Source: Planctomycetota bacterium
GTDB lineage: Bacteria; Planctomycetota; UBA1135; UBA2386
DNA length: 48,177 nucleotides
Reading direction: 5' to 3'
NCBI GenBank assembly: GCA_040375075.1
Contig: JBEITC010000001.1
Span: 1 to 48,177 of the forward strand
In this document: in pieces, positions 1 to 48,177 of the stretch
How positions within the stretch are numbered: the first letter of the stretch is position 1
Layout: each line of letters opens with the position of its first letter
The notes under the pieces: model-generated
Database searches by the model: none
Told to the model about the DNA's origin: nothing
The model's input: the letters and a program-made list of their open reading frames with translations, nothing else
Program-made: the position numbers and the translations under genes

Positions 1-30
1 AACCGGCCGCGCCCGCGGCGGCCAGCGCGA

Positions 31-1536
31 TCAGAAGGCCTTGAAGCTGCGCAGCCACTTCGTGTTCTGGCAGAGGAAGCACTTGGAGCGGACGATCCGG
101 CCCTCGGGGCCGAGCTCCGGCAGGCTGCCTTCGCCGTTGCAGCTGATGCAGGGCGAAACCGTGGCGAAGGTCATCGCCAACTGGCCGCCGAACTCCGCGT
201 AGTAGGCGCGCAGCCAACCGATGCGGTCGATGCGCTCCGCCTGACGCCACCAGTCCTCGTCCGTCACCTCGCGCTGCTCGGCGCCCTGCGACTGCGCCGC
301 CTGCCGGCGCTCCTGCGCCTGCCGCAGCAGCTTCGACAGACGATCGAGCTGCGGGTTCGACCCGGCGGCCGCCGTGTCGCCACTGCGCTCCTTCTGTGCG
401 GCATTGGACTTGCCCTGCTGCGTGTCCTTGAGGATCGCAGGCTCCCCCAGCGTCCACGAACCGAGTCCGTAGCTGAAGGCCTCCGGGCGCCGGCCGAGCG
501 CGTTGTCCTTGCGGCCGGCCCACAGCGACTTCACCTCCGCCGCGTCGAGCTTCAACGCGCCGCTGACGCGGGTGACGATGTCGTCGGTCATCTTGCCGGT
601 CGCGTAGTCACGCGCCGCTTGCAGCGTCAGGCCGGCGTCGCCGCAGGCCTTGTCGGCGACGACGCGGATCGACTCGCGCCACCGCTCGGCCACCTGGCCG
701 GTCAGGTAGCGCGTGCGGGACTCGGCGAACCGACGCTTCTCGGCGTCGAACTCGGCCTTGAGCTTCGTCTGCGGGTACTCCTTCTCGAACTGCGCGATGA
801 GCTTGCCGCCCTTGTCGAAGTCGGCGAGGCCGCCGCGGCTGCGCGCCGCCTGGATGTCCTCCAGCAGCTTCAGCTCCTTCGCGGCTTCCTTGTAGCGCTG
901 CAGCTTGCCCGCCAAGGCGTCGATCTGCGGCGGGTTCTTGCTGTTGCCGGCGGCGCGCGCCTTCTCGACGTGCTCGAGCGCCCGGTCGTAGTCGCGCACC
1001 TTCATCAGCTGCTCGGCGACCAGCAGATGCTTGTCGGCGTCGCCGCCCGGACTCATCTGCGTGACGAGGTCGGAGTAGTACTCCTCGCGCGTCATCACCT
1101 GCGTCACCGGCGCGTCGATCTTGCGCACGCCGACGACGTCGCGGCGCTTGATGACGCTGGGCACGCCCTTCTGCTGCACGACGATCGTGTCGGCTCCCTG
1201 CTCGACGATGCGGCCGAGCGCCGTGCGCCGCGTGCCGCCGATCTCGTAGGTCACCTCGTCGGCGCGGACGGTGATCTCCTCCTGGGCGTCGCCGGCGAGG
1301 TCGAAGCGCTTCTTCCAGGCCGTTGCGCTGGCCGGCGTGAGGTGGTCCCAGCGCAGGTCGAGCATGCCGCCGTTGTCGAGCCGGCGGACGCGCATGCCTT
1401 CGCCGGTGACGCTGCCGGGCTCGACCTCGGCCAGCAGCACGCGACCGTCGGCGAGTTGCACCGACTGGGCGCGCGCACCGGCGACGAACGCCAAGGCGAG
1501 CAGGAGGAACGCGAGCGGGAAACGCATCATGGCCAT
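31..1536 (-). CDS. secreted protein of unknown function with C-terminal CxxC...CxxC zinc-ribbon-like motif; last gene of the pseudopilus operon
   Basis: ORF frame 31..1815 trimmed to the in-frame signal-peptide-like start MAMMRFPLAFLLLALAFVAGARA. The ATG at 1536 shares one base with the TGA of the upstream gene. The middle is charged and helical. The C-terminus reads SPCISCNGEGS...KCFLCQ, a CxxCxGxG ... CxxC pattern. No family recognised. Confidence 0.65.
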   Translation of the reverse strand: MAMMRFPLAFLLLALAFVAGARAQSVQLADGRVLLAEVEPGSVTGEGMRVRRLDNGGMLDLRWDHLTPASATAWKKRFDLAGDAQEEITVRADEVTYEIGGTRRTALGRIVEQGADTIVVQQKGVPSVIKRRDVVGVRKIDAPVTQVMTREEYYSDLVTQMSPGGDADKHLLVAEQLMKVRDYDRALEHVEKARAAGNSKNPPQIDALAGKLQRYKEAAKELKLLEDIQAARSRGGLADFDKGGKLIAQFEKEYPQTKLKAEFDAEKRRFAESRTRYLTGQVAERWRESIRVVADKACGDAGLTLQAARDYATGKMTDDIVTRVSGALKLDAAEVKSLWAGRKDNALGRRPEAFSYGLGSWTLGEPAILKDTQQGKSNAAQKERSGDTAAAGSNPQLDRLSKLLRQAQERRQAAQSQGAEQREVTDEDWWRQAERIDRIGWLRAYYAEFGGQLAMTFATVSPCISCNGEGSLPELGPEGRIVRSKCFLCQNTKWLRSFKAF

Positions 1537-2006
1537 CACCTGTCCGTAGTCTCCACAGCGTCGCCGCGGGAGGTCAACACCCGGTCGCGCAACGGCGCCT
1601 GCCGCGGCACGACCCTGAGGTACTCCGACACCACTTCTTCGCCGGCGTCGAACCACTTGGCTTCGATGCGCAGCAACCAGACCGTCGGGCGGTCGTCGTC
1701 GGCGATGGCGCGCACGGACCAGCGAAGGCCCGGGAAGCCAGCCCAAGGTTGGTCGACGAGCGGCTTGAACTCCAGTTCCAACGGCGACGAACTGCCGTCG
1801 CGCCCCGCGACGCACTCGTGCATCGCCCGGTGGACGACGTGCTCGACGAGCGCCGTCGTCTCGAGGCGCACGTCGGCGGTGCGCCGCTGGCCGATGCTGC
1901 TCGCCATCGCCGCGAGCAGCGACGTGACGCCGAACAGCAGGATGCCGAGCGCGGCGAGCATCTCGGCGAGCGTGAAGCCGGCTTCGTGACGACGAGGATC
2001 AACCAT
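1536..2006 (-). CDS. minor pseudopilin with prepilin-type N-terminal cleavage/methylation domain (156 aa, GspI/J-like by size and position)
   Basis: Frame 1536..2075 trimmed to MVDPRRHEAGFTLAEMLAALGILLFGV. G|FTLxE followed by a hydrophobic helix is the class-III (type IV pilin) signal. The ATG at 2006 overlaps the upstream stop (1999-2001) by 8 nt. Confidence 0.8.
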   Translation of the reverse strand: MVDPRRHEAGFTLAEMLAALGILLFGVTSLLAAMASSIGQRRTADVRLETTALVEHVVHRAMHECVAGRDGSSSPLELEFKPLVDQPWAGFPGLRWSVRAIADDDRPTVWLLRIEAKWFDAGEEVVSEYLRVVPRQAPLRDRVLTSRGDAVETTDR

Positions 2007-3213
2007 TCCAATCGTCCTTCGCGTGCAGCACGGGCACGACGAACTCGACGCCGCGGCCGACGTGCACGCGTGCACCGCTCGGATGATCCTTCGCAGTGGT
2101 GCCGCGCAGGCCGCGTCGCAGGCCGCGCAGCTCGTCGCCGCTGCGTTCGGCGTAGGCGATCCACTCGGTGCGCACCTTGATCCAACCGCCGTCGACCGGG
2201 CCGGGGAAGCGATCGCCGTCGTAGAGCCGCAGCGTCGTGTCGTCGTTGACGAGGTCGGTCGCGAGCAGGCCCTCGGGCGCGTACTCGGCCGGCTGCGCCA
2301 CCACCATCCGGACGAGGATCGCGTGCGGGTGCACGTCGTCGCGCGGGTCGCTGGCGCTGGCAGCGCCGCGGTCGAACGGGAACTCGCCGCCAGACGCGGC
2401 GTCGACCAGCCAGCCGCCGCGGGCGCTGTCCCAGCAGCGCAACGCCGCGCCCCCGCCCGCCGTCGTGCCGTCGTCGCGGCCCCATTGGCGGGTCCGCTGC
2501 GACCACAGCAGGAACTCGACGTGCAGCAGATTGCCGACCAGCGGTTGCGTCAGCGTCCAGGCCGCGAGCCCCGGCAGATCCGGCGAGCCCGGCAGCGGCA
2601 CGTCGAACGGATCGACGAAACGATCGGGACCGACCGGCACCACCTGGCCCGGCAGCAGCCACGCCGCGCGCAGTTCGAGCAGCGCTTCGTCGGCGCCTTC
2701 CTGCCGCCACGGCAGCAGCAGCAGGTTGCCGTGGCCGCGCAACGGCAAGCCTTGGCGCCCGGTCGCGATGGCCTTCTCGAGCTCGACGCCGGCGAGCGTC
2801 GGTTGTTCGCGCAGCAGTTCGGCGGCGATCTTGGCGTCGAGCAGCGGCAGTTCGCGGTCCGGTGGCAGCCGGACGGCGCCGCGCAGGACCTGGATCTTCG
2901 TCGCGCCACGCTCCGCCCGCGGCGGCAGACCGAGCGGCAGTTCCTGCACGACGAGCCGGTCGGTGACGAACGGCGATTCCCGCCCGGTCGGCGCGCCGCG
3001 CAGCAGCGCAAGTTCCTGCGTGACGCGCCGCTGTGCCGTGCTGGCGCGGTCGGCGAGCGACTGGCCGAGCTCGCCTTCGCCGAACAGGCGCAGGCCGCCA
3101 TCGACGAGTTGCGCCAGCATCAGCAGGAAGCCGGTGAGGATGCCCATGACGACGAGCAGCTCGATCAGCGTGAAGCCATCGCTGCGGCGGGGCGCGCGGA
3201 GCGTCGCGTTCAT
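1999..3213 (-). CDS. large pseudopilin-like protein with prepilin-type N-terminal methylation domain (404 aa)
   Basis: Only the last 404 codons of the 1591-aa ORF 1999..6774 look real. They start MNATLRAPRRSDGFTLIELLVVMGILTGFLL, a class-III signal. The ATG at 3213 forms an ATGA overlap with the stop of the giant upstream gene (3210-3212). The remaining upstream part of the ORF is Arg/Ala/Pro-rich wrong-frame sequence. Confidence 0.8.
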   Translation of the reverse strand: MNATLRAPRRSDGFTLIELLVVMGILTGFLLMLAQLVDGGLRLFGEGELGQSLADRASTAQRRVTQELALLRGAPTGRESPFVTDRLVVQELPLGLPPRAERGATKIQVLRGAVRLPPDRELPLLDAKIAAELLREQPTLAGVELEKAIATGRQGLPLRGHGNLLLLPWRQEGADEALLELRAAWLLPGQVVPVGPDRFVDPFDVPLPGSPDLPGLAAWTLTQPLVGNLLHVEFLLWSQRTRQWGRDDGTTAGGGAALRCWDSARGGWLVDAASGGEFPFDRGAASASDPRDDVHPHAILVRMVVAQPAEYAPEGLLATDLVNDDTTLRLYDGDRFPGPVDGGWIKVRTEWIAYAERSGDELRGLRRGLRGTTAKDHPSGARVHVGRGVEFVVPVLHAKDDWNG

Positions 3214-6200
3214 CGGGCGGTGATCTCCTCGGCGAGCACGCGGGCCTGGCCTTCGTACTCGACGCGCACGTCCTCGACCTTCGCCGTGGTCTTCCAGCCG
3301 TGCGCCCGGTACGTGACCAGGTCGACACAGCCCGGCTGGTAGCGGGTGAAGAACCGCAGCTCGAGCAGCGCGCCGTGATGCATCAGGCGATGTGGCGGCG
3401 CGTCGGCGCTGCCGCCGCGCAGTTCCCACAGCCCGGCAGCCGGCAGCGCCACGCTGTCCCACGAAAGCTTGCCGTCGACGCGCGCGCGGCACATCAGCTC
3501 GACGCGCGCATCCTGGGTCTCCTGGCGCCAGCGCAGCGTCTTGAAGAAGCCTGGAGCCTCGTTGGCCGAGAGTTGGAAGTAGGCGAGCTCCGGGTCGTCG
3601 CTGCGTTCGACGTAACGGTCCCAGTAGCGGATCGGGAACCACACCAGCGCCTGCCCGGCGGCGCCGGTCGCCGGCGTGGTGCCAAAGCGCCCGCGGAACA
3701 GCCCGCGCGGCTGGCCGCCACCCGGCTCGTCGTCGCCCGGGTAGTGGCGCGGCATCTCGAGCTGCGACTGGTCGCCGTTGCGGCGCACCCAGGTGTAGTG
3801 CAGCAACTCCGTGCCGAGCAGCGCCGTGCCGTTGCGCGGCGGCAGCGCGCCGAGGTCCTGCAGCGGGACCTGTGCGTCGCGCACGCCGACGCCGCCAGCG
3901 AGGATCGCCGCCGGACGGTGCGACAGGAACTGCACGCGGGCGCCGCGGCCATGCCCGCGCGGTTGCGTGTTGAGCATGCCGCGGCCGTTGACCGCCACCT
4001 GGAACGTGCCGTCGGCGTGCGTCTGGTAGGCCACCACTTCGTCGTCGATCTGCACGAGGCCGCCGGTCTGCGGGAAGGCCGGCGTGATGTCGTTGGCGAA
4101 GTAGAGCGGCCCGGCCGAGGTCACGTCGATGCTGCGCTGGACGCGGAACGTCTGCGCCGAATCGTTGACGTCGTCGTCGATCACGAGCGTCGGCCGCGCG
4201 TGCTGCACCAGCTCGACCTCGTCGACCATGCCCTGCATCTGCTGGCTGTTGCCCAGACCGGAGCCGAGCGTCGGCTGCTGGCACCACGCCGCCGGCAGCT
4301 CGCCGCTCGGGAACTTGACGAGTCGGTCGAAGCGGCGCGGATCGAACAGCGGCGTGCCACGCGGCGGGCCGAGGTAGGCGTTGGTGACCTGGTCCTGGAA
4401 CGCGACCAGCTGGAACGGCCACGGCCCCAAGCGCTCGGCCGGAACCTGGTTCTGCTGCAGGTTGTCGGCCTCGTAGCGGCGGCACGACCAGTTGACCGTC
4501 TGCCACTCGACCGGCGGCCGCTGCGTGCCGGTCGCGACCGAGCCCTGCACCATGGCGACCCGGTCGAGCCGGCCAGCGCGGCCGGTGTAGGCGCCGAAGT
4601 TGCCCCACTGCAGCTGCATGCGGTGGCAGGCCGTCACCATCGCGTTCGGTTGCGGGTGCGGCGAGGTGCCGGTGAACGGATCGCCGCGGAACGCCAGCGC
4701 GCGGCGCGCGGCATGGATCTGCGGCCACGTGCTCTCGACCTGCGGCGTGTAGCCGATGTAGCCGGACGTGGCCGCGACCTGGGGCCATGGCGGCGTCGAG
4801 GCCGAGGGCTGCGCGTTCGGACCGAGCGGGCCGACGTCGACCTGGGCCGCACCGATGCGGTTGGTCAGCACGAAGCGCACCGACTCCCACGCGGAGCGGT
4901 TGGCGCGGCAGATGTGGCGGCGGTCGGCGATCACGTCGTAGCGCACCCATTCGGTGTCCACGGCGTTCCCGCCCTGCGGCATCAGTTGGCAGAACTGCGT
5001 CAGTTGCAACGTCTGCGGATCCCAAAGCACCTGCGTGTTGGCGACCGGCAGCGAGATCGGCACGACGAAGACGATCTCCGTCGGCAGGTCGTCGAGGATC
5101 TTGCCGGGTTCCTGCGGCAGGCCGTAGTCCTCGTAGTTGACGACGAAGCGGCGCGGTCGGCCGTCGAACTGGTCGGTCGGGATCTGGCCGTCCTGACCCG
5201 GCAGCGCCTGCTGCTGCGCGCGCGTCACGCCGGTCAGCTGGTTGCCCTGGCGCGCGGTGAACTTGATCACCTCGACGCCACCGAAGGTCGCGGACGCCGA
5301 CGTCGTCGCTTGCGAGCGATCCCATCGCTGCAGGCCCTGCACGAGCAGCGCGTAGCCGCCGGTCGTCGGGAAGGCGTTGAGGATCTGTTCGTTGGCGGCG
5401 CTCGGCGGGTACGTGCGACCGGTCGGCACCGGGTCCGCCAGCAGGATGTTGCCGGTCCACGTCTCGTCGAGGCCCGTGCCGATCGGGAACGACGGCCCCT
5501 GCGGGATCGTGATCGTGATCGGTCGCGGGTTGTCGATGAAGCAGCGCGCCACCGCGAAGCCGCCGATGGAGCCCTCGATCGTCGTCTTGCCGACCATCAT
5601 CGGCGTGTCCTCGCTGAGCGGCAGCGACCAGCCGGCCAGTTCGACCAGCGAGCCAGCCGGGTGTGCCGGGAACACGTCGAGGTTCACGCCCTGGAACTGC
5701 GAGCTGTTGATGTCGACCGTCGGGTTGCCTTGCGCGTCGACCGGAATGTCGGGGCGCATCTCGCGGCCGCGCATGCGCGCCGCGCGCCCGCCCATCGAGT
5801 CGTTCCACTGGCAGCGGAACGAGTTGCCGCGCACGCTCGTGTACTCGAACAGCTCGGTGCCGATGCGCAGCAGGCCGACGGGCGGGAAGCCCTCGGTGCT
5901 CTCGACCTGCAGGTCGACGTAGCGGTCGTTGCCGGCGACGCCCGGGAGCGTCTGGTTGTTGGCCAGCTGCGGGTCGAACACCGGCAGCGACGCCGTCAGG
6001 TAGGTCTGGAAGCGCGGCTTGCCGCGCGGGAAGCCGTCGACGTGCAGCGAAAGGTCCGACGGCCGTCCGCCAGCGGCCTGGAACGCCACGTGGACCGGCG
6101 TGTTGGCCGGCAGACCGAGCTCGGCGAGCGGCAAGACCACTTGCGTGGCGGTGCGCGGCACACCGGCCGGCGACGCGCCTGGATTGGGGTCGAGGCCAGC

Positions 6201-8414
6201 CTCGTCGATCGACTCGAGCAGCAGGTTGCCGTCGCGTGCTTCGAGCGCGAGCCGGTTGCGCTGGTCGCTGCCATCGCCGTGCTCGAACAGCGTCACCGCG
6301 CCGAGCGCCTGCGGCTCGAACCACGCGCTGAGCGCCAACTTGCCGAGGAAGCTGTCCTGCGTGCTGAACGGGAACGCGATCTGGTCGTGCCGGCCGGTGC
6401 CCTGCTGCGTCGTCGCCTGACGTTGCTGCTGCGGTTGGTTGCCTTGGCCAGGCTGGCCTTGCGGCTGCGACGGACCATTGTTGTTGAGCAGCAGCGCTCC
6501 GAGCTTGCTGACGTCGTGGCCACGCACGTCCTGCGCGGCCCAGAACGTCTCCTGCACGCGCAGCGTCGGCGAGATGCGGTAGTTGCCCGGCATCGCGGTC
6601 GCCGGCGCTGCTTGGATGCCGGCCGCGGCGTCGTCGCGGGCCGGGAAGCGCAACTGGCCGAAGCCGAGGTTGGGGAACGCCGCCGCAAGCAGGTGCGGCG
6701 CCGCGCGACTCGCCGGGTCGTTGCCCGGTGAATTGGGCTGCAAGGCGCCGAGGTTGACCGGGTTGGTCGTCCAATAGGGCGCGCGGCGATCGAGCAGGAA
6801 CGCTTCTTCGAACTGCTCCTGCGTCGACCAGCGGCGTTCGACGCCGAAGCCCGGCACGGCGGCGGCAACGCCGGTGCGCTCATTGCGTGCGGCCACGCCC
6901 GGCGCCAGCGAACTGCGCGTGCGGCTGGCAGCGGCGCGGTAGGCCATCCACGGCCCCGACTGGAAGCAGATGGGTGCCGTGCCCATCTCGAGCACCGTGT
7001 CACGGCCGGTCTGCAGGTTGCGGTAGACGTTGATCAGCAGCGAGCTCTCGTCCTGGCTGGCCGCCGCTTCGAGCCGCGGTCGCCACAGGCGCTCGACGAG
7101 GTCTTGCCAGCCGGTGAACGGGCCCGTGCCTGCCGTGTCGGTCGCGGTGCGGAGCAGCACGAGGTCGTCGGCGAGCTGGCGCGCCTTGTCGCGGGAGAAC
7201 ACCGGCGGCGACGTCCGGATGGTGCCGGACTCGCTCTGTCGCACCTGCGGCGGCTGGCGCAACTGCGTCAGCAAGGCGGCGAGGACCTCAGCGCTCGCGG
7301 TGTTGGCGTTCACCGGCGGCGGCACGAGCGGCTCGACCACCGTGTCGATGGCGGGGAAGTCCTGCAGCACGGCGTGCAGCAGGTTGAGCAGGAACGTGCT
7401 CGGCAACGCCACGGCCTGCTGGCCGGTGGCCGATGCCGTGCCGACGACGAGGCCGTGCTCGACCGCGCCGGTGCGCAGGTTGCGCAGCCGCACCGTGCTG
7501 CCGGGACCGAGGTGCAGCGCGGACTTGACGATCAGCGTCCGCGCGCCGGGCGCGAGGTCGCCGAACACGCGCTCGGGACGCCCCCACTGAGGCGCCGTGA
7601 CCGCCTGGGTGTCGAGCGCGAAGTTGGCGCGCAGCAGGTCGAGCTCGGCCGGCGTGAACGCGCCAGCGCCGGCACGCTCGATCTCCAGCAGGTCGCCGAC
7701 CGCCTGCCACGGCTTGCGCGTGCGCCGCGTCGCGTCGGCCATGTTCGGCCAGTTGCTCGCCAGGACGCAGCGCCAGTCGAGCAGCAACGTCTGCGCCGGG
7801 ATCGGCTCGCGACCGTCGCCGAACTCCGGCGCGTCGATGGCGCGTTGCAACTGCCGCAGCGAGCTGCCGTCCTTGCCGCCGTAGCGGATCAACTCGCCGC
7901 CGACGAAGACCATGCCGCTCTCCGGCAGGTTCGTGGCGTCGTCGACCGCGATGGCGTCGGCGTCGGGCAGCAACTCTTCGCGGAGGCGCGTCGTCGATCC
8001 CAGCACGTTGGCGATCAGCAGCGGCGAGGCGCCGTCCAGCGACGGGAAACGCTGCAGGTCGACGACGCCGCCGCCGAACACGACCTTGCCGTCCTCGCCC
8101 AGCGGCGCGAACGCCTTGGGCAGGTCGACGCGCGCCGGGAACTCGTCGATGCCGTCGTAGAGCGGCGTCGGGTCGATCGCCGGGTGCGAGAGCGCCGCGT
8201 CGGCGAGCAGCAGTTCGCGCACGCTGGCCGAGCCCTGCGTCACCGCCGCTTCCTCGACATCGCGCTGCGCTGCGTCGGCGCCGACCGACATCGACACCGC
8301 GAACGGCAGCGCCAGCAGCATCAGCAGCGTCAAGGCGAAGAGCACGGCGAGCAACGCCATGCCGGCGGCGCGATCCGCCATGCCGGCGGCGCGACCAATC
8401 GTCGAGCGAATCAT
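3210..8414 (-). CDS. giant GspK-like minor pseudopilin / filament tip protein (1734 aa)
   Basis: Frame 3210..8510 trimmed to MIRSTIG..., whose ATG at 8414 makes an ATGA overlap with the upstream stop at 8411-8413. The N-terminus GMALLAVLFALTLLMLLALPF resembles the GspK-type anchor (no Glu5). VNANTASAEVLAALL (nt 7272-7313) resembles the GspK NxNTA...L helix-hairpin-helix motif. Further features are a LamG-like block (about nt 6015-6347), a Gln-rich linker (about 6410-6500) and several copies of a GxE(L/V)(I/V)xY...RG..GT module. Confidence 0.75.
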   Translation of the reverse strand: MIRSTIGRAAGMADRAAGMALLAVLFALTLLMLLALPFAVSMSVGADAAQRDVEEAAVTQGSASVRELLLADAALSHPAIDPTPLYDGIDEFPARVDLPKAFAPLGEDGKVVFGGGVVDLQRFPSLDGASPLLIANVLGSTTRLREELLPDADAIAVDDATNLPESGMVFVGGELIRYGGKDGSSLRQLQRAIDAPEFGDGREPIPAQTLLLDWRCVLASNWPNMADATRRTRKPWQAVGDLLEIERAGAGAFTPAELDLLRANFALDTQAVTAPQWGRPERVFGDLAPGARTLIVKSALHLGPGSTVRLRNLRTGAVEHGLVVGTASATGQQAVALPSTFLLNLLHAVLQDFPAIDTVVEPLVPPPVNANTASAEVLAALLTQLRQPPQVRQSESGTIRTSPPVFSRDKARQLADDLVLLRTATDTAGTGPFTGWQDLVERLWRPRLEAAASQDESSLLINVYRNLQTGRDTVLEMGTAPICFQSGPWMAYRAAASRTRSSLAPGVAARNERTGVAAAVPGFGVERRWSTQEQFEEAFLLDRRAPYWTTNPVNLGALQPNSPGNDPASRAAPHLLAAAFPNLGFGQLRFPARDDAAAGIQAAPATAMPGNYRISPTLRVQETFWAAQDVRGHDVSKLGALLLNNNGPSQPQGQPGQGNQPQQQRQATTQQGTGRHDQIAFPFSTQDSFLGKLALSAWFEPQALGAVTLFEHGDGSDQRNRLALEARDGNLLLESIDEAGLDPNPGASPAGVPRTATQVVLPLAELGLPANTPVHVAFQAAGGRPSDLSLHVDGFPRGKPRFQTYLTASLPVFDPQLANNQTLPGVAGNDRYVDLQVESTEGFPPVGLLRIGTELFEYTSVRGNSFRCQWNDSMGGRAARMRGREMRPDIPVDAQGNPTVDINSSQFQGVNLDVFPAHPAGSLVELAGWSLPLSEDTPMMVGKTTIEGSIGGFAVARCFIDNPRPITITIPQGPSFPIGTGLDETWTGNILLADPVPTGRTYPPSAANEQILNAFPTTGGYALLVQGLQRWDRSQATTSASATFGGVEVIKFTARQGNQLTGVTRAQQQALPGQDGQIPTDQFDGRPRRFVVNYEDYGLPQEPGKILDDLPTEIVFVVPISLPVANTQVLWDPQTLQLTQFCQLMPQGGNAVDTEWVRYDVIADRRHICRANRSAWESVRFVLTNRIGAAQVDVGPLGPNAQPSASTPPWPQVAATSGYIGYTPQVESTWPQIHAARRALAFRGDPFTGTSPHPQPNAMVTACHRMQLQWGNFGAYTGRAGRLDRVAMVQGSVATGTQRPPVEWQTVNWSCRRYEADNLQQNQVPAERLGPWPFQLVAFQDQVTNAYLGPPRGTPLFDPRRFDRLVKFPSGELPAAWCQQPTLGSGLGNSQQMQGMVDEVELVQHARPTLVIDDDVNDSAQTFRVQRSIDVTSAGPLYFANDITPAFPQTGGLVQIDDEVVAYQTHADGTFQVAVNGRGMLNTQPRGHGRGARVQFLSHRPAAILAGGVGVRDAQVPLQDLGALPPRNGTALLGTELLHYTWVRRNGDQSQLEMPRHYPGDDEPGGGQPRGLFRGRFGTTPATGAAGQALVWFPIRYWDRYVERSDDPELAYFQLSANEAPGFFKTLRWRQETQDARVELMCRARVDGKLSWDSVALPAAGLWELRGGSADAPPHRLMHHGALLELRFFTRYQPGCVDLVTYRAHGWKTTAKVEDVRVEYEGQARVLAEEITAR
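8355..8396 (-). repeat. perfect-phase 21-bp tandem duplication (2 units, 20/21 identical) inside the 5' end of the giant gene
   Basis: Plus strand reads cgccatgccggcggcgcgatc (8355-8375) followed by cgccatgccggcggcgcgacc (8376-8396). It encodes RAAGMAD/RAAGMAL just before the membrane anchor and creates two extra in-frame ATG codons. Confidence 0.85.
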
Positions 8415-9340
8415 GCCCCTCCCTCCCGCACGGTGAACACCGCGGTCGGCGCTTCGATCGCCTCGCCGCGCGCGTCGAACGAAAAACGCAGCGGCTTGCT
8501 GACCTCGCACTCGATCGGCAACTGCTGTGGCGAGCCGAACTGATAGACGAACCAGCGCACCTCGTCGACCACGCCAGCGAACGCCGCGTCCGCCGGGGCG
8601 AACTCGAACGTCGCTTCGGGCTCCTGCTGCGGCGTGCCTTCGGCGACCGCGTCCCCGACTTCACGGCCATCGACCGACAGCCAGCAGCGGCGGGTGTCAC
8701 AGCCGAGTTCGATCGTGCACCAGCGGCCGCGCGGCAGCGGTTGCGCGGCGACGACGGCGATGAGCCGGTTGTCGTTGCTGCCGAGCGCTGCCATGCGCAG
8801 GCGCGCGCGCAGCTTGCCGTCGGCGTCGAGCGTCAACTCGATGCCGGGCGGCAGGCGCAGCAGCGTCGCCGGCCCGTCCGACGCGAGCAGCAGGTCGAAC
8901 CGCACGACGAAGCCCTCGCGCAGGTCGAGCAGCGATTGCGGCGCCGTCCACCGGACCGCCGCGCCCCGCCCGCCGGGCGCTACGCGCAGCGCGTGGCCGA
9001 AGCGGCCGTCGCGCGTCGCTTCGCCGCCGAGCGCTGGCCGCAGGCTGTCGTCCTCGTAGCCCTGGTTCGGCTCGAAGCGAAAGGCGACGACCGGCCGCAG
9101 CAGCCGCGACTGCACCGTCGCCGGACTCTCGTCGCCGCCCGGCCGCACCAGCACTTCGGTCGGCACGCCTTCGGCGCGCGCCGACAGCTGGGCCGCCCGC
9201 AGTTCGCCGCCGAGCGCGGCGTTGGCCACCATCGTCGGGTCGGTCTTGCCGAGGAAGCCGACGGACAAGCCGGTGAGGACCGACAGGATGGCGATCACCA
9301 CCAGCAGTTCGAACAGCGTGAATCCGGCGGTGGCGCGCAT
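8411..9340 (-). CDS. GspH-position pseudopilin fused to a LamG/concanavalin-like domain (309 aa)
   Basis: N-terminus MRATAGFTLFELLVVIAILSVLTGL is a class-III signal. The C-terminal two-thirds show a LamG-like pattern: DGRFGHALRV...GFVVRFDLL...RGRWCTIELGCD...WLSVDGREVG...FAGVVDEVRWFVY. Confidence 0.8.
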   Translation of the reverse strand: MRATAGFTLFELLVVIAILSVLTGLSVGFLGKTDPTMVANAALGGELRAAQLSARAEGVPTEVLVRPGGDESPATVQSRLLRPVVAFRFEPNQGYEDDSLRPALGGEATRDGRFGHALRVAPGGRGAAVRWTAPQSLLDLREGFVVRFDLLLASDGPATLLRLPPGIELTLDADGKLRARLRMAALGSNDNRLIAVVAAQPLPRGRWCTIELGCDTRRCWLSVDGREVGDAVAEGTPQQEPEATFEFAPADAAFAGVVDEVRWFVYQFGSPQQLPIECEVSKPLRFSFDARGEAIEAPTAVFTVREGGA

Positions 9341-9379
9341 CGTGGCGAGGGATCGGAAGCCAGTCTCGATTGGCCGGGC

Positions 9380-10015
9380 TCAGTTCGCCGGCCAGACGAT
9401 GTCGTCGTCGGTGCCGAATCGTTGGTCAGGGCCAGCGCTCAGGAGTTGGAACTTGCCGGCGCCATAGATGACGCCGTCGGGACGCCGACGCGTCTTGACC
9501 TGCGCGGTGTCGGACTCGGCGTCGGCCTTGACCACCTGCGCGCGCTCGAGGCCGAACTTGCCGAAGTAGGCGATCGGCGTGCGCCAGTGGTCGGTGATCT
9601 CGAGCCGGTCGCGGCGCTTGAGCAACGGCAGGTCGACGCCGTGGTCGTCCGCGTCGGTGTTGCTGAAGCGGTCCGCGAGGCTCGTCAGGTCGAGGCCGTC
9701 CTGCTGCGACTGGCTGAGGAAGCAGACCAGCGACTCGATGCCGGTGTTGACGCCGTTGTCGCCCTTCCACGTCGCCTTGGCGATGCCCTCCGGCGCCTTC
9801 AGGTCGTCCGGCGGGAAGATGCCGTGCTTGCGCTGGAAGCGCTGGATGCCGCCTTCGAGCATCTGCAGGTTGGTCTCGGTGGCGGCGGCGTTGGCGGCCT
9901 CGTTGGCGCCGAACACCTGTGGCAGCAGCACGGCGGCGAGCACGCCGAGGATCGAGATCACGATCAGCAACTCGATCAGGGTGAAGCCGCGCGCAGCGGC
10001 GGTCGGACGGGACAT
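9380..10015 (-). CDS. gspG: type II secretion major pseudopilin GspG-like (211 aa)
   Basis: MSRPTAAARGFTLIELLIVISILGVLAAVLLPQ is a canonical GspG/PulG-type N-terminus. The C-terminal LLSAGPDQRFGTDDDI matches the GspG calcium-loop-like ending (SxGPDG..GT.DDI). Confidence 0.85.
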   Translation of the reverse strand: MSRPTAAARGFTLIELLIVISILGVLAAVLLPQVFGANEAANAAATETNLQMLEGGIQRFQRKHGIFPPDDLKAPEGIAKATWKGDNGVNTGIESLVCFLSQSQQDGLDLTSLADRFSNTDADDHGVDLPLLKRRDRLEITDHWRTPIAYFGKFGLERAQVVKADAESDTAQVKTRRRPDGVIYGAGKFQLLSAGPDQRFGTDDDIVWPAN

Positions 10016-10016
10016 G

Positions 10017-12725
10017 TCAGCGCTCCTTGCGGCGTTCGAGCCGCCAGTCGTCGAAGGCGACGTCGACGTCGTCGCCCTTGTCGCCGAGCGCGAAGAGCAC
10101 CGTCTTCAGCTCGGAGTTGGTATTGCCGGTCAGCGCCTTCATGACGCGGCGGTGGACGACCGCGCCATTCCAGCTGACGACGAGCGCGAACTGCCGCGTC
10201 GCCGCATCGCCTTGCGGCACGAGGCGCAGTTCCAGGCTGGCCGCAGCGCCCGGCTGGAAACCAGGGATCGCGAGGTTCACCTGCTCGACCGCGGCTTCGC
10301 CGTTCTCACGGCCATCCTCGATGCGCAGGAAGGGCTTGCCTTCGCGCACGCCGACGCGGACCAGCACGTCCGTGCCCTGGTTGCCGCGCGGCACCTCGAT
10401 GCCGACGCCGTAGAAGCCGCGTGCGGAGGGCTGGCCAGCGCCGGCCTGCACCGTGGCGGACACGGCGAGGAAGTTGCGGCCCTTCTTGATCGCGCTGACG
10501 CGCTCGGCCCAGACCTGGCCTTGACCGGAGCGGCTGTACTTGCCGCGGAACGCCAACCGGCCGTCGACGATCTTGCCGCCGAGCGGGCCGTCGTCGTCGA
10601 CGGCCCAGACGCTGCCGACCTCGGCGCGGTCGAAGGAGTCGCCGAGCGATTCCTTCTGCGCATGGTCGTCGATCGCGTCGAGCGTCGCGGAGGCCCACTT
10701 CGACACCGGATCGTCCTTGCCGAGGTCCTGGGTCAGGCGCTGCAGCGCCATGGCGGCGTCGTCAACCTGACCGCGGCTGTAGTCGACGACCGCCAGGGCG
10801 CCCTTGCCGAACGCCTTGTTGCGCTCGTCGGCCGCTGCGTCGCGACCGGCGGCGAAGGCCGAGCTCGCGGCGCGCGGCTCGGCCGCGGCGAAGGCGATGA
10901 CGCCTTGCCACTCGAGCAGCTCCTGCGCCACCAGCGGCGCCAGCGCGACCGCGCGGTCGGCGTAGCGCAGCGCGGCGACGATGGCCGCCGCCTGCTCCTC
11001 GCCCACGCTCTCCCGCGCACGCGCGGCCTGCGCGGCCGCCATCTCGGCGACGGCGTGCACGAAGTCGTCGCGCATACGCAGCGCCCCTGACAGCGCCTCG
11101 ACCGCGGCGCCGAGCTGGCCCGAGAGGCGCAGCGCACGACCGCGCAGGTACTGCGCGAACACGTCGGTCGGATCCGCCTCGAGCGCGCGATCGAGCCAGC
11201 CGAGCGCCGTCTCGTACTGGCCGACGCGCAGGAACGCCCAGGCCACGCCGGTGGCGGCGCGGTGCCGCAGCAGCGGATCCTGGTCGAAGACGCGCAGGAA
11301 CAGGTCGTGCGCTTCCTGCAGCTTGTCGAGCCACGCGAGGCAGGCCGCCTGCCCGAGCTGCGCGGCTCCGAGGTCGCCGACGTTGGTCACGTTGCGGAAC
11401 GCGGCGAGCGCGGCGTTGGCGTCGCCGGCGGCGTACGCGATGCAGCCTTCGAGGTACTGCGTGCCGCCTTCCGTGCCTTGCGCCATCGGCAGCGCGGCGC
11501 GGGCGCCGGCGAGGTCGCCGATGGCGAGCCGGCACTGCACGATGATGCGGCCGACGCGCGCCTTGGCGACGGGATCCTGCACCGAGCCGATGGCCTGCTC
11601 GGCGCGCTGCGCGGCGCCAGCCGCTTCCTTGCTGCGACCGCGCTGGCGCAGGAACTCGGCGAGCGCCGCATGCGGCCGCGCGTCCGTCGGCTGCAGCTGC
11701 GCGGCCTGCCGCAGGTCTGCCTCGGCGTCGCGCCAGAGGCCGAGCCGCGCCTTGACGACGCCCAGGCCCTCGAAGCGGAAGGCGCCTTCACTGCCGTTCG
11801 CCGGCAGCTTGTCGAGCATCGCCAGTTCGGCGGCGAGGTCGCCCTGCATGCGCAGCACGCGCTGCATCAGCCGCAAGCCTTCGAGGTCGCCCTTGGACAA
11901 CTCGCGGTAGCGCTGCGCGTGGAAGAACGCCTTCTCGTACACCCAGCTGTGTTCGCGCGCGCGCTCGAGCAGCCAGTCGACCAGGCCGCGACGCTCGGGC
12001 AGGTGCGACGGCAGGTCCGGCACCTTGCGCTCGCGCCGAACGATCTCGTTGCGCAGCGTGTTGGCGAGGACCACGCGGTCGATCCGCAGCGGATCGCCGC
12101 CCAGCGTGATGACCTCGGCGAGGCGCTGGCGCGTCAGGTCGTACTTGCGCAGCTTGAGCGTGACGCCGGCGAAGTCCGTGCGCTCCTCGAGCGCGAAGAG
12201 GTCCAGGCCTTCGCCCTCGAGCACGCCGAACTGGGGCGCGGCAAGGCCACCGTAGTAGACGCGGTCGTAGGTCAGCGCGGCGCGCGCTTCCATGTCCGAG
12301 CGCGTCGACGGGGCCTGGCCGTCGCCGGCCTCCGCCGCGGGCGCTGCGGCCGGCGACTCGCCAGCGGCAGCGAGGGCGACGTCGGCCAGCACGCCACCGT
12401 CGGCGCGCAGCGTGTAGGCCTGGCGCGGATCCGGACCTGGATCGAGCGGCAACGCCGCGAGCGACAGCGGCGCATGCGGCGGGAAGTCGAGCGCGCGCGG
12501 CGGCAGCGACTTCGTCTCGCTCGGTTCGGTGCAGAAGTCGCGGCGCGCGGGCGCCGGCGCCGACGAGTCGACCAACGCCGGCACGGCGACCGTCGCGGCC
12601 TCGTACTCGGCGGCCTGCGGCGAGTAGCGGCGGAAGGCCGGCGGACCGCCGAGGTAGCCCTTGGCGACGAGGGCCACGACGACCAACGTCAGCACGGCGA
12701 GAACCTGTTCCTTGCGCATCGCCAT
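10017..12725 (-). CDS. membrane-anchored TPR-repeat protein with C-terminal concanavalin-like jelly-roll domain (902 aa)
   Basis: Frame 10017..12794 trimmed to MAMRKEQVLAVLTLVVVALVAKG. The ATG at 12725 shares a base with the upstream TGA. It has a single N-terminal TM helix and a long TPR-like helical-repeat region (e.g. GQYETALGWLDRALEADPTDVFAQYLRG). The C-terminal 200 aa (about nt 10020-10640) end in VDVAFDDWRLE, resembling DUF1080/LamG-type folds. Confidence 0.75.
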   Translation of the reverse strand: MAMRKEQVLAVLTLVVVALVAKGYLGGPPAFRRYSPQAAEYEAATVAVPALVDSSAPAPARRDFCTEPSETKSLPPRALDFPPHAPLSLAALPLDPGPDPRQAYTLRADGGVLADVALAAAGESPAAAPAAEAGDGQAPSTRSDMEARAALTYDRVYYGGLAAPQFGVLEGEGLDLFALEERTDFAGVTLKLRKYDLTRQRLAEVITLGGDPLRIDRVVLANTLRNEIVRRERKVPDLPSHLPERRGLVDWLLERAREHSWVYEKAFFHAQRYRELSKGDLEGLRLMQRVLRMQGDLAAELAMLDKLPANGSEGAFRFEGLGVVKARLGLWRDAEADLRQAAQLQPTDARPHAALAEFLRQRGRSKEAAGAAQRAEQAIGSVQDPVAKARVGRIIVQCRLAIGDLAGARAALPMAQGTEGGTQYLEGCIAYAAGDANAALAAFRNVTNVGDLGAAQLGQAACLAWLDKLQEAHDLFLRVFDQDPLLRHRAATGVAWAFLRVGQYETALGWLDRALEADPTDVFAQYLRGRALRLSGQLGAAVEALSGALRMRDDFVHAVAEMAAAQAARARESVGEEQAAAIVAALRYADRAVALAPLVAQELLEWQGVIAFAAAEPRAASSAFAAGRDAAADERNKAFGKGALAVVDYSRGQVDDAAMALQRLTQDLGKDDPVSKWASATLDAIDDHAQKESLGDSFDRAEVGSVWAVDDDGPLGGKIVDGRLAFRGKYSRSGQGQVWAERVSAIKKGRNFLAVSATVQAGAGQPSARGFYGVGIEVPRGNQGTDVLVRVGVREGKPFLRIEDGRENGEAAVEQVNLAIPGFQPGAAASLELRLVPQGDAATRQFALVVSWNGAVVHRRVMKALTGNTNSELKTVLFALGDKGDDVDVAFDDWRLERRKER

Positions 12726-13546
12726 CACTTGCCCTCCTGCTCGTCGGCCTTCGGCTTGAACGCGATGCCGACCGCCGTGCCCTTGATCGAGCACGGTTCA
12801 CCCGGCCGCGCCGGCTTCAGCATCTGCCACGACTCCAGCACGAGCGCCTGGCCCTGGGTCGATCCGCGCATCGCCTCGAGGAAGGCCAACGCGGTGGCCT
12901 CGTCGGACTGGAACTGGAACGACAACTGCTCTTGCGTGAAGAAGTCGCGGACGTCGATTTCGCCCTGCCGCGGCGCGCGCAGCGGCGAACGCTGGCTGCG
13001 GCGCGCGTCGAGCCGCAGCGCCAGGATGGCGCGCAACCCCACCGCCGCCTCGTCGCCGGCGCGCGTTGCGTCGTGCGCAGCGAACAGTCGTTGCTGGCAC
13101 GCGTCGATCAACTCGAGCCCGAACAGCGTCGCGCGGATCTCGTCGACGCCGGTCGGCACCTCCCACGCGATGCCACCATCGGCGACCTGCACGTCGCGCT
13201 GGTTCGCCGCCGTGAGGATCCGCTGCTTGAGGTCGCGGCTCTGCTGGAAGAGGAAGTCGCCCGGCCGGACGCCTTCCGGCAGCTGGAACCCGGCGCCAGG
13301 CACGTACTGCAATGCCGCGACGAGCGCGGCGCGCGCCTTGGCGAGCTCTTCGCCCTCGGTCCGGGCGGCGTCGAGCGCGGCCTGCGTGTAGACCGGCCCG
13401 GTCGGCGCGCCGAGGCTGCGCTCGGTCTGCAGCCGCACCGCGTGGACCGAATCGAAGATCGCGCTGACGACCAGCCAGCCGACGGCGCCGCAACCGGCAC
13501 CGAGCAGCCACTTCTTGTTCTCCTGAACGAACGCGCCGACGTCCAT
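12725..13546 (-). CDS. bitopic inner-membrane assembly protein in the PilO/GspM position (273 aa)
   Basis: Last 273 codons of ORF 12725..15145, starting MDVGAFVQENKKWLLGAGCGAVGWLVVSAIF (one TM helix). The ATG at 13546 shares a base with the PilM/N stop. The functional call rests on position and topology only. Confidence 0.55.
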   Translation of the reverse strand: MDVGAFVQENKKWLLGAGCGAVGWLVVSAIFDSVHAVRLQTERSLGAPTGPVYTQAALDAARTEGEELAKARAALVAALQYVPGAGFQLPEGVRPGDFLFQQSRDLKQRILTAANQRDVQVADGGIAWEVPTGVDEIRATLFGLELIDACQQRLFAAHDATRAGDEAAVGLRAILALRLDARRSQRSPLRAPRQGEIDVRDFFTQEQLSFQFQSDEATALAFLEAMRGSTQGQALVLESWQMLKPARPGEPCSIKGTAVGIAFKPKADEQEGK

Positions 13547-15165
13547 CACTTCGCCTCCTTGGCGAGCTCGACCGTGATGCGGAATCGCTCCGCCTTGTCC
13601 TGGCTGGCGATCGGCACCATCTGCGCCTCGAGGCCGGCCATGCCCGGGTCCGCCTGCATCGCTTGCTTGAACTTGAGGATGGCGCCGCTGGTCTGCACGC
13701 CATCGACCTCCTTGCCAGCGCCCTCGATGACGACGGCCGGCTTCTTGCGCACGCCGCCACCACCGCCGGCGGTCACTTCGACCTTCTCGATCCACAGCTG
13801 CGGCGGCAGGTGCGCGGCGACCGCCCGCTGGATCCGCAGCAGGCCGTGTTGCGCGAGCGACAGGCCGGCAAGGTGCTCGACCAGCGCGCGGTCGGCCTTG
13901 TTGGCGTCGATCTGCGCCGCCGCGTCGTTCTGGATGGTGGTCGCCGTGCCGATCTGGCGACGCAGTTGCTGGCCAGCGACCTCCGCCGCAGCGACGGCCT
14001 TGCCGCCGTGGACCCACTCGAGCGCCAACGCGCCGACCACGAGCGCGCCGGCGGCGATGTTCCAGATCGTGCGCTGTTGGAAGCGCTGCGCCTTGCGCAC
14101 CGCCTCCGGCAGGATCTCGAGCGCGTACAGCGACTCGTCGAGCCGACCGACCGCGAGACCGAGGGCCACGACGGCCTCCGCCCGGTTGGCCTGCAGCATC
14201 TCGGCGTCCGCCGGCGGCAGCGCCGACAGGTCGAGGTTGGCGAACGGATCGAACGCCTCGACCGGGCACCGCAGGGCTTCGCGCAGGAAGCCGCGCACGC
14301 CGCGCAGGTTGGCGCCGCCGCCGCTGAGCAGCACGCGGTCGACCTTCAGGTCCGCGATCTTCGTCTGGCTCTTGCAGAACGAGATCGACGACTGGATCGC
14401 GGAGCTGATCGCGCCCGCCGCCGACGTCGCCGCGAGCGCGACCTTCTCCGCCGGGCCGCCGCCGTGACGACCGCGGTTCTGCGGGTCGATGTCCAGCAGC
14501 TCCTTCTTGAGCGCTTCGGCCTTGCGCTCCGAGACGTTGAACGCCGACGCGATCGCGTCGTCGAAGACCTTGGCGCCCGCGCTGAGGTTGCGCGCGAACA
14601 ACAGGTCGGTGCCCTTGACGATGGCGAGGTCGATCGTCTGGTGGCCGATGTGCGCCAGCACGACGACGCTGTCGGCCTCGACCGGGCCGCACTTCAGGTA
14701 GGCGTTGTAGAGCGCCGTGCAGTTCGGGACGAACGCGGCGACCGCGCCGCCGGCGTCCTTGACCTGCTGCTGCAACCGGTCGAGCGCGTCGTCCTTGGCG
14801 AGCGCGAGCAGGATCGTGTCGACGCCCGACTCGGGGTCCTGGCTCGGCAGCAGGTTGTAGTCGGCGGAGAGCGCTCCGCCGGACTGCTGCGCGAGATCGG
14901 CGATCTCGAGGTCCATCAGGTTGCGCAGCTGCCAGTCCGGCGTCGGCGGCACCTGGCTGTAGCGCAGCATCATGTCGCGGCCGGTCACGCCGCAGACGAC
15001 GCCGGCGAGCGGCACGCCGGCATCGCGCAGGCTCGCTGGCTGGCCGTCCTCGCCGCGCGGGACGACCGAGAACCGCAGGATCTTCACGCCGTGCTTGTCG
15101 GCCGAGGCCACCAGCGTCTTCGCGCTGTGGCTGCCCAGGTCGCACGCAGTCGCTTTCTTCGCCAT
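13546..15165 (-). CDS. pilM: PilM-PilN fusion / GspL-like assembly protein (539 aa)
   Basis: The actin-like ATPase fold motifs of PilM are present: N-terminal CDLGSHSAKTLV and LLSGGGANLRG. A TM helix (IWNIAAGALVVGALALEWV) and a PilN-like coiled/periplasmic tail follow. Confidence 0.8.
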   Translation of the reverse strand: MAKKATACDLGSHSAKTLVASADKHGVKILRFSVVPRGEDGQPASLRDAGVPLAGVVCGVTGRDMMLRYSQVPPTPDWQLRNLMDLEIADLAQQSGGALSADYNLLPSQDPESGVDTILLALAKDDALDRLQQQVKDAGGAVAAFVPNCTALYNAYLKCGPVEADSVVVLAHIGHQTIDLAIVKGTDLLFARNLSAGAKVFDDAIASAFNVSERKAEALKKELLDIDPQNRGRHGGGPAEKVALAATSAAGAISSAIQSSISFCKSQTKIADLKVDRVLLSGGGANLRGVRGFLREALRCPVEAFDPFANLDLSALPPADAEMLQANRAEAVVALGLAVGRLDESLYALEILPEAVRKAQRFQQRTIWNIAAGALVVGALALEWVHGGKAVAAAEVAGQQLRRQIGTATTIQNDAAAQIDANKADRALVEHLAGLSLAQHGLLRIQRAVAAHLPPQLWIEKVEVTAGGGGGVRKKPAVVIEGAGKEVDGVQTSGAILKFKQAMQADPGMAGLEAQMVPIASQDKAERFRITVELAKEAK

Positions 15166-15187
15166 GGGTTTGGTTCCGTGCGCGCCG

Positions 15188-17134
15188 TCAGTTGCCGAGG
15201 TTCTTCTGGATGTAATCGCGGACGATGCGGCTCAAGCCGTCCTGCTGCGCGTCCGCGAATGCCTGCGCCAGCGCTTGCAGGCGCTGGCGCTGCTGCACCG
15301 CCGATTGCGCGTCGAACTCGGCGAGCTTGCCGCGGGCCGCGTCGCGCAGCGCCATGGTCGCCTTGGCGTCGCCGAGGTTGCGTTCGCCGTAGAGCGCGAC
15401 GACGTCCTCGACGCCCAGCGCCACGCGCTCGAAGCCGCCGCGCGTCGAGAAGAACGCCGCCTCGTCGAAGTCGCGTTGCAGGTCGCGCAGCGTCGCCGCC
15501 TGCGCCGCCATCGTCTCGGCCGCCAGCGCGAGCGCCTGGCCGAGCACCTCGGAGTCCATCGGCGCGCGCGTCGCGACTTCGCGGAGCTTGTCGAGCGCCT
15601 CGCCCGGACGCCCCTCGTCGCGCGCGCGGCGCGACTGCCGCACCAGCTCGGCGGCCTGCTGCCGCTCGGAGCGGAACAGCACGTCGACCTCGAACTCCGC
15701 GAGCCCAGGCACCGACAGCCGGTACCTGCCGCTGCCCGATCGCCCGACGCAATCGACCTCGCCGGCAAAACGCAGGTGCGCGCGCGTCAGGTCGTTGCCG
15801 AACAGCGCCGAGGCGCAACGGAAGCTGGAGGCCGCGGCGGTCGAGCTGTACACGCCGTCCGGCGTGCCGGTGACCAGCGCGCCTGCGGCGTCGGCCGGCA
15901 TGACGAACTGCAGGCCCGGCGCGTTGCCCGCGACGAAGCGGAAGCCGCGCTCGCCGGCGGTCGCGGCCAGCGTCGCACCGAGATCGCTCAGCACGAGCAG
16001 GTCGGCGCGATGCAGCCCCGCGAGTTCCGGCGGCGCCGGGTCGGGCAGGACCGCCAGGAGCACTGCGGGCGCGTCCTTGTCGACGGACCGCAGCGCGAGC
16101 GCTGCGCCGGTGCCGAACACGGTATGGCTGCCATCGGCCAGCTTGGCCTCGATCGGCGCGGCCGAACCCGCTTCGACGATGCTGCAGTCGTCGACGTAGG
16201 CGACCGCGTCGGCGGCCGGCAAGGTCGCGACCACTTCCAGCTGCAGGCGATCGCAACCGGTCGGCGCGGCCAGCACGAGTTCCAGTCGCGTCCAGCCGTC
16301 TGCGGTCGCCAGCTTGGTGCCGGTGCGGAAGGTGAACGGCGCCTGCTCGCTGGCCGAGAAGAACACCGCGCGCAGCGCGATGCTCGCGCCCGCTTCCGAG
16401 CGCACGTGCGCAGCCAGGGTGTAGGCGCGCTGCGGGAACACCGGCGTCGGTTCCTGGCTGCGCAAGACCGCGAAGTCCGCGGCCTCGGCGGCCTCGCCGC
16501 GGCGCGCTTCGAACGCGCCGGATCCCGTGTGGGCAACGCCGCAGAGCCCGAAGCCAGCGCCCGCCGGACGCAGCAACCAGCCATCGGTCGTCTCGCAGCT
16601 ACTCGCGCCCGCCGCCAGCTTGTCGCCGGCGATGGCCAGGACGGCCCGCGGACCCGCGCTGCCGCCACCGTCGCCGCCGGCCTGCTGCGCGCTTCCCAGC
16701 CAGAGATACCCGCCGACCGCGAGGCCGGCAGCGAGCGCGATCGCCAGCACGGCCGTCGAACGCGAACCCTTGCCCAAGCGGCTGCGGTCGATCGTGCGCA
16801 CCGCCAAATCGCCGGCGTCCGCACTCGCCACGGCGGCAGCGCCCTCGGCGCGGAATGCGACGCGCCAGCGGCCGAACGTCACCACGTCGCCCGGCGTCAA
16901 CACGATCTCGGTGACGCGCTTGCCGTCGAGGAACGTGCCGTTCGTCGAGCCGGTGTCGCGCAAGACGCAGCGTTCGCCTTCGAGAACGATCTCGGCGTGG
17001 CTGCCGGACGTCTTCTCGTCCGCGAGCACGACGTCGTTGCCCGGCTTGCGGCCGATGCGCAACGGATGGTCCGGGATCGCAACGACTTCGCCGGCTCGAT
17101 CCCCGTCGAGGATCTCGAGGACGTACTTGGCCAT
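15188..17134 (-). CDS. FHA-domain protein with TM helix and periplasmic CBM-like beta-sandwich (648 aa); first gene of the operon
   Basis: The N-terminal 95 aa match the FHA pattern (LRIGRKPGNDVVLADEKTSGSHAEI...LRDTGSTNGTFLDGKRV). A TM helix follows (AVLAIALAAGLAVGGYLWLG). The next block, WTRLELVLAAP...LQLEVV...AYVDDCSIVE, resembles CBM4/9-type sugar-binding modules. The C-terminal domain is helical. Confidence 0.85.
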   Translation of the reverse strand: MAKYVLEILDGDRAGEVVAIPDHPLRIGRKPGNDVVLADEKTSGSHAEIVLEGERCVLRDTGSTNGTFLDGKRVTEIVLTPGDVVTFGRWRVAFRAEGAAAVASADAGDLAVRTIDRSRLGKGSRSTAVLAIALAAGLAVGGYLWLGSAQQAGGDGGGSAGPRAVLAIAGDKLAAGASSCETTDGWLLRPAGAGFGLCGVAHTGSGAFEARRGEAAEAADFAVLRSQEPTPVFPQRAYTLAAHVRSEAGASIALRAVFFSASEQAPFTFRTGTKLATADGWTRLELVLAAPTGCDRLQLEVVATLPAADAVAYVDDCSIVEAGSAAPIEAKLADGSHTVFGTGAALALRSVDKDAPAVLLAVLPDPAPPELAGLHRADLLVLSDLGATLAATAGERGFRFVAGNAPGLQFVMPADAAGALVTGTPDGVYSSTAAASSFRCASALFGNDLTRAHLRFAGEVDCVGRSGSGRYRLSVPGLAEFEVDVLFRSERQQAAELVRQSRRARDEGRPGEALDKLREVATRAPMDSEVLGQALALAAETMAAQAATLRDLQRDFDEAAFFSTRGGFERVALGVEDVVALYGERNLGDAKATMALRDAARGKLAEFDAQSAVQQRQRLQALAQAFADAQQDGLSRIVRDYIQKNLGN

Positions 17135-17347
17135 CGGTGGGTTGAGGGGTCGGGCGGCGAGCGAGCCGCATCACGCGGTGCGCGCCGGCGGACTGCCGGC
17201 GCACCGGACGGGTCGGGGACGCGAGCCCGGCTCCGGATCAGCACAAACTAGCCCCGCGTCGATGCGCCGCAACCAAGCGTTGCCAAGACTTCTACGCCTC
17301 ATCGAGGTCGCCGCGTCGCGACGTCGCCGCTACAACCTGCCGCTGGG

Positions 17348-18028
17348 ATGGCCAATCGCTACTTCGTCGAGGCGCTGCCGGCGGACGGCCGGCACGCACT
17401 GCCCGAGGACGTCGCCCACCATTTGGCGCGCGTGCTGCGATGCCGACCGGGCGATCCGGTGCGACTCGGCGACGGCGTGGGCGGCACGGCAGATGCCGTC
17501 GTGTTTTCTGCCGACAAACGCGGCGTGACGGTCGACGTGCAGGCGTTTCGGCGCGATCCGTCGCCCACCGTCGAACTCACCCTCGCGTTCGCGCTGCCGC
17601 GCCTGCAGCGCGCCGAGTGGCTGCTGGAGCACGGCACCGAGGTCGGCGTGGCGGCCTTCCAGCCGATCTGGACCGCGCGCACGCGACCTGGCAACGAACG
17701 GCCAGATCGCTGGCAGCGCATCGTGACGGCGGCCGCCGGCCAGTGCGATCGGGCATGGCTTCCGACGGTCCGGCCGGCCTGCGCGCTCGCCGACCTGCTC
17801 GCGCAACCGGCGCGCGGACCGCGCCTGCTCGCCAGCATCGCCGGGGAAGAATGCCGACCTCTTGCCGCCGGTCCCGCGACACTGCTCGTCGGCCCGGAAG
17901 GCGGCTTCGACGCCGACGAGCTCGCCGCCATCACCGCCGCGGGCTACGCCGGGGTGCGGCTTGGCCGCCACATCCTCCGCACCGAGACCGCGGCGCTGGT
18001 CGGCGCTGCGATGCTGCTCGCGCATTGA
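17348..18028 (+). CDS. rsmE: 16S rRNA (uracil1498-N3)-methyltransferase RsmE
   Basis: 226 aa. MANRYFV start, LLVGPEGGFDADEL and LGRHILRTETA motifs are typical of the RsmE/SPOUT family. Confidence 0.9.
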   Translation: MANRYFVEALPADGRHALPEDVAHHLARVLRCRPGDPVRLGDGVGGTADAVVFSADKRGVTVDVQAFRRDPSPTVELTLAFALPRLQRAEWLLEHGTEVGVAAFQPIWTARTRPGNERPDRWQRIVTAAAGQCDRAWLPTVRPACALADLLAQPARGPRLLASIAGEECRPLAAGPATLLVGPEGGFDADELAAITAAGYAGVRLGRHILRTETAALVGAAMLLAH

Positions 18029-18035
18029 GGCCGCC

Positions 18036-18076
18036 CGGAAACGAACACGCCCCGCGGCCGAGGCCGCGAGGCGTGT
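18036..18076. terminator. GC-rich hairpin between convergent genes, with a U-rich tail on the minus strand
   Basis: ACACGCC-CGCGGCC/GGCCGCG-GGCGTGT interrupted stem at 18045-18076. On the minus strand it is followed by UUCGUUUCC, similar to the tail of the rplT terminator. It lies between the rsmE stop (18028) and the stop of the 744-aa gene (18098). Confidence 0.45.
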
Positions 18077-18097
18077 CGCTGCCGTCACTCGCCGGCG

Positions 18098-20332
18098 TCA
18101 GTTGACGCCGAGCAGCAACTGCAGCGCGTTCGACGTGATCGCGCCGAAGGCGTTGACGCCCGGCTTGAGCACCGCCGACTGGTTCATGATCACCGTGCCC
18201 GAGGCGCCGGCGACGTTCGGCACCGTGAACGGGACGGCCTGGGTCGCGCCGCCGATCAAGAACGTGTTCAGCACGTCGAGGCCGGCGTACAGGCGGCAAC
18301 CCGGCATGCCGAGCACACCGAGGTCGAAGCCCGGGGCCGGGTACTCCGTCAGCGACAGGATCGAGATGCCGATCGCCGCGCCCGACGGGATGTTCGCCGT
18401 CTGCAGGTTGATCGTCGAGCCCATGATCGGGCGCGCCGAGGCCGTCAGCGCGAGGTTCGGCACCGGGCCGCTGCACAGGGCAAGGCCAGCGCCGAGGTTC
18501 GCCGAGATGTCCCAGCTGCCCGGATCGGCAGCGCCGCTGCCGCGCGTGAAGCCGGCGAGGTACTCGTTGCCCGCGGCCGTGACCGCGCCGTAGACGACGT
18601 TGACGTTGCCGTTCGGGAAGAACTGGTACTGGAACGTCGCCGAGCCGCCGCCGGAGTAGTTCGGCACCGCGGTGAACGTGATGCGGACGACGCTCGGGCT
18701 GCTGTCGAGCTTGATCTGGCCGGTGCCAGCGTTCAGGTCGTGCCACGCCGCCGCCCACGTCGGAGCGCCGGAGAGGAACGCCGACGCCGAGGGCGTGTAC
18801 GAGGTGCTGTTGCCGCCGGCCTGGACGAAGCCGTTGGTGCAGACCCACAGCGTGTTGGTCGTGCCGCCGGGGTACGGCAGCGCGAAGGGCAGCGTGACGC
18901 TGGCGCCCGCGTCGTCGCCCGACGTGATGTTGGTCGCCGTGCCCGCCGGCGCCACGAACGTGCCCGTGCCCTGGCTCAGGTTGTAGTCCGAGCCGGTGTA
19001 CGTCAGCGCCCAGCGCGAGTTGGCGAGGTCGAACGAGCCCGCCGACGCGAAGAACTCGTAGAACGACGACTGGCAGTTCGTGCCGCCGCACCCGGCGCCG
19101 GTCGCCGTCGTCTGCGCGAAGGTCGAACCGCTCGGCACCTTGGCGCCGACGCCGACGCTGAGCGCGCCCGGACCGAGGCGCGCCTCGTCGAGCGTCACGA
19201 GGCCGGAGCCCGGCGCGAAGTTCGCGTCGAAGCCGAAGTTGTAGATCGTGCCCCAGTTGAGCGGGTTGCTCGCCGGCGCGGTGAAGACGATCTCGTTGCC
19301 GACGCGCGCGGCGGTCCACTCGTTGAGCGCGTTGGTGTCGATGTCGCCGAAGCTGAAGTTGCTGGCCACGGCGCCCGCGTCGATCGGCACGCGCAGCGTC
19401 GCGCCACCGCGGTTGTTGTCGACGTTGTGGACGGCGTACTCGTAGTGGTAGCTGCCGCCGCCGAGCGGCGTCACCACGCAACCGACGAAGAAGCGGCCGT
19501 CGTCGTTGCCGTTCTGGCCGACGTTGACCTCAGCGCCCGGCCACCGCGTCAGCACCGAACCGTGCGTCATCGGGTTGGCGTTGTTCGGGAACGACCACGT
19601 GCTGCCGCCGTACGTCGGCGTGCAACCGCGCGAGGCGAGGTTGTCCCCGCGGTTGGCGACGGACTCGCCCTGGTGGATCAACTGGATCGCGTAGTAGTAC
19701 TGAGCGCTCGGCGTGAGCAGGTCGGCCTCGCGCACGGTCATGCGGTTCTTGACCGCGTCGAACGCGCCGGTCTGCGTGCCCGTCAGCGTGCGGACGCCGT
19801 CGATCGCCGCGGCGCCGGTCACGGCCGGATCGCCGTAGTCGAAGTAGCTGCCGACCGGGTTCCACGTGCCGAGCCACGGATCGATCTCCGCGGGCGGGCC
19901 GAGCCAGAAGCGGTCGGCGTTGTTGCCAGCGCCGTAGGTGTCGGAGCAGCCGACGCCCATGACGCTGCCGCCGGGCGTGTTGCAGGTGCCGCACGCGCCG
20001 GAGTAGTTCGTCGACGTGAAGGCGTGCTTGCAGAAGCTCCAGTCGTTGACCTGCTCGATCTTGCCGCCGCTGACGCGGACCAGCAGGAAGCCGAACTTCG
20101 GGTGGTTGCTCTGCATCGCCGCGGTCCACGGGATGCCGACCGAGCCCGGGTTGCACATCTCGTTGAGCATCGCCATGCCGACCTCGCCGTTCGGGTGCGC
20201 GGCGCCACGGCGGCCGTAGTACGTCAGCGAGTCGATCAGCGAGAGGCGGCCGTCGAGGCCCGCGACGGAGTTCGATTGCGCGGCCAAGGTGGTGGCAAGG
20301 GCCGCGAACGACAGCAACGCGAACTTGTTCAT
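18098..20332 (-). CDS. secreted Cys-containing protein of unknown function (744 aa) with a NIDO-like central region
   Basis: Frame 18098..20380 trimmed to MNKFALLSFAALATTLAAQ (signal peptide). Cys cluster CKHAF...GACGTCNTPGG...GCSDTYG. The central block LPFALPYPGGTTNTLWVCTNGFV...AAWHDLN...FQYQFFPNGNVNVVYG resembles nidogen-type NIDO domains. No enzyme motif seen. Confidence 0.7.
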   Translation of the reverse strand: MNKFALLSFAALATTLAAQSNSVAGLDGRLSLIDSLTYYGRRGAAHPNGEVGMAMLNEMCNPGSVGIPWTAAMQSNHPKFGFLLVRVSGGKIEQVNDWSFCKHAFTSTNYSGACGTCNTPGGSVMGVGCSDTYGAGNNADRFWLGPPAEIDPWLGTWNPVGSYFDYGDPAVTGAAAIDGVRTLTGTQTGAFDAVKNRMTVREADLLTPSAQYYYAIQLIHQGESVANRGDNLASRGCTPTYGGSTWSFPNNANPMTHGSVLTRWPGAEVNVGQNGNDDGRFFVGCVVTPLGGGSYHYEYAVHNVDNNRGGATLRVPIDAGAVASNFSFGDIDTNALNEWTAARVGNEIVFTAPASNPLNWGTIYNFGFDANFAPGSGLVTLDEARLGPGALSVGVGAKVPSGSTFAQTTATGAGCGGTNCQSSFYEFFASAGSFDLANSRWALTYTGSDYNLSQGTGTFVAPAGTATNITSGDDAGASVTLPFALPYPGGTTNTLWVCTNGFVQAGGNSTSYTPSASAFLSGAPTWAAAWHDLNAGTGQIKLDSSPSVVRITFTAVPNYSGGGSATFQYQFFPNGNVNVVYGAVTAAGNEYLAGFTRGSGAADPGSWDISANLGAGLALCSGPVPNLALTASARPIMGSTINLQTANIPSGAAIGISILSLTEYPAPGFDLGVLGMPGCRLYAGLDVLNTFLIGGATQAVPFTVPNVAGASGTVIMNQSAVLKPGVNAFGAITSNALQLLLGVN

Positions 20333-20503
20333 GGTGCGATGCAGGGACGAAGTGAGACGAGCGCCGAAGCCCGGCGCCATGGCGGGGACTTCGCCACCGT
20401 AACTCTATCCCTCGACTCTGCCTAGCCCGCCCCGTCGATCCCGGATCGAGACCTCGAGGCCAGCCTTGCATGGCCGCCCGCAACCGCCGACTGTGGGCGG
20501 ACG

Positions 20504-21673
20504 ATGGCACGGCCCCAAGCCCAACGGATCCCCGACCTGCGGCTGAAGATCCGCGTCCATGGCCGACACCCCTGGTTCTACCGCAAGATGATCCAGAAGC
20601 CGGAGCAGCCGCTCCCGGCTGGCACCCCGGCGGTGGTCAAGGACAAGGACGGCAAGCTGGTCGGCACCGGCTTCTACAATCCGCGCGCGGAACTGGCGCT
20701 GCGGATGTTCTCCGACGAGCCCGTGGCGGACGTGCGCAGCCACTTCCTCAGCGCCTTGCAGCAGGCGGTCGCGCTGCGCGAGGACACGCTCGGCCTGTCG
20801 CGCTACACCGATGCCTACCGCCTGGTCCACGCAGAAGGCGACGGCTTCCCGGGGCTCGTGCTCGACAAGCTCGGCGGCGCCTTCGTCGCCCAGGTCGCCT
20901 CGCTCGGCATGCTGCAACAGCTGGAGGCGCTGGGCGAATGGCTGCTGCGCAAGTATCCAGGCAGCAAGCTCGCGTTGCTGCAGGACAAGGACTGGGCCGA
21001 GCGCGAAGGCATGGACAAGCTGTCCAGGCCGGCGGCGATCCACACCACGGTGCGCGAGCATGGTCTGACGTACGCCGTGCAGGCCGGGGCCGGCCACAAG
21101 ACCGGCTTCTTCGCCGACCAGCGCGACAATCGCTGGGCGGTGCGCAACCTCAGCCGTGGCCGCTCGGTGCTCGACCTGTGCTGCAACAGTGGCGGCTTCG
21201 CGCTCAACGCAGTCGTCGGCGGCGCTGCGAAGGTCGTCGCGGCCGACCTCGACGAAGCGATGGTCGCGCAGACGCAGCACAACGCCGCCGCCAACCGGCA
21301 CAAGCTCACCGCGATCCACGGCGACGCCTTCGACCTGTTGCGGGAGGCGCAGCAGGGCGCGCACGACCTGCTGATCCTGGATCCGCCGAAGTGGGTCCAC
21401 CACCGCGAAGAACTCGAGACCGGCATCCAGCGGTACTTCGACCTCAACCGGCTGGGCTTCGAGAAGGTCGCGCGCGGCGGCATCGTCGTGACCTGCTCGT
21501 GCTCGGGCAGCGTCAGCGAGGAGCAGTTCCTGCGCATGCTGCGCGACGCGGCGGCGGCCGCCGGCCGTGACGCACGGGTGCTGATGCTGCGCGGCGCCGG
21601 CGCGGACCATCCGATCGCGCTCGAATGCATGGAGACGCGCTACCTGAAGGTCGCGTTCCTGCAGGTGCGCTGA
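20504..21673 (+). CDS. rlmI: class I SAM-dependent 23S rRNA (cytosine-C5) methyltransferase, RlmI-like (PUA + MTase)
   Basis: 389 aa. HPWFYRKMI PUA-like N-terminus, KTGFFADQRDNR, DLCCNSGGF (SAM motif I) and ILDPPKW (motif IV). Confidence 0.85.
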   Translation: MARPQAQRIPDLRLKIRVHGRHPWFYRKMIQKPEQPLPAGTPAVVKDKDGKLVGTGFYNPRAELALRMFSDEPVADVRSHFLSALQQAVALREDTLGLSRYTDAYRLVHAEGDGFPGLVLDKLGGAFVAQVASLGMLQQLEALGEWLLRKYPGSKLALLQDKDWAEREGMDKLSRPAAIHTTVREHGLTYAVQAGAGHKTGFFADQRDNRWAVRNLSRGRSVLDLCCNSGGFALNAVVGGAAKVVAADLDEAMVAQTQHNAAANRHKLTAIHGDAFDLLREAQQGAHDLLILDPPKWVHHREELETGIQRYFDLNRLGFEKVARGGIVVTCSCSGSVSEEQFLRMLRDAAAAAGRDARVLMLRGAGADHPIALECMETRYLKVAFLQVR

Positions 21674-21685
21674 GGCCGCGCGGCG

Positions 21686-22240
21686 ATGGCCGACCTCGAC
21701 GCGCGCCTCCATGCCCGCCTCGCGCCGATCGGCGAATGGCAGGCGACCACGATGCGGCGCGCAGCCGTGTTGATGCCGCTGCTCGCCATGGGCGGCGTCG
21801 ACGGCGTGCTGCTGGTCGTGCGCCCGGACTCCGCGCGCCAGCACGCCGGCCAGATCGCGTTCCCCGGCGGCATGCGCGACGGCGACGAGACGATCGCGGC
21901 GACCGCCGCGCGCGAATGCCGCGAAGAGACCGGTGTGGCCCCCACGGCGCTGCTCGGTTCGCTGCCGCCGCGCGCCAGTTCGAGCGGCATCCTGGTGCAC
22001 GCCGTCGTCGGCCGCCTGCCCGCCGACGCAGCGCTCCGACCCTGCCCGCGCGAGGTCGTGCGCACGCTGTGGACGCCGCTGGCCGAGGCGCTCGACGACG
22101 CGCGCTGGCGCGAACTGCCGCCGCCGGGCGGGGCCATGGGCGCGCAACCGGCGACGAGCCCGCACTTCCGCCACGGCGACGACCTGATCTGGGGCCTGAC
22201 GGGCCGCTTCCTGCGCGATCTGGCAGCAGCGCTCCGCTGA
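21686..22240 (+). CDS. Nudix hydrolase, CoA pyrophosphatase type
   Basis: LLVVRPDSARQHAGQIAFPGG fits the NuCoA motif LLxxRxxxxRxxxGxxxFPGG. It is followed directly by the Nudix box GGMRDGDETIAATAARECREETGV. Confidence 0.8.
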   Translation: MADLDARLHARLAPIGEWQATTMRRAAVLMPLLAMGGVDGVLLVVRPDSARQHAGQIAFPGGMRDGDETIAATAARECREETGVAPTALLGSLPPRASSSGILVHAVVGRLPADAALRPCPREVVRTLWTPLAEALDDARWRELPPPGGAMGAQPATSPHFRHGDDLIWGLTGRFLRDLAAALR

Positions 22241-22252
22241 GCGCCGCCGCGG

Positions 22253-24661
22253 TCAGCCGCGCAGTTCCGCGCCGATCTGGCCGGCGTTCTCGCGGACCTT
22301 GCCGAGGAACTTCGCTTCGTCCTCGTCCGTGAGCGTGCGGTCGTCGGCGCCGAGCGTGACGGTGAAGTTGAGGCTCTTCTTGCCGGCTGGCAGGCGGTCG
22401 CCGCGGTAGGCCTCGAACAGTTGCACGTCGCGGACCAGCTTGCGACCGGTGGTGCGCAGGAACTCGGCGACCGCCGCGACCTGCACGGACTCGTCGACCA
22501 GCAGCGCGACGTCGACCGGCAGCGTCGGGAAGGTCGGCAGGGCCGCGTAGCGCGCGATCTTGCGCCCATTCACGAACAGCGCGCGCACGTCGAGGCACGC
22601 GATCGCCGTCGTCGCCGGCAGGTCGAGCGCGCGGGCCACCGCGGGATGCAGGCAGGCGACGTACCCGCACGGCGAGCCGTCGCGGTCGATGGCGACCGCG
22701 CGCGACGGATGCACCCAGGGCTGGTCGCTGCCGTGCCAGACGCGCTGCATGACGCCGGGGTAGCCGACGCGCTCGAGCAGCGAGCCCATGGCTTCGCGCA
22801 ACTCGAGGAACGGATGGGCGCCGTCGCGCCGCGCGAACACGAACGCGAGCTCGCGCACCTCGTGCGGCAGCTTGTGCTCGTCGCGCATCTCGGCGTGGTA
22901 GCCCTTGCCGTGTTCGCACAGGCGGACCTCGGCGGCGTGGCGGAGGTTCGGCGCGGCGCTGGCGAGCAGGCTCGGCAGCACGTGCCGACGGATGCGCGTC
23001 ACGTCGGGCGCGACCGGGTTCTGCACCTGCACGTACGCGTGGCCGCCAGCGCCGACGGCCTGCAGCACTGCGTCCGGCGTGAAGCTGTAGTTGTAGACCT
23101 CGCTGCAGCCGGTCTCGAGGCAGGCGACCTCGACCAGCCGCCGGGCGAGGAACAGCTCCTCGTTGCGCGGCGGCGGCGCGCTGGTGCCGTGCAGCGGCCG
23201 CTCGGGGATGTTGTCGTAGCGGTACATGCGCCCGACCTCCTCGATGAGGTCGTCCTCGATGGCGATGTCCTTGGTGGCGCGGAAGCTCGGCACGACGCAG
23301 TCGAAGCCGTCCTTCGTCGTGGTCACGCCGAACTGCAGCGAGCGCAGGATCGACGCGACCTTGTCGTCGTCGATGCGCACGCCCAGCTTGAGCAACAGGC
23401 GCGCGCGCCGCAGCGTCACCGTCTTCGGCGCGTACTGGAAGCCGAGCGGATCAACGAGCGGACCGGCGGCCTTCGCGGTCGGACACCAGCGCTGCAGCTC
23501 CGTCAGGTAGGCGTGCACGGCGAGTTCGGCGTTGGCCGGGTCCTGCGCCTTCTCGAAGCGCGCGCTCGCGTCGGTGCGGAGGCCCAAGCGCATGCTCGTG
23601 CGCCGGATCGTCGACGCGTGGAAGTTGGCCGACTCCAGGAACAGCGTCGTCGTGTCGGCGGCGACCATCGTGCCCGCCCCACCCATCACCCCGGCGAGCG
23701 CTTCCGGCCGCTGGTCGGCGCAGATCAGCAGGTCCTGGTCGTTCAGCTTGCGCGCGACGCCGTCCAGCGTCGTGATCGCCTCGCCGTTGCGGGCGCGGCG
23801 GACGCGCACCGGGCCGCTGCCGACATGGCGCGCGTCGAACGCGTGCATCGGCTGGCCGAGGTCGAGCATGACGAAGTTGGTGACGTCGACCGGCAACGAG
23901 ATCGCGCGCTGGCCGACCGCCGCGAGCTGCCAGCGCAGCGCGAGCGGCGACGGCCCGCTGGCCACGCCGTCGACGACGAGGCCGCAGTAGCGCGGGCAGC
24001 CCTGCTTGTCTTCGACGACGACGTCGACGCGGCGGCCCGTCGCGGGCAGCGGCAGCGGCGCGCACGCCGGCTTCAGTTCGCGGCCGTAGATGGCAGCCAG
24101 CTCGCGGGCGAAGCCGTAGTGGCCCCACAGGTCGGGCCGGTGATTGACCGACTTGTTGTCGATCTCGAACACCCAGTCCTGCACGTCGAAGCAGTCGACG
24201 AAGCGCTCGCCGATCGGCGCGTCGGACGGCAGCACGAGGATGCCGTCGTTCTCGCTCGACAGGCCGAGCTCGGCCTCCGAGCAGATCATGCCCTGCGACT
24301 CGACGCCGCGGATCTTGCCGACCTTGATCTTGAGCGCGCCCTTGCCGCCGCTCGCCGGGAGCGTGTCGCCCGGCTTGATGACGACGATGCGCTGACCGGC
24401 GGCGACGTTCGGGGCGCCGCAGACGATCTGCACGACGCCGCCCGCCTTGCCGAGGTCGACCTCGCAGACCGACAGCTTGTCGGCGTCCGGATGCTTCTCG
24501 CGCTTGCGCACGTGACCGATCACCAGCGGCTCGAGGCCGTCGCCGAAGCGGATCAGGCCGTCGATCTCGGCCGTGCTCATCGTCAGGTCGGCGAGGATGC
24601 GCTTGGGCTCGATGCCCGACAGGTCGACGTGGCGCTGCAGCCAACGCAGGGAGATCTTCAT
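22253..24661 (-). CDS. pheT: phenylalanine--tRNA ligase beta subunit
   Basis: Last 802 codons of ORF 22253..25342, starting MKISLRWLQRHVDLSGIEPKRILADLTMSTAEIDG. B3/4, B5 and anticodon-binding-like regions are present. The ATG at 24661 forms an ATGA overlap with the pheS stop. Confidence 0.95.
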   Translation of the reverse strand: MKISLRWLQRHVDLSGIEPKRILADLTMSTAEIDGLIRFGDGLEPLVIGHVRKREKHPDADKLSVCEVDLGKAGGVVQIVCGAPNVAAGQRIVVIKPGDTLPASGGKGALKIKVGKIRGVESQGMICSEAELGLSSENDGILVLPSDAPIGERFVDCFDVQDWVFEIDNKSVNHRPDLWGHYGFARELAAIYGRELKPACAPLPLPATGRRVDVVVEDKQGCPRYCGLVVDGVASGPSPLALRWQLAAVGQRAISLPVDVTNFVMLDLGQPMHAFDARHVGSGPVRVRRARNGEAITTLDGVARKLNDQDLLICADQRPEALAGVMGGAGTMVAADTTTLFLESANFHASTIRRTSMRLGLRTDASARFEKAQDPANAELAVHAYLTELQRWCPTAKAAGPLVDPLGFQYAPKTVTLRRARLLLKLGVRIDDDKVASILRSLQFGVTTTKDGFDCVVPSFRATKDIAIEDDLIEEVGRMYRYDNIPERPLHGTSAPPPRNEELFLARRLVEVACLETGCSEVYNYSFTPDAVLQAVGAGGHAYVQVQNPVAPDVTRIRRHVLPSLLASAAPNLRHAAEVRLCEHGKGYHAEMRDEHKLPHEVRELAFVFARRDGAHPFLELREAMGSLLERVGYPGVMQRVWHGSDQPWVHPSRAVAIDRDGSPCGYVACLHPAVARALDLPATTAIACLDVRALFVNGRKIARYAALPTFPTLPVDVALLVDESVQVAAVAEFLRTTGRKLVRDVQLFEAYRGDRLPAGKKSLNFTVTLGADDRTLTDEDEAKFLGKVRENAGQIGAELRG

Positions 24662-25716
24662 CGGCTCACCTCCGGGAACTGCGCGAGGAAGCGCTTGTCG
24701 CCGCCCATGAATTGACGGATGTCGTCGATGCCGTAGCGCAGCATGACCACGCGCTGCAGGCCCATGCCGAACGCGAAGCCGACGAACTCCTCGGGGTCGA
24801 GGCCGCCGGCGCGCAGGACGTTGGGATGCACCATGCCGCACGGCAGGATCTCGATCCAACCGGACTGCTTGCACACCGCGCAGCCCTGGCCCTTGCAGAA
24901 CGGGCAGTTGACGTCGAGTTCGAACCCCGGCTCGACGAACGGGAAGAAGCCGGGCCGCAGTCGCACCTGCACGTCGCGCTCGAGCACGACCCGCAGGCAC
25001 GTCTTCATGGTGTGGATCAGGTTGGCGATGCTGATGCCGCTGTCGCCGTGCGCGCGGTCCACCACCAGCCCTTCCATCTGGTAGAACGTGTGCTCGTGCG
25101 TTCGGTCGACGGTCTCGCTGCGGAACACGCGGCCAGGAACGATGACCTTGAGCGGCGGCTGGAAGCCCTGCTTGACCGCGCGCAGCAGCGTGCGCACCTG
25201 CACCGGCGACGTGTGCGTGCGCAGCAGGTTCTTGTCCGTCAGCCAGAAGGTGTCCTGGCTCTCGCGCGCCGGGTGGTCGCCCGGGATGTTCAGCGCGTCG
25301 AAGTTGAAGAACTCCGACTCGACCTCCGGGCCGTCCTGCCACTGGAAGCCAAGGCTCGTGAACAGGTCGACGAGCTCGTTCTGCACGATCGTGATCGGAT
25401 GCATCGTGCCGCGCGGCTTGCGCACGCCCGGCTCGGTCGGATCGAACGCAGCGCCATCGAGCTCGCGCGCCATCGCCGCGGCAGCGAACTGCTCCTTGCG
25501 CGATGCGATCGCAGCCTCGACCTCCTGCTTGATCGCGTTCGCCAGCTTGCCGAACGCCGGTCGCTCCTCCTTCGGCAACGACGTCACCGAGCGGACGAAC
25601 TCGACCACCTCGCCCTTGCCGCCGAACAGGCGCGCTTCGGCCTCGACGAGGGCGGCAGGGTCGGCGGCCGCGGCGACGGCGGCCAGCCAGCGATCACGTT
25701 GGGCTTGCGGATCCAT
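24658..25716 (-). CDS. pheS: phenylalanine--tRNA ligase alpha subunit
   Basis: 352 aa. Class II aaRS motifs are present (HPARESQDTFW; FRSETVDRTHEHTFYQMEG; GFAFGMGLQRVVMLRYGIDDIR). Confidence 0.95.
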   Translation of the reverse strand: MDPQAQRDRWLAAVAAAADPAALVEAEARLFGGKGEVVEFVRSVTSLPKEERPAFGKLANAIKQEVEAAIASRKEQFAAAAMARELDGAAFDPTEPGVRKPRGTMHPITIVQNELVDLFTSLGFQWQDGPEVESEFFNFDALNIPGDHPARESQDTFWLTDKNLLRTHTSPVQVRTLLRAVKQGFQPPLKVIVPGRVFRSETVDRTHEHTFYQMEGLVVDRAHGDSGISIANLIHTMKTCLRVVLERDVQVRLRPGFFPFVEPGFELDVNCPFCKGQGCAVCKQSGWIEILPCGMVHPNVLRAGGLDPEEFVGFAFGMGLQRVVMLRYGIDDIRQFMGGDKRFLAQFPEVSR

Positions 25717-25789
25717 GCGGGATGGCGGCGCTGCTGACCCGCCGCCGGGGCTGTGGGGATAGGTGCTGCGGGCGCTGGAAGTTCGCCCC

Positions 25790-25823
25790 GGAAAACGAAA
25801 CGGCGCTGGTCACTGCCAGCGCC
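25790..25823 (-). terminator. rho-independent terminator downstream of rplT
   Basis: On the minus strand: GGCGCUGG-CAGUGA-CCAGCGCC (8-bp GC stem, 6-nt loop, nt 25802-25823) followed by GUUUCGUUUUCC (25790-25801). It lies 49 nt after the rplT stop and 73 nt before the pheS ATG. Confidence 0.65.
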
Positions 25824-25871
25824 GCGTCGCGAATCGGAGATGCCGGACGCCGGAGCGCCCGGGACGCCGGC

Positions 25872-26228
25872 TCAGGCGAGAGCCTGCTTGGCCTTGCCGC
25901 AGATCGCCTCGAACGTCACCGGGTCCTTGATCGCCAGCTCGCTCAGTTCCTTGCGGTTGAGCTTGATGCCGGCCTTCTGGACGCCGTGGATGAACGCCGA
26001 GTAGCGCAGGCCGAAGCTCTTGACCGCGGCCGTGAGGCGCGTGATCCAGAGCGAGCGGAAGAAGCGCTTCTTCTGCTGGCGACCGGCGAAAGCGAACCGT
26101 TCGGCGCGAAGCACCGTGACGGTCGCCATCTTGAAGAGGTTGCGACGGCCTTGGCGGTAGCCCTTGGCCCGCTTCAGGAGACGATTGCGGCGCTGCCGCG
26201 TGGCAGGTCCGTTGGTTGCGCGACTCAT
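25872..26228 (-). CDS. rplT: 50S ribosomal protein L20
   Basis: 118 aa. RQRRNRLLKRAKGYRQGRRNLFK...RQQKKRFFRSLWITRLTAA is the canonical L20 sequence. Confidence 0.97.
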   Translation of the reverse strand: MSRATNGPATRQRRNRLLKRAKGYRQGRRNLFKMATVTVLRAERFAFAGRQQKKRFFRSLWITRLTAAVKSFGLRYSAFIHGVQKAGIKLNRKELSELAIKDPVTFEAICGKAKQALA

Positions 26229-26234
26229 TGCTGG

Positions 26235-26432
26235 TTACCTCCCGCCCAAGAGTTCCGCCATGTTGACGGCGATCTTGCCCTTGCAGAGGCCCTTCTGGCG
26301 CAGTTGGCGCTTCCGCTTGGAAGAGCGACGCACCAACAGGTGCGAAGTGTACGCGTGGCGGAACTTGACCTTGCCGGTCTTGGTCAGCTTCATGCGCTTG
26401 ACCACCGCCTTCTTGGTCTTCTGCTTCGTCAT
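26235..26432 (-). CDS. rpmI: 50S ribosomal protein L35
   Basis: 65 aa. MTKQKTKKAVVKRMKLTKTGKVKFRHAYTSHLL is canonical L35. It lies 6 nt upstream of rplT. Confidence 0.95.
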   Translation of the reverse strand: MTKQKTKKAVVKRMKLTKTGKVKFRHAYTSHLLVRRSSKRKRQLRQKGLCKGKIAVNMAELLGGR

Positions 26433-26616
26433 GGTCGGTCTGTCCGGTCGCCGAGGATCGTGCCGCGGGGCCGGTTCTCAGTCTTAGGAAGGGCGAGAAC
26501 GCTACCGGCAGAATCGACTTGCGCAAGTGCGGCCTGGGGAAAACTCTGGCGCTGGGGATCATTCCCCCCGACAACCGCTGCCACCGGGCTGCCCACGCCC
26601 GCGAACGCCACCCCTG

Positions 26617-27420
26617 ATGGACGCCCTGCTGACCTGCCTGCACCTCGCCGCCTACCTCGCAACCGCCTTGGGATTGGCCGAACCGCGCTGGCGCCGGGCC
26701 GCCATCGCCGCCCTGCTGGTCGCCGCCACAGCCGGCCTCGCAACCGGCCTGGGGGGAGACGAGCGCACCCTGACCACCGTGCACACGTACGCCGGCTTCG
26801 AGGGCATGCAGCAGGAGGTGTCGATGGTCAGCTTCCCCACCGGCACGGTGACCGCCCCCGGCTGGCAGTGGGCCGCCTGCTTCGCCGCCTTCGCGCTGGC
26901 ATGGGCGACGGCGCTCTGGACCCTGCGCGAGCGGCCGTTGCGCAGCCCGCTGGTGGCGCCGCTGCTGTTCGCCTGGAGCGCCACCGCGACCTGGCTCGCC
27001 ATGCAGGCCTGCGCCGCGCCCGCCGCGGTCGTGCAGCCCGTGGGTCTCGACCGCTTCCTATGGCCTGCCGGCCTTGCCTGCTCGCTGCTGGTCTGCCGCC
27101 GCGCCAAGACCTTTGGCGCGCTCTTCCTGCAGATGGGCCTCGCCGTGTCGCTCGCGCGCCTGCCGGCGGCGTTGTTCAGCAAGTACGCGAGCGACGGCCT
27201 GCTCGGCACGACGCTCGACGTCAGCAGCGTCCGCGACATCGTCAACCCGATGACGCAGATGCAGTTCGATCCGCGTCTGCAGCCCGGCTCGCCCGAGCAG
27301 CAGTTCTGGCTGATCTGGCTCGAGCACGTGCTGTTCTTTCCGGCGGTCCACATGATGAGCCTGTTCGGCATCGCCTTCGGCTTGTGGCTGTACTACCGCC
27401 ACGAAAACGATCCGGTCTGA
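26617..27420 (+). CDS. polytopic membrane protein of unknown function (267 aa); first gene of the sulfur-relay/MetE-like operon
   Basis: ORF 26527..27420 trimmed to MDALLTCLHLAAYLATALGL. The 26527 start is possible but would run into the rpmI upstream region. Six or seven hydrophobic segments. Its stop lies 7 nt before the next gene. Confidence 0.6.
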   Translation: MDALLTCLHLAAYLATALGLAEPRWRRAAIAALLVAATAGLATGLGGDERTLTTVHTYAGFEGMQQEVSMVSFPTGTVTAPGWQWAACFAAFALAWATALWTLRERPLRSPLVAPLLFAWSATATWLAMQACAAPAAVVQPVGLDRFLWPAGLACSLLVCRRAKTFGALFLQMGLAVSLARLPAALFSKYASDGLLGTTLDVSSVRDIVNPMTQMQFDPRLQPGSPEQQFWLIWLEHVLFFPAVHMMSLFGIAFGLWLYYRHENDPV

Positions 27421-27427
27421 GGCGCGC

Positions 27428-28060
27428 ATGACCGGCTTCGACGACTTCGCCGACGACGATCTCGGCCCGGCGGAACTGACGGCGCGCACCGAGGCACTGC
27501 GCGCGACGGTCGCTGCGATCGCCGCCGCGCCGTGCCGTCGCTGCGGCGGCCCGCTGTGCGGCCACGGCGCGCTGCTGGCGGTGCTGTTCGGCTGCAAGGA
27601 CGCCCCACGCTGCCCCGACTGCCTCGCCGCCGAGCACCGCGAACCCAAGGCGGAACTGGTCGCGCGTGCGAGCGAGTGGATTCGCCGCAAGGACTGCTTC
27701 CGGCACGTCTGGCATGCAGCCAGCGCGAGCGAGCACGGCGGCGAGATCGCCGTGCCACCGTGCCTTGGCGCCCCGCCCGCCGCGACGGCTGGCGCAGCGG
27801 CGACCATGACGGCGGCGGTCCCCGCGACGCCGACGGCGCCAGCGCCGGTCGCGACCTACGACGCTGGCGACCTCGGCTGCGGCGATCTCGTGCTGGAGCT
27901 GCGCAACACGCTGCGCGAACTCCGCCCTGGCGAGGTGCTGCGGGTGTTCGCGCGCGATCCCGCCGCGCCCGTCGACCTGCCGGCATGGTGCGGACTGACC
28001 GGGCACACGCTGGTGCATGCCGCGCATCCCGAGTACCACGTGCAGCGCAAGCAAGGCTGA
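27428..28060 (+). CDS. Cys-rich N-terminal domain fused to a TusA-like sulfur-carrier domain (210 aa)
   Basis: The C-terminal 75 aa, YDAGDLGCGDLVLELRNTLRELRPGEVLRVFARDPAAPVDLPAWCGLTGHTLV, are collinear with TusA/SirA (Cys loop, then D(I/L)PxxC). The N-terminus carries CRRCGGPLCGH...CKDAPRCPDC. Confidence 0.7.
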   Translation: MTGFDDFADDDLGPAELTARTEALRATVAAIAAAPCRRCGGPLCGHGALLAVLFGCKDAPRCPDCLAAEHREPKAELVARASEWIRRKDCFRHVWHAASASEHGGEIAVPPCLGAPPAATAGAAATMTAAVPATPTAPAPVATYDAGDLGCGDLVLELRNTLRELRPGEVLRVFARDPAAPVDLPAWCGLTGHTLVHAAHPEYHVQRKQG

Positions 28061-28066
28061 AACCCC

Positions 28067-28426
28067 ATGAAGAAGTTCTGCGTCACCCTCACTTCCGCCA
28101 AGAACGATCCCGACAAGGCCACCGTCGCCTTCGTCGTCGCCAACGCCGCCGCCGCCAGCGAGCAGGAGACGGTGATGTTCCTCAGCGTCGAGGCCGTGCG
28201 CCTCTGCCAGCAGGGCTACGCCGACGACATCGCCGAGGAAGGCTTCGCGCCGCTCAAGGACCTGATCGCCAACTTCGTCAAGGCGGGCGGCAAGGTCTGG
28301 GTCTGCTCGCCGTGCTTCAAGCGCCGCAAGCTCGACGAGTCGAAGCTCATTCCCGGCGCGACCATCGTCGGCGGCGCCAAGCTGGTCGAGTTCCTGTCGC
28401 AGGGCGCGCCCTGCGTCAGCTACTGA
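28067..28426 (+). CDS. DsrE/DsrF-like sulfur-relay family protein (119 aa)
   Basis: Size, the MKKFCVTLTS...ATVAFVVANAAAA start and GGKVWVCSPCFKRRKL...GATIVGGAKLVEF match the DsrE/TusD-type fold pattern. Confidence 0.75.
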   Translation: MKKFCVTLTSAKNDPDKATVAFVVANAAAASEQETVMFLSVEAVRLCQQGYADDIAEEGFAPLKDLIANFVKAGGKVWVCSPCFKRRKLDESKLIPGATIVGGAKLVEFLSQGAPCVSY

Positions 28427-28453
28427 GCCCCGCCTGACGACCGCAGCGCGGCG

Positions 28454-29182
28454 ATGACCGATCCGGACCTGTTCGACCGCGCCGACGCGACCTGCGACGG
28501 CGGCGACCTCGACTGCGGCAGCGGCCTGCTGCTGATCATCCGCAGCGCCTTCCAGCCGGTGCCGGCCGGCGGCTCGCTGCTGGTCAAGAGCCGCGAGACG
28601 TCGGTGCGCGAGGACCTGCCAGCGTGGTGCCGCCTCGTCGGCCACACGATCGAGGCCGAACGCGACGCCGAGAACGGCTACCGGCACTTCCTGCTGCGCA
28701 AGAAGGTCGACGACCAGGCCCTCGCCGGCGACCTGCAGAAGGCCCGCGCACACGTCTGGCAGACGCGCTCGCGCTGGACCGGCGGCATGCAGGCCAAGGC
28801 GACGATGCGCAACCACAGCGTCGCCATCGGCCAGCCGGCCAGCTTCGACACCGAGGACCAAGCGCCCTCGGCGATCGAACTGCTGCTCGCCGCCGTCGCC
28901 GGTGCCCTCACCACCGGCTTCCAGTGGCGGTTGTCGCAGAAGGGCGTCGAGGTGCACGACCTCGAGGTCGTCGCCAAGGCCCGCTCCGCCGACCCGCTGG
29001 TCTTCCTCGGCGTCGCCAACGACGGCAACCCGGGCCTCGCCGACGTCGACGTGACCGCGTACGTCAGCGCCAGCGGCGACGCCGACCTCGACGCCGAGTG
29101 GCGCGAGACGGTCCGCCGGTGTCCCGTCACCCAATCCCTGCTCCGCTCCGCCCCGGTGCGCACGACGCTGCGCGCCCTCTAG
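28454..29182 (+). CDS. TusA-like domain fused to an OsmC-family domain (242 aa)
   Basis: The N-terminus CDGGDLDCGSGLLLIIRSAFQPVPAGGSLLVKSRETSVREDLPAWCRLVGHTI is paralogous to the TusA-like domain of the 27428 gene. The C-terminal half (PSAIELLLAAVAGALTTGF...RRCPVTQSL) matches the OsmC/Ohr pattern. Confidence 0.8.
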   Translation: MTDPDLFDRADATCDGGDLDCGSGLLLIIRSAFQPVPAGGSLLVKSRETSVREDLPAWCRLVGHTIEAERDAENGYRHFLLRKKVDDQALAGDLQKARAHVWQTRSRWTGGMQAKATMRNHSVAIGQPASFDTEDQAPSAIELLLAAVAGALTTGFQWRLSQKGVEVHDLEVVAKARSADPLVFLGVANDGNPGLADVDVTAYVSASGDADLDAEWRETVRRCPVTQSLLRSAPVRTTLRAL

Positions 29183-29186
29183 ACTG

Positions 29187-30332
29187 ATGCGCCACCGCCC
29201 GATCCCCCGATTCCCCGTCAGCGTCGTCGGCAGTTGGCCTCGGCCCCGCTGGCTGCTCGAGGCGATGCGCAAGAAGGCCGCCGACCTGCCGGAGCTGCGC
29301 GACCAGGCGACGCTGCTGGCGATCAAGCAGCAGGAAGACGCAGGCGTCGACGTGCTGACCGACGGCGAGCAGCGCCGCGACAACTTCTACTCCTTCCTGA
29401 CCGAGAAGCTCGACGGCGTCGCACTGATGTCGATGGCCGATCTGCTCGACTACGTCGAGGACAAGGCGGCCTTCGAGGGCTTGCTGCAGGCGCTCGACGT
29501 GCCGGCCTTCGCGATCAAGAACCCCACCATCACCGGCCGCCTCGTCCGCCGCGAGCCGCTGGCGGTGCGCGAGGCGGAGTTCCTGCGCCGCCACACCACG
29601 CGCGCCACCAAGGTCGCGCTGCCGGGCCCGTACCTGCTGTCGCGTTCGATGTGGGTGCAGAAGCTGTCGTCGCAGGCCTACCCGACGCGCGAACTCCTTT
29701 GCGACGACATCGTCGCCATCCTGCGCGCCGAGTTGCAGGAGCTGGCGGACCTGGGCGTCGAGATCGTGCAGTTCGACGAGCCGGTGCTGACCGAGCTGGT
29801 GTTCGCCGGCAAGGCGGCGACGCGCACGTTCATGTGCGCCGCGCTCGCCGCCGCCGCGGACCCGGCGGCGGAGCTGGAGCTCGCCGTCACCCTGATGAAC
29901 CGCGTGACCGAGGGCATCCGCGGCGTGCGCACGGCGATGCACGTCTGCCGCGGCAACTGGAGCCGCAACGAGGACGTGCTGCTGGCCGGCGACTACGCGC
30001 CGCTGCTGCCGCACCTCGCGCGCATGCAGGTCGACCAGTTCGTGCTCGAGTACGCGACGCCGCGCGCCGGCCCCGAGGCGCTGTTGGCCCAGCTGCCGGC
30101 CCGCGCCAGCGTCGGCTTCGGCGCCGTCAACCCGCGCACCGAGCCCGACGAGGATCCGGCGGCGATCGCCGCGCGCGTCGGCAAGCTGGCCGAACTGCTC
30201 GGCCCGGACCGCATCTGGCTGAATCCGGACTGCGGCTTCGGCACCTTCGCCGAGCGGCCCGTGGCCACCGGCGCCGTGGCCGAGCGCAAGTGCGCGATCC
30301 TGGCCGAGGCGGCGCGCCTGCTGCGCGCCTGA
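29187..30332 (+). CDS. short cobalamin-independent methionine-synthase-like protein (MetE C-terminal/Meth_synt_2 type, 381 aa)
   Basis: VVGSWPRPRWL N-terminal motif and TDGEQRRDNF. The zinc ligand pattern is conserved: H-x-C in AMHVCRGNW (nt 29940-29948) and C in NPDCGFG (nt 30231-30233). Confidence 0.85.
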   Translation: MRHRPIPRFPVSVVGSWPRPRWLLEAMRKKAADLPELRDQATLLAIKQQEDAGVDVLTDGEQRRDNFYSFLTEKLDGVALMSMADLLDYVEDKAAFEGLLQALDVPAFAIKNPTITGRLVRREPLAVREAEFLRRHTTRATKVALPGPYLLSRSMWVQKLSSQAYPTRELLCDDIVAILRAELQELADLGVEIVQFDEPVLTELVFAGKAATRTFMCAALAAAADPAAELELAVTLMNRVTEGIRGVRTAMHVCRGNWSRNEDVLLAGDYAPLLPHLARMQVDQFVLEYATPRAGPEALLAQLPARASVGFGAVNPRTEPDEDPAAIAARVGKLAELLGPDRIWLNPDCGFGTFAERPVATGAVAERKCAILAEAARLLRA

Positions 30333-30333
30333 T

Positions 30334-30372
30334 CGCGCCGGCGCGGGACCGGCCAGCGCCAGCGCCGGCGCG
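30334..30372. terminator. 11-bp GC hairpin between convergent genes (possible bidirectional terminator)
   Basis: cgcgccggcgc (30334-30344) and gcgccggcgcg (30362-30372) are exact reverse complements separated by a 17-nt loop. There is no U tract, and the arms are themselves near-palindromic, so support is weak. Confidence 0.3.
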
Positions 30373-30374
30373 GC

Positions 30375-32192
30375 TCAGCCGGCCTTCTTGAGCGCCGTCG
30401 CCGGCTTGGCGGCGGCCTTCTTCGCCGCCGCGCCCTGCTCCAGCTCGTCGGCGAGCTTGCCGGCGCCGTACACCTTGCGCAGCGACTCGACGATGATCGC
30501 CGGGTGCACGCTGACCGAGCGGGCGACCTCGTCGTCGAAGACGAAGTTGTTGCCCAGCGACTCGATGTTGCCGTCGAAGATCAGGCCGACGACGTTGAGG
30601 TCGCGGTCGATGACCGGCGAGCCCGAGTTGCCGCCGATGATGTCGCAGGTCGACACGAAGTTGAACGGCGTGCGCAGGTCCATCGCCTTCTCCGCCGCGA
30701 GCCACGGCTGCGGCAGGTCGAACGGATAGCGGCCGCCGAACTCGTGGTGCCGCGCGAACAGGCCGTACAGCGACGTCTGGTGCGGCGCGACCGTGCCGTT
30801 CATCTCGTAGCCCTTCACGACGCCGTCGCTGATGCGCAGCGACATCGTCGCGTCCGCCGGGATCGAGTTGCCGTAGACGGCGAAGCAGGCCTCGCCGATG
30901 CGCTTGGCCTGGGCGGCCTCGGCCCTCGCGAGCTCCTGCAGCTTCTTCACGTCCGGCTTCTCCTGCTGCATCGCCGCGACCTTCTCCGCCTGCAGCGCGG
31001 CGACCTTGTCCCAGGCGTCGCCGTACTTGGCGAGCAGATCGGCGTTCTTCGCGACGAGGCCGCGCAGCTGCGCCTCGGCCTTCTGCTTGATCGCCATGAT
31101 GCGCGGGTCGAGCAGGCCGTCGCGGTAACCCTCGACCGCCTTGCGGGTGTTCTCGAGCGAGAGGATCTGCGCCCGCAGTTCCTTCTCCTTCGCGGGGCTC
31201 GCCTTGGCCTGCGCGTAGAGGTCCTGCAGCTGCGCCTTCGTCTGCGCGAGGCGCGTCGGGAAGCTCACGTCGCGCAGGAACTCGCACTGCGCCACCGTCT
31301 GCAGGCGGCCGGTGCGGCCCGGATTGCCCGTCACGAACACGAGGTCGCCCTCGGGCGCGCCGCTGGTCTTCCAGGCGAAGTGGTTGGCGCCGCTGTCGAC
31401 CGGCTTGTCGCCCTGCCAGGCGCGCACGAACGTGAAGTCGAGGCCCCAGCGCGGGAAGCAGAAGTTGTCCGGGTCGCCGCCGAAGTGCGCGACCTGGCCG
31501 TGCGGCGCGCAGACGAGGCGCAGGTCGTCGTAGACCTGGAAGCTGTAGAGCTGGTAGTTGCCGCCCTGGTAGAGCGCGATGACCTCGTGCTCATGCGCCG
31601 GATCCTGCTCGGCGGCGGCCTTCTTGACCGCGTCGAGGCCCTGCGCGTTGACCGCGGCGGTGACGTCCTGCTGGCGCACCAGCTGGGTCATGCGGAAGCC
31701 GGGCAGCTTGACCTCGTTCTCGAAGGCGCCGGCGTAGTAGCCGTCCTTGAGCCAGTCGGCCGCGCCCTGCACCGAGGCGATGGCGTCGCGGGCGCAGTGG
31801 TGGTTCGTCATCACCAGGCCGTACGGGCTGACGAACGAGGCCGAGCAGAAGTTGCGGATCGAGCCGTCTTCCATCTTGCGACCAAAGCGCAGCGAGCTGA
31901 GGCGCGCCTGCGCCAGCCACTCCTCGGTCGGCTGCCAGTCGTACGCCTGCTGGAACCAGCCGACCGGCGCGGCCTCGAAGGTCCACATGCGGCCGAGGTC
32001 CTTGTTCGGCTGCTCGACCATGGGCAGCGACGGCATCGACGCCGGCGGCGGCGGCTCGGCCGGCGCGGGCGAAGCGCCTTCGGCGCGGTCCGGCGCGCCG
32101 CTGCAGGCGGCGAGCGCGACGAGGAGCCAGGGGGCGATGGCCGCACGGCGCGCGGCCACGGGGAGAGCGGTACGGAGGCGTTCGGGCTTCAT
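30375..32192 (-). CDS. S46 family serine peptidase (dipeptidyl-peptidase 7/11-like), lipoprotein signal
   Basis: Frame 30375..32684 trimmed to MKPERLRTALPVAARRAAIAPWLLVALAACSG. GRMWTFEAAP, CSASFVSPYGLVMTNHHCARD (catalytic His) and IIGGNSGSPVID (catalytic Ser) are characteristic of S46. Confidence 0.85.
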   Translation of the reverse strand: MKPERLRTALPVAARRAAIAPWLLVALAACSGAPDRAEGASPAPAEPPPPASMPSLPMVEQPNKDLGRMWTFEAAPVGWFQQAYDWQPTEEWLAQARLSSLRFGRKMEDGSIRNFCSASFVSPYGLVMTNHHCARDAIASVQGAADWLKDGYYAGAFENEVKLPGFRMTQLVRQQDVTAAVNAQGLDAVKKAAAEQDPAHEHEVIALYQGGNYQLYSFQVYDDLRLVCAPHGQVAHFGGDPDNFCFPRWGLDFTFVRAWQGDKPVDSGANHFAWKTSGAPEGDLVFVTGNPGRTGRLQTVAQCEFLRDVSFPTRLAQTKAQLQDLYAQAKASPAKEKELRAQILSLENTRKAVEGYRDGLLDPRIMAIKQKAEAQLRGLVAKNADLLAKYGDAWDKVAALQAEKVAAMQQEKPDVKKLQELARAEAAQAKRIGEACFAVYGNSIPADATMSLRISDGVVKGYEMNGTVAPHQTSLYGLFARHHEFGGRYPFDLPQPWLAAEKAMDLRTPFNFVSTCDIIGGNSGSPVIDRDLNVVGLIFDGNIESLGNNFVFDDEVARSVSVHPAIIVESLRKVYGAGKLADELEQGAAAKKAAAKPATALKKAG

Positions 32193-32331
32193 GGTTCTCG
32201 GTCGGCGGATCCTACGCCGAAGGACGCAGTGCTTCCCCCTCCATGCCGGAGATCCCGCACGCACGGATCCCCGGCCGCTTCCGCACCTCGGCCCAGGGAC
32301 GAATCGAGCGCGCTCGCTAGGTTGCGCGTCC

Positions 32332-32880
32332 ATGACTGCCACCAGCCCGGCCGCCATTGCCACCGAGGATCCGATCGGCATCCTGCTGACCGAGCACCGC
32401 ACCATCCTGCAGGTGCTCTCCGAGGCCGATCGCGAACGAGCCCGCCTCGAGCAGACCGGCATCCTGCGCACGACGCTGTGGCATGAGGTGCTGTGCTTCC
32501 TGCGCGACTTCGACCACGGCATCCACCACCAGAAGGAGGATCGGTTGCTGTTCAGCGAACTCGAAGGCTGCGGCCTCAGCGTCCACAACGGGCCGACCTC
32601 CGTGCTGCGCGACGAGCACCGGCGCATGGAGCACTGGCAAGGCCGCCTGGAGCACGCCGTGGCCCATCGGGACGCGCCGCGCATCGCCGCCGCCGCGGCG
32701 AGCTACTGCGACCTCGCGCGCACGCACATCCTGAAGGAGAACCAGATCGTGTTCCCGCTGGCGCGCCGCCTGCTGGCCCCCACCCAGATCTCGCTGCTGC
32801 AGACCGAGTTCGCGCCGATCGACGCCGACCTGCGCGTCGACCGCTGGCTGCCGAGCCTGGCCCAATCGTTCGACGTCTGA
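32332..32880 (+). CDS. hemerythrin-like (HHE cation-binding) domain protein (182 aa)
   Basis: Last 182 codons of ORF 31747..32880, starting MTATSPAAIATEDPIGILLTEHR. Contains HHQKEDRLLFSELE and HILKENQIVFPLA motifs. Confidence 0.8.
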   Translation: MTATSPAAIATEDPIGILLTEHRTILQVLSEADRERARLEQTGILRTTLWHEVLCFLRDFDHGIHHQKEDRLLFSELEGCGLSVHNGPTSVLRDEHRRMEHWQGRLEHAVAHRDAPRIAAAAASYCDLARTHILKENQIVFPLARRLLAPTQISLLQTEFAPIDADLRVDRWLPSLAQSFDV

Positions 32881-32896
32881 CGCGCTCGCCTGCTGC

Positions 32897-35800
32897 TCAG
32901 CGGGCGGCCTGCCGCCGCAACCCGAGCCACTGAACGACCGGCGTCAACAGCAGGCTGAGCCAGAGGCACAGCGACTGCCCGCCGATCACGACGACCGCGA
33001 TCGCCTTGCGCTCCTCGGCGCCCGGCCCTGCGCCGACCGCCAACGGCAGCATGCCGGCGACGAACGCCAGCGTGGTCATCAGGATGGGGCGGAGGCGGTT
33101 GCGGCTGCCCAGCACGACGGCTTCGTGCGCCGGCACGCCGGCGCGCAGCAACTGGTTGGTGTGGTCGACCTGCAGGATGGCGTTCTTCTTGACCATCCCG
33201 AACAGCACCAGGATGCCGAGCGCCGAGTAGAGGTTGAGCGTCTCGCCGGTGGCCCACAGCGACAGCAGCGCGAACGGCGCCGCGACGGGGATCGCCAGCA
33301 GGATGATCAGCGGCTGCGTGAAGCTCTCGAACTGAGCCGCCAGGATCATGTACATGAACACCAGCGCGAGCAGGAAGGCGCCGAGGAACTCGCCGCCGGC
33401 CTGCTCGAGCTCGCGCGCGCTGCCTGCGACGGCCGTCGAGTACTCGCTCGGCAGCTGCAGCTCCCCCGCCAACCGACGCGGGTCGGCGACGGCATCCGCG
33501 AGCGCAGCGCCCGGCGCTGGGCTGCCGCGCAGGCTCGCCTGCCGCTGGCGGTCCATGCGGTCGATGCGCGACGACGTGGTCGCCGGCTCGATGCGGACGA
33601 GGTTGTCGACCCGCACCGTGCCGCCGTCGATGCGTCCGACCAGCAGTTCGCCGATGCGGTCGACGCGCTGGCGGTCGGCCTCGCGCAGGCGCAGGCGGAC
33701 GTCGTACTCCTCGTCGAGCTTGGGGTCGCGGAAGCGCGAGACCTCGGTGACGCCGCCGACCATCAACCGGAGCGCCGTCGCGATGTCCTGCGTCGACACG
33801 CCGAGTTCGGCAGCGCGTGGGCGGTCGATCTGGACGCGCAGCTCCGGCCGCCGCAGCCGCAACGTCGTGTCGAGGTCGATCATCGAGCCGACCTTGCTGG
33901 CGGAGAGCCGCAGCTCCTCCACCGAGCTCGCCAACGTCACGAGGTCCGGCCCGCGGATGGCGAAGTCGAGCGGGAACGGGCCGCCGCCGAGGTTGAAGCT
34001 GCGCTGGTTGCGCACCGACACCCGCACGTCGGTCAGCTTGCGCAGCCGCTGGCGGATCTCCGCCATGACCTCGCGCTGCGTGTAGTTGCCGCGGAACGCC
34101 GCCGCCGGGTCGCCGGCGAGCGTCGCCCGCCAGAGGCGATCGAGCGAGACGCGGCGGTGCTCGTGCGGCGCGATGCGCACGTAGACGCTGCCGTTCGACA
34201 GGCCGCTCAGGAAGCCGCCGCCGACCTGGGTGAGCGCGACCGCCACCGCCGGCACCTGCGCCAGCTCGGCCTCGACCGCGCGCATCACGCCGTCCATCGC
34301 CGCGAGGCTGGCGTCGTCGGGGCCGTTGACGTTGATCTCGAACTCGCCTTCGTCGACGTCGCTCGGGATGAAGTCCTGGCGCACCTTGCCGGCGAGCGCC
34401 ACGGTGCTGCCGACGACGAGCGCGGAGCCGAGCACGACGAGCCACGGCCGGCGCAGGCAGCCACGCAGGGCGGCCGCGTAGGCGCGCTCCGACCAACCGC
34501 CGCCGTGGGCCTTGCGCGCGCCGGACGCGGGTCGCACCAGCCGCGCGCACATCGCCGGCGTCAAGGTGAACGAGACGACGAGCGAGAGCAGGACGGCGAC
34601 CGCCGCGGTGATGCCGAACTGGAAGAGGAAGCGGCCGGTGATGCTGGAGAGGAACGAGACCGGCACGAAGATCACGACGAGGCTGAGCGTCGTCGCCAGC
34701 ACCGCCAGCGCGATCTCGCCGACCGCCTCGCGGGCCGCCTGGAACGGCGGCAGGCCCTTCTCGTCGGCCCAGCGCTGCACGTTCTCGAGCACGACGATGG
34801 CGTCGTCGATGACGACGCCGACCATCAGCACCAGCGCCAGCATGGTCACGCCGTTGAGCGTGAAGCCGAGCGTCCACATCACGCCGAAGGTCGCGACCAC
34901 CGACACCGGGATCGCGACGCCGGCGATCAGCGTGGCCCGCCAGCTGCGCAGGAACCACATCACGACGAGGGCCGCCAGCAGCGAGCCGACGACCAGGTGG
35001 AACTCGATCTCGTGCAGCGCGGCCCGGATGTAGCGCGACTGGTCGCGCACGATCTCGAGCCGCAGGTCCGGCGGCAGCTGCGCGCGCAGCGCTTCGATCG
35101 CGCCGAGCACGCCATCGATGGCGGCGACGGTGTTGGCGCCGGACTGACGACGAACCTCCAGCACGACCGTCGGCACGCCGTTCAAGCGCGCCAACGAGCG
35201 CGCCTCGGCGGTGCCGTCCTCGATCTGCGCGACGTCGCCCAGCTCGACCGGGACGCCGTTGCGGCGCGCGATCGTCAGCGTGCGGAACGCCGCCGGATCG
35301 AGCACCCGCCCGAGCGTGCGCAGGGTGCGTTCGCGCTGGTCGTCGGTGACGTTGCCGCCGGGCACGTCGCTGTTCTGGCGCCGGATCGCGTCGCTGACCG
35401 CGTCGACCGGCAGGTCGTACGCGGCGAGCCGGTCGGCGTCGATCCAGACGTTGATCGTGCGTTCGACGTCGCCGACGAGGCGCACCTCGCCGACGCCCCG
35501 GCCACGTTCGAGCACGCGCTTGATGCGCTTGTCGGCGATCTCCGACAGCTCGCGCATCGGCCGGTCGCCGGCGAGGGCCAGCGTCAGCACCGGCGAGCTG
35601 TCGCTGTCGAACTTGCTGACCACCGGCGGCTCGCAGTCCTCCGGCAGGCGGCGCATGGCCTGCGACACGCGGTCGCGCACGTCCTGCGCCGCGGCGTCGA
35701 TGTCGCGGCCGAGGTCGAACGTCACCAGCACCAGCGAGGTGCCCGCGCCCGAGATCGAACGCAGCTCCCGGATGCCCTCGACGGTGTTGACGAGCTCCTC

Positions 35801-36004
35801 GATCGGATACGTGACCGAGACCTCGACCTCCTCGGGCGCGCCGCCAGGCAGCTCGGTGCGCACGGTGACGGTCGGCAGGTCGTACGCCGGGTAGCGATCG
35901 ACGGCGAGGAAGTGGAAGCCGACCGCGCCGGCGACCACCATCGCCAGGATCAGCATGGTGGCGAACACCGGCCGGTGGATGCAGACGTCGGCGAGCTTGC
36001 GCAC
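32897..36004 (-). CDS. RND efflux transporter permease (AcrB/HAE-like, 1035 aa), GTG start
   Basis: No ATG precedes the conserved N-terminus in frame 32897..37162. GTG at 36004-36002 gives VRKLADVCIHRPVFATMLILAMVVAG, 2 nt after the TAG of the adaptor gene. Length and the alternation of 12 hydrophobic segments with two large loops fit the RND superfamily. Confidence 0.9.
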   Translation of the reverse strand: MRKLADVCIHRPVFATMLILAMVVAGAVGFHFLAVDRYPAYDLPTVTVRTELPGGAPEEVEVSVTYPIEELVNTVEGIRELRSISGAGTSLVLVTFDLGRDIDAAAQDVRDRVSQAMRRLPEDCEPPVVSKFDSDSSPVLTLALAGDRPMRELSEIADKRIKRVLERGRGVGEVRLVGDVERTINVWIDADRLAAYDLPVDAVSDAIRRQNSDVPGGNVTDDQRERTLRTLGRVLDPAAFRTLTIARRNGVPVELGDVAQIEDGTAEARSLARLNGVPTVVLEVRRQSGANTVAAIDGVLGAIEALRAQLPPDLRLEIVRDQSRYIRAALHEIEFHLVVGSLLAALVVMWFLRSWRATLIAGVAIPVSVVATFGVMWTLGFTLNGVTMLALVLMVGVVIDDAIVVLENVQRWADEKGLPPFQAAREAVGEIALAVLATTLSLVVIFVPVSFLSSITGRFLFQFGITAAVAVLLSLVVSFTLTPAMCARLVRPASGARKAHGGGWSERAYAAALRGCLRRPWLVVLGSALVVGSTVALAGKVRQDFIPSDVDEGEFEINVNGPDDASLAAMDGVMRAVEAELAQVPAVAVALTQVGGGFLSGLSNGSVYVRIAPHEHRRVSLDRLWRATLAGDPAAAFRGNYTQREVMAEIRQRLRKLTDVRVSVRNQRSFNLGGGPFPLDFAIRGPDLVTLASSVEELRLSASKVGSMIDLDTTLRLRRPELRVQIDRPRAAELGVSTQDIATALRLMVGGVTEVSRFRDPKLDEEYDVRLRLREADRQRVDRIGELLVGRIDGGTVRVDNLVRIEPATTSSRIDRMDRQRQASLRGSPAPGAALADAVADPRRLAGELQLPSEYSTAVAGSARELEQAGGEFLGAFLLALVFMYMILAAQFESFTQPLIILLAIPVAAPFALLSLWATGETLNLYSALGILVLFGMVKKNAILQVDHTNQLLRAGVPAHEAVVLGSRNRLRPILMTTLAFVAGMLPLAVGAGPGAEERKAIAVVVIGGQSLCLWLSLLLTPVVQWLGLRRQAAR

Positions 36005-36006
36005 GG

Positions 36007-37206
36007 CTACTCCACGACCTGCACGGGCGTTTCGGGCGACATGCCCGTCGCTTCCGCGACGACGCGATCGCCGACGGCCACGCCGCGGACGACCTCGACC
36101 GCCTCGCCCACCGACCGACCGAGCTCGACCAGCACGCCCTTGGCGCGCAGCGTGCCGTCCTTGTCCTTGGCGACCGTGAACACGCGCTCGACGCCGGCGA
36201 AGCTCACCACCGCCGCGCGCGGCACGGTGACGACCGGCGCGGCCGCCGCGACGACGATGCGGGCCCGGCAGAACGCGCCCGGCAACAGCGCGCCGTCGGC
36301 GTTCTGCACCTCTGCCTCGACGAGGCGCGTGCGGTCGCCCCGGTCGATCGCCGGGCCGGTGCGCACCACCTTGCCGACGCGCTCGACGGCGTCGGCGCCA
36401 TCGACGGTGAACTCGACCGACTGACCGGAGGCGATGCCGAAGGCGAGGCGGTCCGGCACGCGCAGCCGCAGCCGCAGCGGATCGACCCGCAGCAGGGTGA
36501 CGACCGGAGCGCCGCCTTGCACGACCTGGCCGACGGCGACCTGGCGCATGGCGACGCGGCCCGGCCAAGGCGCTGTGACCGAGGCGTCGCGTCGCCGCTT
36601 GTGCGCCTGCGCCAGTTCGATGCGGCGCAGCTTGGCGTCGGCGATCCAGGTGCGGACGTCGTCGCGCGCGCGGCGCAGCCGGTTCTCGGCGACGGCGAGC
36701 GCTGCGGTGGCGACCTCCAGTTGCGACGACGCCTGCAGCGAGCCTTCGACGAGCTTGACGACGCGCTCGCGGTTGAGCCGCGCCTCGACCACCACGGCCT
36801 CGGCTTCGCGCACGCTCGGCGCCTGCTCGACGTCGAACGCGGCGGGATCGGCGCCGGCGGCAAGCCCGAGGCGGGCGTCGGCGGCGCCCATCGTCGCCTC
36901 GGCGCGTTCGATCGCGAGGTCGAACTCGCGGGGATCGAGCGTCGCGATCACGTCGCCGGCCGCGACCACGTCGCCGACGTCGACCCCGAGCCACGAAATG
37001 CGGCCGCCGACCTCGAGGCCGAGCACGAGTTCTTCCTGGGCGGCGAGCACGCCGCTGACGGCGACCTTGCTCGGCAGCGAGGCCTCGGCGGCGGCGACGA
37101 GACGAACCGTCTTGGACGCACGCGGCGCGGCGACCGCGCCCTCCGACGTGCCTCGCCCGCACGCGGCGAAGGCGGCCGCGAGCACGATCCCGAGGCGGCG
37201 AGCCAT
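36007..37206 (-). CDS. RND efflux periplasmic adaptor (membrane fusion protein), lipoprotein (399 aa)
   Basis: Starts MARRLGIVLAAAFAACG (lipobox). Barrel-sandwich and coiled-coil pattern (GGRISWLGVDVGDVVAAGDVIATLDPREFDLAIERAEA...). The ATG at 37206 shares a base with the TGA of the upstream ATP-grasp gene. Confidence 0.85.
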   Translation of the reverse strand: MARRLGIVLAAAFAACGRGTSEGAVAAPRASKTVRLVAAAEASLPSKVAVSGVLAAQEELVLGLEVGGRISWLGVDVGDVVAAGDVIATLDPREFDLAIERAEATMGAADARLGLAAGADPAAFDVEQAPSVREAEAVVVEARLNRERVVKLVEGSLQASSQLEVATAALAVAENRLRRARDDVRTWIADAKLRRIELAQAHKRRRDASVTAPWPGRVAMRQVAVGQVVQGGAPVVTLLRVDPLRLRLRVPDRLAFGIASGQSVEFTVDGADAVERVGKVVRTGPAIDRGDRTRLVEAEVQNADGALLPGAFCRARIVVAAAAPVVTVPRAAVVSFAGVERVFTVAKDKDGTLRAKGVLVELGRSVGEAVEVVRGVAVGDRVVAEATGMSPETPVQVVE

Positions 37207-38423
37207 CACCCGGCCACCACCGTCAGGTCGTTGACGAAGCGCTCCGACATCTCGAGGGTCTGGGCGAGGTCCGGGTGGCGGACGACGATCCAGCCGTCGC
37301 CGACGACGACCTTGCGCCAGTCGCGCTTCTGCTCGCCGATCGGCGTCAGCTCGATCGTGGCGACGTGCGGGCCATAGCGGCGCATGAGCTCGGCGAGGCC
37401 GCGGTGCTCCTTGACCGTGCCCTCGCCCTGGCCGCGCTTGAAGATCATCGAGCTGTTGTACTTCTTGGTGACGTCCTGGCTCAGCCGCCCGAAGCACGCG
37501 GCCTCGGCCCAGCCGGCGAACAGGTCGACGTCGCACGAGTAGTTCATCGCGTGCACGAGGCGCGCGCCGGCGGGCCGGCCGCCGATCTCGCCGAACACGG
37601 CCTCGCCCTTCGCCGTGCGGAACCACTCCATGTGCGTGAAGCCGGTGCCGAAGCCCAAGGCCTTGATCACGGCGCGCCCGAGCTCGACGCCCGGCCGCGG
37701 CAGGTCCTGGTCCAGGTCGCGCAGGACGATGTTCTGCATCGAGATCCACGGGCTCTGCGCCAGCACCATGGGCTTGGGCCGGTACCACGCGACGCTCTCG
37801 AACAGGATGCGGCCGTCGACGCACACCGTGTCGTACGTCAGCTCCTCGCCCTCGATGAACTCCTCCACCGAGAGCACGTCGATGTGGCGGACCTTCTCCA
37901 GCGCCGCCGCGAACTCCGCCTTGTCGTTGCAGCGGTACGTGTCCTTGCTGCCGGCGCCGTCGATCGGCTTGACGATCGCCGGGTAGCCGATGCGCTCGAC
38001 GTGCGCCCAGGCTTCCTTGGCGGTGTGGGCCTTGCCGTGGCGCGGCACGCGCAGGCCGGCCTTCTCGACCGCCTGCTTCATCGTCTCCTTGTCGCGGAAC
38101 ACCTCGGTCTGGGCCTTGCTCATGCCCGGCAGGCCGAAGCGCTCGCGCAGCGTCGCCGCGAGGTACATCAGCCGCTCCCACAGGCACTCGACGCGATCGA
38201 CCGAGCGGCCGCGCAGCCAGGCGTGGATCTCCTCGGCGGCCTTCTTCTCGTCGCCGAACGACGACACCTGCAGATAGTCCGTCAACGCCTCGCGCGCCTC
38301 GACGGGCAAGGCGGCCGCGGGCTGGTCGCCGACGCCGAGGACCTTGGCGCCGACCTTGGCGAGCCCGCGCACGAACAGCGGCATCTCGGCGGGGAAACCG
38401 GGACTGAGGAAGACGACGTTCAT
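37206..38423 (-). CDS. ATP-grasp ligase, paralog 1 (405 aa)
   Basis: ORF 37206..38534 trimmed to MNVVFLSPGFPAE. ATP-grasp motifs present: FRDKETMK, GYPAIVKPIDGAGSKD, VEEFIEGEE, THMEWF, FGEIGGRPAG. Confidence 0.8.
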   Translation of the reverse strand: MNVVFLSPGFPAEMPLFVRGLAKVGAKVLGVGDQPAAALPVEAREALTDYLQVSSFGDEKKAAEEIHAWLRGRSVDRVECLWERLMYLAATLRERFGLPGMSKAQTEVFRDKETMKQAVEKAGLRVPRHGKAHTAKEAWAHVERIGYPAIVKPIDGAGSKDTYRCNDKAEFAAALEKVRHIDVLSVEEFIEGEELTYDTVCVDGRILFESVAWYRPKPMVLAQSPWISMQNIVLRDLDQDLPRPGVELGRAVIKALGFGTGFTHMEWFRTAKGEAVFGEIGGRPAGARLVHAMNYSCDVDLFAGWAEAACFGRLSQDVTKKYNSSMIFKRGQGEGTVKEHRGLAELMRRYGPHVATIELTPIGEQKRDWRKVVVGDGWIVVRHPDLAQTLEMSERFVNDLTVVAG

Positions 38424-38442
38424 GGCTTGGGCAGGGCTCGGT

Positions 38443-39669
38443 TCAGGCGGTTTCGACGCGGACGGTGCGGACGACGTGCTGGACGGCGCGTTCGACGACG
38501 GCGGTGTCCGGGTGGCGACAGAGCACGTAGCCATCGCCTTCGTAGGTGGCGGCCTTCGGCTTGCCGACCTGCGGCTCCTTGACCTCCACGGCGACGTCGC
38601 CGAGCTCGGCGCGCACGGCGTCGAGGCCGTGCACGGCGCGGATCACGGCCTCGGGACCGCCCCCCTGGCCGCGCAGGTAGGCGGCGCCGGCGGCGAAGCG
38701 CCGCGGCGGCGGCACGAAGGTCTCGAAGACCATCAGCTCGGCGAACGCGCGGTACATGTCGACGTCGGTCACGAGGCTCATCAACGTCATGAACTGCGCG
38801 CCCGGCGGCCGCGCGGCGACCTCGCCGATGGCGATGCTGCCGTCGGCGCGGCGGAACCACTCCATGTGCGACATGCCGTTCCACATGCCGAGCATGCTGA
38901 GCGCGCGCGGACCGACGCGATGGATGTCGGCGAACTCCGGCCCCGACAGGTCGCGCGGCAGCACCACGGCCCATTGGATCCACGGGTTCTCCATCACCTG
39001 CAGCGGCGTCGGGTGGTAGCAGCAGACGTTGTGGAAGACGTGGCGGCCGTGCAGCGTGACCGAGTCGAACGAGAACTCGCGGCCGGTGACGAACTCCTCG
39101 AGCAGCACGCCGCGGCCCGGCGCCGGCCGCAGGGCGCGCACGAACTCGGCGAGCGCCGTCTGGTCGTCGAGCCGCGACGTCGCCTTGGCGCCGGCCCCCG
39201 CCGGCGGCTTGTCGACGACCGGGAAGCCGACCTCGCGCACGAAGGCCTCCGCGTCCGCCAGCGAGGCGCACAGCCGGTGGCGCGCGCACGGCACGTCGTC
39301 CGCGGCGAACAGGTCCTTCATGCGCGACTTGTCGCGGAAGTTGCGGGCCGTCTGCGCGTCCATGCCGCGGATGCGCAGCTGCTCGCGCACCGCCGCCAGC
39401 GACTCCTGCAGCGGCTCGAGGATGCCGAGCAGGCGCGTGACCGGGCCGCAGCGCGCCCCGAGCCGCTCGACCGCGGCGGCCAGCAGGTCGGGCTTCAGCG
39501 CGTCGACGACACGCTCGTACCCGGCCGCCGCCTCGCGCAGATCGGGTGGGAACCGATCGATCGGATCCTGCGACACGAGGCTCAGTCGCACCCCCGGCAG
39601 CGCCGCCGCGGCGCGCGCGAAGCGAAGCGTGTTCTCCATCGCGAACGGGATCACGAAGCAGACGTGCAT
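38443..39669 (-). CDS. ATP-grasp ligase, paralog 2 (408 aa)
   Basis: ORF 38443..39930 trimmed to MHVCFVIPFAMENT (ATG at 39669). Motifs FRDKSRMK, GFPVVDKPPAGAGAKA, LEEFVTGRE, SHMEWF, IGEVAARPPG are collinear with paralogs 1 and 3. Confidence 0.8.
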   Translation of the reverse strand: MHVCFVIPFAMENTLRFARAAAALPGVRLSLVSQDPIDRFPPDLREAAAGYERVVDALKPDLLAAAVERLGARCGPVTRLLGILEPLQESLAAVREQLRIRGMDAQTARNFRDKSRMKDLFAADDVPCARHRLCASLADAEAFVREVGFPVVDKPPAGAGAKATSRLDDQTALAEFVRALRPAPGRGVLLEEFVTGREFSFDSVTLHGRHVFHNVCCYHPTPLQVMENPWIQWAVVLPRDLSGPEFADIHRVGPRALSMLGMWNGMSHMEWFRRADGSIAIGEVAARPPGAQFMTLMSLVTDVDMYRAFAELMVFETFVPPPRRFAAGAAYLRGQGGGPEAVIRAVHGLDAVRAELGDVAVEVKEPQVGKPKAATYEGDGYVLCRHPDTAVVERAVQHVVRTVRVETA

Positions 39670-39790
39670 GCGACGCCAGACGGTAGCCAGCCAGCGCGCC
39701 TCCTGCCACGACGAGCCTTCGGGCTGGGCCACAGTCCGCAGGCGCGCCTTTGCCGTGGCACCTGGCCGCAGTGCGTGCCAACATCCGCGC

Positions 39791-41266
39791 ATGCGTCCGC
39801 TGCGCCTCGCCCTCTGCGCATCCGAAGTCGCGCCGTTCGCCAAGACCGGCGGCCTCGCCGACGTGCTGCTCGGCCTCGGCCGGTGGCTCGGCCGCAAGGC
39901 CCCAGCCGGCCCCGGCCACGACGTGCGCATCTTCCTGCCCTACTACAAGAAGATCGCCGCGTCCGGCCTCGCGACGACGCCGCTCGCCGGGGCGCAGGAC
40001 ATCGAGGTGCGCTTCCCGTCCCGCACGATCCGCTTCTCGATCCGCACGGCGCCGCTGCCGCAGAGCGACGTGCTCGCGCACTTCGTCGACTGCAAGGAGC
40101 TCTACGACCGCGACGGCATCTACACCGAGGATGGCGACGAAGCGCTGCGCTTTGGCCTGCTGTCGCGCGCGGTCCTGGAGACCTGCCAGCGGCTGCAGTG
40201 GGCGCCCGACGTCGTGCACTGCAACGACTGGCACACCGGCCTGCTGCCGCTGTACCTGCGCACGGTCTACGCCTGGGACCGGCTGTTCGCCGCCACCAAG
40301 ACCGTCCTGACGATCCACAACATCGGCTACCAGGGCCTGTTCGACGCCGCCCAGCTCGACGTGCTCGGCCTCGGCGACCAGCGCGCGCACGTGCACCACG
40401 GCGACCTGCGCGACGGCAAGGTGTCGTTCCTCAAGACCGGCGTGCTGCACGCCGGTCGGCTGACCACGGTGTCGAAGACCTACGCCCGCGAGATCCAGAC
40501 CGCCGAGTTCGGCATGGGCATGGACGAACTGCTGCGGCAGCGCGGCAGCGAACTGGTCGGCATCGTCAACGGCGTCGACTACGGCGAGTGGAGCCCCGCC
40601 GACGACCCGCGCATCCCGCACCACTACACCGCCGACGACCTCGCCGGGAAGGCGAAGATGAAGGCGGCGATGCTGCAGCGCTTCCAGCTGCCGCACGACC
40701 CGCGCGCGCCGGTGTTCGGCGTCGTGTCGCGCCTCACCGCGCAGAAGGGCTTCGAGCTGTTCGCCGACTCGATCCCGGTGTTCCTGCAGCGCGAAGACAT
40801 GCGCCTGTGCGTGCTCGGGTCGGGCGACGACAAGCACGAGAGCTACTTCCAGTGGCTGCGCGACACCTGGCCGAAGAAGGTCGGCGTCTACCGCGGCTTC
40901 CAGGAAGACCTCGCGCACTGGATCGAGGCCGGCAGCGACGTCTTCCTGATGCCGAGCCGCTTCGAGCCGTGCGGGCTCAACCAGATGTACAGCCTGCGCT
41001 ACGGCACGCCGCCGATCGTGCGGCGCACCGGCGGGCTCGCCGACACCGTCGAAGCGTGGAACCCGGACACCCGCACGGGCACCGGCTTCCTGTTCGACGA
41101 CTTCAGCAGCCAGGCGCTCGCCGGCACGATCGACTGGGCGCTGCGCAACTGGCGCGACCAGAAGGGCTGGCAGCAGCTGATGAAGAACGGCATGCAGAAG
41201 GACTTCTCGTGGGACCGCCAAGGCCCCGAGTACGTAGCCCTCTACCGCGCCCTGACCGGTCTGTGA
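39791..41266 (+). CDS. glgA: GT5 glycogen/starch synthase-like alpha-glucan synthase (491 aa)
   Basis: ORF 39029..41266 trimmed to MRPLRLALCASEVAPFAKTGGLADV (KTGGL motif). Also HCNDWHTGL, TVSKTYAREI, SRLTAQKG and PSRFEPCGLNQMY. Confidence 0.9.
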   Translation: MRPLRLALCASEVAPFAKTGGLADVLLGLGRWLGRKAPAGPGHDVRIFLPYYKKIAASGLATTPLAGAQDIEVRFPSRTIRFSIRTAPLPQSDVLAHFVDCKELYDRDGIYTEDGDEALRFGLLSRAVLETCQRLQWAPDVVHCNDWHTGLLPLYLRTVYAWDRLFAATKTVLTIHNIGYQGLFDAAQLDVLGLGDQRAHVHHGDLRDGKVSFLKTGVLHAGRLTTVSKTYAREIQTAEFGMGMDELLRQRGSELVGIVNGVDYGEWSPADDPRIPHHYTADDLAGKAKMKAAMLQRFQLPHDPRAPVFGVVSRLTAQKGFELFADSIPVFLQREDMRLCVLGSGDDKHESYFQWLRDTWPKKVGVYRGFQEDLAHWIEAGSDVFLMPSRFEPCGLNQMYSLRYGTPPIVRRTGGLADTVEAWNPDTRTGTGFLFDDFSSQALAGTIDWALRNWRDQKGWQQLMKNGMQKDFSWDRQGPEYVALYRALTGL

Positions 41267-41300
41267 TCCCGATCGGCCCCTGAACCCGAGCCGCCACGCC

Positions 41301-42521
41301 ATGCACGTCGTCCTGATCGAACCCTGCTTCCCGAAGAACCAGCGCGAGTTCCTGCGCGGCCTGCTGAGCACCGGCGCGCGCGTGTCGGCGATCAGCGAGC
41401 GGCCGCCCGAGGCGTTGCCGCCGGAGCTGCGCGACGACCTCTTCCAGTACGAGCGCGTCCGCTCGGTCGTCGACGAGCACGCGCTCGCCGAGGCGTGCAA
41501 GCGGCTCGCGCTGCGCGCCCGCATCGACCGCCTCGAAGCGACCGTCGAAGCGCACGTGATGGCCGCCGCGCACGTGCGCGAGCAGCTCGGCATCCACGGC
41601 ACCACGTCGAAGACGGCGTGGCTGTGCCGCGACAAGCCGGCGATGAAGGAAGCCGTGCGCGCCGCCGGCCTCGGCTGCGCCGCCAGCGCGCGCGTGCGCA
41701 CGGTCGCCGACGCCGAGGCGTTCGCCAAGGCCAACGGCTACCCGTTGATCCTCAAGCCGATCGACGGCGCCGGCGCCTCGGGCGCCACCAAGTGCGACGA
41801 CGACGCGGGCCTGCGTGCTGCGTGCGAGCAGCTCAAGGTCGGCAGCGGCCGCGAGGTCGCGATCGAGGAGTACCTCGAAGGCCACGAAGGCTTCTACGAC
41901 ACGGTCTCCGTCAACGGGAAGGTCGTACTCGACTTCGTCAGCCACTACTACCCCAACGTGCTGGAGGCGATGCGGACGCGCTGGATCAGCCCGCAGATCG
42001 TCGTCAGCAACCGGATCGAGCAGGACAGCTACAAGGAGCTGCGCGCGTTCGGCCAGAAGGTCGTCTCGGCGCTCGGCATCTGGACGTCGCCGACGCACAT
42101 GGAGTGGTTCTTCGGCCAGAAGGGCCTGAAGTTCTCCGAGATCGGCTGCCGGCCGCCGGGTGTCGGCGTCTGGGACCTGTACTGCGCGGCCAACGAGTTC
42201 GACCTCTACGCCGCCTGGGCGCACGCGATCGTGCACGAGCAGGTGCCGTTCCAGCCGAGCCGCAAGTACTCGGCCGGCATGATCGCGCTGCGACCGGACA
42301 AGGACGGCGTCATCTCGCACTACGACGGCTGGGACCGCTTCCAGCAGCAGCACGGCGAGTGGATCCTCGACAGCCACCTGCCGCCGGCCGGCACGCCGAC
42401 GCAGGGCGTCGAGGCCGGCTACATGGCCAACGCCTACGTGCGCATGCGCCACCCCGACTTCGACCAGTTGCGCGCGCTGTTGAACGCCTGCGGCGAACAG
42501 GTGAAGGTGAAGGCCCGATGA
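41301..42521 (+). CDS. ATP-grasp ligase, paralog 3 (406 aa)
   Basis: Starts MHVVLIEPCFPKN. Motifs CRDKPAMK, GYPLILKPIDGAGASG, IEEYLEGHE, THMEWF, FSEIGCRPPG. Begins 34 nt after glgA. Confidence 0.85.
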   Translation: MHVVLIEPCFPKNQREFLRGLLSTGARVSAISERPPEALPPELRDDLFQYERVRSVVDEHALAEACKRLALRARIDRLEATVEAHVMAAAHVREQLGIHGTTSKTAWLCRDKPAMKEAVRAAGLGCAASARVRTVADAEAFAKANGYPLILKPIDGAGASGATKCDDDAGLRAACEQLKVGSGREVAIEEYLEGHEGFYDTVSVNGKVVLDFVSHYYPNVLEAMRTRWISPQIVVSNRIEQDSYKELRAFGQKVVSALGIWTSPTHMEWFFGQKGLKFSEIGCRPPGVGVWDLYCAANEFDLYAAWAHAIVHEQVPFQPSRKYSAGMIALRPDKDGVISHYDGWDRFQQQHGEWILDSHLPPAGTPTQGVEAGYMANAYVRMRHPDFDQLRALLNACGEQVKVKAR

Positions 42522-42892
42522 TCCCCCGCTCTGCCCGTTCCCTCCTCGCCACCGCCGGGCTCGCCGTTCTCGGCGGCTGCGCTGTCGGCGCCCACAAGCG
42601 CGTCGATGGCCGTGAGTTCGCGCGCCTGTGCGACACCGCCGCGTCGACGACGCGCGCGACGACCTGGATCGGCCGCACCGGCGACCGCGCCTACATCGAG
42701 GTCTGGTACGGCGGCGCCTGGTGGATCGGCGGCGGCGTCGACGTGTGCAGCGTGCTGCTCGCCGACCTGCCCGTGCCGGTGCGCGAGGCGATCCAGCGCG
42801 GCCAGGATCCGACGACGCTGCCGAAGGACGCGCTGATGCCGCCACCGGCGCCGCGCAAGCCCGAGGCCGCCGCCGCCGCCGACGGCGAGTGA
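42518..42892 (+). CDS. small lipoprotein of unknown function (124 aa)
   Basis: Last 124 codons of ORF 41495..42892: MIPRSARSLLATAGLAVLGGCAV (lipobox LGGC). The ATG at 42518 forms an ATGA overlap with the stop of ATP-grasp paralog 3. Confidence 0.6.
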   Translation: MIPRSARSLLATAGLAVLGGCAVGAHKRVDGREFARLCDTAASTTRATTWIGRTGDRAYIEVWYGGAWWIGGGVDVCSVLLADLPVPVREAIQRGQDPTTLPKDALMPPPAPRKPEAAAAADGE

Positions 42893-42908
42893 GCGACCGC
42901 GCGGTCGA

Positions 42909-43640
42909 CTAGGCGTCTGCCAGGCGGAAACGCTGCACGCCCACGCCGAGCGCGCGCATGGCCGCCGCACCGACGAAGTCCGGTCCCGGCGAGACGTCGA
43001 GCATCGACCACTTCGCCGCGTCCTCCTTGCCGTCGCGGATCGCGACGAAGCGCGGCTCCTCGCACAGGCTGACGTCGAAGACGTCGAGCGGCATCGACAG
43101 GCCTTCGCCGAGCGCCTTGATGTAGGCCTCCTTGCGCGTCCAGCAGCGATAGAACGCCAGCTCGCGCGCATCGCCCTGCAGCGCGTCGAGCGCCGCGAAC
43201 TCCGACGGCGAGAAGTGCTTGCGCGCGATCTCGGTCAGGCTGTCGAGGCGGCGGACCTTCTCGACGTCGAGGCCGACCTCGGTCTTCGACACGCCGATCA
43301 GCGCCAGCTTGCCGCTGTGCGAGAGGTTGAAGTGCGGCCCGGCGGCGGCGAGGTACGGCTTGCCGCGCGGACCGGCGGTGAACTCGACGTCGGCAGGTCC
43401 GCAGCCGAGGTAGCCGGCGAGGATCAGCCGCAGCGCGCCGTGGCCGATCTGGTAGCGACGGCGGTGGTCGGCGAAGTGGAAGCGGCTGAGCCGCTGGTTC
43501 TCCGCCTTCGAAAGGTGGGCGCCGAGCCGCTCCGGATCACCGGTCAGCGGCACGGCCCACACGTGCAACGCGCCATCGCCGAGGGTCTGCCCGCCGACGC
43601 GGGCCGTGGCGAAGGTGTCGTGCAGGGCAAGCTCATCCAT
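42909..43640 (-). CDS. 4'-phosphopantetheinyl transferase, Sfp type (243 aa)
   Basis: FNLSHSG, GLDVEK and WTRKEAYIKALG correspond to the three conserved PPTase motifs. Confidence 0.85.
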   Translation of the reverse strand: MDELALHDTFATARVGGQTLGDGALHVWAVPLTGDPERLGAHLSKAENQRLSRFHFADHRRRYQIGHGALRLILAGYLGCGPADVEFTAGPRGKPYLAAAGPHFNLSHSGKLALIGVSKTEVGLDVEKVRRLDSLTEIARKHFSPSEFAALDALQGDARELAFYRCWTRKEAYIKALGEGLSMPLDVFDVSLCEEPRFVAIRDGKEDAAKWSMLDVSPGPDFVGAAAMRALGVGVQRFRLADA

Positions 43641-43688
43641 GGGGCACGAGCAGCCTAGCCGCTCGCCGCCGTTCGGGAAGCCGGCCGA

Positions 43689-46562
43689 TCAGCGAATGTC
43701 CCGCCGGAACGGCGCGGCCAGGAAGCCATGCGACGACTGCAGCGACCACTCCGGCACGGCAGCCCACGCGTAGCGAACCTGCGTCGGCACGGGCACGGCG
43801 CCGTTCTGCAACTCGACCATGCCATCGACCATTCGCGCCGCCGCCGGCCGGAACATGCCGTCCGCCCCCGCCAGCTCGAAGCCGTTGCCATGGGCGGCGA
43901 GCGCGAGTTCGCCTGCGCCTTGGAACGCGAGCAGCACGCGCGCACCGTCGCGCCGTGCGTCGACGCAGACCGGACCTTCGCACGGCACGGTTTCCCCGTA
44001 GGTGCGCGCCCGCGCCAGCGCGGCGAGCCGCTCGCCGACCGGTCGCTTCGCGCGCGGATGGATGTCCTTCGCCTCGCCGACGTCGAGCGTCACCACCATG
44101 CCGGTCTTCGGCAGCGCGAGCGCTGCAGCCTGCGCCTCGCGCAGCTCCGCCGTCTGTCCGGTGTCGTTGCCGTAGTCGTACGGCGCGATCTGCACGAAGT
44201 GGAACGCCAGCGCGTCGCCGAAGCCGCCGCGCCAATCGCGCACCAGCGCTGGGAACAAGCGGGCGTACTGGGTCGCGCGCCCGCGGTTGCTCTCGCCCTG
44301 GTACCAGATGGCGCCAGCGAACGGGAACGGTTGCAGCGGCGCGATCATGCCGTTCCACAGCACGCTGGCGCGATTGGGCCCGCCGTCGCGCGGCCAGGCC
44401 GGCAACTGCGCGAGCTTCGCCAGCGTCCGTCGTTGCCAACCATCGACGAGCGGGCGCGCCGTCTCCGGCGCCTCGCGCCGCAGCACGCGGAGCGCCGTCG
44501 CCGCGCCGCCGAAGCCGCCCTCGCCATTGGTGTCGACGACCCGCACACGCAGCTCGTGCGCGCCCGCGGTCGCCAGTCGACCAGGAACCACGTACGACCG
44601 GGGCGTGCTCCAGGCGCTGTCGCGATCCATGCCGCCGATGCGCTCCCCGTCCCACGTCGCGACATCCATGTCGTCGATCGGACCGAGCTCGACGACGAGA
44701 TCGGCGCCCGCCCACGCCGCCGGCACGTCGACGGCGACCCGGTACTCGGCGGCGCCATCGAAGTCGGCGAGCCCGGAGCTCGACCAGACGTCGGGCATCG
44801 CGCAGACGACGAACGTGCCCGCGGCGGCGGCTTCGACGCCACGCCAGAAACCACGCCGACGCGCTGCCGGATCCCCGGTGGCGCCGTCGCGCAACTGCGC
44901 CAACTGGCCGGCGAACTCGGGGAACTCGCGCAAACCGTCGGCGCTGGTCCAGGCTTCGGCGACGGTCCCGCCCCACGCGCTGACGACGAGCCCGAACGGT
45001 CGGCCGCGCGCCTGCTGCAGCGCGCGCGCGAAGTGGAAGCCGACCGCCGAGAAGTCCTTGGCGACCGCTGGCGTGCACACCTGCCATGCGCCATCGCAAT
45101 CGCTGAGCGGCAGATCGCTCGCGCGACGCGCGACGGTGAACACGCGCAGCGTCGGCAGGTCGGCGGCGGCGATCGCCTCCACGTGGCCGTCGATGCCTTG
45201 GCTCCAACCGGCCTTGCCGAGCTGCATCTCCATGTTGCTCTGGCCGGACGCCAACCAGACGTCGCCGGCGAGCACGTCGCGCACTTCGACGCGCTCGTCG
45301 CCGCACGCAACGGTGAACGTGTGCGGCCCGCCCGGCGTCGTCGGCGTGGCGAGATCGACGGCGAAGCGACCGTCCATGCCAGCGCGCGCATCGGCCGCAG
45401 CGCCCCACGACGCGGCCACGCGCACGGTGGCACCCGGCGACGCCACGCCACGCACCGCCACGGTCGCGCCGACCGGGACGACCATGTGGTCGGAGAACAG
45501 CCGCGCAAGCCGCAGCGGCTGCGGCGGCCAGCCGGCGCGCCGCGCGATCCGGCCGCCGCTGCCCGCGGCCCAGACGCTGCCGTCGCGGCCGACGGCGCAG
45601 GCGTGGAAGCCGGTGGACTCCTGCGTCGTTGCGCCGCCATCGCGCCAAGCGGTCGCCCCGTCCGAGCCGACCGCGAGCGCTTGCCCATCAGCGAGCCAAG
45701 CTACCGCCGAACGGAAGCCGCCGAAGCCACCGACCGCCGTCCACGTGCGGCCGCCGTCCGTGGTCTGCGCCGCGCCGCCGACCGTCGGATCGGCATAGTC
45801 ACCGCCGACGACGAGGCCGCGTTGCCCGCGGAACGCGAGGCCGAACGCGCCGCGCGACGGCGCGCCCGCTGGCAGCGGCAGCTCGTGCGCCGTCCAACCT
45901 TCGGCGTCGCCGCGCAGCAACCGCGCGCGCGCGCCGCCACCAGTGGCGATCCAGAAGGTCTCGCGACCCGGCGCGCCCGTCACGGCGACGCACGAACCAC
46001 TCGCCGCGAAGGCGGCTTCGCCCGGCAGCGGCGCAGGCAGGCTCGCAGCGGGCACAGCCTGCCACGACCCGCCGCCGTCGCGCGTCGTCCACACGCTGAA
46101 CGCGCCATCGATCGGATCGCCGAACAACACACCGACGTCGCCTTGGAACGCCATCGCGTCGAAGAACGCGCCGGCACGATCGTCCGCCAGCACGGTGCGC
46201 CACGTGGCGCCGGCGTCGTCGGTGCGCAGCACGCGCGCCGGCGTGCCAGCGACCATGGCCAGCGCGCGTTCGTCGTCGAAGGCCTCGACGTCGCGGAAGT
46301 CCCAGCGCGACGCGGTGGCCGGCGCGACGTTGCGCCATTGCGCGCCGCCGTCGGTCGAGCGCCAGATCACGCCGCCAGCGCCGCTCGCCCACGCCACCGA
46401 AGCATCGACCGCGCTGATTCCCCGCAGGCTCGCGTCGCCTGCCGCCGTCACGCGCCACGACGAAGCGTCGTCGCCATCGCCGCGCGGAGCGACGCAGGCT
46501 GCGACCAGGAGGAGAGCGAGACAAACGCGCGACAAGGCGGGTCGAGGCATGGCGTGAGGCAT
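43689..46562 (-). CDS. BNR/Ycf48-like beta-propeller fused to sialate O-acetylesterase (SASA/SGNH-type) domain (about 957 aa)
   Basis: ORF 43689..46664 trimmed to MPHAMPRPALSRVCLALLLVAAC; the ATG at 46550 is an alternative start. BNR-like repeats are present (WRSTDGGAQW, TDDAGATW, TRDGGGSW, TTDGGRTW). The second half carries LASGQSNMEMQLG and WYQGESN, typical of 9-O-acetylesterases. Confidence 0.8.
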   Translation of the reverse strand: MPHAMPRPALSRVCLALLLVAACVAPRGDGDDASSWRVTAAGDASLRGISAVDASVAWASGAGGVIWRSTDGGAQWRNVAPATASRWDFRDVEAFDDERALAMVAGTPARVLRTDDAGATWRTVLADDRAGAFFDAMAFQGDVGVLFGDPIDGAFSVWTTRDGGGSWQAVPAASLPAPLPGEAAFAASGSCVAVTGAPGRETFWIATGGGARARLLRGDAEGWTAHELPLPAGAPSRGAFGLAFRGQRGLVVGGDYADPTVGGAAQTTDGGRTWTAVGGFGGFRSAVAWLADGQALAVGSDGATAWRDGGATTQESTGFHACAVGRDGSVWAAGSGGRIARRAGWPPQPLRLARLFSDHMVVPVGATVAVRGVASPGATVRVAASWGAAADARAGMDGRFAVDLATPTTPGGPHTFTVACGDERVEVRDVLAGDVWLASGQSNMEMQLGKAGWSQGIDGHVEAIAAADLPTLRVFTVARRASDLPLSDCDGAWQVCTPAVAKDFSAVGFHFARALQQARGRPFGLVVSAWGGTVAEAWTSADGLREFPEFAGQLAQLRDGATGDPAARRRGFWRGVEAAAAGTFVVCAMPDVWSSSGLADFDGAAEYRVAVDVPAAWAGADLVVELGPIDDMDVATWDGERIGGMDRDSAWSTPRSYVVPGRLATAGAHELRVRVVDTNGEGGFGGAATALRVLRREAPETARPLVDGWQRRTLAKLAQLPAWPRDGGPNRASVLWNGMIAPLQPFPFAGAIWYQGESNRGRATQYARLFPALVRDWRGGFGDALAFHFVQIAPYDYGNDTGQTAELREAQAAALALPKTGMVVTLDVGEAKDIHPRAKRPVGERLAALARARTYGETVPCEGPVCVDARRDGARVLLAFQGAGELALAAHGNGFELAGADGMFRPAAARMVDGMVELQNGAVPVPTQVRYAWAAVPEWSLQSSHGFLAAPFRRDIR

Positions 46563-46609
46563 CAGTATCTTGACGCAGCGGTCGGGCAGCCACGGCCGCG
46601 CTCGCTCGC

Positions 46610-48177
46610 ATGCGTCCCAACCTCGTCGCCGTCGCCGCTCTCGTCGCCGCACCGCTGCATGCACAGGGCGAACGCGATCCGGACTGGGCCTTCCGCCCGT
46701 GGCGCACCGCCAATCCGCCGGCTGTCGCCGACGCCGCCTGGGCGACGCATCCGATCGACCGGTTCGTCCGCGCGAAGCTCGACGCCGCCGGCGTCGCTCC
46801 CGTGGGCGTCGCCGACAGGCGCACGCTGATCCGCCGCGCCACGTTCGCGCTCACCGGACTGCCGCCGACGCCGGACGAGGTCGAAGCCTTCCAAGCCGAC
46901 GCTGCGCCCGACGCGTTCGCCCGCGTGGTCGATCGCCTGCTCGCGTCGCCGCACTACGGCGAGCACCAGGCGCGCGCGTGGCTCGACCTCGCGCGCTACA
47001 GCGACAGCAACGGGCTCGACGAGAACCTCGCCTTCGCCAACGCGTGGCGCTACCGCGACTGGGTCGTGCAGGCGCACAACCAGGACCTGCCGTACGACCG
47101 CTTCGTCGCCATGCAGATCGCCGGCGACCTGCTCGCCGACGATCCGGCGATCGGCGTCGACGGCTACGTCGCGACCGGCTTCCTGGCGCTCGGGCCGCGC
47201 ATGCTCGCCGAGCAGGACAAGGAGAAGCTCGTGCTCGACACGGTCGACGAGCAGGTCGACCTCGTCGGCCGCACCGTGCTCGGCCTGACCATCGGTTGCG
47301 CCCGTTGCCACGACCACAAGTTCGACCCGATCCCGACGGCTGACTACTACGCGCTCGCCGGCGTGTTCCGCAGCAGCAAGAGCTTCCACAACCTCGACCA
47401 CGTCTCGCGCTGGTTCGACCGCGAGGCTGCCAGCGACGCCGCCATCGCCGCGCGCAAGGCCGCGGAAGCGCGCCGCGACGACGCCGAGAAGGCCTACGCC
47501 GCCGCCGCGATGGCCGCCGCCGACGAGCTGCGCGCCCGCATCGTCGGTGACGCCGGCCGGTACCTGCTCGCTGGCCACGAACTGCTGCGGCGCTCGCTGT
47601 TCACGCAGGCGGAGGACGCCACCGCCACCAGCCTCGGAGCCGACGACCGTGTCTACGGCGACGCCGCGACCAAGATCCTGCACACGCAGGGCGGTGGCGA
47701 GCAGTTCGCCGAGTGGCGGCTCGAGGCGCCAGCGGCGGGGCGCTTCCACCTTGCCGTGCGCTATGCCGCCCAGGAAGCGCGGCCGATGCGCGTGCGGCTC
47801 GATGGCGCCGTCGTCGCCGACGCGGCGCTCGCGGCGACGACCGGCGGCTGGCGCCCCGAGCACCAGCAGTGGCACGGCGTGGCGGTCGTCGAGCTCACGC
47901 CGGGCGCGCACACGCTGCGCCTCGAGGCCATAGGCCCGCACGTGCCGCACCTCGACGCCGTGCTGCTGACGCCCGCGGACCATGCCACCGACGCGGACCT
48001 GTTGGCGCCGGTCGTACGCCAGGCAGCGACCACCCTGGCCACCAGCCAAGCGAACGCCGTGGCGCGCTTCTGGCTCAGCCTGTGCGACGGCGACGACGCT
48101 GGCTTCGCGGCCCGCGCGCGGGCCGCGCAAGGCAAGGAGCACGGCGCGGAACACGTCGCGGAACACGGCAACGGCGG
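46610..48177 (+). CDS. DUF1549/PSD1-family protein with inserted CBM-like module; 3' end beyond the window
   Basis: Not in the ORF track because it has no stop in the window. Hand translation from the ATG at 46610 gives MRPNLVAVAALVAAPLHAQ (signal) ...HPIDRFVRAKL...TFALTGLPPTPDEVEAF...SPHYGEHQARAWLDLARYSDSNG...GLTIGCARCHDHKFDPI. The frame stays open to nt 48177. Confidence 0.9.
   Translation, partial: MRPNLVAVAALVAAPLHAQGERDPDWAFRPWRTANPPAVADAAWATHPIDRFVRAKLDAAGVAPVGVADRRTLIRRATFALTGLPPTPDEVEAFQADAAPDAFARVVDRLLASPHYGEHQARAWLDLARYSDSNGLDENLAFANAWRYRDWVVQAHNQDLPYDRFVAMQIAGDLLADDPAIGVDGYVATGFLALGPRMLAEQDKEKLVLDTVDEQVDLVGRTVLGLTIGCARCHDHKFDPIPTADYYALAGVFRSSKSFHNLDHVSRWFDREAASDAAIAARKAAEARRDDAEKAYAAAAMAAADELRARIVGDAGRYLLAGHELLRRSLFTQAEDATATSLGADDRVYGDAATKILHTQGGGEQFAEWRLEAPAAGRFHLAVRYAAQEARPMRVRLDGAVVADAALAATTGGWRPEHQQWHGVAVVELTPGAHTLRLEAIGPHVPHLDAVLLTPADHATDADLLAPVVRQAATTLATSQANAVARFWLSLCDGDDAGFAARARAAQGKEHGAEHVAEHGNG

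Follow-up and report, generated by a model that had tools for sequence, protein, structure and literature searches.

We report that an eleven-gene operon of uncultured Planctomycetota probably encodes, for a lineage-specific type IV filament machine, both the inner-membrane platform and every filament subunit; we propose that this machine has a giant adhesin-like tip and a motor supplied in trans. Within the window (the whole 48,177-nt stretch of contig JBEITC010000001.1 that was analyzed), ten minus-strand ORFs, g1 to g10, each with an ATG start and a TGA stop, occupy positions 31–17134, where a sequence-only reading had also placed them. That reading counted ten genes; the operon has eleven, as a minus-strand GTG at position 58 opens g11, of which only the first 19 codons (1..58) lie inside the window. 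The eleven genes are co-linear and coupled: there are 1-nt TGATG overlaps at 13546, 12725 and 1536, 4-nt ATGA overlaps at 8411–8414 and 3210–3213, an 8-nt overlap between g9 and g8 (1999–2006) and gaps of 1, 22 and 39 nt at the remaining g1–g10 junctions, all exactly as listed earlier, and the end of g10 and the start of g11 share 28 nt. Most starts are preceded by a Shine-Dalgarno-like AGGAGG or GGGAGG. A 213-nt intergenic region (17135..17347) separates g1 from the divergent neighbor already noted, rsmE (17348–18028, plus strand), and presumably holds the operon promoter; it gave no match to a sigma-70 consensus or to Rfam. Conserved secreted proteins of 700 aa are encoded upstream of the operon, and secreted paralogues are kept adjoining it.

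A synteny survey recovered the same gene order from metagenome contigs of Planctomycetota. The eleven-gene synteny is kept in five loci (L011 and L091–L094) and in ~25 metagenome loci at 25–40% protein identity, and the operon carriers are metagenome-assembled genomes throughout. Because the order is found in dozens of independent contigs with identity down to 25–40%, the arrangement is not due to chance. One contig, 99.85% identical to the window, carries g11 in full (339 aa, with a Pfam Rotamase domain), and in L094 g11 remains joined to the operon despite differing outer flanks.

The platform protein g2 (13546..15165; 539 aa) has a PilM-TM-PilN architecture, with its transmembrane (TM) segment at residues 367–385. 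It matches Pfam PilM_2 (E = 2e-17; 63.6 bits, gathering cut-off 27), and its family profile finds T4aP PilM structures (3jc8_Ma, 3e-38; 2ych, 5e-36) and, over profile positions 352–472, PilN (3jc8_Na, 1.4e-6). A GspL-like identity was considered and rejected, as the same profile has no GspL match in the PDB. Judged by these profiles, g2 is a true PilM-PilN fusion, so that of the earlier label, PilM-PilN/GspL-like, the first part stands and the second does not. The best NCBIfam model for g2, and the top named family for 30 of 30 relatives tested, is Amuc_1101_fam. The cut-off of this model is 650 bits and g2 scores 136, which makes g2 a member of a sister family and not of Amuc_1101_fam itself. 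The next protein, g3 (12725..13546; 273 aa), is bitopic (TM 13–31, ~240 periplasmic residues) and present in all operon copies. It has no sequence match in Pfam, NCBIfam or the PDB, and hhalign comparisons with E. coli GspM and with the PilN part of g2 were not significant; its position suggests a PilO role.

These platform results bear on the first alternative, which we consider unlikely: the operon would be the G-H-I-J-K-L-M half of a divergent T2SS, in which a short endopilus in the periplasm drives folded cargo out through a secretin whose gene lies elsewhere, with the secreted 700-aa proteins as cargo candidates and the enlarged pseudopilins as cargo-recognition modules. The conservation of secreted paralogues beside the operon speaks for it. 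A platform protein that matches T4aP PilM and PilN, not GspL, speaks against it and leaves the T2SS framing of the sequence-only reading half right.

All four class III signals claimed earlier pass Pfam N_methyl: G|FTLIELL in g5 and g8, G|FTLFELL in g6 and G|FTLAEML in g9. The probable major pilin, g5 (9380..10015; 211 aa), also exceeds the cut-off of TIGR02532. Its best named family is gspG (TIGR01710; 51 bits against a cut-off of 89, over the N-terminal 62 aa only), NCBI names it "type II secretion system protein", and its conserved C-terminus, LLSAGxDxxFGTDDDxxWPxN, carries a GspG-like acidic GTDDD motif and no conserved Cys pair. All of this favors the T2SS alternative and counts against our reading, the GspG match and the missing conserved disulphide suiting an endopilus no less than a pilus; PDB matches of g5 are restricted to the pilin alpha1 helix. 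The minor pilin g6 (8411..9340; 309 aa) scores above the N_methyl cut-off and has a putative LamG/ConA-like globular domain (Pfam Laminin_G_3, E = 7e-4, under the gathering score), its profile retrieving from the PDB the pilin N-terminus and weak laminin-G/SHBG matches. In g8 (1999..3213; 404 aa; N_methyl above cut-off), only the N-terminus finds matches in the PDB or by hhalign, and a ~50-aa beta-barrel motif is common to g8 and g7. The smallest, g9 (1536..2006; 156 aa; N_methyl 22.5 bits, cut-off 21.2), is weakly GspI/ComGE-like (TIGR01707 gspI, E = 5e-4; ComGE, 9e-5; both under cut-off), again in favor of a T2SS, and against E. coli GspI hhalign aligned only the N-terminus. Beyond the N-terminal helix, no similarity of g3, g8 and g9 to PilO/GspM, GspJ and GspI, respectively, was detectable. 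The earlier labels GspH-like, GspK-like and PilO/GspM are grounded solely in position, topology and the N-terminal anchor.

The giant of the set, g7 (3210..8414; 1734 aa), is a minor pilin with a K-type anchor and a modular beta-rich body. Its N-terminus, RAAG|MALLAVLF, lacks Glu5, as do those of 60 homologues, in agreement with the K-type anchor without class III signal described earlier; the anchor consensus, ERGxALLAVLFALTLL, aligns with the N-terminus of E. coli GspK only. Pfam T2SSK is reached at E = 0.029, on a VNANTASAEVL motif of the VNxNTAS type at 368–384. Anchor and motif are points for the T2SS alternative. AF2 modeled residues 1–620 at pLDDT 86 and pTM 0.85 and residues 1–1200 at pLDDT 79, placing a long alpha1 helix at 10–74 (65 residues) and 17–74, respectively. 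A Foldseek search of the confident models against the PDB gave no GspK/PilX-like fold match, so that "GspK-like" holds for the anchor and the motif and fails for the predicted fold. The best PDB fold matches are instead phage tailspike N-terminal domains and LamG, while BFVD returns tail-fibre and baseplate proteins down to 3e-6; the predicted beta-rich modules resemble domains of the phage tailspike, tail-fibre and ConA-like types. Nearly all of 105 homologues are ~1.7 kaa long, a few being partial, and none contains a Pfam domain. A tip subunit of 185 kDa would probably fit a secretin vestibule poorly, a further point against a T2SS.

The lectin-like domains of g6 and g7 lend some weight to a second alternative, which we judge quite improbable: the pilin-like proteins would stay unpolymerized and serve as periplasmic lectins or binding proteins with a membrane anchor, in the way of the DUF1559 pseudopilin-like families that are expanded in Planctomycetota, and the PilMN/TPR/FHA scaffold would organize them for substrate capture in an enlarged periplasm. 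Planctomycetota loci contain many pseudopilin genes that stand alone, and no linked motor was found. However, the operon encodes a full, stoichiometrically ordered set, one G-type pilin with four minor pilins that include a Glu5-less K-type subunit; this set is strictly co-conserved over deep divergence; and it comes with a PilM-PilN platform, which to our knowledge occurs only in filament machines. The earlier view is supported in that the operon supplies the filament and the assembly platform of a type IV filament machine. That view also suggested that the machine may not fit the canonical classes; in line with this, no curated cut-off of a named T2SS, T4P or PVC family is reached, which for the T2SS models counts against the first alternative too.

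Four accessory proteins complete the operon. The first, g1 (15188..17134; 648 aa), joins an FHA domain (residues 1–97; Pfam FHA, E = 7e-18; Yop-YscD_cpl, E = 3e-16) through one TM segment (128–146) to a ~500-aa periplasmic domain. Its profile retrieves solved FHA domains (GarA, for example, at 3e-13), with the match confined to the FHA region, and the pThr-binding residues G28, R29, S43, H46, S63, T64, N65 and G66 are invariant in six orthologues. In g4 (10017..12725; 902 aa), an N-terminal TM segment (8–26) precedes a TPR array (~280–590; Pfam TPR families) and a C-terminal beta-rich domain; its PDB profile matches are TPR proteins only, and a protein of 885–911 aa fills its position in all relatives. 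The secreted g10 (31..1536; 501 aa) has a signal peptide with an A-x-A|Q site and a C-terminal CxxCxG...CxxCxG motif with invariant C463, C466, C486 and C489; against the PDB it gave insignificant matches only (TPR, 0.08; Ydj1 Zn finger, 0.33). The last, g11, is a lipoprotein PpiC/PrsA-type peptidyl-prolyl isomerase whose lipobox Cys is kept in all orthologues.

Domain searches of the rest of the window found no T2SSE, T2SSF, Secretin or Peptidase_A24 domain, and tblastn with E. coli GspD, GspE, GspF and GspO found no match there, in line with the reported absence of motor, platform, secretin and peptidase genes. Canonical gspD/E/F genes are also absent to the left of position 1, where rotamase, scpB, AMP-binding enzyme and NUDIX genes lie instead; no ATPase, platform (GspF/PilC), secretin or peptidase gene was found in the 3–4 kb beyond that position or near the operon in ~35 related loci. 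The absence of GspC, GspD, GspE and GspF nearby in these loci argues against a T2SS. In T4aP, platform and minor-pilin operons are normally unlinked: Pseudomonas has pilMNOPQ, fimU-pilVWXY1E and pilBCD in separate places. Because split loci are normal there, the missing motor, correctly observed before, is not anomalous in itself. Nor is the module "self-contained", as it had been called: prepilins require a prepilin peptidase plus an ATPase and platform, so the operon must draw on genes in other places. A divided locus of this kind is usual for type IV pili. The motor in trans is an assumption, since no ATPase, platform (GspF/PilC), peptidase or secretin is tied to the operon in any genome examined. 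Other Planctomycetota loci (L015 and L016) contain gspE-gspF-pseudopilin clusters, and a Kiritimatiellia (PVC) relative of g2 adjoins a secretin and GspE. A non-canonical motor such as Tad-type CpaF/TadBC, instead of a PilB/GspE-PilC/GspF pair, is very improbable: one locus (L131) has a TadG-TadZ-CpaF-TadB-TadC cluster just upstream of the FHA gene and in the same orientation, but this adjacency is unique among ~35 loci, and Tad systems use Flp-type pilins and are not known to have PilM/N/O.

In the lineage-specific filament machine that we favor, g2 and g3 would form a bitopic platform docking a PilB/GspE-family ATPase and a PilC/GspF platform protein, both encoded elsewhere, as would be the prepilin peptidase that cleaves the four G|FTL prepilins. 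At the filament tip, g9, g8 and g7 may assemble an I-J-K-type priming complex, with g6 as its bridge to the polymer of g5. In g7, the body of ~1,650 residues, with its lectin-like and phage-tail-fibre-like beta modules, could serve as an adhesin or receptor-binding head integral to the tip, like PilX plus PilY1 in one chain; with such a tip, a short T2SS piston would be less likely than an extended pilus that is surface-active or captures substrates. The pThr-binding FHA domain of g1 may link assembly to Ser/Thr-kinase signaling, g4 could be a periplasm-spanning TPR scaffold, and g10 and the PrsA-like g11 would be dedicated periplasmic folding or assembly factors. The tip model is supported by a published framework of I-J-K tip complexes with an adhesin in cis or in trans (PMC13533445).

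The operon resembles the T4aP alignment subcomplex (PilMNOP) and minor-pilin/PilY1 tip complex (FimU-PilVWX-PilY1) of Myxococcus, Pseudomonas and Thermus in the match of g2 to solved PilM and PilN, a bitopic protein next in the PilO position, a set of four minor pilins, one of them a K/PilX-type subunit without Glu5, the great size of a tip component and, as in many T4aP organisms, platform and minor-pilin genes unlinked from pilB/C/D. Unlike in T4aP, PilM and PilN are fused, TM-TPR and FHA-TM proteins replace PilP/PilQ in the operon, the adhesin-sized body lies within the K-type pilin and not in a separate PilY1, and the operon includes the GspG-like major pilin and dedicated foldase genes. 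With the gsp T2SS of E. coli K-12 it shares a major pseudopilin followed by four minor ones in one coupled operon, an actin-like bitopic L-type protein and an M-type protein in that operon, the Glu5-less K-type anchor and GspG as best named match of g5. It differs in its L-M-(TPR)-G-H-K-x-x order, its unlinked C, D, E, F and O, its PilM/N-like platform, a g7 model without GspK fold match and operon proteins that all stay below Gsp equivalog cut-offs. In line with the enlargement noted before for nearly every accessory protein, all ten proteins are larger than their Gsp counterparts, each component by 1.25 to 5 times (here/K-12, in aa: G 211/145, H 309/169, K 1734/327, L 539/387, M 273/153).

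The Akkermansia MUL2 locus is needed for mucin uptake and comprises the secretin Amuc_1098, Amuc_1099, Amuc_1100, the PilM-like MUL2B (Amuc_1101) and the pilin-like MUL2A (Amuc_1102) (PMC13174399). Both loci are pilus-like and have a PVC-superphylum PilM-TM-periplasmic fusion, and the Kiritimatiellia relative of g2 shows a secretin-PilMN-ATPase layout. Unlike MUL2, the operon adjoins no secretin and has classical G|FTLxE prepilins, whereas Amuc_1102 is archaeal-like; nothing in MUL2 corresponds to the operon's FHA, TPR, giant pilin and foldase genes. The Verru_Chthon cassettes A–D (TIGR02596–02600) are likewise a PVC lineage-specific set of enlarged pilin-like proteins: g5, g6 and g8 match cassette proteins C and D weakly and N-terminally, far under cut-off (12–24 bits against 70–256), and g7 does not match protein A. 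Finally, the "licensing complex" model covers the tip adhesins TadG/CpaL and PilC/PilY1, an in-cis adhesin being described for T2SS GspK and Tad CpaL (PMC13533445). Although g7 is three to five times larger than TadG/CpaL and PilC/PilY1 and shows neither a detectable vWA domain nor a beta-propeller, it too would join a large adhesin-type protein with a K-family pilin at the tip, and the in-cis form of the model would fit it.

Ten minus-strand genes of the operon lie complete in the window, here numbered g1 to g10 in the order of transcription, each opening with ATG and closing with TGA: g1 (15188-17134, 648 aa), an FHA and transmembrane (TM) protein; g2 (13546-15165, 539 aa), a PilM-PilN fusion; g3 (12725-13546, 273 aa), in the PilO/GspM position; g4 (10017-12725, 902 aa), a TM-TPR protein; the prepilin genes g5 (9380-10015, 211 aa), g6 (8411-9340, 309 aa), g8 (1999-3213, 404 aa) and g9 (1536-2006, 156 aa); g7 (3210-8414, 1734 aa), a giant K-type pilin; and g10 (31-1536, 501 aa), a secreted four-cysteine protein. 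The junctions, with overlaps of 1, 1, 4, 4, 8 and 1 nt and gaps of 1, 22 and 39 nt, are exactly those of the sequence-only reading; AGGAGG-type motifs lie upstream of most of the starts, and each protein has a single hydrophobic segment. The window has a G+C content of 72%, and third-position G+C is 0.84-0.94 in g1, g2, g4-g7 and g10, the genes with cleanly measurable stop-to-stop frames, matching the expectation for real genes in this genome. Together with conservation, these in-frame values rule out a degraded or chance string of ORFs. Searches within and before the operon detected neither an Rfam family nor a sigma-70 promoter or terminator signal, and most of its proteins are labeled "hypothetical" in public records.

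All ten ORFs of the earlier count were found, but ten is not the full set: a GTG start at window position 58 opens an eleventh minus-strand gene (g11, window 1-58, continuing past the window), whose ORF overlaps the g10 stop by 28 nt. The complete gene is carried by L001 (11479-12498), a contig 99.85% identical to the window, where it encodes a 339-aa PpiC/PrsA-type peptidyl-prolyl isomerase, a lipoprotein marked by its lipobox cysteine and by a rotamase domain of the PpiC type. In another locus, L094, both outer flanks differ and g11 is still attached to the operon, and we therefore count it as an operon gene. Upstream, the operon faces a divergent rsmE, and behind it come genes of housekeeping and metabolism (methyltransferases, NUDIX, pheST, TusA/OsmC, an S46 peptidase, AcrB, ATP-grasp enzymes and a glycogen-synthase-like gene). 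Past rsmE, on the strand of the operon, lies a gene for a secreted, Gly/Ser/Thr-rich protein of 760 aa without a Pfam domain (18098-20380, minus strand), and in L007, L009/L010, L112, L139, L141 and L168 this position is taken by one to three paralogues in tandem; the protein could be cargo or fibre-associated. Farther on, a large gene of the glycogen-synthase-like GT5/GT1 kind is flanked by three ATP-grasp genes (37206-42521); its longest ORF overlaps one ATP-grasp ORF on the opposite strand, and a phosphopantetheinyl transferase gene follows further downstream (42909-43640). Together these genes resemble a small biosynthetic cluster that has no connection with the pilus operon.

On the platform side, g1 carries a canonical FHA domain (Pfam FHA, 65.3 bits; cut-off 20.7) in which the phosphothreonine-binding residues R29, S43, H46 and N65 are invariant; its profile matches FHA structures in the PDB down to E=3e-13, and the domain is followed by a transmembrane segment and a periplasmic domain of ~500 aa. 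The g2 protein scores above the Pfam PilM_2 cut-off (63.6 bits versus 27) and under that of TIGR01175 pilM (82.6 bits versus 133). A profile built from 30 members of its family matches the solved T4aP PilM proteins of Myxococcus, Thermus and Pseudomonas at E=3e-38 to 1e-21 (best 3jc8_Ma, E=3e-38, and 2ych, E=5e-36), while profile positions 352-472, after the TM segment, match M. xanthus PilN (3jc8_Na, E=1.4e-6), and no GspL chain is among its PDB matches. These matches, to PilM and PilN and to no GspL, identify g2 as a genuine PilM-PilN fusion. Its best named family is Amuc_1101_fam (NCBIfam NF045709), as it is for 30 of 30 relatives tested; g2 scores 135.8 bits against a cut-off of 650, and no relative comes near that value. 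An exhaustive phmmer search with g2 returned 196 clusters (50% identity) at E<1e-30, which are mostly 530-600 aa long with one TM segment near residue 370, so that the fusion architecture defines a large family. By topology and position g3 corresponds to PilO/GspM; profile search of solved structures and hhalign detected no similarity to PilO, GspM or any protein (probability 0.2 against E. coli GspM; the PilN part of g2 not significant). The g4 protein combines a TM segment, TPRs and a beta-rich C-terminal domain. Profile searches of g1, g3, g4, g6, g8, g9 and g10 against solved structures returned only pilin N-termini, FHA, TPR and noise.

Four proteins had been credited with a class III signal, and all four (g5, g6, g8 and g9) score above the gathering score of Pfam N_methyl; the motifs, G|F-x-x-x-E plus a hydrophobic alpha1 helix, can be read directly, and g5, g6 and g8 also exceed the TIGR02532 cut-off. 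Beyond the alpha1 helix none of the four matches a solved structure, except for a weak LamG signal in g6. The best named family of g5 is GspG (TIGR01710, 51.4 bits versus a cut-off of 88.85, over the N-terminal 62 aa only); it reaches 13.7 bits for Pfam T2SSG (cut-off 21), its PDB matches are confined to the alpha1 helix, its acidic C-terminal motif is conserved, and it lacks a conserved pair of cysteines. When g9, g8 and g7 were aligned by hhalign with the single E. coli GspI, GspJ and GspK sequences, N-terminal segments only were matched. The secreted g10 ends in a pair of CxxCxG motifs with four invariant cysteines (residues 463-489); the pattern resembles one DnaJ-type zinc centre, which is unusual for a protein with a signal peptide.

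The N-terminus of g7, RAAG|MALLAVLF, lacks Glu5 and is thus of the GspK/PilX type; its consensus, ERGxALLAVLFALTLL, is kept in 61 sequences, and hhalign aligns it with the N-terminus of E. coli GspK. A VNxNTAS motif at residues 368-384 gives a sub-threshold Pfam T2SSK hit (15.2 bits versus 24.2, over 17 residues only). AlphaFold models resting on 60 homologues, covering residues 1-620 (pLDDT 86, pTM 0.85) and 1-1200 (pLDDT 79), contain an N-terminal helix (residues 10-74 in the shorter model, 17-74 in the longer) followed by many beta-rich modules. In Foldseek searches of the PDB with these models, GspK/XcpX did not appear at E<=10 within the top 50 and nothing fell below E=0.001. The anchor aligns with GspK and the fold finds no match to it; the earlier designation "GspK-like" is therefore right for the anchor and the operon role and unsupported for the fold. 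The best local PDB fold matches are to phage tailspike and depolymerase N-terminal domains of ~100 residues, to LamG/neurexin domains and to small beta-barrels; a search of predicted viral structures gave 31 matches at E<=0.001, mostly to tail-fibre, baseplate and ConA-like proteins. A motif of ~50 residues, G-x-[IV]-x-[IV]-x-x-E-x-[IV]-x-Y ... RG..GT..H..G, occurs in three to four copies in g7 (residues ~167, ~847, ~1451 and ~1500) and once in g8 (residue ~342); fold searches suggest that it may form a small beta-barrel resembling phage tailspike N-terminal domains. As modeled, the body of g7 looks like a receptor-binding or adhesin array. Its 105 database homologues contain no Pfam domain; nearly all are ~1.7 kaa long, with a few partial, and those with a named source are called "hypothetical protein".

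Metagenomes and MAGs supply the close homologues of g2, g5 and g7; the names given are Planctomycetota, Planctomycetes or Phycisphaerales, with one or two exceptions (one "[bacterium]" record and one Neolewinella sp. record), and all carriers of the operon are uncultured. A synteny survey, which the sequence-only reading had proposed, found the complete gene order in a 6.6-Mb MAG contig (L007), in the Tara Oceans contigs L009, L010 and L093, in L011, where all ten genes are 42-57% identical, and in the most divergent g7 carriers, L091 and L092. Among complete or near-complete assemblies, carriers are GCA_046290465.1, with the operon at 869,401-891,011 of JBKAGP010000001.1, and GCA_050245995.1. 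A further ~25 loci came from a metagenome scan that took a g2 relative of 39% identity as its anchor; in them g2 is 36-41% and g7 25-34% identical to the window's proteins, and the order is unchanged: FHA, PilMN, a ~260-aa protein, a ~890-aa TPR protein, a G-type pilin, an H-position pilin and a giant of >1,600 aa. A scan of a genome collection, dominated by the generic GFTLIELL pattern, gave one true orthologous locus (L011) and unrelated pseudopilin loci.

We searched the same loci for motor genes, that is, the PilB/GspE ATPase, the PilC/GspF platform protein, the PilD/GspO peptidase and a secretin. Pfam found no T2SSE, T2SSF, secretin or A24 peptidase domain in the window, 20 further ORFs included, and tblastn with E. 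coli K-12 GspD/E/F/O gave no match in the window or in any operon-bearing locus, while the same queries readily found matches in the control loci L015, L016, L062 and L080; a motor elsewhere in the 48-kb window is thereby ruled out. Canonical gsp genes just past position 1, the place where the earlier reading had suggested looking for them, are likewise ruled out, since a rotamase gene, scpB, an AMP-binding enzyme gene and a NUDIX gene lie there in the near-identical L001 and others. ATPase, platform and peptidase genes are absent from the 48-kb window, the 3-4 kb beyond it and ~35 operon loci, PilP and secretin genes from the window and related loci, and D/E/F/O genes from the 8-10 kb visible upstream of the ~25 metagenome loci. 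Motor genes are truly absent near the operon, but this is not what makes it remarkable, split loci being normal in T4aP. The one exception is L131, where genes for TadG-like and TadZ/CpaE-like proteins, the CpaF ATPase, TadB and TadC (1755-7712) immediately precede the FHA gene on its own strand; because this adjacency is unique among the ~35 operon loci, we judge it coincidental and reject a Tad motor for the operon on that ground. Canonical ATPase-platform-pseudopilin clusters do exist in other Planctomycetota, as gspE-gspF-pseudopilin in L015 and L016; in L015, which comes from a Planctomycetaceae MAG, the stretch 2991-11851 contains genes for a tandem pair of GspE paralogues, for GspF and for four G-type pseudopilins in tandem. 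In a Kiritimatiellia MAG (L080, 9944-17457), a DUF1559-type pseudopilin, a secretin, a PilM-N fusion (550 aa, 27% identical to g2), two small proteins (279 aa and 211 aa) and GspE are encoded together, a distant PVC relative of the system in one block.

Tightly coupled and deeply co-conserved, the genes of the operon encode a platform protein that fuses PilM and PilN, together with a set of pilins: one of the G type, three others that bear Glu5 and one of the K type that lacks it. On balance, the operon probably encodes one half of a type IV filament (TFF) machine, the platform and the filament, the latter being an extended adhesive or capturing pilus. In such a machine g3 would act as PilO; g9, g8 and g7 would form an I-J-K priming complex at the filament tip and g6 would link it to the g5 polymer, an arrangement in line with the current licensing-complex model (PMC13533445). 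The huge body of g7 may serve as a tip adhesin built into the pilin, the in-cis counterpart of PilX plus PilY1. Assembly might be gated by g1 via Ser/Thr phosphorylation, with g4 as a putative periplasmic scaffold and g10 and g11 folding or escorting the large subunits; the ATPase, the platform protein, the prepilin peptidase and any secretin would come from another locus.

A T2SS-type system, in which the pilins work as a piston, seems unlikely to us: we favor the adhesive or capturing pilus because the platform is T4aP-like, because a 185-kDa tip is implausible within a secretin vestibule and because the tip modules resemble receptor-binding proteins. Fibre-mediated polymer uptake has long been observed in planctomycetes, and its mechanism is reviewed as still unknown (PMC12673574). 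We give only a small chance to the bolder view that the operon is the fibre-and-platform module of a distinct Planctomycetota-specific TFF class whose giant lectin- or tail-fibre-like tip pilin captures macromolecules, and that it is the genetic basis of this uptake; such a system would parallel the Akkermansia MUL2 uptake pilus, yet be distinct from it. Pilins that do not polymerise, or an odd motor driving the module, are each less probable than the T2SS.

Read as the adhesive or capturing half-machine, this deeply conserved eleven-gene module mixes T4aP-type PilM/PilN with GspG/K-type subunits, adds an FHA signaling protein, a TM-TPR scaffold and dedicated foldases to the filament parts, and would place an adhesin-sized, phage-tail-fibre-like body on a K-type tip pilin. 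It is a concrete candidate for the machinery by which Planctomycetota adhere or capture polymers with fibres, and would be a natural example of an in-cis K-pilin/adhesin fusion, bearing on current filament-priming models. It also adds to a PVC-specific family of PilM-N fusions in which a single member has been studied, one that Akkermansia needs for mucin uptake.

Type IV filament classes include T4aP, T4bP, Tad, MSH, Com, T2SS and archaeal forms. The systems closest to the operon are T4aP PilMNO with minor pilins and PilY1, the T2SS G-M block, Akkermansia MUL2, TadG/CpaL-type tips and Verru_Chthon cassettes, and it reaches the curated defining cut-offs of none of them, in keeping with the earlier proposal that it may not fit the canonical classes. 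With T4aP it shares PilM and PilN, here fused in g2, but not PilO/PilP/PilQ with platform genes: g3 has no PilO similarity, and neither a secretin nor PilP lies in the window or the related loci. The T2SS differs in its GspG, for which g5 stays under both the TIGR01710 and Pfam T2SSG cut-offs; in GspL and GspM, which neither the g2 profile nor g3 matches; and in gspC-D-E-F beside the pseudopilin genes, absent from the window and the operon loci. From the GspK/PilX family g7 has the anchor without Glu5, but no fold match to the globular part of GspK and no T2SSK domain at the gathering score. The MUL2 locus, to which the PilM-like Amuc_1101 belongs, is needed for mucin uptake in Akkermansia (PMC13174399); g2 falls short of the Amuc_1101 cut-off, and no secretin homologous to Amuc_1098 is adjacent. 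For the Verru_Chthon cassette (TIGR02596/02599/02600), the operon scores 12-24 bits versus cut-offs of 70-256, and g7 has no match. Like FHA-domain phosphothreonine readers, g1 has the fold and the Arg/Ser/His/Asn residues. We did not find the operon described in the literature on Planctomycetes, pseudopilins, PilM, type IV filaments and crateriform pili, and its gene content (FHA-TM, fused PilMN, TM-TPR, giant K-type pilin, Zn-finger protein and PrsA-like foldase) has no counterpart in the papers searched. The operon uses the standard TFF parts list and so is not a new category; what is striking is an eleven-gene architecture that stays fixed across deep divergence, and the giant modular tip pilin that it carries.

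Follow-up and report, generated by a model that had tools for sequence, protein, structure and literature searches.

We analysed a window of 48,177 nucleotides, meaning the whole stretch of DNA, and found that it carries a ten-gene operon on the minus strand, on which all features described here lie. The operon order is FHA protein, PilM/GspL-like protein, 273-aa protein, TPR protein, G, H, giant K, J, I and zinc-finger protein; gene order and strand were identical in 39 of 39 loci, and the same held for the upstream half of the operon at locus L001. Carriers of the operon include the closed MAG chromosomes OZ245838.1, OZ245006.1 and JBKAGP010000001.1. Pfam matches and synteny support the upstream half (10017..17134), which encodes an FHA-domain membrane protein (15188-17134), a PilM/GspL-like protein (13546-15165) whose PilM-plus-transmembrane architecture resembles GspL, a 273-aa bitopic protein (12725-13546) and a 925-aa TPR protein (10017-12794), the start of which is uncertain.

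The downstream half encodes the pilin-like subunits. The GspG-like (major) pseudopilin of 211 aa (9380..10015) has the N-terminus G/FTLIELL, in which the slash marks the predicted cleavage site, with Glu5, and matched N_methyl and TIGR01710 gspG (E 1e-13). The GspH-like minor pseudopilin of 309 aa (8411..9340) matched N_methyl and gspH (E 3e-5) and carries its own LamG-like domain (Laminin_G_3, E 6.6e-4). Beyond the giant gene lies the GspJ-position pseudopilin of 404 aa (1999..3213; synteny), which has G/FTLIELL with Glu5, matched N_methyl and ends in one copy (GWIKVRTEWIAYAERSGDELRGLRRGLRGTTAKDHPSGARV) of a beta module that recurs in the giant protein; some of its orthologues have been named PulJ/GspJ family by NCBI. 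A GspI/XpsI-like minor pseudopilin of about 156 aa (1536..2006) was recognised by gspI/ComGE matches and synteny, and its orthologue at locus L057 matched XpsI positions 2-115 of 132 (E 5e-11). These G, H, J and I neighbours all carry G/FTLxE with Glu5 and were closer to Gsp than to Pil models. The GspH-like (LamG-bearing) and GspJ-like subunits are also enlarged. The last gene (31..1539) encodes a protein of about 502 aa that is assigned to no Pfam family; a signal peptide is predicted for it, and its C-terminus is Cys-rich (CxxCxGxG...CxxC). The pseudopilin gene order here is G-H-K-J-I, whereas minor pseudopilin genes are usually ordered I-J-K. Neither the window nor the 10 kb around the operon in relatives contained genes for GspD, GspE, GspF or the prepilin peptidase (GspO), and no platform, GspC or other secretin/ATPase gene was linked to the operon in the window or the relatives' loci.

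The giant gene (3210..8414) encodes a GspK-like minor pseudopilin of 1734 aa plus a stop codon, as indicated by its translation, codon-position GC and full-length homologues. Its frame is intact from the ATG at 8414, which overlaps the stop codon of the GspH-like gene, while the gene downstream starts with an ATG (3213) that lies across its own stop codon. The length of the ORF by itself was weak evidence, because DNA of 72% GC yields long spurious ORFs, and two such ORFs of 1591 and 1143 aa overlap the gene in other frames. Together with relative P0316 (2042 aa), which looks like an H-like gene fused to the giant gene, this is the kind of observation that an assembly artefact, a chance GC-rich ORF or an accidental fusion of several genes would produce. 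However, the frame has a coding-type composition (GC1/2/3 = 0.72/0.51/0.91), a database record identical to the 1734-aa protein exists, the protein is conserved along its whole length, and both of its halves were modelled with a pLDDT of 85-90. Full-length homologues were found throughout independent assemblies from many studies: 105 clusters with 42-80% identity contained proteins of 1712-1775 aa (a few truncated entries on short contigs excepted), 317 representative clusters with the full-length protein reached down to 28% identity (1543-2042 aa), and at least 120 Planctomycetota species genomes carried the full-length gene. Since full length is kept across these genomes and clusters, we rejected an artefactual or fusion origin, which retains almost no chance of being correct. 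The 1734-aa ORF at 3210-8414 that an earlier note on this DNA had read as one gene is therefore real, and two of the points that the note had raised for checking were settled: artefact and gene fusion were excluded, and homologues keep a length of about 1540-2040 aa, compared with 286-393 aa in the canonical GspK proteins that we collected.

We then compared the giant protein with GspK. At default settings, the protein itself gave 0 Pfam and 0 NCBIfam matches (none in NCBIfam at E <= 0.1), and a phmmer search of the PDB returned nothing; the GspK signal emerged only with segments, profiles and relatives of the protein. Comparison of the giant family with 43 canonical GspK proteins by hhalign gave a probability of 94.5% (E 8e-8), with an alignment that was collinear over the helix, beta1, HhH1, HhH2 and the C-terminal hairpin. 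When the membrane helix was removed, the probability was 77%, compared with at most 6.4% in 30 column shuffles and 0.1% each for the reversed profile and the C-terminal half. Among 27 diverse family members, 17 matched regions 1-105 and 210-253 of the NCBIfam T2SS_GspK profile (NF037980; best E 3e-12), and 12 matched Pfam T2SSK (PF03934), while each pilin family besides GspK was matched by no more than one. The relatives scored 19-42 bits against a cut-off of 130 bits for NF037980, and scores for PF03934 were 15-21 bits against 24.2 bits; PF21687 was matched by neither the giant protein nor its relatives.

We placed the giant protein with GspK because of the profile-profile comparison and the NCBIfam and T2SSK matches in its relatives. 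These sequence comparisons make its identity as a remote relative of GspK well supported. The earlier description of a GspK-like protein several times the normal size thus held up, with remote but specific homology located in the helix plus beta1 and in the HhH alpha-domain, and the protein was the only subunit without Glu5 among the G/H/J/I-type pseudopilin genes. The size expected of a canonical GspK, about 300-350 aa with no further domains, does not fit its 1734 aa. When the model of the N-terminal 690 residues was searched against the PDB with Foldseek, no GspK was found among the top 50 matches, and two inserted domains split the core of this model. The best matches were weak (E >= 0.02) and were all to small beta barrels, namely tailspike N-terminal domains, the V-ATPase B N-terminal domain and EF-Tu domain 2. 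The order of elements in the model fits the GspK fold, with alpha1 at 14-74, beta1 at 111-119, helices and a hairpin at 489-518.

The protein begins with a short basic leader ending at Gly18, followed by the hydrophobic alpha1-N MALLAVLFALTLLMLLAL without Glu at +5 (aa 1-36; 8307..8414). The anchor GMALLAVLFALTLLMLLAL covers aa 18-36 (nt 8363-8307), with Gly18 at -1 and Ala at +5, which agrees with the GspK-type anchor lacking Glu5 that had been described before. The context of the predicted cleavage site is AAG/MALLAVLFALTLL, and the family consensus is RG/xAL[IL]xVL. By its sequence, this segment is a GspK-type, class III-like signal anchor, and the structure model shows a single helix over aa 14-74. 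The beta1 segment (aa 109-133; 8016..8090) has the pattern 'GG.V.DLQR...LD.ASPLL', aligned to GspK 'D.Q..FNLN.L' as the first hhalign anchor, and was modelled as a strand at 111-119. It is followed by a first inserted beta domain (aa 140-215; 7770..7997), which is copy 1 of the recurring module (G.v.vgGELIRYG...) and has model strands at 142-213. The weak Foldseek matches to beta-barrels probably arise from this domain, an attribution made from matches reported without aligned residues.

A first HhH-like element (aa 236-264; 7623..7709) reads PWQAVGDLLEIERAG..FTPAELDLL; it was aligned by hhalign to GspK 'vsELr.v.Gmt' and contains model helices at 239-247 and 255-264. A second inserted beta domain (aa 278-363; 7326..7583), with model strands at 281-363, corresponds to a gap in the GspK profile alignment. 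The second HhH motif, PPVNANTASAEVLAALLTQL (aa 366-385; 7260..7319), was recognised by Pfam T2SSK, a PDB profile match and hhalign. The earlier note had pointed to an HhH-like motif at 7272-7313; it corresponds to VNANTASAEVLAALL (aa 368-382; nt 7313-7269), which matched the start of Pfam T2SSK at E 5e-4, below threshold (20.8 bits, cut-off 24.2). This motif was also hhalign anchor 2 (87.7%), and the sole PDB profile match of the giant protein, GspK/XcpX 5vtm_X (E 0.18), lies in it. The alpha-domain and hairpin (aa 408-518; 6861..7193) comprise three helices at 408-469 and strands at 489-499 and 507-518, with pLDDT >90; the hairpin closes the pilin-type sheet, and the region was aligned by hhalign to the C-terminal half of GspK. 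Residues 1 to about 535 would thus form a GspK-like module of leader, alpha1, beta1, HhH alpha-domain and closing hairpin, which two extra small beta domains appear to interrupt. The N-terminal motif R-G-x-A-L-[IL]-x-V-L was retained in 94 distant full-length homologues, and conservation of Gly-1, alpha1, the beta1 motif and the hairpin that closes the pilin module extended down to 25-28% identity.

Beyond this module lies a Gln/Pro/Gly-rich linker (aa 644-672; 6399..6485); it had been noticed at about 6410-6500, and both models show it as disordered (pLDDT <50). The sequence of this linker was not conserved in the family consensus. The C-terminal part was modelled as a compact, mostly beta structure of about 1200 residues (pLDDT 90.5, pTM 0.86). 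After the linker comes a LamG/ConA-like jelly roll (aa ~690-806; 5997..6347), recognised by Foldseek and by Laminin_G_3 matches in relatives. In the PDB, Foldseek matched agrin, neurexin LNS and CBM40 domains with a probability of 0.98-0.99, over some 115 columns and at an rmsd of about 4 A, and 12 of the 27 family members matched Laminin_G_3 (best E 4e-9); a Pfam search with the giant protein itself gave no match in this block. We assigned the jelly roll to aa 690-806 from the sequence pattern and strand layout, because the residues aligned by Foldseek were not reported. These structural and family matches corroborate the LamG-like block that had been placed at about 6015-6347.

The remainder of the head contains further copies of the beta module first seen at aa 140-215. 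Copy 2 (aa 825-930; 5625..5942) has the motif GLLRIGTELFEYTS...GGRAAR...HPAGSLVEL, which is conserved in the wide family, and matched copy 1 at 93.4% in hhalign. Copy 3 (aa 1020-1075; 5190..5357; GGVEVIKFTARQGNQLTGVTRAQ) matched copy 1 at 96.6%, and copies 5 and 6 (aa 1430-1600; 3615..4127) each matched it at 77%. The motifs of these last two are GGLVQIDDEVVAYQ...GRGMLNT..RGHGRGARV and ALLGTELLHYT...GLFRGRFGTTP, and a weak match to Pfam Rcc01698_C at aa ~1571-1591 was also seen in 3 of the 27 members. The several copies of a recurring module reported earlier are therefore real and number at least five, with pairwise profile-profile probabilities of 77-97% among five of them; a self-BLAST of the giant protein found no internal repeats, the copies being visible only by profile-profile comparison. 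A sixth candidate, m4 (aa 1135-1185), reached at most 15% against the other copies, and we infer its membership only from a motif in the wider-family consensus. Foldseek comparison of the C-terminal model with BFVD gave 41 matches at E <= 1e-3, all of them tail, fibre or structural proteins of phages. Given folds that resemble LamG and phage fibres, the earlier proposal of a tip-displayed adhesin or capture head, with which the filament would bind instead of acting as a piston, is plausible.

The protein ends in the tail RVLAEEITAR (aa 1724-1734; 3213..3245), which is unpaired in the fragment model, with pLDDT <50 for the last 11 residues. R1725, E1729 and R1734 were nearly invariant, and the tail pattern was retained in distant homologues. 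In view of the tip model in PMC13533445, this conserved peptide is a candidate donor strand or partner-binding peptide, which could add a strand either to the pilin sheet or to another subunit. In an MI-APC analysis of 194 sequences, partners of the tail seemed to be in excess at aa 467-517, but those columns were promiscuous. In mean-field DCA of tail docking, artefacts from gaps prevailed and the hairpin used as a control was missed.

We further compared the giant protein with known systems. GspK/XcpX (PDB 3CI0, 5VTM; NF037980; PF21687 plus PF03934) shares with it a hydrophobic N-terminus with Gly-1 and no Glu5, the same order of alpha1, beta1 'DLQ', HhH alpha-domain inserted in the pilin sheet and closing hairpin, and a gene lying among G/H/I/J-type pseudopilin genes. 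In contrast to GspK, the giant protein is about five times longer (1734 vs 286-393 aa), has two beta domains inserted and about 1200 residues appended, scores far below the family cut-offs, and belongs to a G-H-K-J-I cluster with no linked GspD/E/F. PilY1/PilC and MshQ are beta-rich proteins of about 1000-1200 residues that sit on the I-J-K tip, are anchored by a C-terminal peptide and have genes adjoining the K-type gene (PMC13533445). The giant protein has a head of comparable size and also a conserved unpaired C-terminal peptide, but PilY1/PilC/MshQ are separate non-pilin proteins, whereas the giant head is covalently part of a K-type pilin. Neither a C-terminal beta-propeller of the PilY1 kind nor a vWA domain was found in the giant protein by Pfam or among the top 50 Foldseek matches of the C-terminal model, and its N-terminus is pilin-like, not Sec-type.

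TadG/CpaL/KilN proteins combine a pilin-like N-terminus with a large modular domain and act as the K-analogue of the tip (PMC13533445, PMC12075869); large modular TadG/KilN tips have been reported (PMC12075869), and in CpaL the extreme C-terminus is predicted to fold back onto the pilin sheet (PMC13533445). These proteins have about 600 residues compared with 1734 and are part of Tad (type IVc) systems, whose pilins are of the Flp type, and no sequence or domain similarity between them and the giant protein was found. PilK homologues with large inserts and C-terminal strand addition in cis or trans are also known (PMC13533445). Modular minor pilins, such as S. sanguinis PilB (vWA) and PilC (ConA-like lectin), T. 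thermophilus ComZ and ETEC CofB, consist of a pilin module with grafted binding modules. Pilins with lectin modules have been surveyed, and 860 aa was the most extreme multi-domain case (PMC8179133). The giant protein has the layout by which that survey defines modular type IV pilins, a GspK-like pilin module followed by LamG-like and other beta domains, and it shares LamG-like domains with its H-like neighbour. However, its family is twice the size of the 860-aa pilin, has many more domains, and carries a GspK-type rather than a Glu5-bearing pilin module; the IPR012902/N_methyl signature used in the survey (PMC8179133) is absent from the giant protein and was present in 3 of its 27 relatives. 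A literature search found no paper describing the giant GspK-like family.

In Verru_Chthon cassette A (TIGR02600), a large protein is encoded with three prepilin-type proteins (cassette proteins B, C and D). This uncharacterised cassette comes from the PVC superphylum, to which the source organism also belongs, and its B, C and D profiles, which are 151, 361 and 196 long, resemble the I-, J- and H-like neighbours in length. The neighbours matched Verru_Chthon B, C and D weakly, with an alignment covering only the generic prepilin N-terminus. The giant protein matched TIGR02600 nowhere at E <= 0.1, and 2 of the 27 family members gave weak matches (E about 0.016). Membership in the cassette is therefore unsupported and a relationship unproven.

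Every type II secretion pseudopilus, and most type IV pili as well, have a GspK/PilK-type subunit at their apex. This apical, Glu5-less class primes and caps the filament with GspI-/GspJ-type subunits; its members are normally small, and large tip functions usually come from separate proteins such as PilY1 or MshQ. On balance, we favour the view that the protein is a giant modular GspK/PilK-class tip pseudopilin with an exposed head that binds a ligand, probably a glycan. It would be made from one translationally coupled operon together with GspG-, GspH-, GspJ- and GspI-like subunits, and at the filament tip its head of roughly 120 kDa would be exposed for binding, with glycans or surfaces as the most likely targets. 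With such a head at its tip, the filament would act as a capture or adhesion device. Several observations speak against this reading: the scores below the curated cut-offs, the lack of GspK among the top 50 Foldseek matches of the N-terminal model, the absence of assembly genes from the window and from 10 kb around the operon in relatives, the K-J-I order, and a compact body of some 120 kDa that a secretin may not easily let through. Its tip location and ligand binding we infer from the observed lectin- and fibre-type folds, the homology and the operon context.

The same features could be arranged differently. If the protein capped a strictly periplasmic type II secretion pseudopilus, its head would be a cargo platform, a piston face or a plug gating the secretin. 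The Gsp-like rather than Pil-like character of the major, H, I and J subunits points this way, as do the specific match to the GspK model and the GspL-like PilM-plus-transmembrane architecture; T2SS tips are thought to touch cargo and secretin (PMC13533445), and a compact 120-kDa head (pTM 0.86) suits the periplasm better than passage through a secretin. However, the operon has no linked gene for a secretin, an ATPase or GspC/F, domains of lectin and phage-fibre type typically belong to binding proteins that are exposed, and the enlargement of H (LamG-like) and J (beta module) suggests display, so that we consider a purely periplasmic role unlikely. We give still less weight to a GspK descendant that no longer polymerises, with its helix as a membrane anchor and its body as a static scaffold or sensor in an FHA/TPR/zinc-finger envelope complex. 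The strict co-conservation of the FHA membrane, 925-aa TPR and Cys-rich secreted proteins is unusual and would suit such a complex, as would the lack of an assembly ATPase gene nearby and of an N_methyl match in the giant protein. Against it, four canonical prepilin genes flank the giant gene with overlapping start and stop codons, and the conservation of Gly-1, alpha1, the beta1 motif and the closing hairpin down to 25-28% identity would be unexpected, because anchoring alone would not need the pilin module.

A bolder version of the displayed tip head is that the operon encodes a distinct, Planctomycetota-specific type IV filament, in which an oversized tip (the roughly 190-kDa GspK homologue, the LamG-bearing H and the enlarged J) captures polysaccharides or particles and delivers them by retraction, while the C-terminal peptide completes the pilin sheet. 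This proposal builds on the operon gene order, the reversed K-J-I and the missing link to ATPase and secretin genes, and we regard it as a long shot. Planctomycetes have dextran-binding fibres and take up whole macromolecules (PMC5394234), and a distinct filament, if real, would be a molecular candidate for these fibres and this uptake (PMC5394234). A tail closing the sheet past an insertion of about 1200 residues would, if confirmed, be the most extreme case of cis beta-strand addition (PMC13533445).

For the favoured reading as a tip pseudopilin with a binding head, the family is an example of a K subunit fused to an entire head as large as an adhesin, and it is a natural test case for the recent model in which beta-strand addition licenses the tip. 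If this reading of the family is true, its K-type subunits of about 1700 residues are the largest pilin-like proteins that we found described. Hundreds of 'hypothetical proteins' could then also be annotated at the level of function, in Planctomycetota that are uncultured but abundant in freshwater, marine and soil habitats. Because a GspK relative carries about 1200 extra lectin- and fibre-like residues, these uncultured bacteria probably build large-headed filaments, and if the head binds glycans, this would bear on how they capture polymeric carbon.

The window has a GC content of 72%, and long ORFs are present in several frames. ORFs of 1591 aa and 1143 aa, at loci including 1999-6774 (-) and 3300-6731 (+), overlap the giant gene in other frames; these are chance ORFs of such GC-rich DNA, so ORF length is no proof of a gene here. 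The earlier note had described a 1734-aa product encoded at 3210-8414 (-), and the gene proved real: GC1/2/3 in this frame is 0.72/0.51/0.91, the coding signature expected at the window GC, the stop codon of the preceding gene overlaps its start codon (ATG at 8414), its TGA (3210-3212) overlaps the ATG of the downstream gene (3213), and a database record of an identical protein exists. All five sequence features listed in that note were found close to where it had put them.

We then assessed the length distribution of homologues, a check that the earlier note had proposed. Homologues formed 105 clusters with 42-80% identity to the giant protein, nearly all of 1712-1775 aa. A scan of one genome per species revealed full-length relatives (37-92% identity) in at least 120 genomes; apart from a few records whose organism labels were odd or generic, the hosts are uncultured Planctomycetota MAGs. 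With residues 1-1200 as query, an exhaustive search yielded 317 representative clusters, whose complete members measure 1543-2042 aa (28-44% identity), and the family alignment showed conservation along the entire chain. Because full-length relatives occur across species and clusters and the whole chain is conserved, an assembly artefact or gene fusion, which the note had named among the cases against its reading, is excluded. These findings indicate that the family as a whole is characterised by great length. In one distant relative from outside the window, the ENA metagenome protein P0316 (2042 aa), the first ~320 residues resemble the H-like pseudopilin and the GspK-type match starts at residue 322; either H and K are truly fused in this protein, or gene calling or a frameshift has merged them.

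The N-terminus of the giant protein reads MIRSTIGRAAGMADRAAG|MALLAVLFALTLLMLLAL, with Ala at +5. The pattern R-G-x-A-L-[IL]-x-V-L, without Glu5, recurs in 94 distant full-length relatives, and canonical GspK has the same N-terminal pattern (E. coli K-12 GspK starts MNNEQRG|VALLIVL). Direct scans of the window protein with Pfam, NCBIfam and PDB phmmer gave no family match. Residues 334-520 scanned alone against Pfam T2SSK gave E 5e-4 and 20.8 bits, below the cut-off of 24.2, and the sole PDB match of a profile of 42 family members was P. aeruginosa GspK/XcpX (5vtm_X, E 0.18), at the helix-hairpin-helix (HhH) motif. We compared 43 canonical GspK proteins (286-393 aa, so that the giant protein is indeed several times larger, as had been noted) with the N-terminal 640 residues of the family by hhalign. 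The results showed a match of 94.5% probability (E 8e-8), collinear through the membrane helix, the first strand of the pilin sheet (GspK 'D.Q..FNLN.L', family 'V.DLQR...LD.ASPLL'), the first HhH, the second HhH (GspK INVNTA, family PVNVNTA) and the following helices. When the membrane helix was left out, the match still reached 77% probability (score 46.6), compared with at most 6.4% (score 29.3) for 30 column-shuffled GspK profiles and 0.1% each for a reversed profile and for the C-terminal 1100 residues.

Moreover, NCBIfam NF037980 (T2SS_GspK) was matched by 17 of 27 diverse family members (best E 3e-12) and Pfam T2SSK by 12 of the 27, and no other pilin family by more than one. The NF037980 matches span profile positions 1-105 and 210-253 of 307 and score 19-42 bits against a cut-off of 130. 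Together, the controlled hhalign result, the NF037980 and T2SSK matches and the PDB profile match indicate, at the level of sequence profiles, that the family is homologous to GspK in its pilin and HhH parts, yet it is no GspK equivalog. The GspK-like identity proposed earlier is thus well supported, and we consider it very probably correct.

An AlphaFold model of residues 1-690 (pLDDT 85.4, pTM 0.85) contains a single helix (14-74), a strand (111-119), a beta domain (142-213), helices (214-264), a second beta domain (281-363), the HhH helix (375-382), three helices (408-469) and a hairpin (489-499/507-518). In this model the elements appear to follow the GspK order with two inserted beta domains. 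GspK was absent among the top 50 Foldseek matches when the whole multi-domain 1-690 model was the query.

The model of residues 640-1734 (pLDDT 90.5, pTM 0.86) is nearly all beta, and its pTM suggests that it forms one integrated body, not a string of beads. In a Foldseek search of the PDB this model matched LamG/LNS/CBM40 jelly rolls (probability 0.98-0.99, ~115 columns, rmsd ~4 A), and no PilY1 propeller was among the top 50 matches. Pfam Laminin_G_3 was matched by 12 of 27 relatives (best E 4e-9), in agreement with the LamG-like block noticed earlier; from sequence pattern and strand layout we place this fold at residues ~690-806. The proposed comparison with phage folds gave 41 matches among predicted viral structures (E <= 1e-3), to tail, fibre and 'structural' proteins of phages, the best local one covering 194 columns at rmsd 4.9 A; since global TM-scores were low, the resemblance holds at domain level only. 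The recurring module that the note had reported has the consensus [FL]P..G.v..G.E.I.Y....G..l....RG..GT....H..G..V. Profile-profile comparison supported five copies (77-97%), and a sixth is a candidate suggested solely by the wider-family consensus. The last 11 residues (RVLAEEITAR) are conserved in the family and form, besides the linker, the sole low-confidence part of the C-terminal model.

The giant gene lies in a tightly packed run of ten genes with frequent overlaps, all (-), from 17134 down to 31. In order, these encode an FHA-domain membrane protein (15188-17134), a PilM-like protein with a transmembrane segment and GspL-like architecture (13546-15165), a 273-aa bitopic protein (12725-13546), a 925-aa TPR protein (10017-12794), a GspG-like pseudopilin (9380-10015), a GspH-like pseudopilin with a LamG-like domain (8411-9340), the giant protein, a 404-aa prepilin-type protein in the J position (1999-3213; some orthologues are named 'PulJ/GspJ family' by NCBI), a GspI/XpsI-like pseudopilin (1536-2006) and a ~502-aa protein with a Cys-rich C-terminus (31-1539). 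The same genes, in the same order and on the same strand, were found in 39 of 39 related loci with full flanks, down to 37% giant-protein identity. The motif G|FTLxE, including Glu5, is present in the G, H, J and I proteins of each of ten divergent loci; one subunit without Glu5 amid Glu5-bearing ones is the arrangement of type II secretion. Unusually, neither the window nor the surrounding 10 kb in relatives contained an ATPase, platform, secretin or prepilin peptidase gene. The gene order, too, is unusual, being G-H-K-J-I rather than G-H-I-J-K, and its K-J-I part reverses an I-J-K order described as almost invariant (PMC13533445).

Several operon products have features of their own. The N-terminal FHA domain of the first also matches the cytoplasmic domain of T3SS YscD and is accompanied by a transmembrane segment and a large domain of ~500 aa without a family match; such a protein is an unusual component of a pseudopilin operon. 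At 309 aa and 404 aa, respectively, the H-like and J-position pseudopilins look enlarged relative to E. coli K-12 GspH and GspJ (169 and 195 aa). The former has a sub-threshold Laminin_G_3 match (E 6.6e-4), and the C-terminal end of the latter (aa ~350-395, nt ~2166-2030) bears one module copy, G.i.v..E.i.Y...RG..GT..H..G..V, as in the giant protein. The ~502-aa protein matched no Pfam family; a signal peptide is predicted for it (MAMMRFPLAFLLLALAFVAGARAQ), its C-terminal motif, CISCNGEGS...CFLCQ, is reminiscent of zinc fingers of the DnaJ type, and its gene is always syntenic with the pseudopilin genes (39/39 loci).

Elsewhere in the window, ORFs 12798-13763 and 17330-18088 are Arg/Ala-rich nonsense translations and were rejected, their places being taken by the 273-aa gene and by rsmE (17348-18028, +), respectively. 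Upstream of the operon, past the divergent rsmE, the gene at 18098-20380 (-) has an extreme GC3 of 0.96, and its 760-aa product has a predicted signal peptide but no family match; a similar gene occurs in only 7 of the 39 related loci. The region 37206-43640, which may encode a small peptide or metabolite pathway, contains three ATP-grasp enzyme genes (37206-38534, 38443-39930 and 41301-42521). Also present are a 4'-phosphopantetheinyl transferase gene (42909-43640) and a gene for a glycosyltransferase resembling starch/glycogen synthases (39029-41266, +), which in the present calls overlaps the second ATP-grasp ORF. A PSCyt2/DUF1549 protein with a CBM35-like domain (46574-48177, +) runs off the window end; we take this family to be typical of planctomycetes, and the gene fits the Planctomycetota origin pointed to by homologues.

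GspK/PilK-type subunits form the apex of the I-J-K tip complex that primes filament assembly. In GspK and CpaL the K sheet is completed in cis, by a last strand of the same chain; in other tips a large adhesin (PilY1/PilC, probably MshQ) provides it in trans through its C-terminal peptide. Large insertions precede this strand in several homologues of K (PMC13533445). Modular pilins, whose grafted binding parts are often lectins of the ConA/LamG type, are widespread (PMC8179133), and Tad pili have large modular TadG/KilN tips (PMC12075869). By analogy, the giant protein may serve a Planctomycetota type IV filament as its K subunit, with an adhesin-sized head in the same polypeptide. The LamG-bearing H and the enlarged J would join it in an oversized, ligand-binding tip, the ligand most likely being a glycan. 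The C-terminal peptide, which is conserved and unpaired, may fold back onto the pilin sheet or clamp a partner subunit. Alternatively, 'GVERRWSTQ' (aa 523-531), which is conserved and aligned with the last strand of GspK (hhalign, alignment 2), may complete the sheet in cis, and the remaining protein would be a pure appendage. We regard tip display and binding as an evenly balanced proposition.

Two other explanations were weighed against tip display. In the first, the operon would belong to a true secretion system and the head would act inside the periplasm, where it would dock cargo, form a piston face or plug the secretin. Both the bulky head and the Gsp-like affinities fit this, but secretion core genes are not linked to the operon. 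In the second, the giant protein would not polymerise and would act, together with the FHA, TPR and zinc-finger proteins, as a scaffold anchored in the membrane; the conserved pilin-module features argue against this.

All database entries of the family are named 'hypothetical protein', save some members of one cluster (IMG: PulG), and we found no paper describing it in the literature. Modular tip pilins are known as a principle; new here are the scale, the GspK-type chassis, the reversed gene order and the accessory genes. The significance would be greater if a link emerged between the giant protein and the way in which planctomycete fibres capture macromolecules (PMC5394234), or if the protein proved to be an extreme example of strand addition in cis.

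Follow-up and report, generated by a model that had tools for sequence, protein, structure and literature searches.

TusA and DsrE proteins are established carriers of sulfane sulfur, and canonical OsmC/Ohr thiol peroxidases need two cysteines, one peroxidatic and one resolving. Positions that alternate between selenocysteine (Sec) and cysteine usually take part in redox chemistry or chalcogen transfer; transfer of a methyl group to a zinc thiolate does not typically show such an exchange. YedF (TIGR03527), a fusion of a TusA-like and a DsrE-like (CGxC) domain, is linked to SelD and to selenium use (Lin et al. 2015, PMC5322559). Among methionine synthases, E. coli MetE binds homocysteine through S433, E484, and D599 (PMC7857596), and MesD, a short enzyme, is assigned by a score of 390 bits or more against ACIAD3523 (Price et al. 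2021, PMC7857596).

We analyzed a contig stretch of 48,177 nt from a Planctomycetota bacterium (the window), in which five plus-strand ORFs follow one another with gaps of 7, 6, 27, and 4 nt. They encode a polytopic membrane protein of 267 aa counted from its ATG (26617-27420), the long TusA-like carrier TusA1 (210 aa; 27428-28060), a DsrE-like carrier (119 aa; 28067-28426), a TusA-like/OsmC-like fusion (242 aa; 28454-29182), and a core MetE-like zinc enzyme (381 aa; 29187-30332). ORF coordinates and Pfam matches bear out these genes, gaps, and domains as described in an earlier note made from the sequence.

A conserved four-gene cassette

Using the fusion protein alone as query, we retrieved 80 loci. 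The MetE-like gene is present in 79 of them; among the 76 loci with room for a further gene, the DsrE gene is found in all and a separate TusA gene in 74. At least nine phyla are represented (Planctomycetota, Methylomirabilota, Acidobacteriota, Actinomycetota, Verrucomicrobiota, Nitrospinota, Poribacteria, Myxococcota, and Dormiibacterota), and the TusA/OsmC fusion occurs in at least 555 species. Flanking genes vary, and some loci are rearranged with the cassette genes still close together. With all but one of the 80 loci keeping the set, the arrangement of genes 2-5 goes far beyond chance, and these genes are a real functional unit. The co-occurrence that the earlier note proposed to check in other genomes thus holds for genes 2-5; its unit of five does not extend to the membrane gene.

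Homologs of gene 1 adjoin the cassette in no loci but those of the nearest relatives, L011 and L012; in L014 and L018 they are displaced ~2.7 kb upstream. The protein has six to seven hydrophobic segments (an alternative upstream GTG start is possible at 26527), no family match in Pfam or NCBIfam, and no informative match in an Atlas search. It is a local, lineage-specific neighbor, not a member of the cassette. At other loci a frequent fifth partner is an exported transglutaminase-like protein, the gene for which is absent within this window.

The distribution is patchy: The cassette is present in 18 of 201 Planctomycetota and three of 151 Acidobacteriota genomes sampled, in only three of 41 genomes of the Brocadia order, and was not found in one genome of the same genus. 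It also occurs in anaerobes, e.g., anammox bacteria. The window's own genome encodes MetH domains, as do 35 of 50 genomes with the cassette, and most of those lacking MetH have PF02574, full-length MetE, or paralogs much nearer the methionine-synthase models (304-309 bits to PRK04326, vs. 144 bits for the cassette enzyme). PLP-dependent Cys/Met enzymes (PF01053) occur in 48 of 52 cassette genomes; the window's own genome has PLP-dependent homocysteine enzymes, which answers, together with its MetH domains, the earlier note's question about methionine and homocysteine synthesis elsewhere in the genome. No SAM or cobalamin riboswitch was found at 15 loci from nine phyla. The cassette therefore looks like an accessory module, since other methionine and homocysteine enzymes coexist with it, its occurrence is patchy, and no SAM or B12 riboswitch was found. 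We found no described pathway matching it in the literature searched, in agreement with the earlier note, which did not recognize a characterized pathway, and none of the models in NCBIfam release 20 is dedicated to its proteins.

Carriers, enzyme, and loop residue

A pair of cysteines is conserved in TusA1, in DsrE, and in the TusA domain of the fusion; for the TusA-like loops, conserved Cys had been a precondition of the sulfur-relay idea in the earlier note. In TusA1 (Pfam TusA at aa 143-198, 37.9 bits), Cys151 (codon 27878-27880), in the loop CGDL, is kept in 81 of 81 sequences, and Cys188 (27989-27991), within DLPAWC, in 80 of 81. Its Cys-rich N-terminal extension (aa 1-135) matches no Pfam family; C36, C39, C62, C65, and C90 are kept there in a CxxC...CxxC pattern (36 loci). 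The DsrE-like carrier (Pfam DsrE, 60.4 bits) has the motif C80-S-P-C83 (codons 28304-28306 and 28313-28315), with C80 in all 78 sequences and C83 in 77; one relative (L054) has TGA at the C83 codon (C-x-x-TGA). It shows the fold and conserved active-site Cys of the DsrE/TusD family (PF02635), C83 being additional. The TusA domain of the fusion scores 21 bits, below the Pfam cut-off, and is backed by NCBIfam TusA and by the PDB TusA structure 3LVJ (E 2e-4); Cys21 (28514-28516; loop CGSG) and Cys59 (28628-28630; within DLPAWC) are each kept in 81 of 81 sequences. In both TusA-like domains the loop Cys is invariant, but it stands in CGDL or CGSG and not in the CPxP motif that marks the N-terminus of helix 1 in TusA (PF01206), and only TusA1 passes the Pfam cut-off. 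The earlier note was right about DLPAWC and a Cys-Gly loop replacing CPxP, and wrong in giving both loops as CG(D/S)G: The first domain has CGDL, and the second alone CGSG.

The OsmC domain of the fusion (aa 134-237; Pfam OsmC, 43.9 bits) contains a single cysteine, Cys223 (29120-29122). Of 81 members, 55 have the OsmC-domain Cys at position 151, 19 (a clade that includes the window's fusion) have it at position 223, and seven have it at neither. Since none of the 81 has both catalytic cysteines of OsmC/Ohr (PF02566), the domain is not a canonical peroxidase. The canonical thiol peroxidase role that the earlier note gave to OsmC proteins is not supported here, and the accompanying idea of protection is weakened.

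The functional residues of the MetE-like enzyme (Pfam Meth_synt_2, 87.4 bits) were read from an alignment to MesD (3RPD) against the residue list of PMC7857596. The predicted zinc ligands, aligned to 3RPD and MetE, are His252, Cys254, Glu288, and Cys349; the predicted homocysteine-binding residues Ser16, Glu61, and Asp197 correspond to Ser22, Glu73, and Asp188 of 3RPD. All seven are invariant (39 to 77 orthologs), so that both the zinc ligands and the Ser/Glu/Asp set of the PF01717 superfamily are present. The motifs AMHVCRGNW and NPDCGFG singled out earlier are indeed found, their cysteines invariant in 77 orthologs, and the description as a short MetE-type protein with the zinc ligands H-x-C and C stands. 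An AF2 model (pLDDT 87, pTM 0.90) has 3RPD as its top fold match (TM 0.74 to 0.82). The enzyme nevertheless falls under every NCBIfam equivalog cut-off, the "methionine synthase" models included: It scores 63.8 bits against full-length MetE (TIGR01371; cut-off 930), the N-terminal folate-binding barrel being missing, 115 bits against PRK09121 (cut-off 392), and 90 bits to 3RPD, taken as a stand-in for ACIAD3523. DUF1852 (MesX) was not seen among the neighboring genes scanned here or in the retrieved loci, nor was a corrinoid gene in the cassette at those loci. A corrinoid-protein setting and strong resemblance to the characterized members are the marks of MesA, MesB, and MesC, to which the enzyme may or may not be closer.

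A family-specific mobile loop (aa 207-225; 29805-29861, plus strand; motif TFMC) directly follows the DEP strand and is the only part of the AF2 model predicted with low confidence (pLDDT <50 for aa 209-214 and 218-222). It carries the extra Cys217 (codon 29835-29837, TGC in the window), the key feature overlooked in the earlier note, and is absent from the second MetE-like paralog of the same genome. Position 217 is Cys in 73 of 77 orthologs and TGA in the remaining four; four further loci have TGA at this column followed by the whole in-frame rest of the protein, for a total of eight TGA loci. Ten database proteins stop exactly at ...THTFM. A hairpin 20-40 nt downstream of the TGA is SECIS-like but small, with no compensatory change, and SelA was found in four of four TGA-bearing genomes searched. 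From the aligned TGA, the continuing frame, the downstream hairpin, and SelA, we read the in-frame TGA of this sister clade as a selenocysteine codon; the window's own enzyme carries Cys, not Sec, at this position. Of 52 cassette genomes, 50 have SelA, compared with a background of 74-80% in the two phyla sampled, and the link of the cassette as a whole to the selenocysteine trait is weak. An extra reactive Cys, replaced by Sec in relatives, points to sulfur or selenium chemistry rather than to ordinary methionine synthesis.

Readings of the cassette

The reading that we prefer, and to which we give an even chance, is that sulfur, selenium, or disulfide equivalents travel by way of the carriers to a loop Cys/Sec acting on a zinc-bound homocysteine-like substrate. 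Genes 2-5 would act as a single accessory unit. The enzyme would be a MetE (beta-alpha)8 fold without the folate-binding domain, holding a homocysteine-shaped L-amino acid at its intact zinc site, and beside that site the flexible loop would bear the reactive Cys217 (Sec in the sister clade). TusA1, DsrE with its CxxC, and the TusA domain of the fusion would form a relay of sulfane sulfur or selenium, or of thiol-disulfide equivalents, passing them to or from Cys217, and the loop residue would form or cleave a chalcogen bond to the sulfur or selenium that the substrate presents on zinc. The data themselves show that the four genes are conserved together, that the residues for zinc and amino-acid binding are intact, that Cys and TGA alternate in the loop, that the carriers keep their Cys pairs, and that other methionine and homocysteine enzymes coexist with the cassette; we infer loop docking of the carriers, which way transfer runs, what the substrate is, and a step other than plain methyl transfer.

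Several points count against the relay: The SECIS-like hairpin is small and lacks compensatory change, the selenocysteine trait is only weakly linked to the cassette, the window's own protein has Cys at the loop position, and a genuine methionine synthase would likewise keep all homocysteine and zinc residues, as this enzyme does. It is possible, if somewhat unlikely, that the enzyme is just that: a fifth "core" family methylating homocysteine at the zinc site, with MesX-like carriers that supply or activate a non-folate methyl donor or reactivate an oxidized loop Cys/Sec. The nearest solved structure is that of MesD, itself a precedent for a core enzyme needing an uncharacterized partner (PMC7857596), and Ca. 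Brocadia sapporoensis has no PF01717 match other than the cassette enzyme, nor was a MetH domain found there. However, MetH, full-length MetE, or a closer paralog is encoded in most genomes with the cassette, few genomes of the Brocadia order have the cassette, no SAM or cobalamin riboswitch was found at the 15 loci, and a corrinoid or other methyl-carrier partner is absent. The Sec/Cys exchange also fits redox or chalcogen transfer, not methyl transfer to a zinc thiolate. A methionine synthase here would bring the folate-independent families to five and introduce a new type of partner; otherwise, the MetE fold would have been recruited for sulfur or selenium transfer. Either way, the name "cobalamin-independent methionine synthase" that thousands of database entries have received automatically is putative.

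An unlikely but more far-reaching version of the chalcogen chemistry makes the enzyme a PLP-independent chalcogen-mobilizing enzyme and not a methyltransferase. Zinc would hold the terminal sulfur or selenium of an amino acid, a candidate being cysteine persulfide or selenopersulfide with the chain length of homocysteine, and the loop Cys/Sec would pass that atom to the TusA/DsrE relay or, in reverse, build homocysteine or selenohomocysteine. If true, this would be a new sulfur/selenium trafficking route in >500 mostly uncultured species.

We consider it quite unlikely that the enzyme is a PLP-free homocysteine synthase dependent on the sulfur relay, or its selenium counterpart. Persulfide would be loaded onto Cys217, its zinc-activated terminal sulfur would attack an activated homoserine bound by the triad of Ser, Glu, and Asp, and a carrier thiol would then free homocysteine. 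TusA and DsrE would keep their established role, and coexisting MetH or MetE would be downstream rather than redundant; the amino-acid-binding triad, the missing methyl-donor partner, and the four cassette genomes without PF01053 also fit. Yet PLP-dependent enzymes are already present in the other 48, and the proposed chemistry is pure inference; we know of no PLP-free homocysteine synthesis of this kind in the MetE fold.

A peroxide-stress module, the "protecting" idea of the earlier note, with OsmC as thiol peroxidase and with carriers that shield or mend a methionine synthase sensitive to oxidation, is very unlikely. The OsmC fold is present and all components are Cys-rich, but the catalytic pair occurs in no member, the single Cys alternates between two positions and is missing from seven of 81 members, and three dedicated carriers are many for repair. 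Adjacency of unrelated neighbors without functional meaning has a negligible probability, given that 79 of 80 loci across nine phyla keep the set amid unrelated flanks and through local rearrangements.

Cassette hosts include environmentally important and mostly uncultured groups (Planctomycetota, Acidobacteriota, NC10, anammox bacteria, Nitrospinota, and sponge Poribacteria). The 2026 catalogue (PMC13188914) does not contain the selenoprotein family that the Sec-bearing sister clade would represent.

Comparison with known systems

MesD, like the cassette enzyme, is a short MetE-fold zinc protein without a folate-binding domain and has the same zinc and homocysteine residues; its structure 3RPD is the best match in both sequence and fold, and each enzyme is encoded beside obligatory-looking partners of unassigned role. 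The two differ in that identity is only ~24-25% (at the 90 bits to 3RPD given above), that the partner of MesD is DUF1852 (MesX) whereas the cassette enzyme has three cysteine carriers, and that the cassette enzyme has an extra loop Cys/Sec, not shown for MesD. MesD also needs oxygen, whereas the cassette is present in anaerobes such as anammox bacteria. The catalytic barrel at the C-terminus of E. coli and T. maritima MetE recurs in the cassette enzyme with each of its seven functional residues, but the cassette enzyme has no N-terminal folate-binding barrel, reaches only 64-68 bits against MetE equivalogs with cut-offs of 541-930, and adds the Cys/Sec loop.

The TusA-TusBCD (DsrEFH)-TusE relay and the DsrE3/TusA thiosulfate carriers likewise have co-encoded TusA and DsrE folds with conserved active-site Cys that serve a downstream enzyme. 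TusA of the Tus relay has CPxP, in contrast to the CG(D/S)x loops of the cassette, and the cassette carriers each have a second invariant Cys, in DsrE as CxxC (read as CxxU in one relative). The Tus/Dsr systems deliver to a tRNA thiolase or DsrC, whereas the MetE-fold enzyme would be the acceptor in the cassette. OsmC/Ohr thiol peroxidases have the fold of the C-terminal domain of the fusion, but they have two cysteines where the fusion has one, at either position, or none. YedF has the same two folds as the cassette carriers, a CxxC-type DsrE motif, and selenium-using hosts, but it is a single fusion whereas the cassette TusA and DsrE are separate genes; neither protein matches the YedF model, and the window contains no SelD neighborhood. 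All four folds of the cassette are known; what appears to set it apart is their fixed combination together with the Cys/Sec loop of the MetE fold, predicted to be catalytic, which is undescribed in the literature searched.

Gene content and conservation of the cassette

Five ORFs lie between 26617 and 30332 on the + strand of the window, and their coordinates bear out the intergenic gaps of 7, 6, 27, and 4 nt reported in the earlier note. Pfam assigns a TusA domain to the second product (TusA1, residues 143–198), a DsrE domain to the third, an OsmC domain to the fourth, and a Meth_synt_2 domain to the fifth, a MetE-like enzyme of 381 aa. The TusA domain of the fourth product, a TusA/OsmC fusion, falls below the Pfam threshold and is confirmed by NCBIfam and by PDB TusA matches. 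The first gene encodes a membrane protein with six to seven hydrophobic segments, for which there was no family in Pfam or NCBIfam and no lead in Atlas. The sequence motifs quoted earlier are present, except that the first TusA loop reads CGDL and CGSG occurs only in the second.

The genes flanking the cassette (genes two to five) in the window are ordinary. Genes for L35 and L20 (Pfam), then ORFs reading as pheS and pheT, lie upstream and divergent (22253–26432, - strand), and a peptidase S46 gene (Pfam; 30375–32684, - strand) lies downstream and convergent. The window has a G+C content of 70–73%, and its source genome is a freshwater Planctomycetota MAG, 89% complete. A promoter and terminator scan of 26200–30600 found nothing; Rfam elements, including riboswitches, were not found in the window or in 14 related loci from nine phyla, which therefore offer no regulatory clue. 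Contigs from a freshwater sediment metatranscriptome that span the DsrE gene and the start of the fusion gene are ∼94% identical and therefore come from a relative. They lend weak support to transcription; they cover too little for an operon transcript and do not address operon structure.

Three homologues of the MetE-like enzyme with 67–83% identity lie on contigs with unrelated flanks, and TusA, DsrE, and TusA/OsmC precede all three. By scanning one genome per species with the fusion protein alone as query, we found this protein in at least 555 species. Locus counts were taken on the scan's 80 best loci, which span Planctomycetota, Methylomirabilota (NC10), Acidobacteriota, Actinomycetota, Verrucomicrobiota, Nitrospinota, Poribacteria, Myxococcota, Dormiibacterota, and Ca. 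Brocadia. The earlier note proposed to look for co-occurrence of all five genes, and for the TusA1, DsrE, fusion, and MetE-like genes it is evident here: a MetE-like gene is present in 79 of the 80 loci (directly adjoining in 70), DsrE in all 76 loci with upstream room, and a separate TusA in 74 of these 76. The canonical gene order is found in 63 loci, and order-broken loci keep the genes within a few kb (e.g., L031, L048, L072, L073, L087, and L090). The membrane gene, which had been counted with the other four, adjoins the cassette in no relatives but the two closest, and in two more it lies farther upstream; it is no part of the conserved unit. The cassette is patchy, occurring in 18 of 201 Planctomycetota and three of 151 Acidobacteriota sampled, and a search of a same-genus genome, 94% complete, did not find it. 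Full-text literature searches turned up no paper on this gene set.

The MetE-like gene is missing behind the fusion at a single locus, in a Ca. Sulfotelmatobacter MAG. The product encoded there instead (L030:6727–7311) is 194 aa long and has a signal-like N-terminal region and a C-P-P-C motif of DsrE-like type; the contig ends shortly after. In a Nitrospinota MAG (L026:7454–7536) the MetE-like gene is split into two overlapping frames, probably by a frameshift or assembly error.

In 43 of the 80 loci, from several phyla, the gene directly upstream of the cassette encodes an exported transglutaminase-like protein (L042:3561–4685; also L094:1–960, L096:82–1242, and L097:116–1276), with a PF01841 match, a signal or lipoprotein peptide, and conserved Cys and His motifs. 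This partner was not found in the window's own genome, which is 89% complete.

The MetE-like enzyme and methionine synthesis

The enzyme reaches none of the cut-offs of the NCBIfam methionine-synthase equivalogs; it scores best against PRK04326 (144 vs. 406 bits). Its nearest solved relative, by sequence and by fold, is MesD (3RPD), followed by the C-terminal barrels of MetE and the YxjG-like 1YPX (AF2 model, pLDDT 87, pTM 0.90; Foldseek TM 0.74 to 0.82). With the residues listed by Price et al. (PMC7857596) as a guide to the 3RPD alignment, we matched Ser16, Glu61, and Asp197 to the homocysteine-binding triad and His252, Cys254, Glu288, and Cys349 to the zinc ligands; all seven are invariant across the cassette enzyme family. 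A family-specific stretch after the DEP strand, which contains TFMC, is unaligned to 3RPD. Its cysteine, Cys217, is present in 73 of 77 orthologues, and residues 207–225 are the sole low-confidence part of the AF2 model, which fits a mobile loop.

The window's own genome also encodes a second, unrelated core MetE-like paralogue (G000:C480; L002:1357–2559, - strand) of 400 aa and 24% identity, with the zinc ligands present, the Cys217 loop missing, and an Asp aligned at Glu61.

The earlier note had raised the presence of metE or metH and of homocysteine enzymes elsewhere in the genome, and MetH domains are indeed encoded there. Among 50 cassette genomes, 35 encode the MetH activation domain; of the 15 in which it was not found, seven encode the homocysteine-binding domain PF02574 and two a full-length MetE. 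The remaining Acidobacteriota and Verrucomicrobiota genomes carry six to 10 PF01717 paralogues each, and the paralogues fetched from one genome per group score 304–309 bits to PRK04326, compared with 144 for the cassette enzyme. Searches for MetH, PF02574, MetE, and PF01717 returned only the cassette enzyme in Ca. Brocadia sapporoensis. We discounted this case as evidence: The cassette occurs in only three of 41 genomes of the Brocadia order, so that the order, 38 of whose genomes are without it, must have another route.

A striking PF01717 paralogue expansion is seen in seven cassette-bearing Acidobacteriota and Dormiibacterota genomes (G024, G025, G026, G029, G032, G048, and G049), with eight to 11 separate genes each.

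In 15 loci (the window and the 14 related loci), the Rfam search turned up neither a SAM nor a cobalamin riboswitch. Together, the other methionine and homocysteine enzymes, the patchy distribution, and this lack of riboswitches point to an accessory module rather than to housekeeping methionine synthesis, and the cassette enzyme may be an alternative isozyme. The kinship with MesD and the invariant active-site residues could also be read as a fifth family of core methionine synthases with MesX-like helpers; given the equivalog scores and the accessory character of the cassette, we regard this as rather unlikely. That the enzyme is a relay-fed, PLP-independent homocysteine synthase would agree with the homocysteine-binding triad and the neighboring carriers, and appears improbable. 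The distribution of PLP-dependent Cys/Met enzymes (PF01053), considered as a discriminator, does not discriminate, these being present in 48 of 52 cassette genomes.

Exchange of Cys217 for an in-frame TGA

The four orthologues without Cys217 (L042, L068, L078, and L079) have an in-frame TGA at precisely that codon, and the frame stays open through HVCRGNW, LEYATPRAG, and NPDCGFG up to the full-length end. We read this TGA as selenocysteine; codon 217 of the window's own gene is TGC (Cys). Queried with the first 216 residues, the database yielded many proteins of 210–219 aa, and the ten inspected all stop at ...THTFM. At four of their loci the TGA is present, the rest of the protein follows in frame as an ORF of its own, and the cassette is complete upstream. 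SelA is present in all four TGA-bearing genomes searched for it. A small hairpin lies 20–40 nt 3′ of the TGA; as a SECIS candidate it shows no compensatory pair among seven sequences, and its fold z-scores are not significant.

Of 52 cassette genomes, 50 have SelA, as do all 18 sampled Planctomycetota with the cassette; the background is 148 of 201 Planctomycetota (74%) and 121 of 151 Acidobacteriota (80%). Since the enrichment is no more than weak and the genomes do not count as independent samples, we rejected a strong association of the cassette with the selenocysteine trait.

A further in-frame TGA, at the second Cys of the invariant C-S-P-C of a DsrE-like gene in an Acidobacteria MAG (L054:2385–2387), would give a CxxU form, against UxxC in the DsrE-like selenoprotein already published. 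With one instance only, a sequencing error is conceivable.

Cysteine carriers and a candidate mechanism

The carrier cysteines, among which the earlier note had laid weight on those of the TusA-like loops, are kept as pairs: Cys151 and Cys188 in TusA1, Cys80 and Cys83 in DsrE, and Cys21 and Cys59 in the fusion. TusA1 also has a Cys-rich N-terminal extension (135 aa; 27428–27832) with conserved CxxC...CxxC and Cys90, common to 36 loci including the window; it has no Pfam family and may be a metal-binding module. The OsmC domain, of a family that the earlier note describes as thiol peroxidases, has at most a single cysteine: 55 members have it at the first canonical position, 19 (the window among them) at the second, and seven have Asp or Glu in its place. 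Judging from these residues, the domain cannot work as a canonical two-cysteine OsmC/Ohr peroxidase, and a peroxide-protection module, to which the OsmC fold itself would lend some color, is slightly more improbable than the homocysteine synthase.

Cysteines of TusA and DsrE proteins serve as carriers of sulfane sulfur, and enzymes of the MetE fold activate thiolates by zinc. Where Cys and Sec replace one another at a position, the residue is as a rule a catalytic nucleophile or has a redox role. With moderate confidence, we propose that the carriers would pass sulfur, selenium, or disulfide equivalents on to the Cys or Sec of the loop. This residue would in turn act on the chalcogen through which a homocysteine-shaped amino acid is bound to the zinc.

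DsrE-like and OsmC-like families are among those catalogued in a 2026 review of selenoproteins in prokaryotes (PMC13188914), which has no methionine-synthase-like family. YedF, a fusion of TusA and DsrE with a CGxC motif, is linked to SelD (PMC5322559), which makes it a parallel to the cassette rather than a test of the cassette's own link to selenium.

Follow-up and report, generated by a model that had tools for sequence, protein, structure and literature searches.

The described systems closest to the locus analysed here are the L-amino-acid ligases (RizA, BL00235 and BacD/YwfE), the cyanophycin system (CphA with the S51 cyanophycinase CphB), the classical glycogen operons of the glgBXCAP type and the tripartite RND efflux systems (AcrAB or MdtABC type). 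The known L-amino-acid ligases share an ATP-grasp fold of three domains and about 400 aa, and are encoded by single genes in narrow Bacillus antibiotic clusters. ATP-grasp enzymes are also known to form esters (D-Ala-D-lactate ligase and graspetide ligases) and, in the case of RimK, to add amino acids to ribosomal protein S6. To our knowledge, ATP-grasp ligase partners are part of no described glycogen operon, and a literature search found no such operon.

The window is the whole stretch of DNA that was analysed: 48,177 nucleotides from a Planctomycetota bacterium (GCA_040375075.1, JBEITC010000001.1:1-48177). The core of the locus is a four-gene module, in which two ATP-grasp genes (AG2-AG1) are divergent from a glycogen synthase gene and a third ATP-grasp gene (glgA-AG3), and not a pump-centred biosynthetic cluster. 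This ligase module tied to glycogen genes is real, widespread and undescribed. The literature was searched for ATP-grasp enzymes with glgA: the two were not found treated together and the layout was not found described, in agreement with the original prediction, which did not recognise it as a described pathway. The best explanation, with a probability of roughly 0.5, is that the three ligases build a product alongside glycogen, and that this product is, as judged from the presumed substrate class, derived from amino acids.

The two units are separated by a 121 bp intergenic region (39670-39790), where both promoters are presumably located. On the minus strand, AG2 (38443-39669, 408 aa) is the first gene and is followed by AG1 (37206-38423, 405 aa), by an RND periplasmic adaptor (membrane fusion lipoprotein, MFP; 36007-37206, 399 aa) and by an RND inner-membrane permease (32897-36004, 1035 aa). 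On the plus strand, glgA (39791-41266, 491 aa, GT5 glycogen synthase of the ADP-glucose type) is followed by AG3 (41301-42521, 406 aa) and by a small predicted lipoprotein (42518-42892, 124 aa, signal peptide with an LGGC lipobox). The gaps measure 34 nt between GlgA and AG3, 19 nt between AG2 and AG1 and 2 nt between the adaptor and the RND gene; the stop codon of AG1 and the start codon of the adaptor have base 37206 in common (ATGA overlap), and the lipoprotein start overlaps the AG3 stop (42518-42521). The same genes were recovered from identical metagenome contigs that had been gene-called independently, with the AG2 start placed 63 nt further upstream (429 aa) in two of three such calls. 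Gene calls and a check of the sequence bore out all the gene positions, junctions and common motifs of the original prediction.

Within the 121 bp divergent region, no match to the sigma-70 consensus was found, and an Rfam search gave no match and no riboswitch. In related loci, read by eye, -10-like TAnnnT boxes were located near the start of AG2, and boxes resembling TTGC / CAACAT 5' of glgA.

The three ligases are collinear, with pairwise identities of 29-34%, and RDK..MK, KP..GAG, EE(F/Y), HMEWF and E..RP.G are invariant in all of them. They belong to the ATP-grasp superfamily by profile, by residues and, for the AG3 model, by the three-domain fold: their ATP-grasp domains exceeded the 27-bit Pfam cut-off (AG1: PF02222, 35.2 bits, with an ATPgrasp_N match too; AG2: PF02222, 38 bits; AG3: PF13535, 34.3 bits). 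In an alignment of 39 AG3, 33 AG1 and 35 AG2 orthologs, R110, K112, K152, E189, E190, H266, E268, E280, R284 and G287 (AG3 numbering) were invariant. They include the residues for ATP and Mg binding: the beta-strand Lys, the Glu pair of the hinge, the His/Glu and Glu ligands of Mg and the catalytic Arg. Each orthogroup is monophyletic (53-64% identity within groups, 31-34% between groups), and positions 225, 232, 237, 283, 291, 292 and 294 (AG3 numbering) carry group-specific fixed residues. The ligases form three old, separately conserved and differentiated orthogroups of apparently active enzymes; every catalytic residue is kept in each, and the genes are intact and do not look like dead duplicates, as had been proposed.

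For family placement, profile searches were combined with structure prediction (AlphaFold2 model of AG3: pLDDT 91.1, pTM 0.85) and Foldseek. Both routes led to the L-amino-acid ligases as the nearest relatives, the fold being that of the AG3 model. Among solved structures, the best profile match was RizA (4wd3, E 8e-22), followed by BacD and BL00235, and matches to this family spanned E 8e-22 to 1e-12. Foldseek also put RizA on top (E 5e-27, TM 0.73); RizA, BL00235 and YwfE (TM 0.73-0.76) ranked above PurK, biotin carboxylase and PurT, and all 50 of the 50 PDB matches listed were ATP-grasp enzymes. The positions of the catalytic Lys, Glu-Glu, His-x-Glu and Glu-x-x-x-Arg-x-x-Gly match those of AG1-AG3. 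However, identity to the characterised enzymes is just 16-19%, so that the substrate class is an extrapolation, and the BacD model NF053745 scored 22.2, 24.7 and 38.7 bits (cut-off 850). The locus also differs in having three fixed paralogs, which occur under several phylum labels and are tied to glgA. The DdaF model gave 22 bits (cut-off 840), and no family model names AG1, AG2 or AG3.

Housekeeping families were rejected: NCBIfam models for PurK, PurT, PurD, Ddl, biotin carboxylase and carbamoyl-phosphate synthase gave 15-40 bits against cut-offs of 243-1027, and the ligases are not enzymes of the PurK, PurT, Ddl or carboxylase type. Cyanophycin synthetase was rejected too, since TIGR02068 scored 28-40 bits against 850 and about 100 model residues were matched in proteins of 405-408 aa; AG1-AG3 lack a Mur-ligase domain and measure 400 aa where CphA has about 900 aa. 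The PADLOC anti-phage models matched neither GlgA nor the lipoprotein nor any of the three ligases.

GlgA was assigned to the ADP-glucose GT5 enzymes by its Glyco_transf_5 match, by its scores (TIGR02095: 515.1 bits, cut-off 328.45; NF001899: 464.4 bits, cut-off 459) and by its KTGGL, HxWH-type, SRLxxQKG and EPCGL motifs, present in the translation as KTGGLADV, NDWH, SRLTAQKG and FEPCGLNQ, with a further RTGGLADTV. All the signature motifs of the enzyme found in classical glycogen operons are therefore kept, and related loci carry GlgC-, GlgB- or GlgX-like genes, but glgA is the only glycogen gene of the window: a search of the 48 kb for glgB, glgC, glgP and glgX, in which the family-library scan took in part of the genes, found none. 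The genes that flank the cluster showed neither a TetR regulator nor an outer-membrane factor; these absences are as originally noted.

The neighbourhood survey comprised 80 species-level loci with an AG3 ortholog. In 57 of them GlgA was located no more than 10 kb from AG3, and in 35 of the 80 it was encoded on the same strand, directly 5' of AG3 and less than 200 nt away. A GlgA, GlgX-like or GlgB-like gene was present in 63/80 loci, and GlgC-like genes in 4. The MAGs concerned are labelled Planctomycetota, Gemmatimonadota, Acidobacteriota, Myxococcota, Actinomycetes, Binatia and Woeseiaceae, and the pairing was seen in uncultured bacteria under at least six phylum labels. The synteny of ligase and GT5 gene, on which the original prediction depended, is strongly conserved. 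That a housekeeping glgA merely lies beside unrelated ATP-grasp genes is hardly credible: this GlgA does resemble an ordinary ADP-glucose glycogen synthase, and 17/80 loci have no glycogen gene in reach of AG3 (many on short contigs), but with one glgA per several-Mb genome a distance of 10 kb or less would be expected in well under 1% of genomes; among the 45 loci flanked by 8 kb or more on both sides, it was observed in 36. The adjacency also persists over several gene orders, orientations and phylum labels. The recurring proximity of glgA shows a functional link, whatever its kind.

Of the four module genes, AG3 shows the highest conservation: its identity is 56-82% across the 80 loci and 56-65% between different phylum labels, and 35 sequences from several phylum labels gave a mean column identity of 73% with 105 invariant columns. 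The 56-65% identities argue against a single recently transferred island. AG2 orthologs (42-70% identical) adjoin AG1 in 39/80 loci and AG1 orthologs (47-82% identical) were found in 36/80; the AG1-AG2 pair is present in about half of the loci.

So many invariant columns would be characteristic of enzymes that must recognise a macromolecule as their partner, and together with the tight operon link between AG3 and GlgA, and with a tandem fusion of two ATP-grasp domains found within the family (P0259) that hints at physical complexes, they are compatible with protein modification: the ligases would add amino acids to glycogen synthase or to another protein of the glycogen granule, and hydrolases would reverse the reaction. 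We consider this quite improbable, because both sequence and fold are nearest to the free-amino-acid ligases, with RimK and LysX scoring far lower, because no conserved candidate substrate or small precursor ORF was found inside the clusters, and because GlgA (491 aa) is collinear with TIGR02095 and has no additional tail or domain.

The reading preferred in the original prediction was a peptide-like secondary metabolite exported by the adjacent RND pump. The two genes do encode an RND efflux pair (permease with ACR_tran, PF00873, 852.8 bits; adaptor with RND_mfp, TIGR01730, 160 bits, cut-off 94.9), adjacent and probably co-transcribed as in tripartite systems, with a 12-helix permease. The AG2-AG1-adaptor-RND junctions would fit one transcript, and the overlap of the AG1 stop with the adaptor start suggests co-translation of pump and ligases in the lineage of the window. 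Five other Planctomycetota species (AG3 66-82% identical) share this gene order, and the ligases resemble the dipeptide-antibiotic ligases BacD and RizA. However, the permease scored 816 bits with the multidrug model NF033617, under the subfamily cut-off of 1250, and neither the outer-membrane factor nor the local regulator of an efflux system is present among the genes flanking the cluster. It is unusual for a pump to be joined to a ligase operon, and this one was found 3' of AG1 in just 5/80 loci (L007 and L018-L021, all close Planctomycetota), to which the permease orthologs (64-85% identical) are confined; it is missing from the other 75, including the equally close L015-L017. An exporter therefore does not travel with the biosynthetic genes in relatives, and the proposal that coupling to the pump defines the locus was not upheld. 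Most related clusters carry intracellular-type hydrolases in place of a transporter, and the conservation of AG3 looks more like that of core physiology than of a niche product. The adaptor and permease are lineage-specific neighbours, a local addition to the module, which leaves the export reading weak and very doubtful.

The lipoprotein lies outside the conserved module. It gave no match in Pfam, NCBIfam or PADLOC, it is confined to identical or near-identical contigs (L001-L006) and no counterpart was found 3' of AG3 in L007-L021.

Beyond the Planctomycetota sub-clade of the window, the cluster is larger: according to our gene calls, it adds two more ligases (a fourth ATP-grasp and a GCS2-CBS protein), two esterases and two other hydrolases (an S51-like peptidase and an AstE/AspA-like one), and the peptidase and esterases occupy the slot 3' of AG1. 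In a Polyangiaceae MAG (independent calls) the order is GlgA, AG3, a 314-aa c3 homologue, Esterase, a 236-aa protein, a 416-aa fourth ATP-grasp, Esterase, GCS2+CBS and AstE_AspA, followed by divergent AG1/AG2. None of the hydrolase genes was found within the 48 kb window. The S51 call is weak (Pfam E 1.4e-5), and this very divergent peptidase-like gene had no significant PDB match. The commonest accessory hydrolase has an enterochelin-esterase architecture in 22/25 members; its nearest structures are Fes and feruloyl esterases of carbohydrate esterase family 1 with sugar-binding N-domains, and two members gave a weak match to the CBM_20 starch-binding domain (E 0.0017). As in the cyanophycin system, an ATP-grasp gene is paired in these operons with an S51-type gene in the context of reserve-polymer metabolism; unlike in that system, the S51-like gene is highly diverged and missing from the window, and cyanophycin clusters have nothing that corresponds to the esterases and the GCS2 ligase.

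The two Fes/CE1-type esterases of the extended cluster suggest ester linkages no less than amide linkages. In an alternative reading, the ligases would activate an amino acid or another carboxylate and esterify with it a sugar hydroxyl of the alpha-glucan, or of a glucose-derived metabolite, and the esterases would reverse this. The tight placement of AG3 against GlgA, or elsewhere beside GlgX-, GlgB- or GlgC-like genes, the Fes/CE1-like nature and occasional CBM_20 match of the commonest hydrolase, and the precedents of ester-forming ATP-grasp enzymes are in favour of such a decoration. It is nevertheless unlikely, since three actinomycete loci (L078, L080, L081) lack GlgA within 10 kb and yet keep AG1, AG2, AG3 and the hydrolases, the nearest characterised relatives couple two amino acids and not an amino acid with a sugar, and the S51-like gene, the AstE/AspA-like gene and the GCS2 ligase fit amide chemistry. 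Aminoacylated bacterial glycogen is the subject of no report known to us, and a literature search found none.

An amino-acid-derived product made alongside glycogen is the reading we prefer, and the product would most likely be made in the cytoplasm; AG1-AG3 have no signal peptides and are therefore cytoplasmic. Each ligase would activate a carboxylate as an acyl-phosphate, which would then react with a nucleophile that differs from one ligase to the next; the likeliest is an amino group, carried by an amino acid or by a peptide under construction. Three distinct ligations on one product could yield a poly(amino acid) or else a short peptide. Because AG3 is apparently co-transcribed with glgA, the product would be made during glycogen deposition and may serve as a reserve or stress compound that accompanies glycogen. 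Elsewhere, in the majority of lineages, the operons include dedicated hydrolases (the S51-like peptidase, the two Fes/CE1-type esterases and the AstE/AspA-like amidohydrolase) as well as the two additional ligases (the fourth ATP-grasp and the GCS2-CBS protein), which fits intracellular build-up followed by later breakdown. In the sub-clade of the window, the RND adaptor and permease take the place of the hydrolase genes 3' of AG1, a local rearrangement; the replacing pump may be incidental, or may export the product in that lineage.

More tentatively, and with clearly less confidence than the general reading, the three (elsewhere four) ATP-grasp enzymes, the GCS2-CBS ligase and the four hydrolases may constitute an undescribed, widespread pathway wired to glgA, whose product would be a reserve poly(amino acid) or depsipeptide of a new kind, made alongside glycogen, or an amino-acid-derived covalent decoration of the alpha-glucan.

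The proposed glgA-wired pathway is so far almost confined to uncultured Planctomycetota, Myxococcota, Acidobacteriota, Gemmatimonadota and Actinomycetes.

The gene map of the window (base composition 70-75% G+C) was built from translation and profile searches. The minus strand carries the genes for an RND permease (32897-36004, 1035 aa), an adaptor (36007-37206, 399 aa) and the ATP-grasp ligases AG1 (37206-38423, 405 aa) and AG2 (38443-39669, 408 aa). Across an intergenic gap of 121 bp (39670-39790), the plus strand carries the GT5 glycogen synthase GlgA (39791-41266, 491 aa), the third ATP-grasp ligase AG3 (41301-42521, 406 aa) and a lipoprotein (42518-42892, 124 aa). All the junctions claimed in the original prediction were correct (ATGA overlaps at 37206 and 42518-42521, and a 34 nt gap between glgA and AG3), as was its reading that none of the further partner genes accompanies the cluster: no second glycogen gene was found in the 48 kb, and neither a TetR regulator nor an outer-membrane factor among the genes flanking the cluster. 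Identical copies of this DNA are present on several metagenome contigs, and Planctomycetota MAGs are the closest named relatives. The start of AG2 is ambiguous (38443-39732, minus strand): of the public gene calls, one begins at the ATG at 39669 (408 aa) and two begin 63 nt further upstream (429 aa), a start that would leave just 58 bp between the divergent units. The shorter form is the one favoured by alignment with AG1 and AG3.

The three ligases are collinear, with pairwise identities of 29-34%. They were compared with curated models for PurK, PurT, PurD, Ddl, biotin carboxylase, carbamoyl-phosphate synthase, RimK, LysX, cyanophycin synthetase and BacD; scores ranged from 15 to 40 bits, where the cut-offs run to hundreds of bits. 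AG1, AG2 and AG3 are claimed by no curated family, and the view that they are not housekeeping enzymes was upheld. By sequence, the nearest solved structures to AG3 are L-amino-acid ligases: RizA (4wd3) was found with the single sequence at E 2e-10, and a profile of 35 AG3 orthologs retrieved RizA (8e-22), BacD (1e-13) and BL00235 (1e-12). The AlphaFold2 model of AG3 was confident (pLDDT 91) and its best fold matches were again L-amino-acid ligases (TM 0.73-0.76, identity 16-19%), with PurK, biotin carboxylase and PurT ranking behind them. AG3 orthologs carry automatic names such as 'ATP-grasp domain-containing protein', 'formate-dependent GAR transformylase', 'NCAIR synthetase', 'carbamoylphosphate synthase large subunit' and 'acetyl-CoA carboxylase biotin carboxylase subunit family protein'. 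These database names are generic or wrong; the family-model scores back none of the specific enzyme names.

Ortholog sets (33 AG1, 35 AG2 and 39 AG3) were assembled from related loci. Each group was monophyletic in a neighbour-joining tree, with identities of 53-64% inside groups and 31-34% across them. Ten residues are invariant in all three groups (AG3 numbering: R110, K112, K152, E189, E190, H266, E268, E280, R284, G287), and this invariance of the catalytic residues supports the earlier proposal that none of the three is likely to be a dead duplicate. Seven positions beside the catalytic loops each hold a fixed residue that differs from group to group, charge swaps included (for instance R225 in AG3 versus E in AG2, and N237 in AG3 versus R in AG1 and AG2), which suggests that the three ligases may use three different substrates. 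Conservation of AG3 is striking, and no lower than that of GlgA. It retains 56-65% identity between MAGs labelled as different phyla, and an alignment of 35 sequences has a mean column identity of 73% and 105 invariant columns.

The wider family comprises 724 representative clusters at E ≤ 1e-30. Among 150 representatives searched for domain fusions, one tandem double ATP-grasp protein was found (P0259, 830 aa), with both units belonging to this family, hinting that the paralogs may act as a physical pair. An informative fusion partner was not found in this sample; the other long members, P0157 with a HAD-like N-terminus and P0165 with a UDP-glucose dehydrogenase fragment, are odd chimeras that are probably assembly artefacts.

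One scan of species-representative genomes returned 587 AG3 relatives, and the best 80 loci were used for synteny analysis (MAG labels: Planctomycetota, Gemmatimonadota, Acidobacteriota/Thermoanaerobaculia, Myxococcota, Actinomycetes, Binatia and Woeseiaceae). Window proteins were mapped by tblastn and called genes were clustered, with independent gene calls as a cross-check; our own calls on these loci were crude, with trimmed N-termini. GlgA lies within 10 kb of AG3 at 57/80 loci, and at 36 of those 45 that are flanked on each side by 8 kb or more; at 35/80 it is directly upstream of AG3 on the same strand (<200 nt). Other glycogen genes within 10 kb are GlgX-like GH13 (7/80), GlgB-like GH13 (5/80; the GH13 assignment of both was confirmed) and GlgC-like (4/80, two of these between AG2 and GlgA). 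AG1 and AG2 are found within the same distance at 36/80 and 39/80 loci, respectively, and loci L009 and L013 have GlgA-AG3 with neither of them nearby. Chance adjacency of the ligases and glgA is less likely, since coincidence would place a single-copy gene within 10 kb of another in well under 1% of genomes. The ligase module is thus genuinely, and tightly, linked to glycogen genes.

The pump did not follow this pattern. An RND permease plus adaptor is present within 10 kb of AG3 at 5/80 loci, and these genes follow AG1 only at L007 and L018-L021, all Planctomycetota (AG3 identity 66-82%); in equally close relatives (L015-L017) other genes occupy that slot. The lipoprotein is confined to the identical contigs, nothing comparable being found after AG3 in L007-L021. 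Of the conserved synteny expected in the original prediction, the part with the GT5 enzyme was kept and the part with the pump was not. The RND pump is peripheral to the module, which is the main correction to that prediction, and it should not guide the functional hypothesis for the window; pump-mediated export of a natural product, for which the five loci with the transporter could speak, is less likely.

Outside the sub-clade of the window, a recurrent gene set comes after AG3 or AG1. It includes, as counted over the same 80 loci, an S51-like protein of about 285 aa (45/80; Pfam similarity weak, and no significant hit in a profile search of solved structures), an enterochelin-esterase-type hydrolase (45/80; Enterochelin_N plus Esterase in 22/25 members), a divergent fourth ATP-grasp of about 375 aa (28/80), a small alpha/beta esterase (24/80), a GCS2 ligase with two CBS domains (11/80) and an AstE/AspA-like hydrolase (4/80). 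The enterochelin-esterase-type hydrolase matched Fes first among PDB entries (4e-20), followed by CE1 feruloyl esterases. The fourth ATP-grasp had no Pfam hit and marginal Ddl similarity, and its profile search of solved structures gave marginal matches only. A complete 11-gene module with very short or overlapping junctions was seen in independent gene calls of a Polyangiaceae MAG (L088, JADJKB010000021, 8492-21227), in the following order: GlgA, AG3, a 314-aa protein at the S51-like position (no Pfam hit on record), esterase, a 236-aa protein with no family match, fourth ATP-grasp, esterase, GCS2+CBS, AstE/AspA, and then the divergent AG1/AG2 pair. In Planctomycetota loci L026, L044, L070, L074 and L075, the slot after AG1, which the window fills with the adaptor and RND genes, is occupied by the S51-like and esterase genes. 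None of the S51-like, esterase, fourth ATP-grasp, GCS2-CBS or AstE/AspA-like genes is present in the 48 kb.

The analysis shows a conserved module of intact, specialised ligases of the L-amino-acid-ligase type. We infer that they would act in the cytoplasm, each catalysing a different ligation in the making of an amino-acid-derived product, that this product would be made together with glycogen, and that in most lineages dedicated hydrolases would dismantle it again. An operon with as many as five ligases and four hydrolases implies that cells both assemble some compound and take it apart. Peptidase- and amidase-like genes are mixed with Fes/CE1-type esterases, so either amide or ester chemistry is possible. 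An amide-linked peptide or polymer is favoured. The main rival is an ester linkage to a sugar or hydroxy-amino acid, to which the Fes/CE1-type esterases of related clusters lend weight. Modification of a protein by the ligases is less likely, and no conserved small precursor ORF or precursor peptide gene was found inside related clusters.

Few bacterial pathways are as well studied as glycogen metabolism, yet at these loci its synthase gene keeps AG3 as a constant and unexplained companion, and AG3 recurs in hundreds of species-level genomes of soil, sediment and wastewater bacteria. In the papers searched, we found no account of this layout and none that names both 'ATP-grasp' and 'glgA', and nothing relevant that connects ATP-grasp enzymes to glycogen synthase, L-amino-acid ligases, S51 peptidases or the glgA of Myxococcus; the 2009 Iyer amidoligase survey may cover such neighbourhoods. 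The component enzymes are of known kinds, and their combination and tie to glycogen synthase appear undescribed. When a myxobacterial AG3 was used as query for cultured hosts, 120/120 best matches came from MAGs or metagenomes. The best hits of the other AG3 searches were likewise all of this origin, which probably explains the lack of experimental work. Knowing the compound could bring to light a storage or stress molecule not seen before, or a novel modification of glycogen; it would also assign a role to a family with at least 724 sequence clusters, now mislabelled as purine-synthesis or carboxylase enzymes.

No credible RNA element, riboswitches included, emerged when 32-44 kb was compared with Rfam, the sigma-70 and terminator scan gave no signal above shuffled background, and PADLOC returned no defence match or defence-system signature. 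By eye, -10-like hexamers (TATGCT, TAGGAT, TAGACT, TAGAGT, TACCGT) stop some 6-10 nt short of the AG2 start codon in the window (39670-39700) and at L017, L018, L020, L023, L028, L070, L075 and L082, under several phylum labels; such proximity suggests that the AG2 transcript is leaderless or nearly so. TTGC.. and ..CAACAT / TGTCAT boxes were likewise read immediately upstream of glgA in Planctomycetota loci.

The genes beyond the cluster are unrelated surroundings. On the downstream side are genes for a phosphopantetheinyl transferase (243 aa) and a large SASA/BNR carbohydrate-esterase-like protein (991 aa; together 42909-46664, minus strand), and PSCyt2/PSD1-type genes; the first two recur as a pair at this place in six close Planctomycetota relatives (L007-L009, L011, L015, L016) and in none beyond. 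Upstream are pheST-like genes, rplT, rpmI, an S46 peptidase, a hemerythrin and a small sulfur-transfer-type cluster (27428-30332, plus strand) with no evident relation to the ligase module (TusA-domain, DsrE-like and TusA+OsmC-like genes, then a MetE-like gene resembling cobalamin-independent methionine synthase). Also upstream, a long minus-strand run (31-17134) includes several pseudopilin-like genes with pseudopilin-type N-termini (GFTLIELLVV / GFTLFELLVV), a 1717-aa protein (3210-8360) and a 649-aa protein with an FHA-like start, and resembles a type II secretion or type IV pilus-like apparatus.
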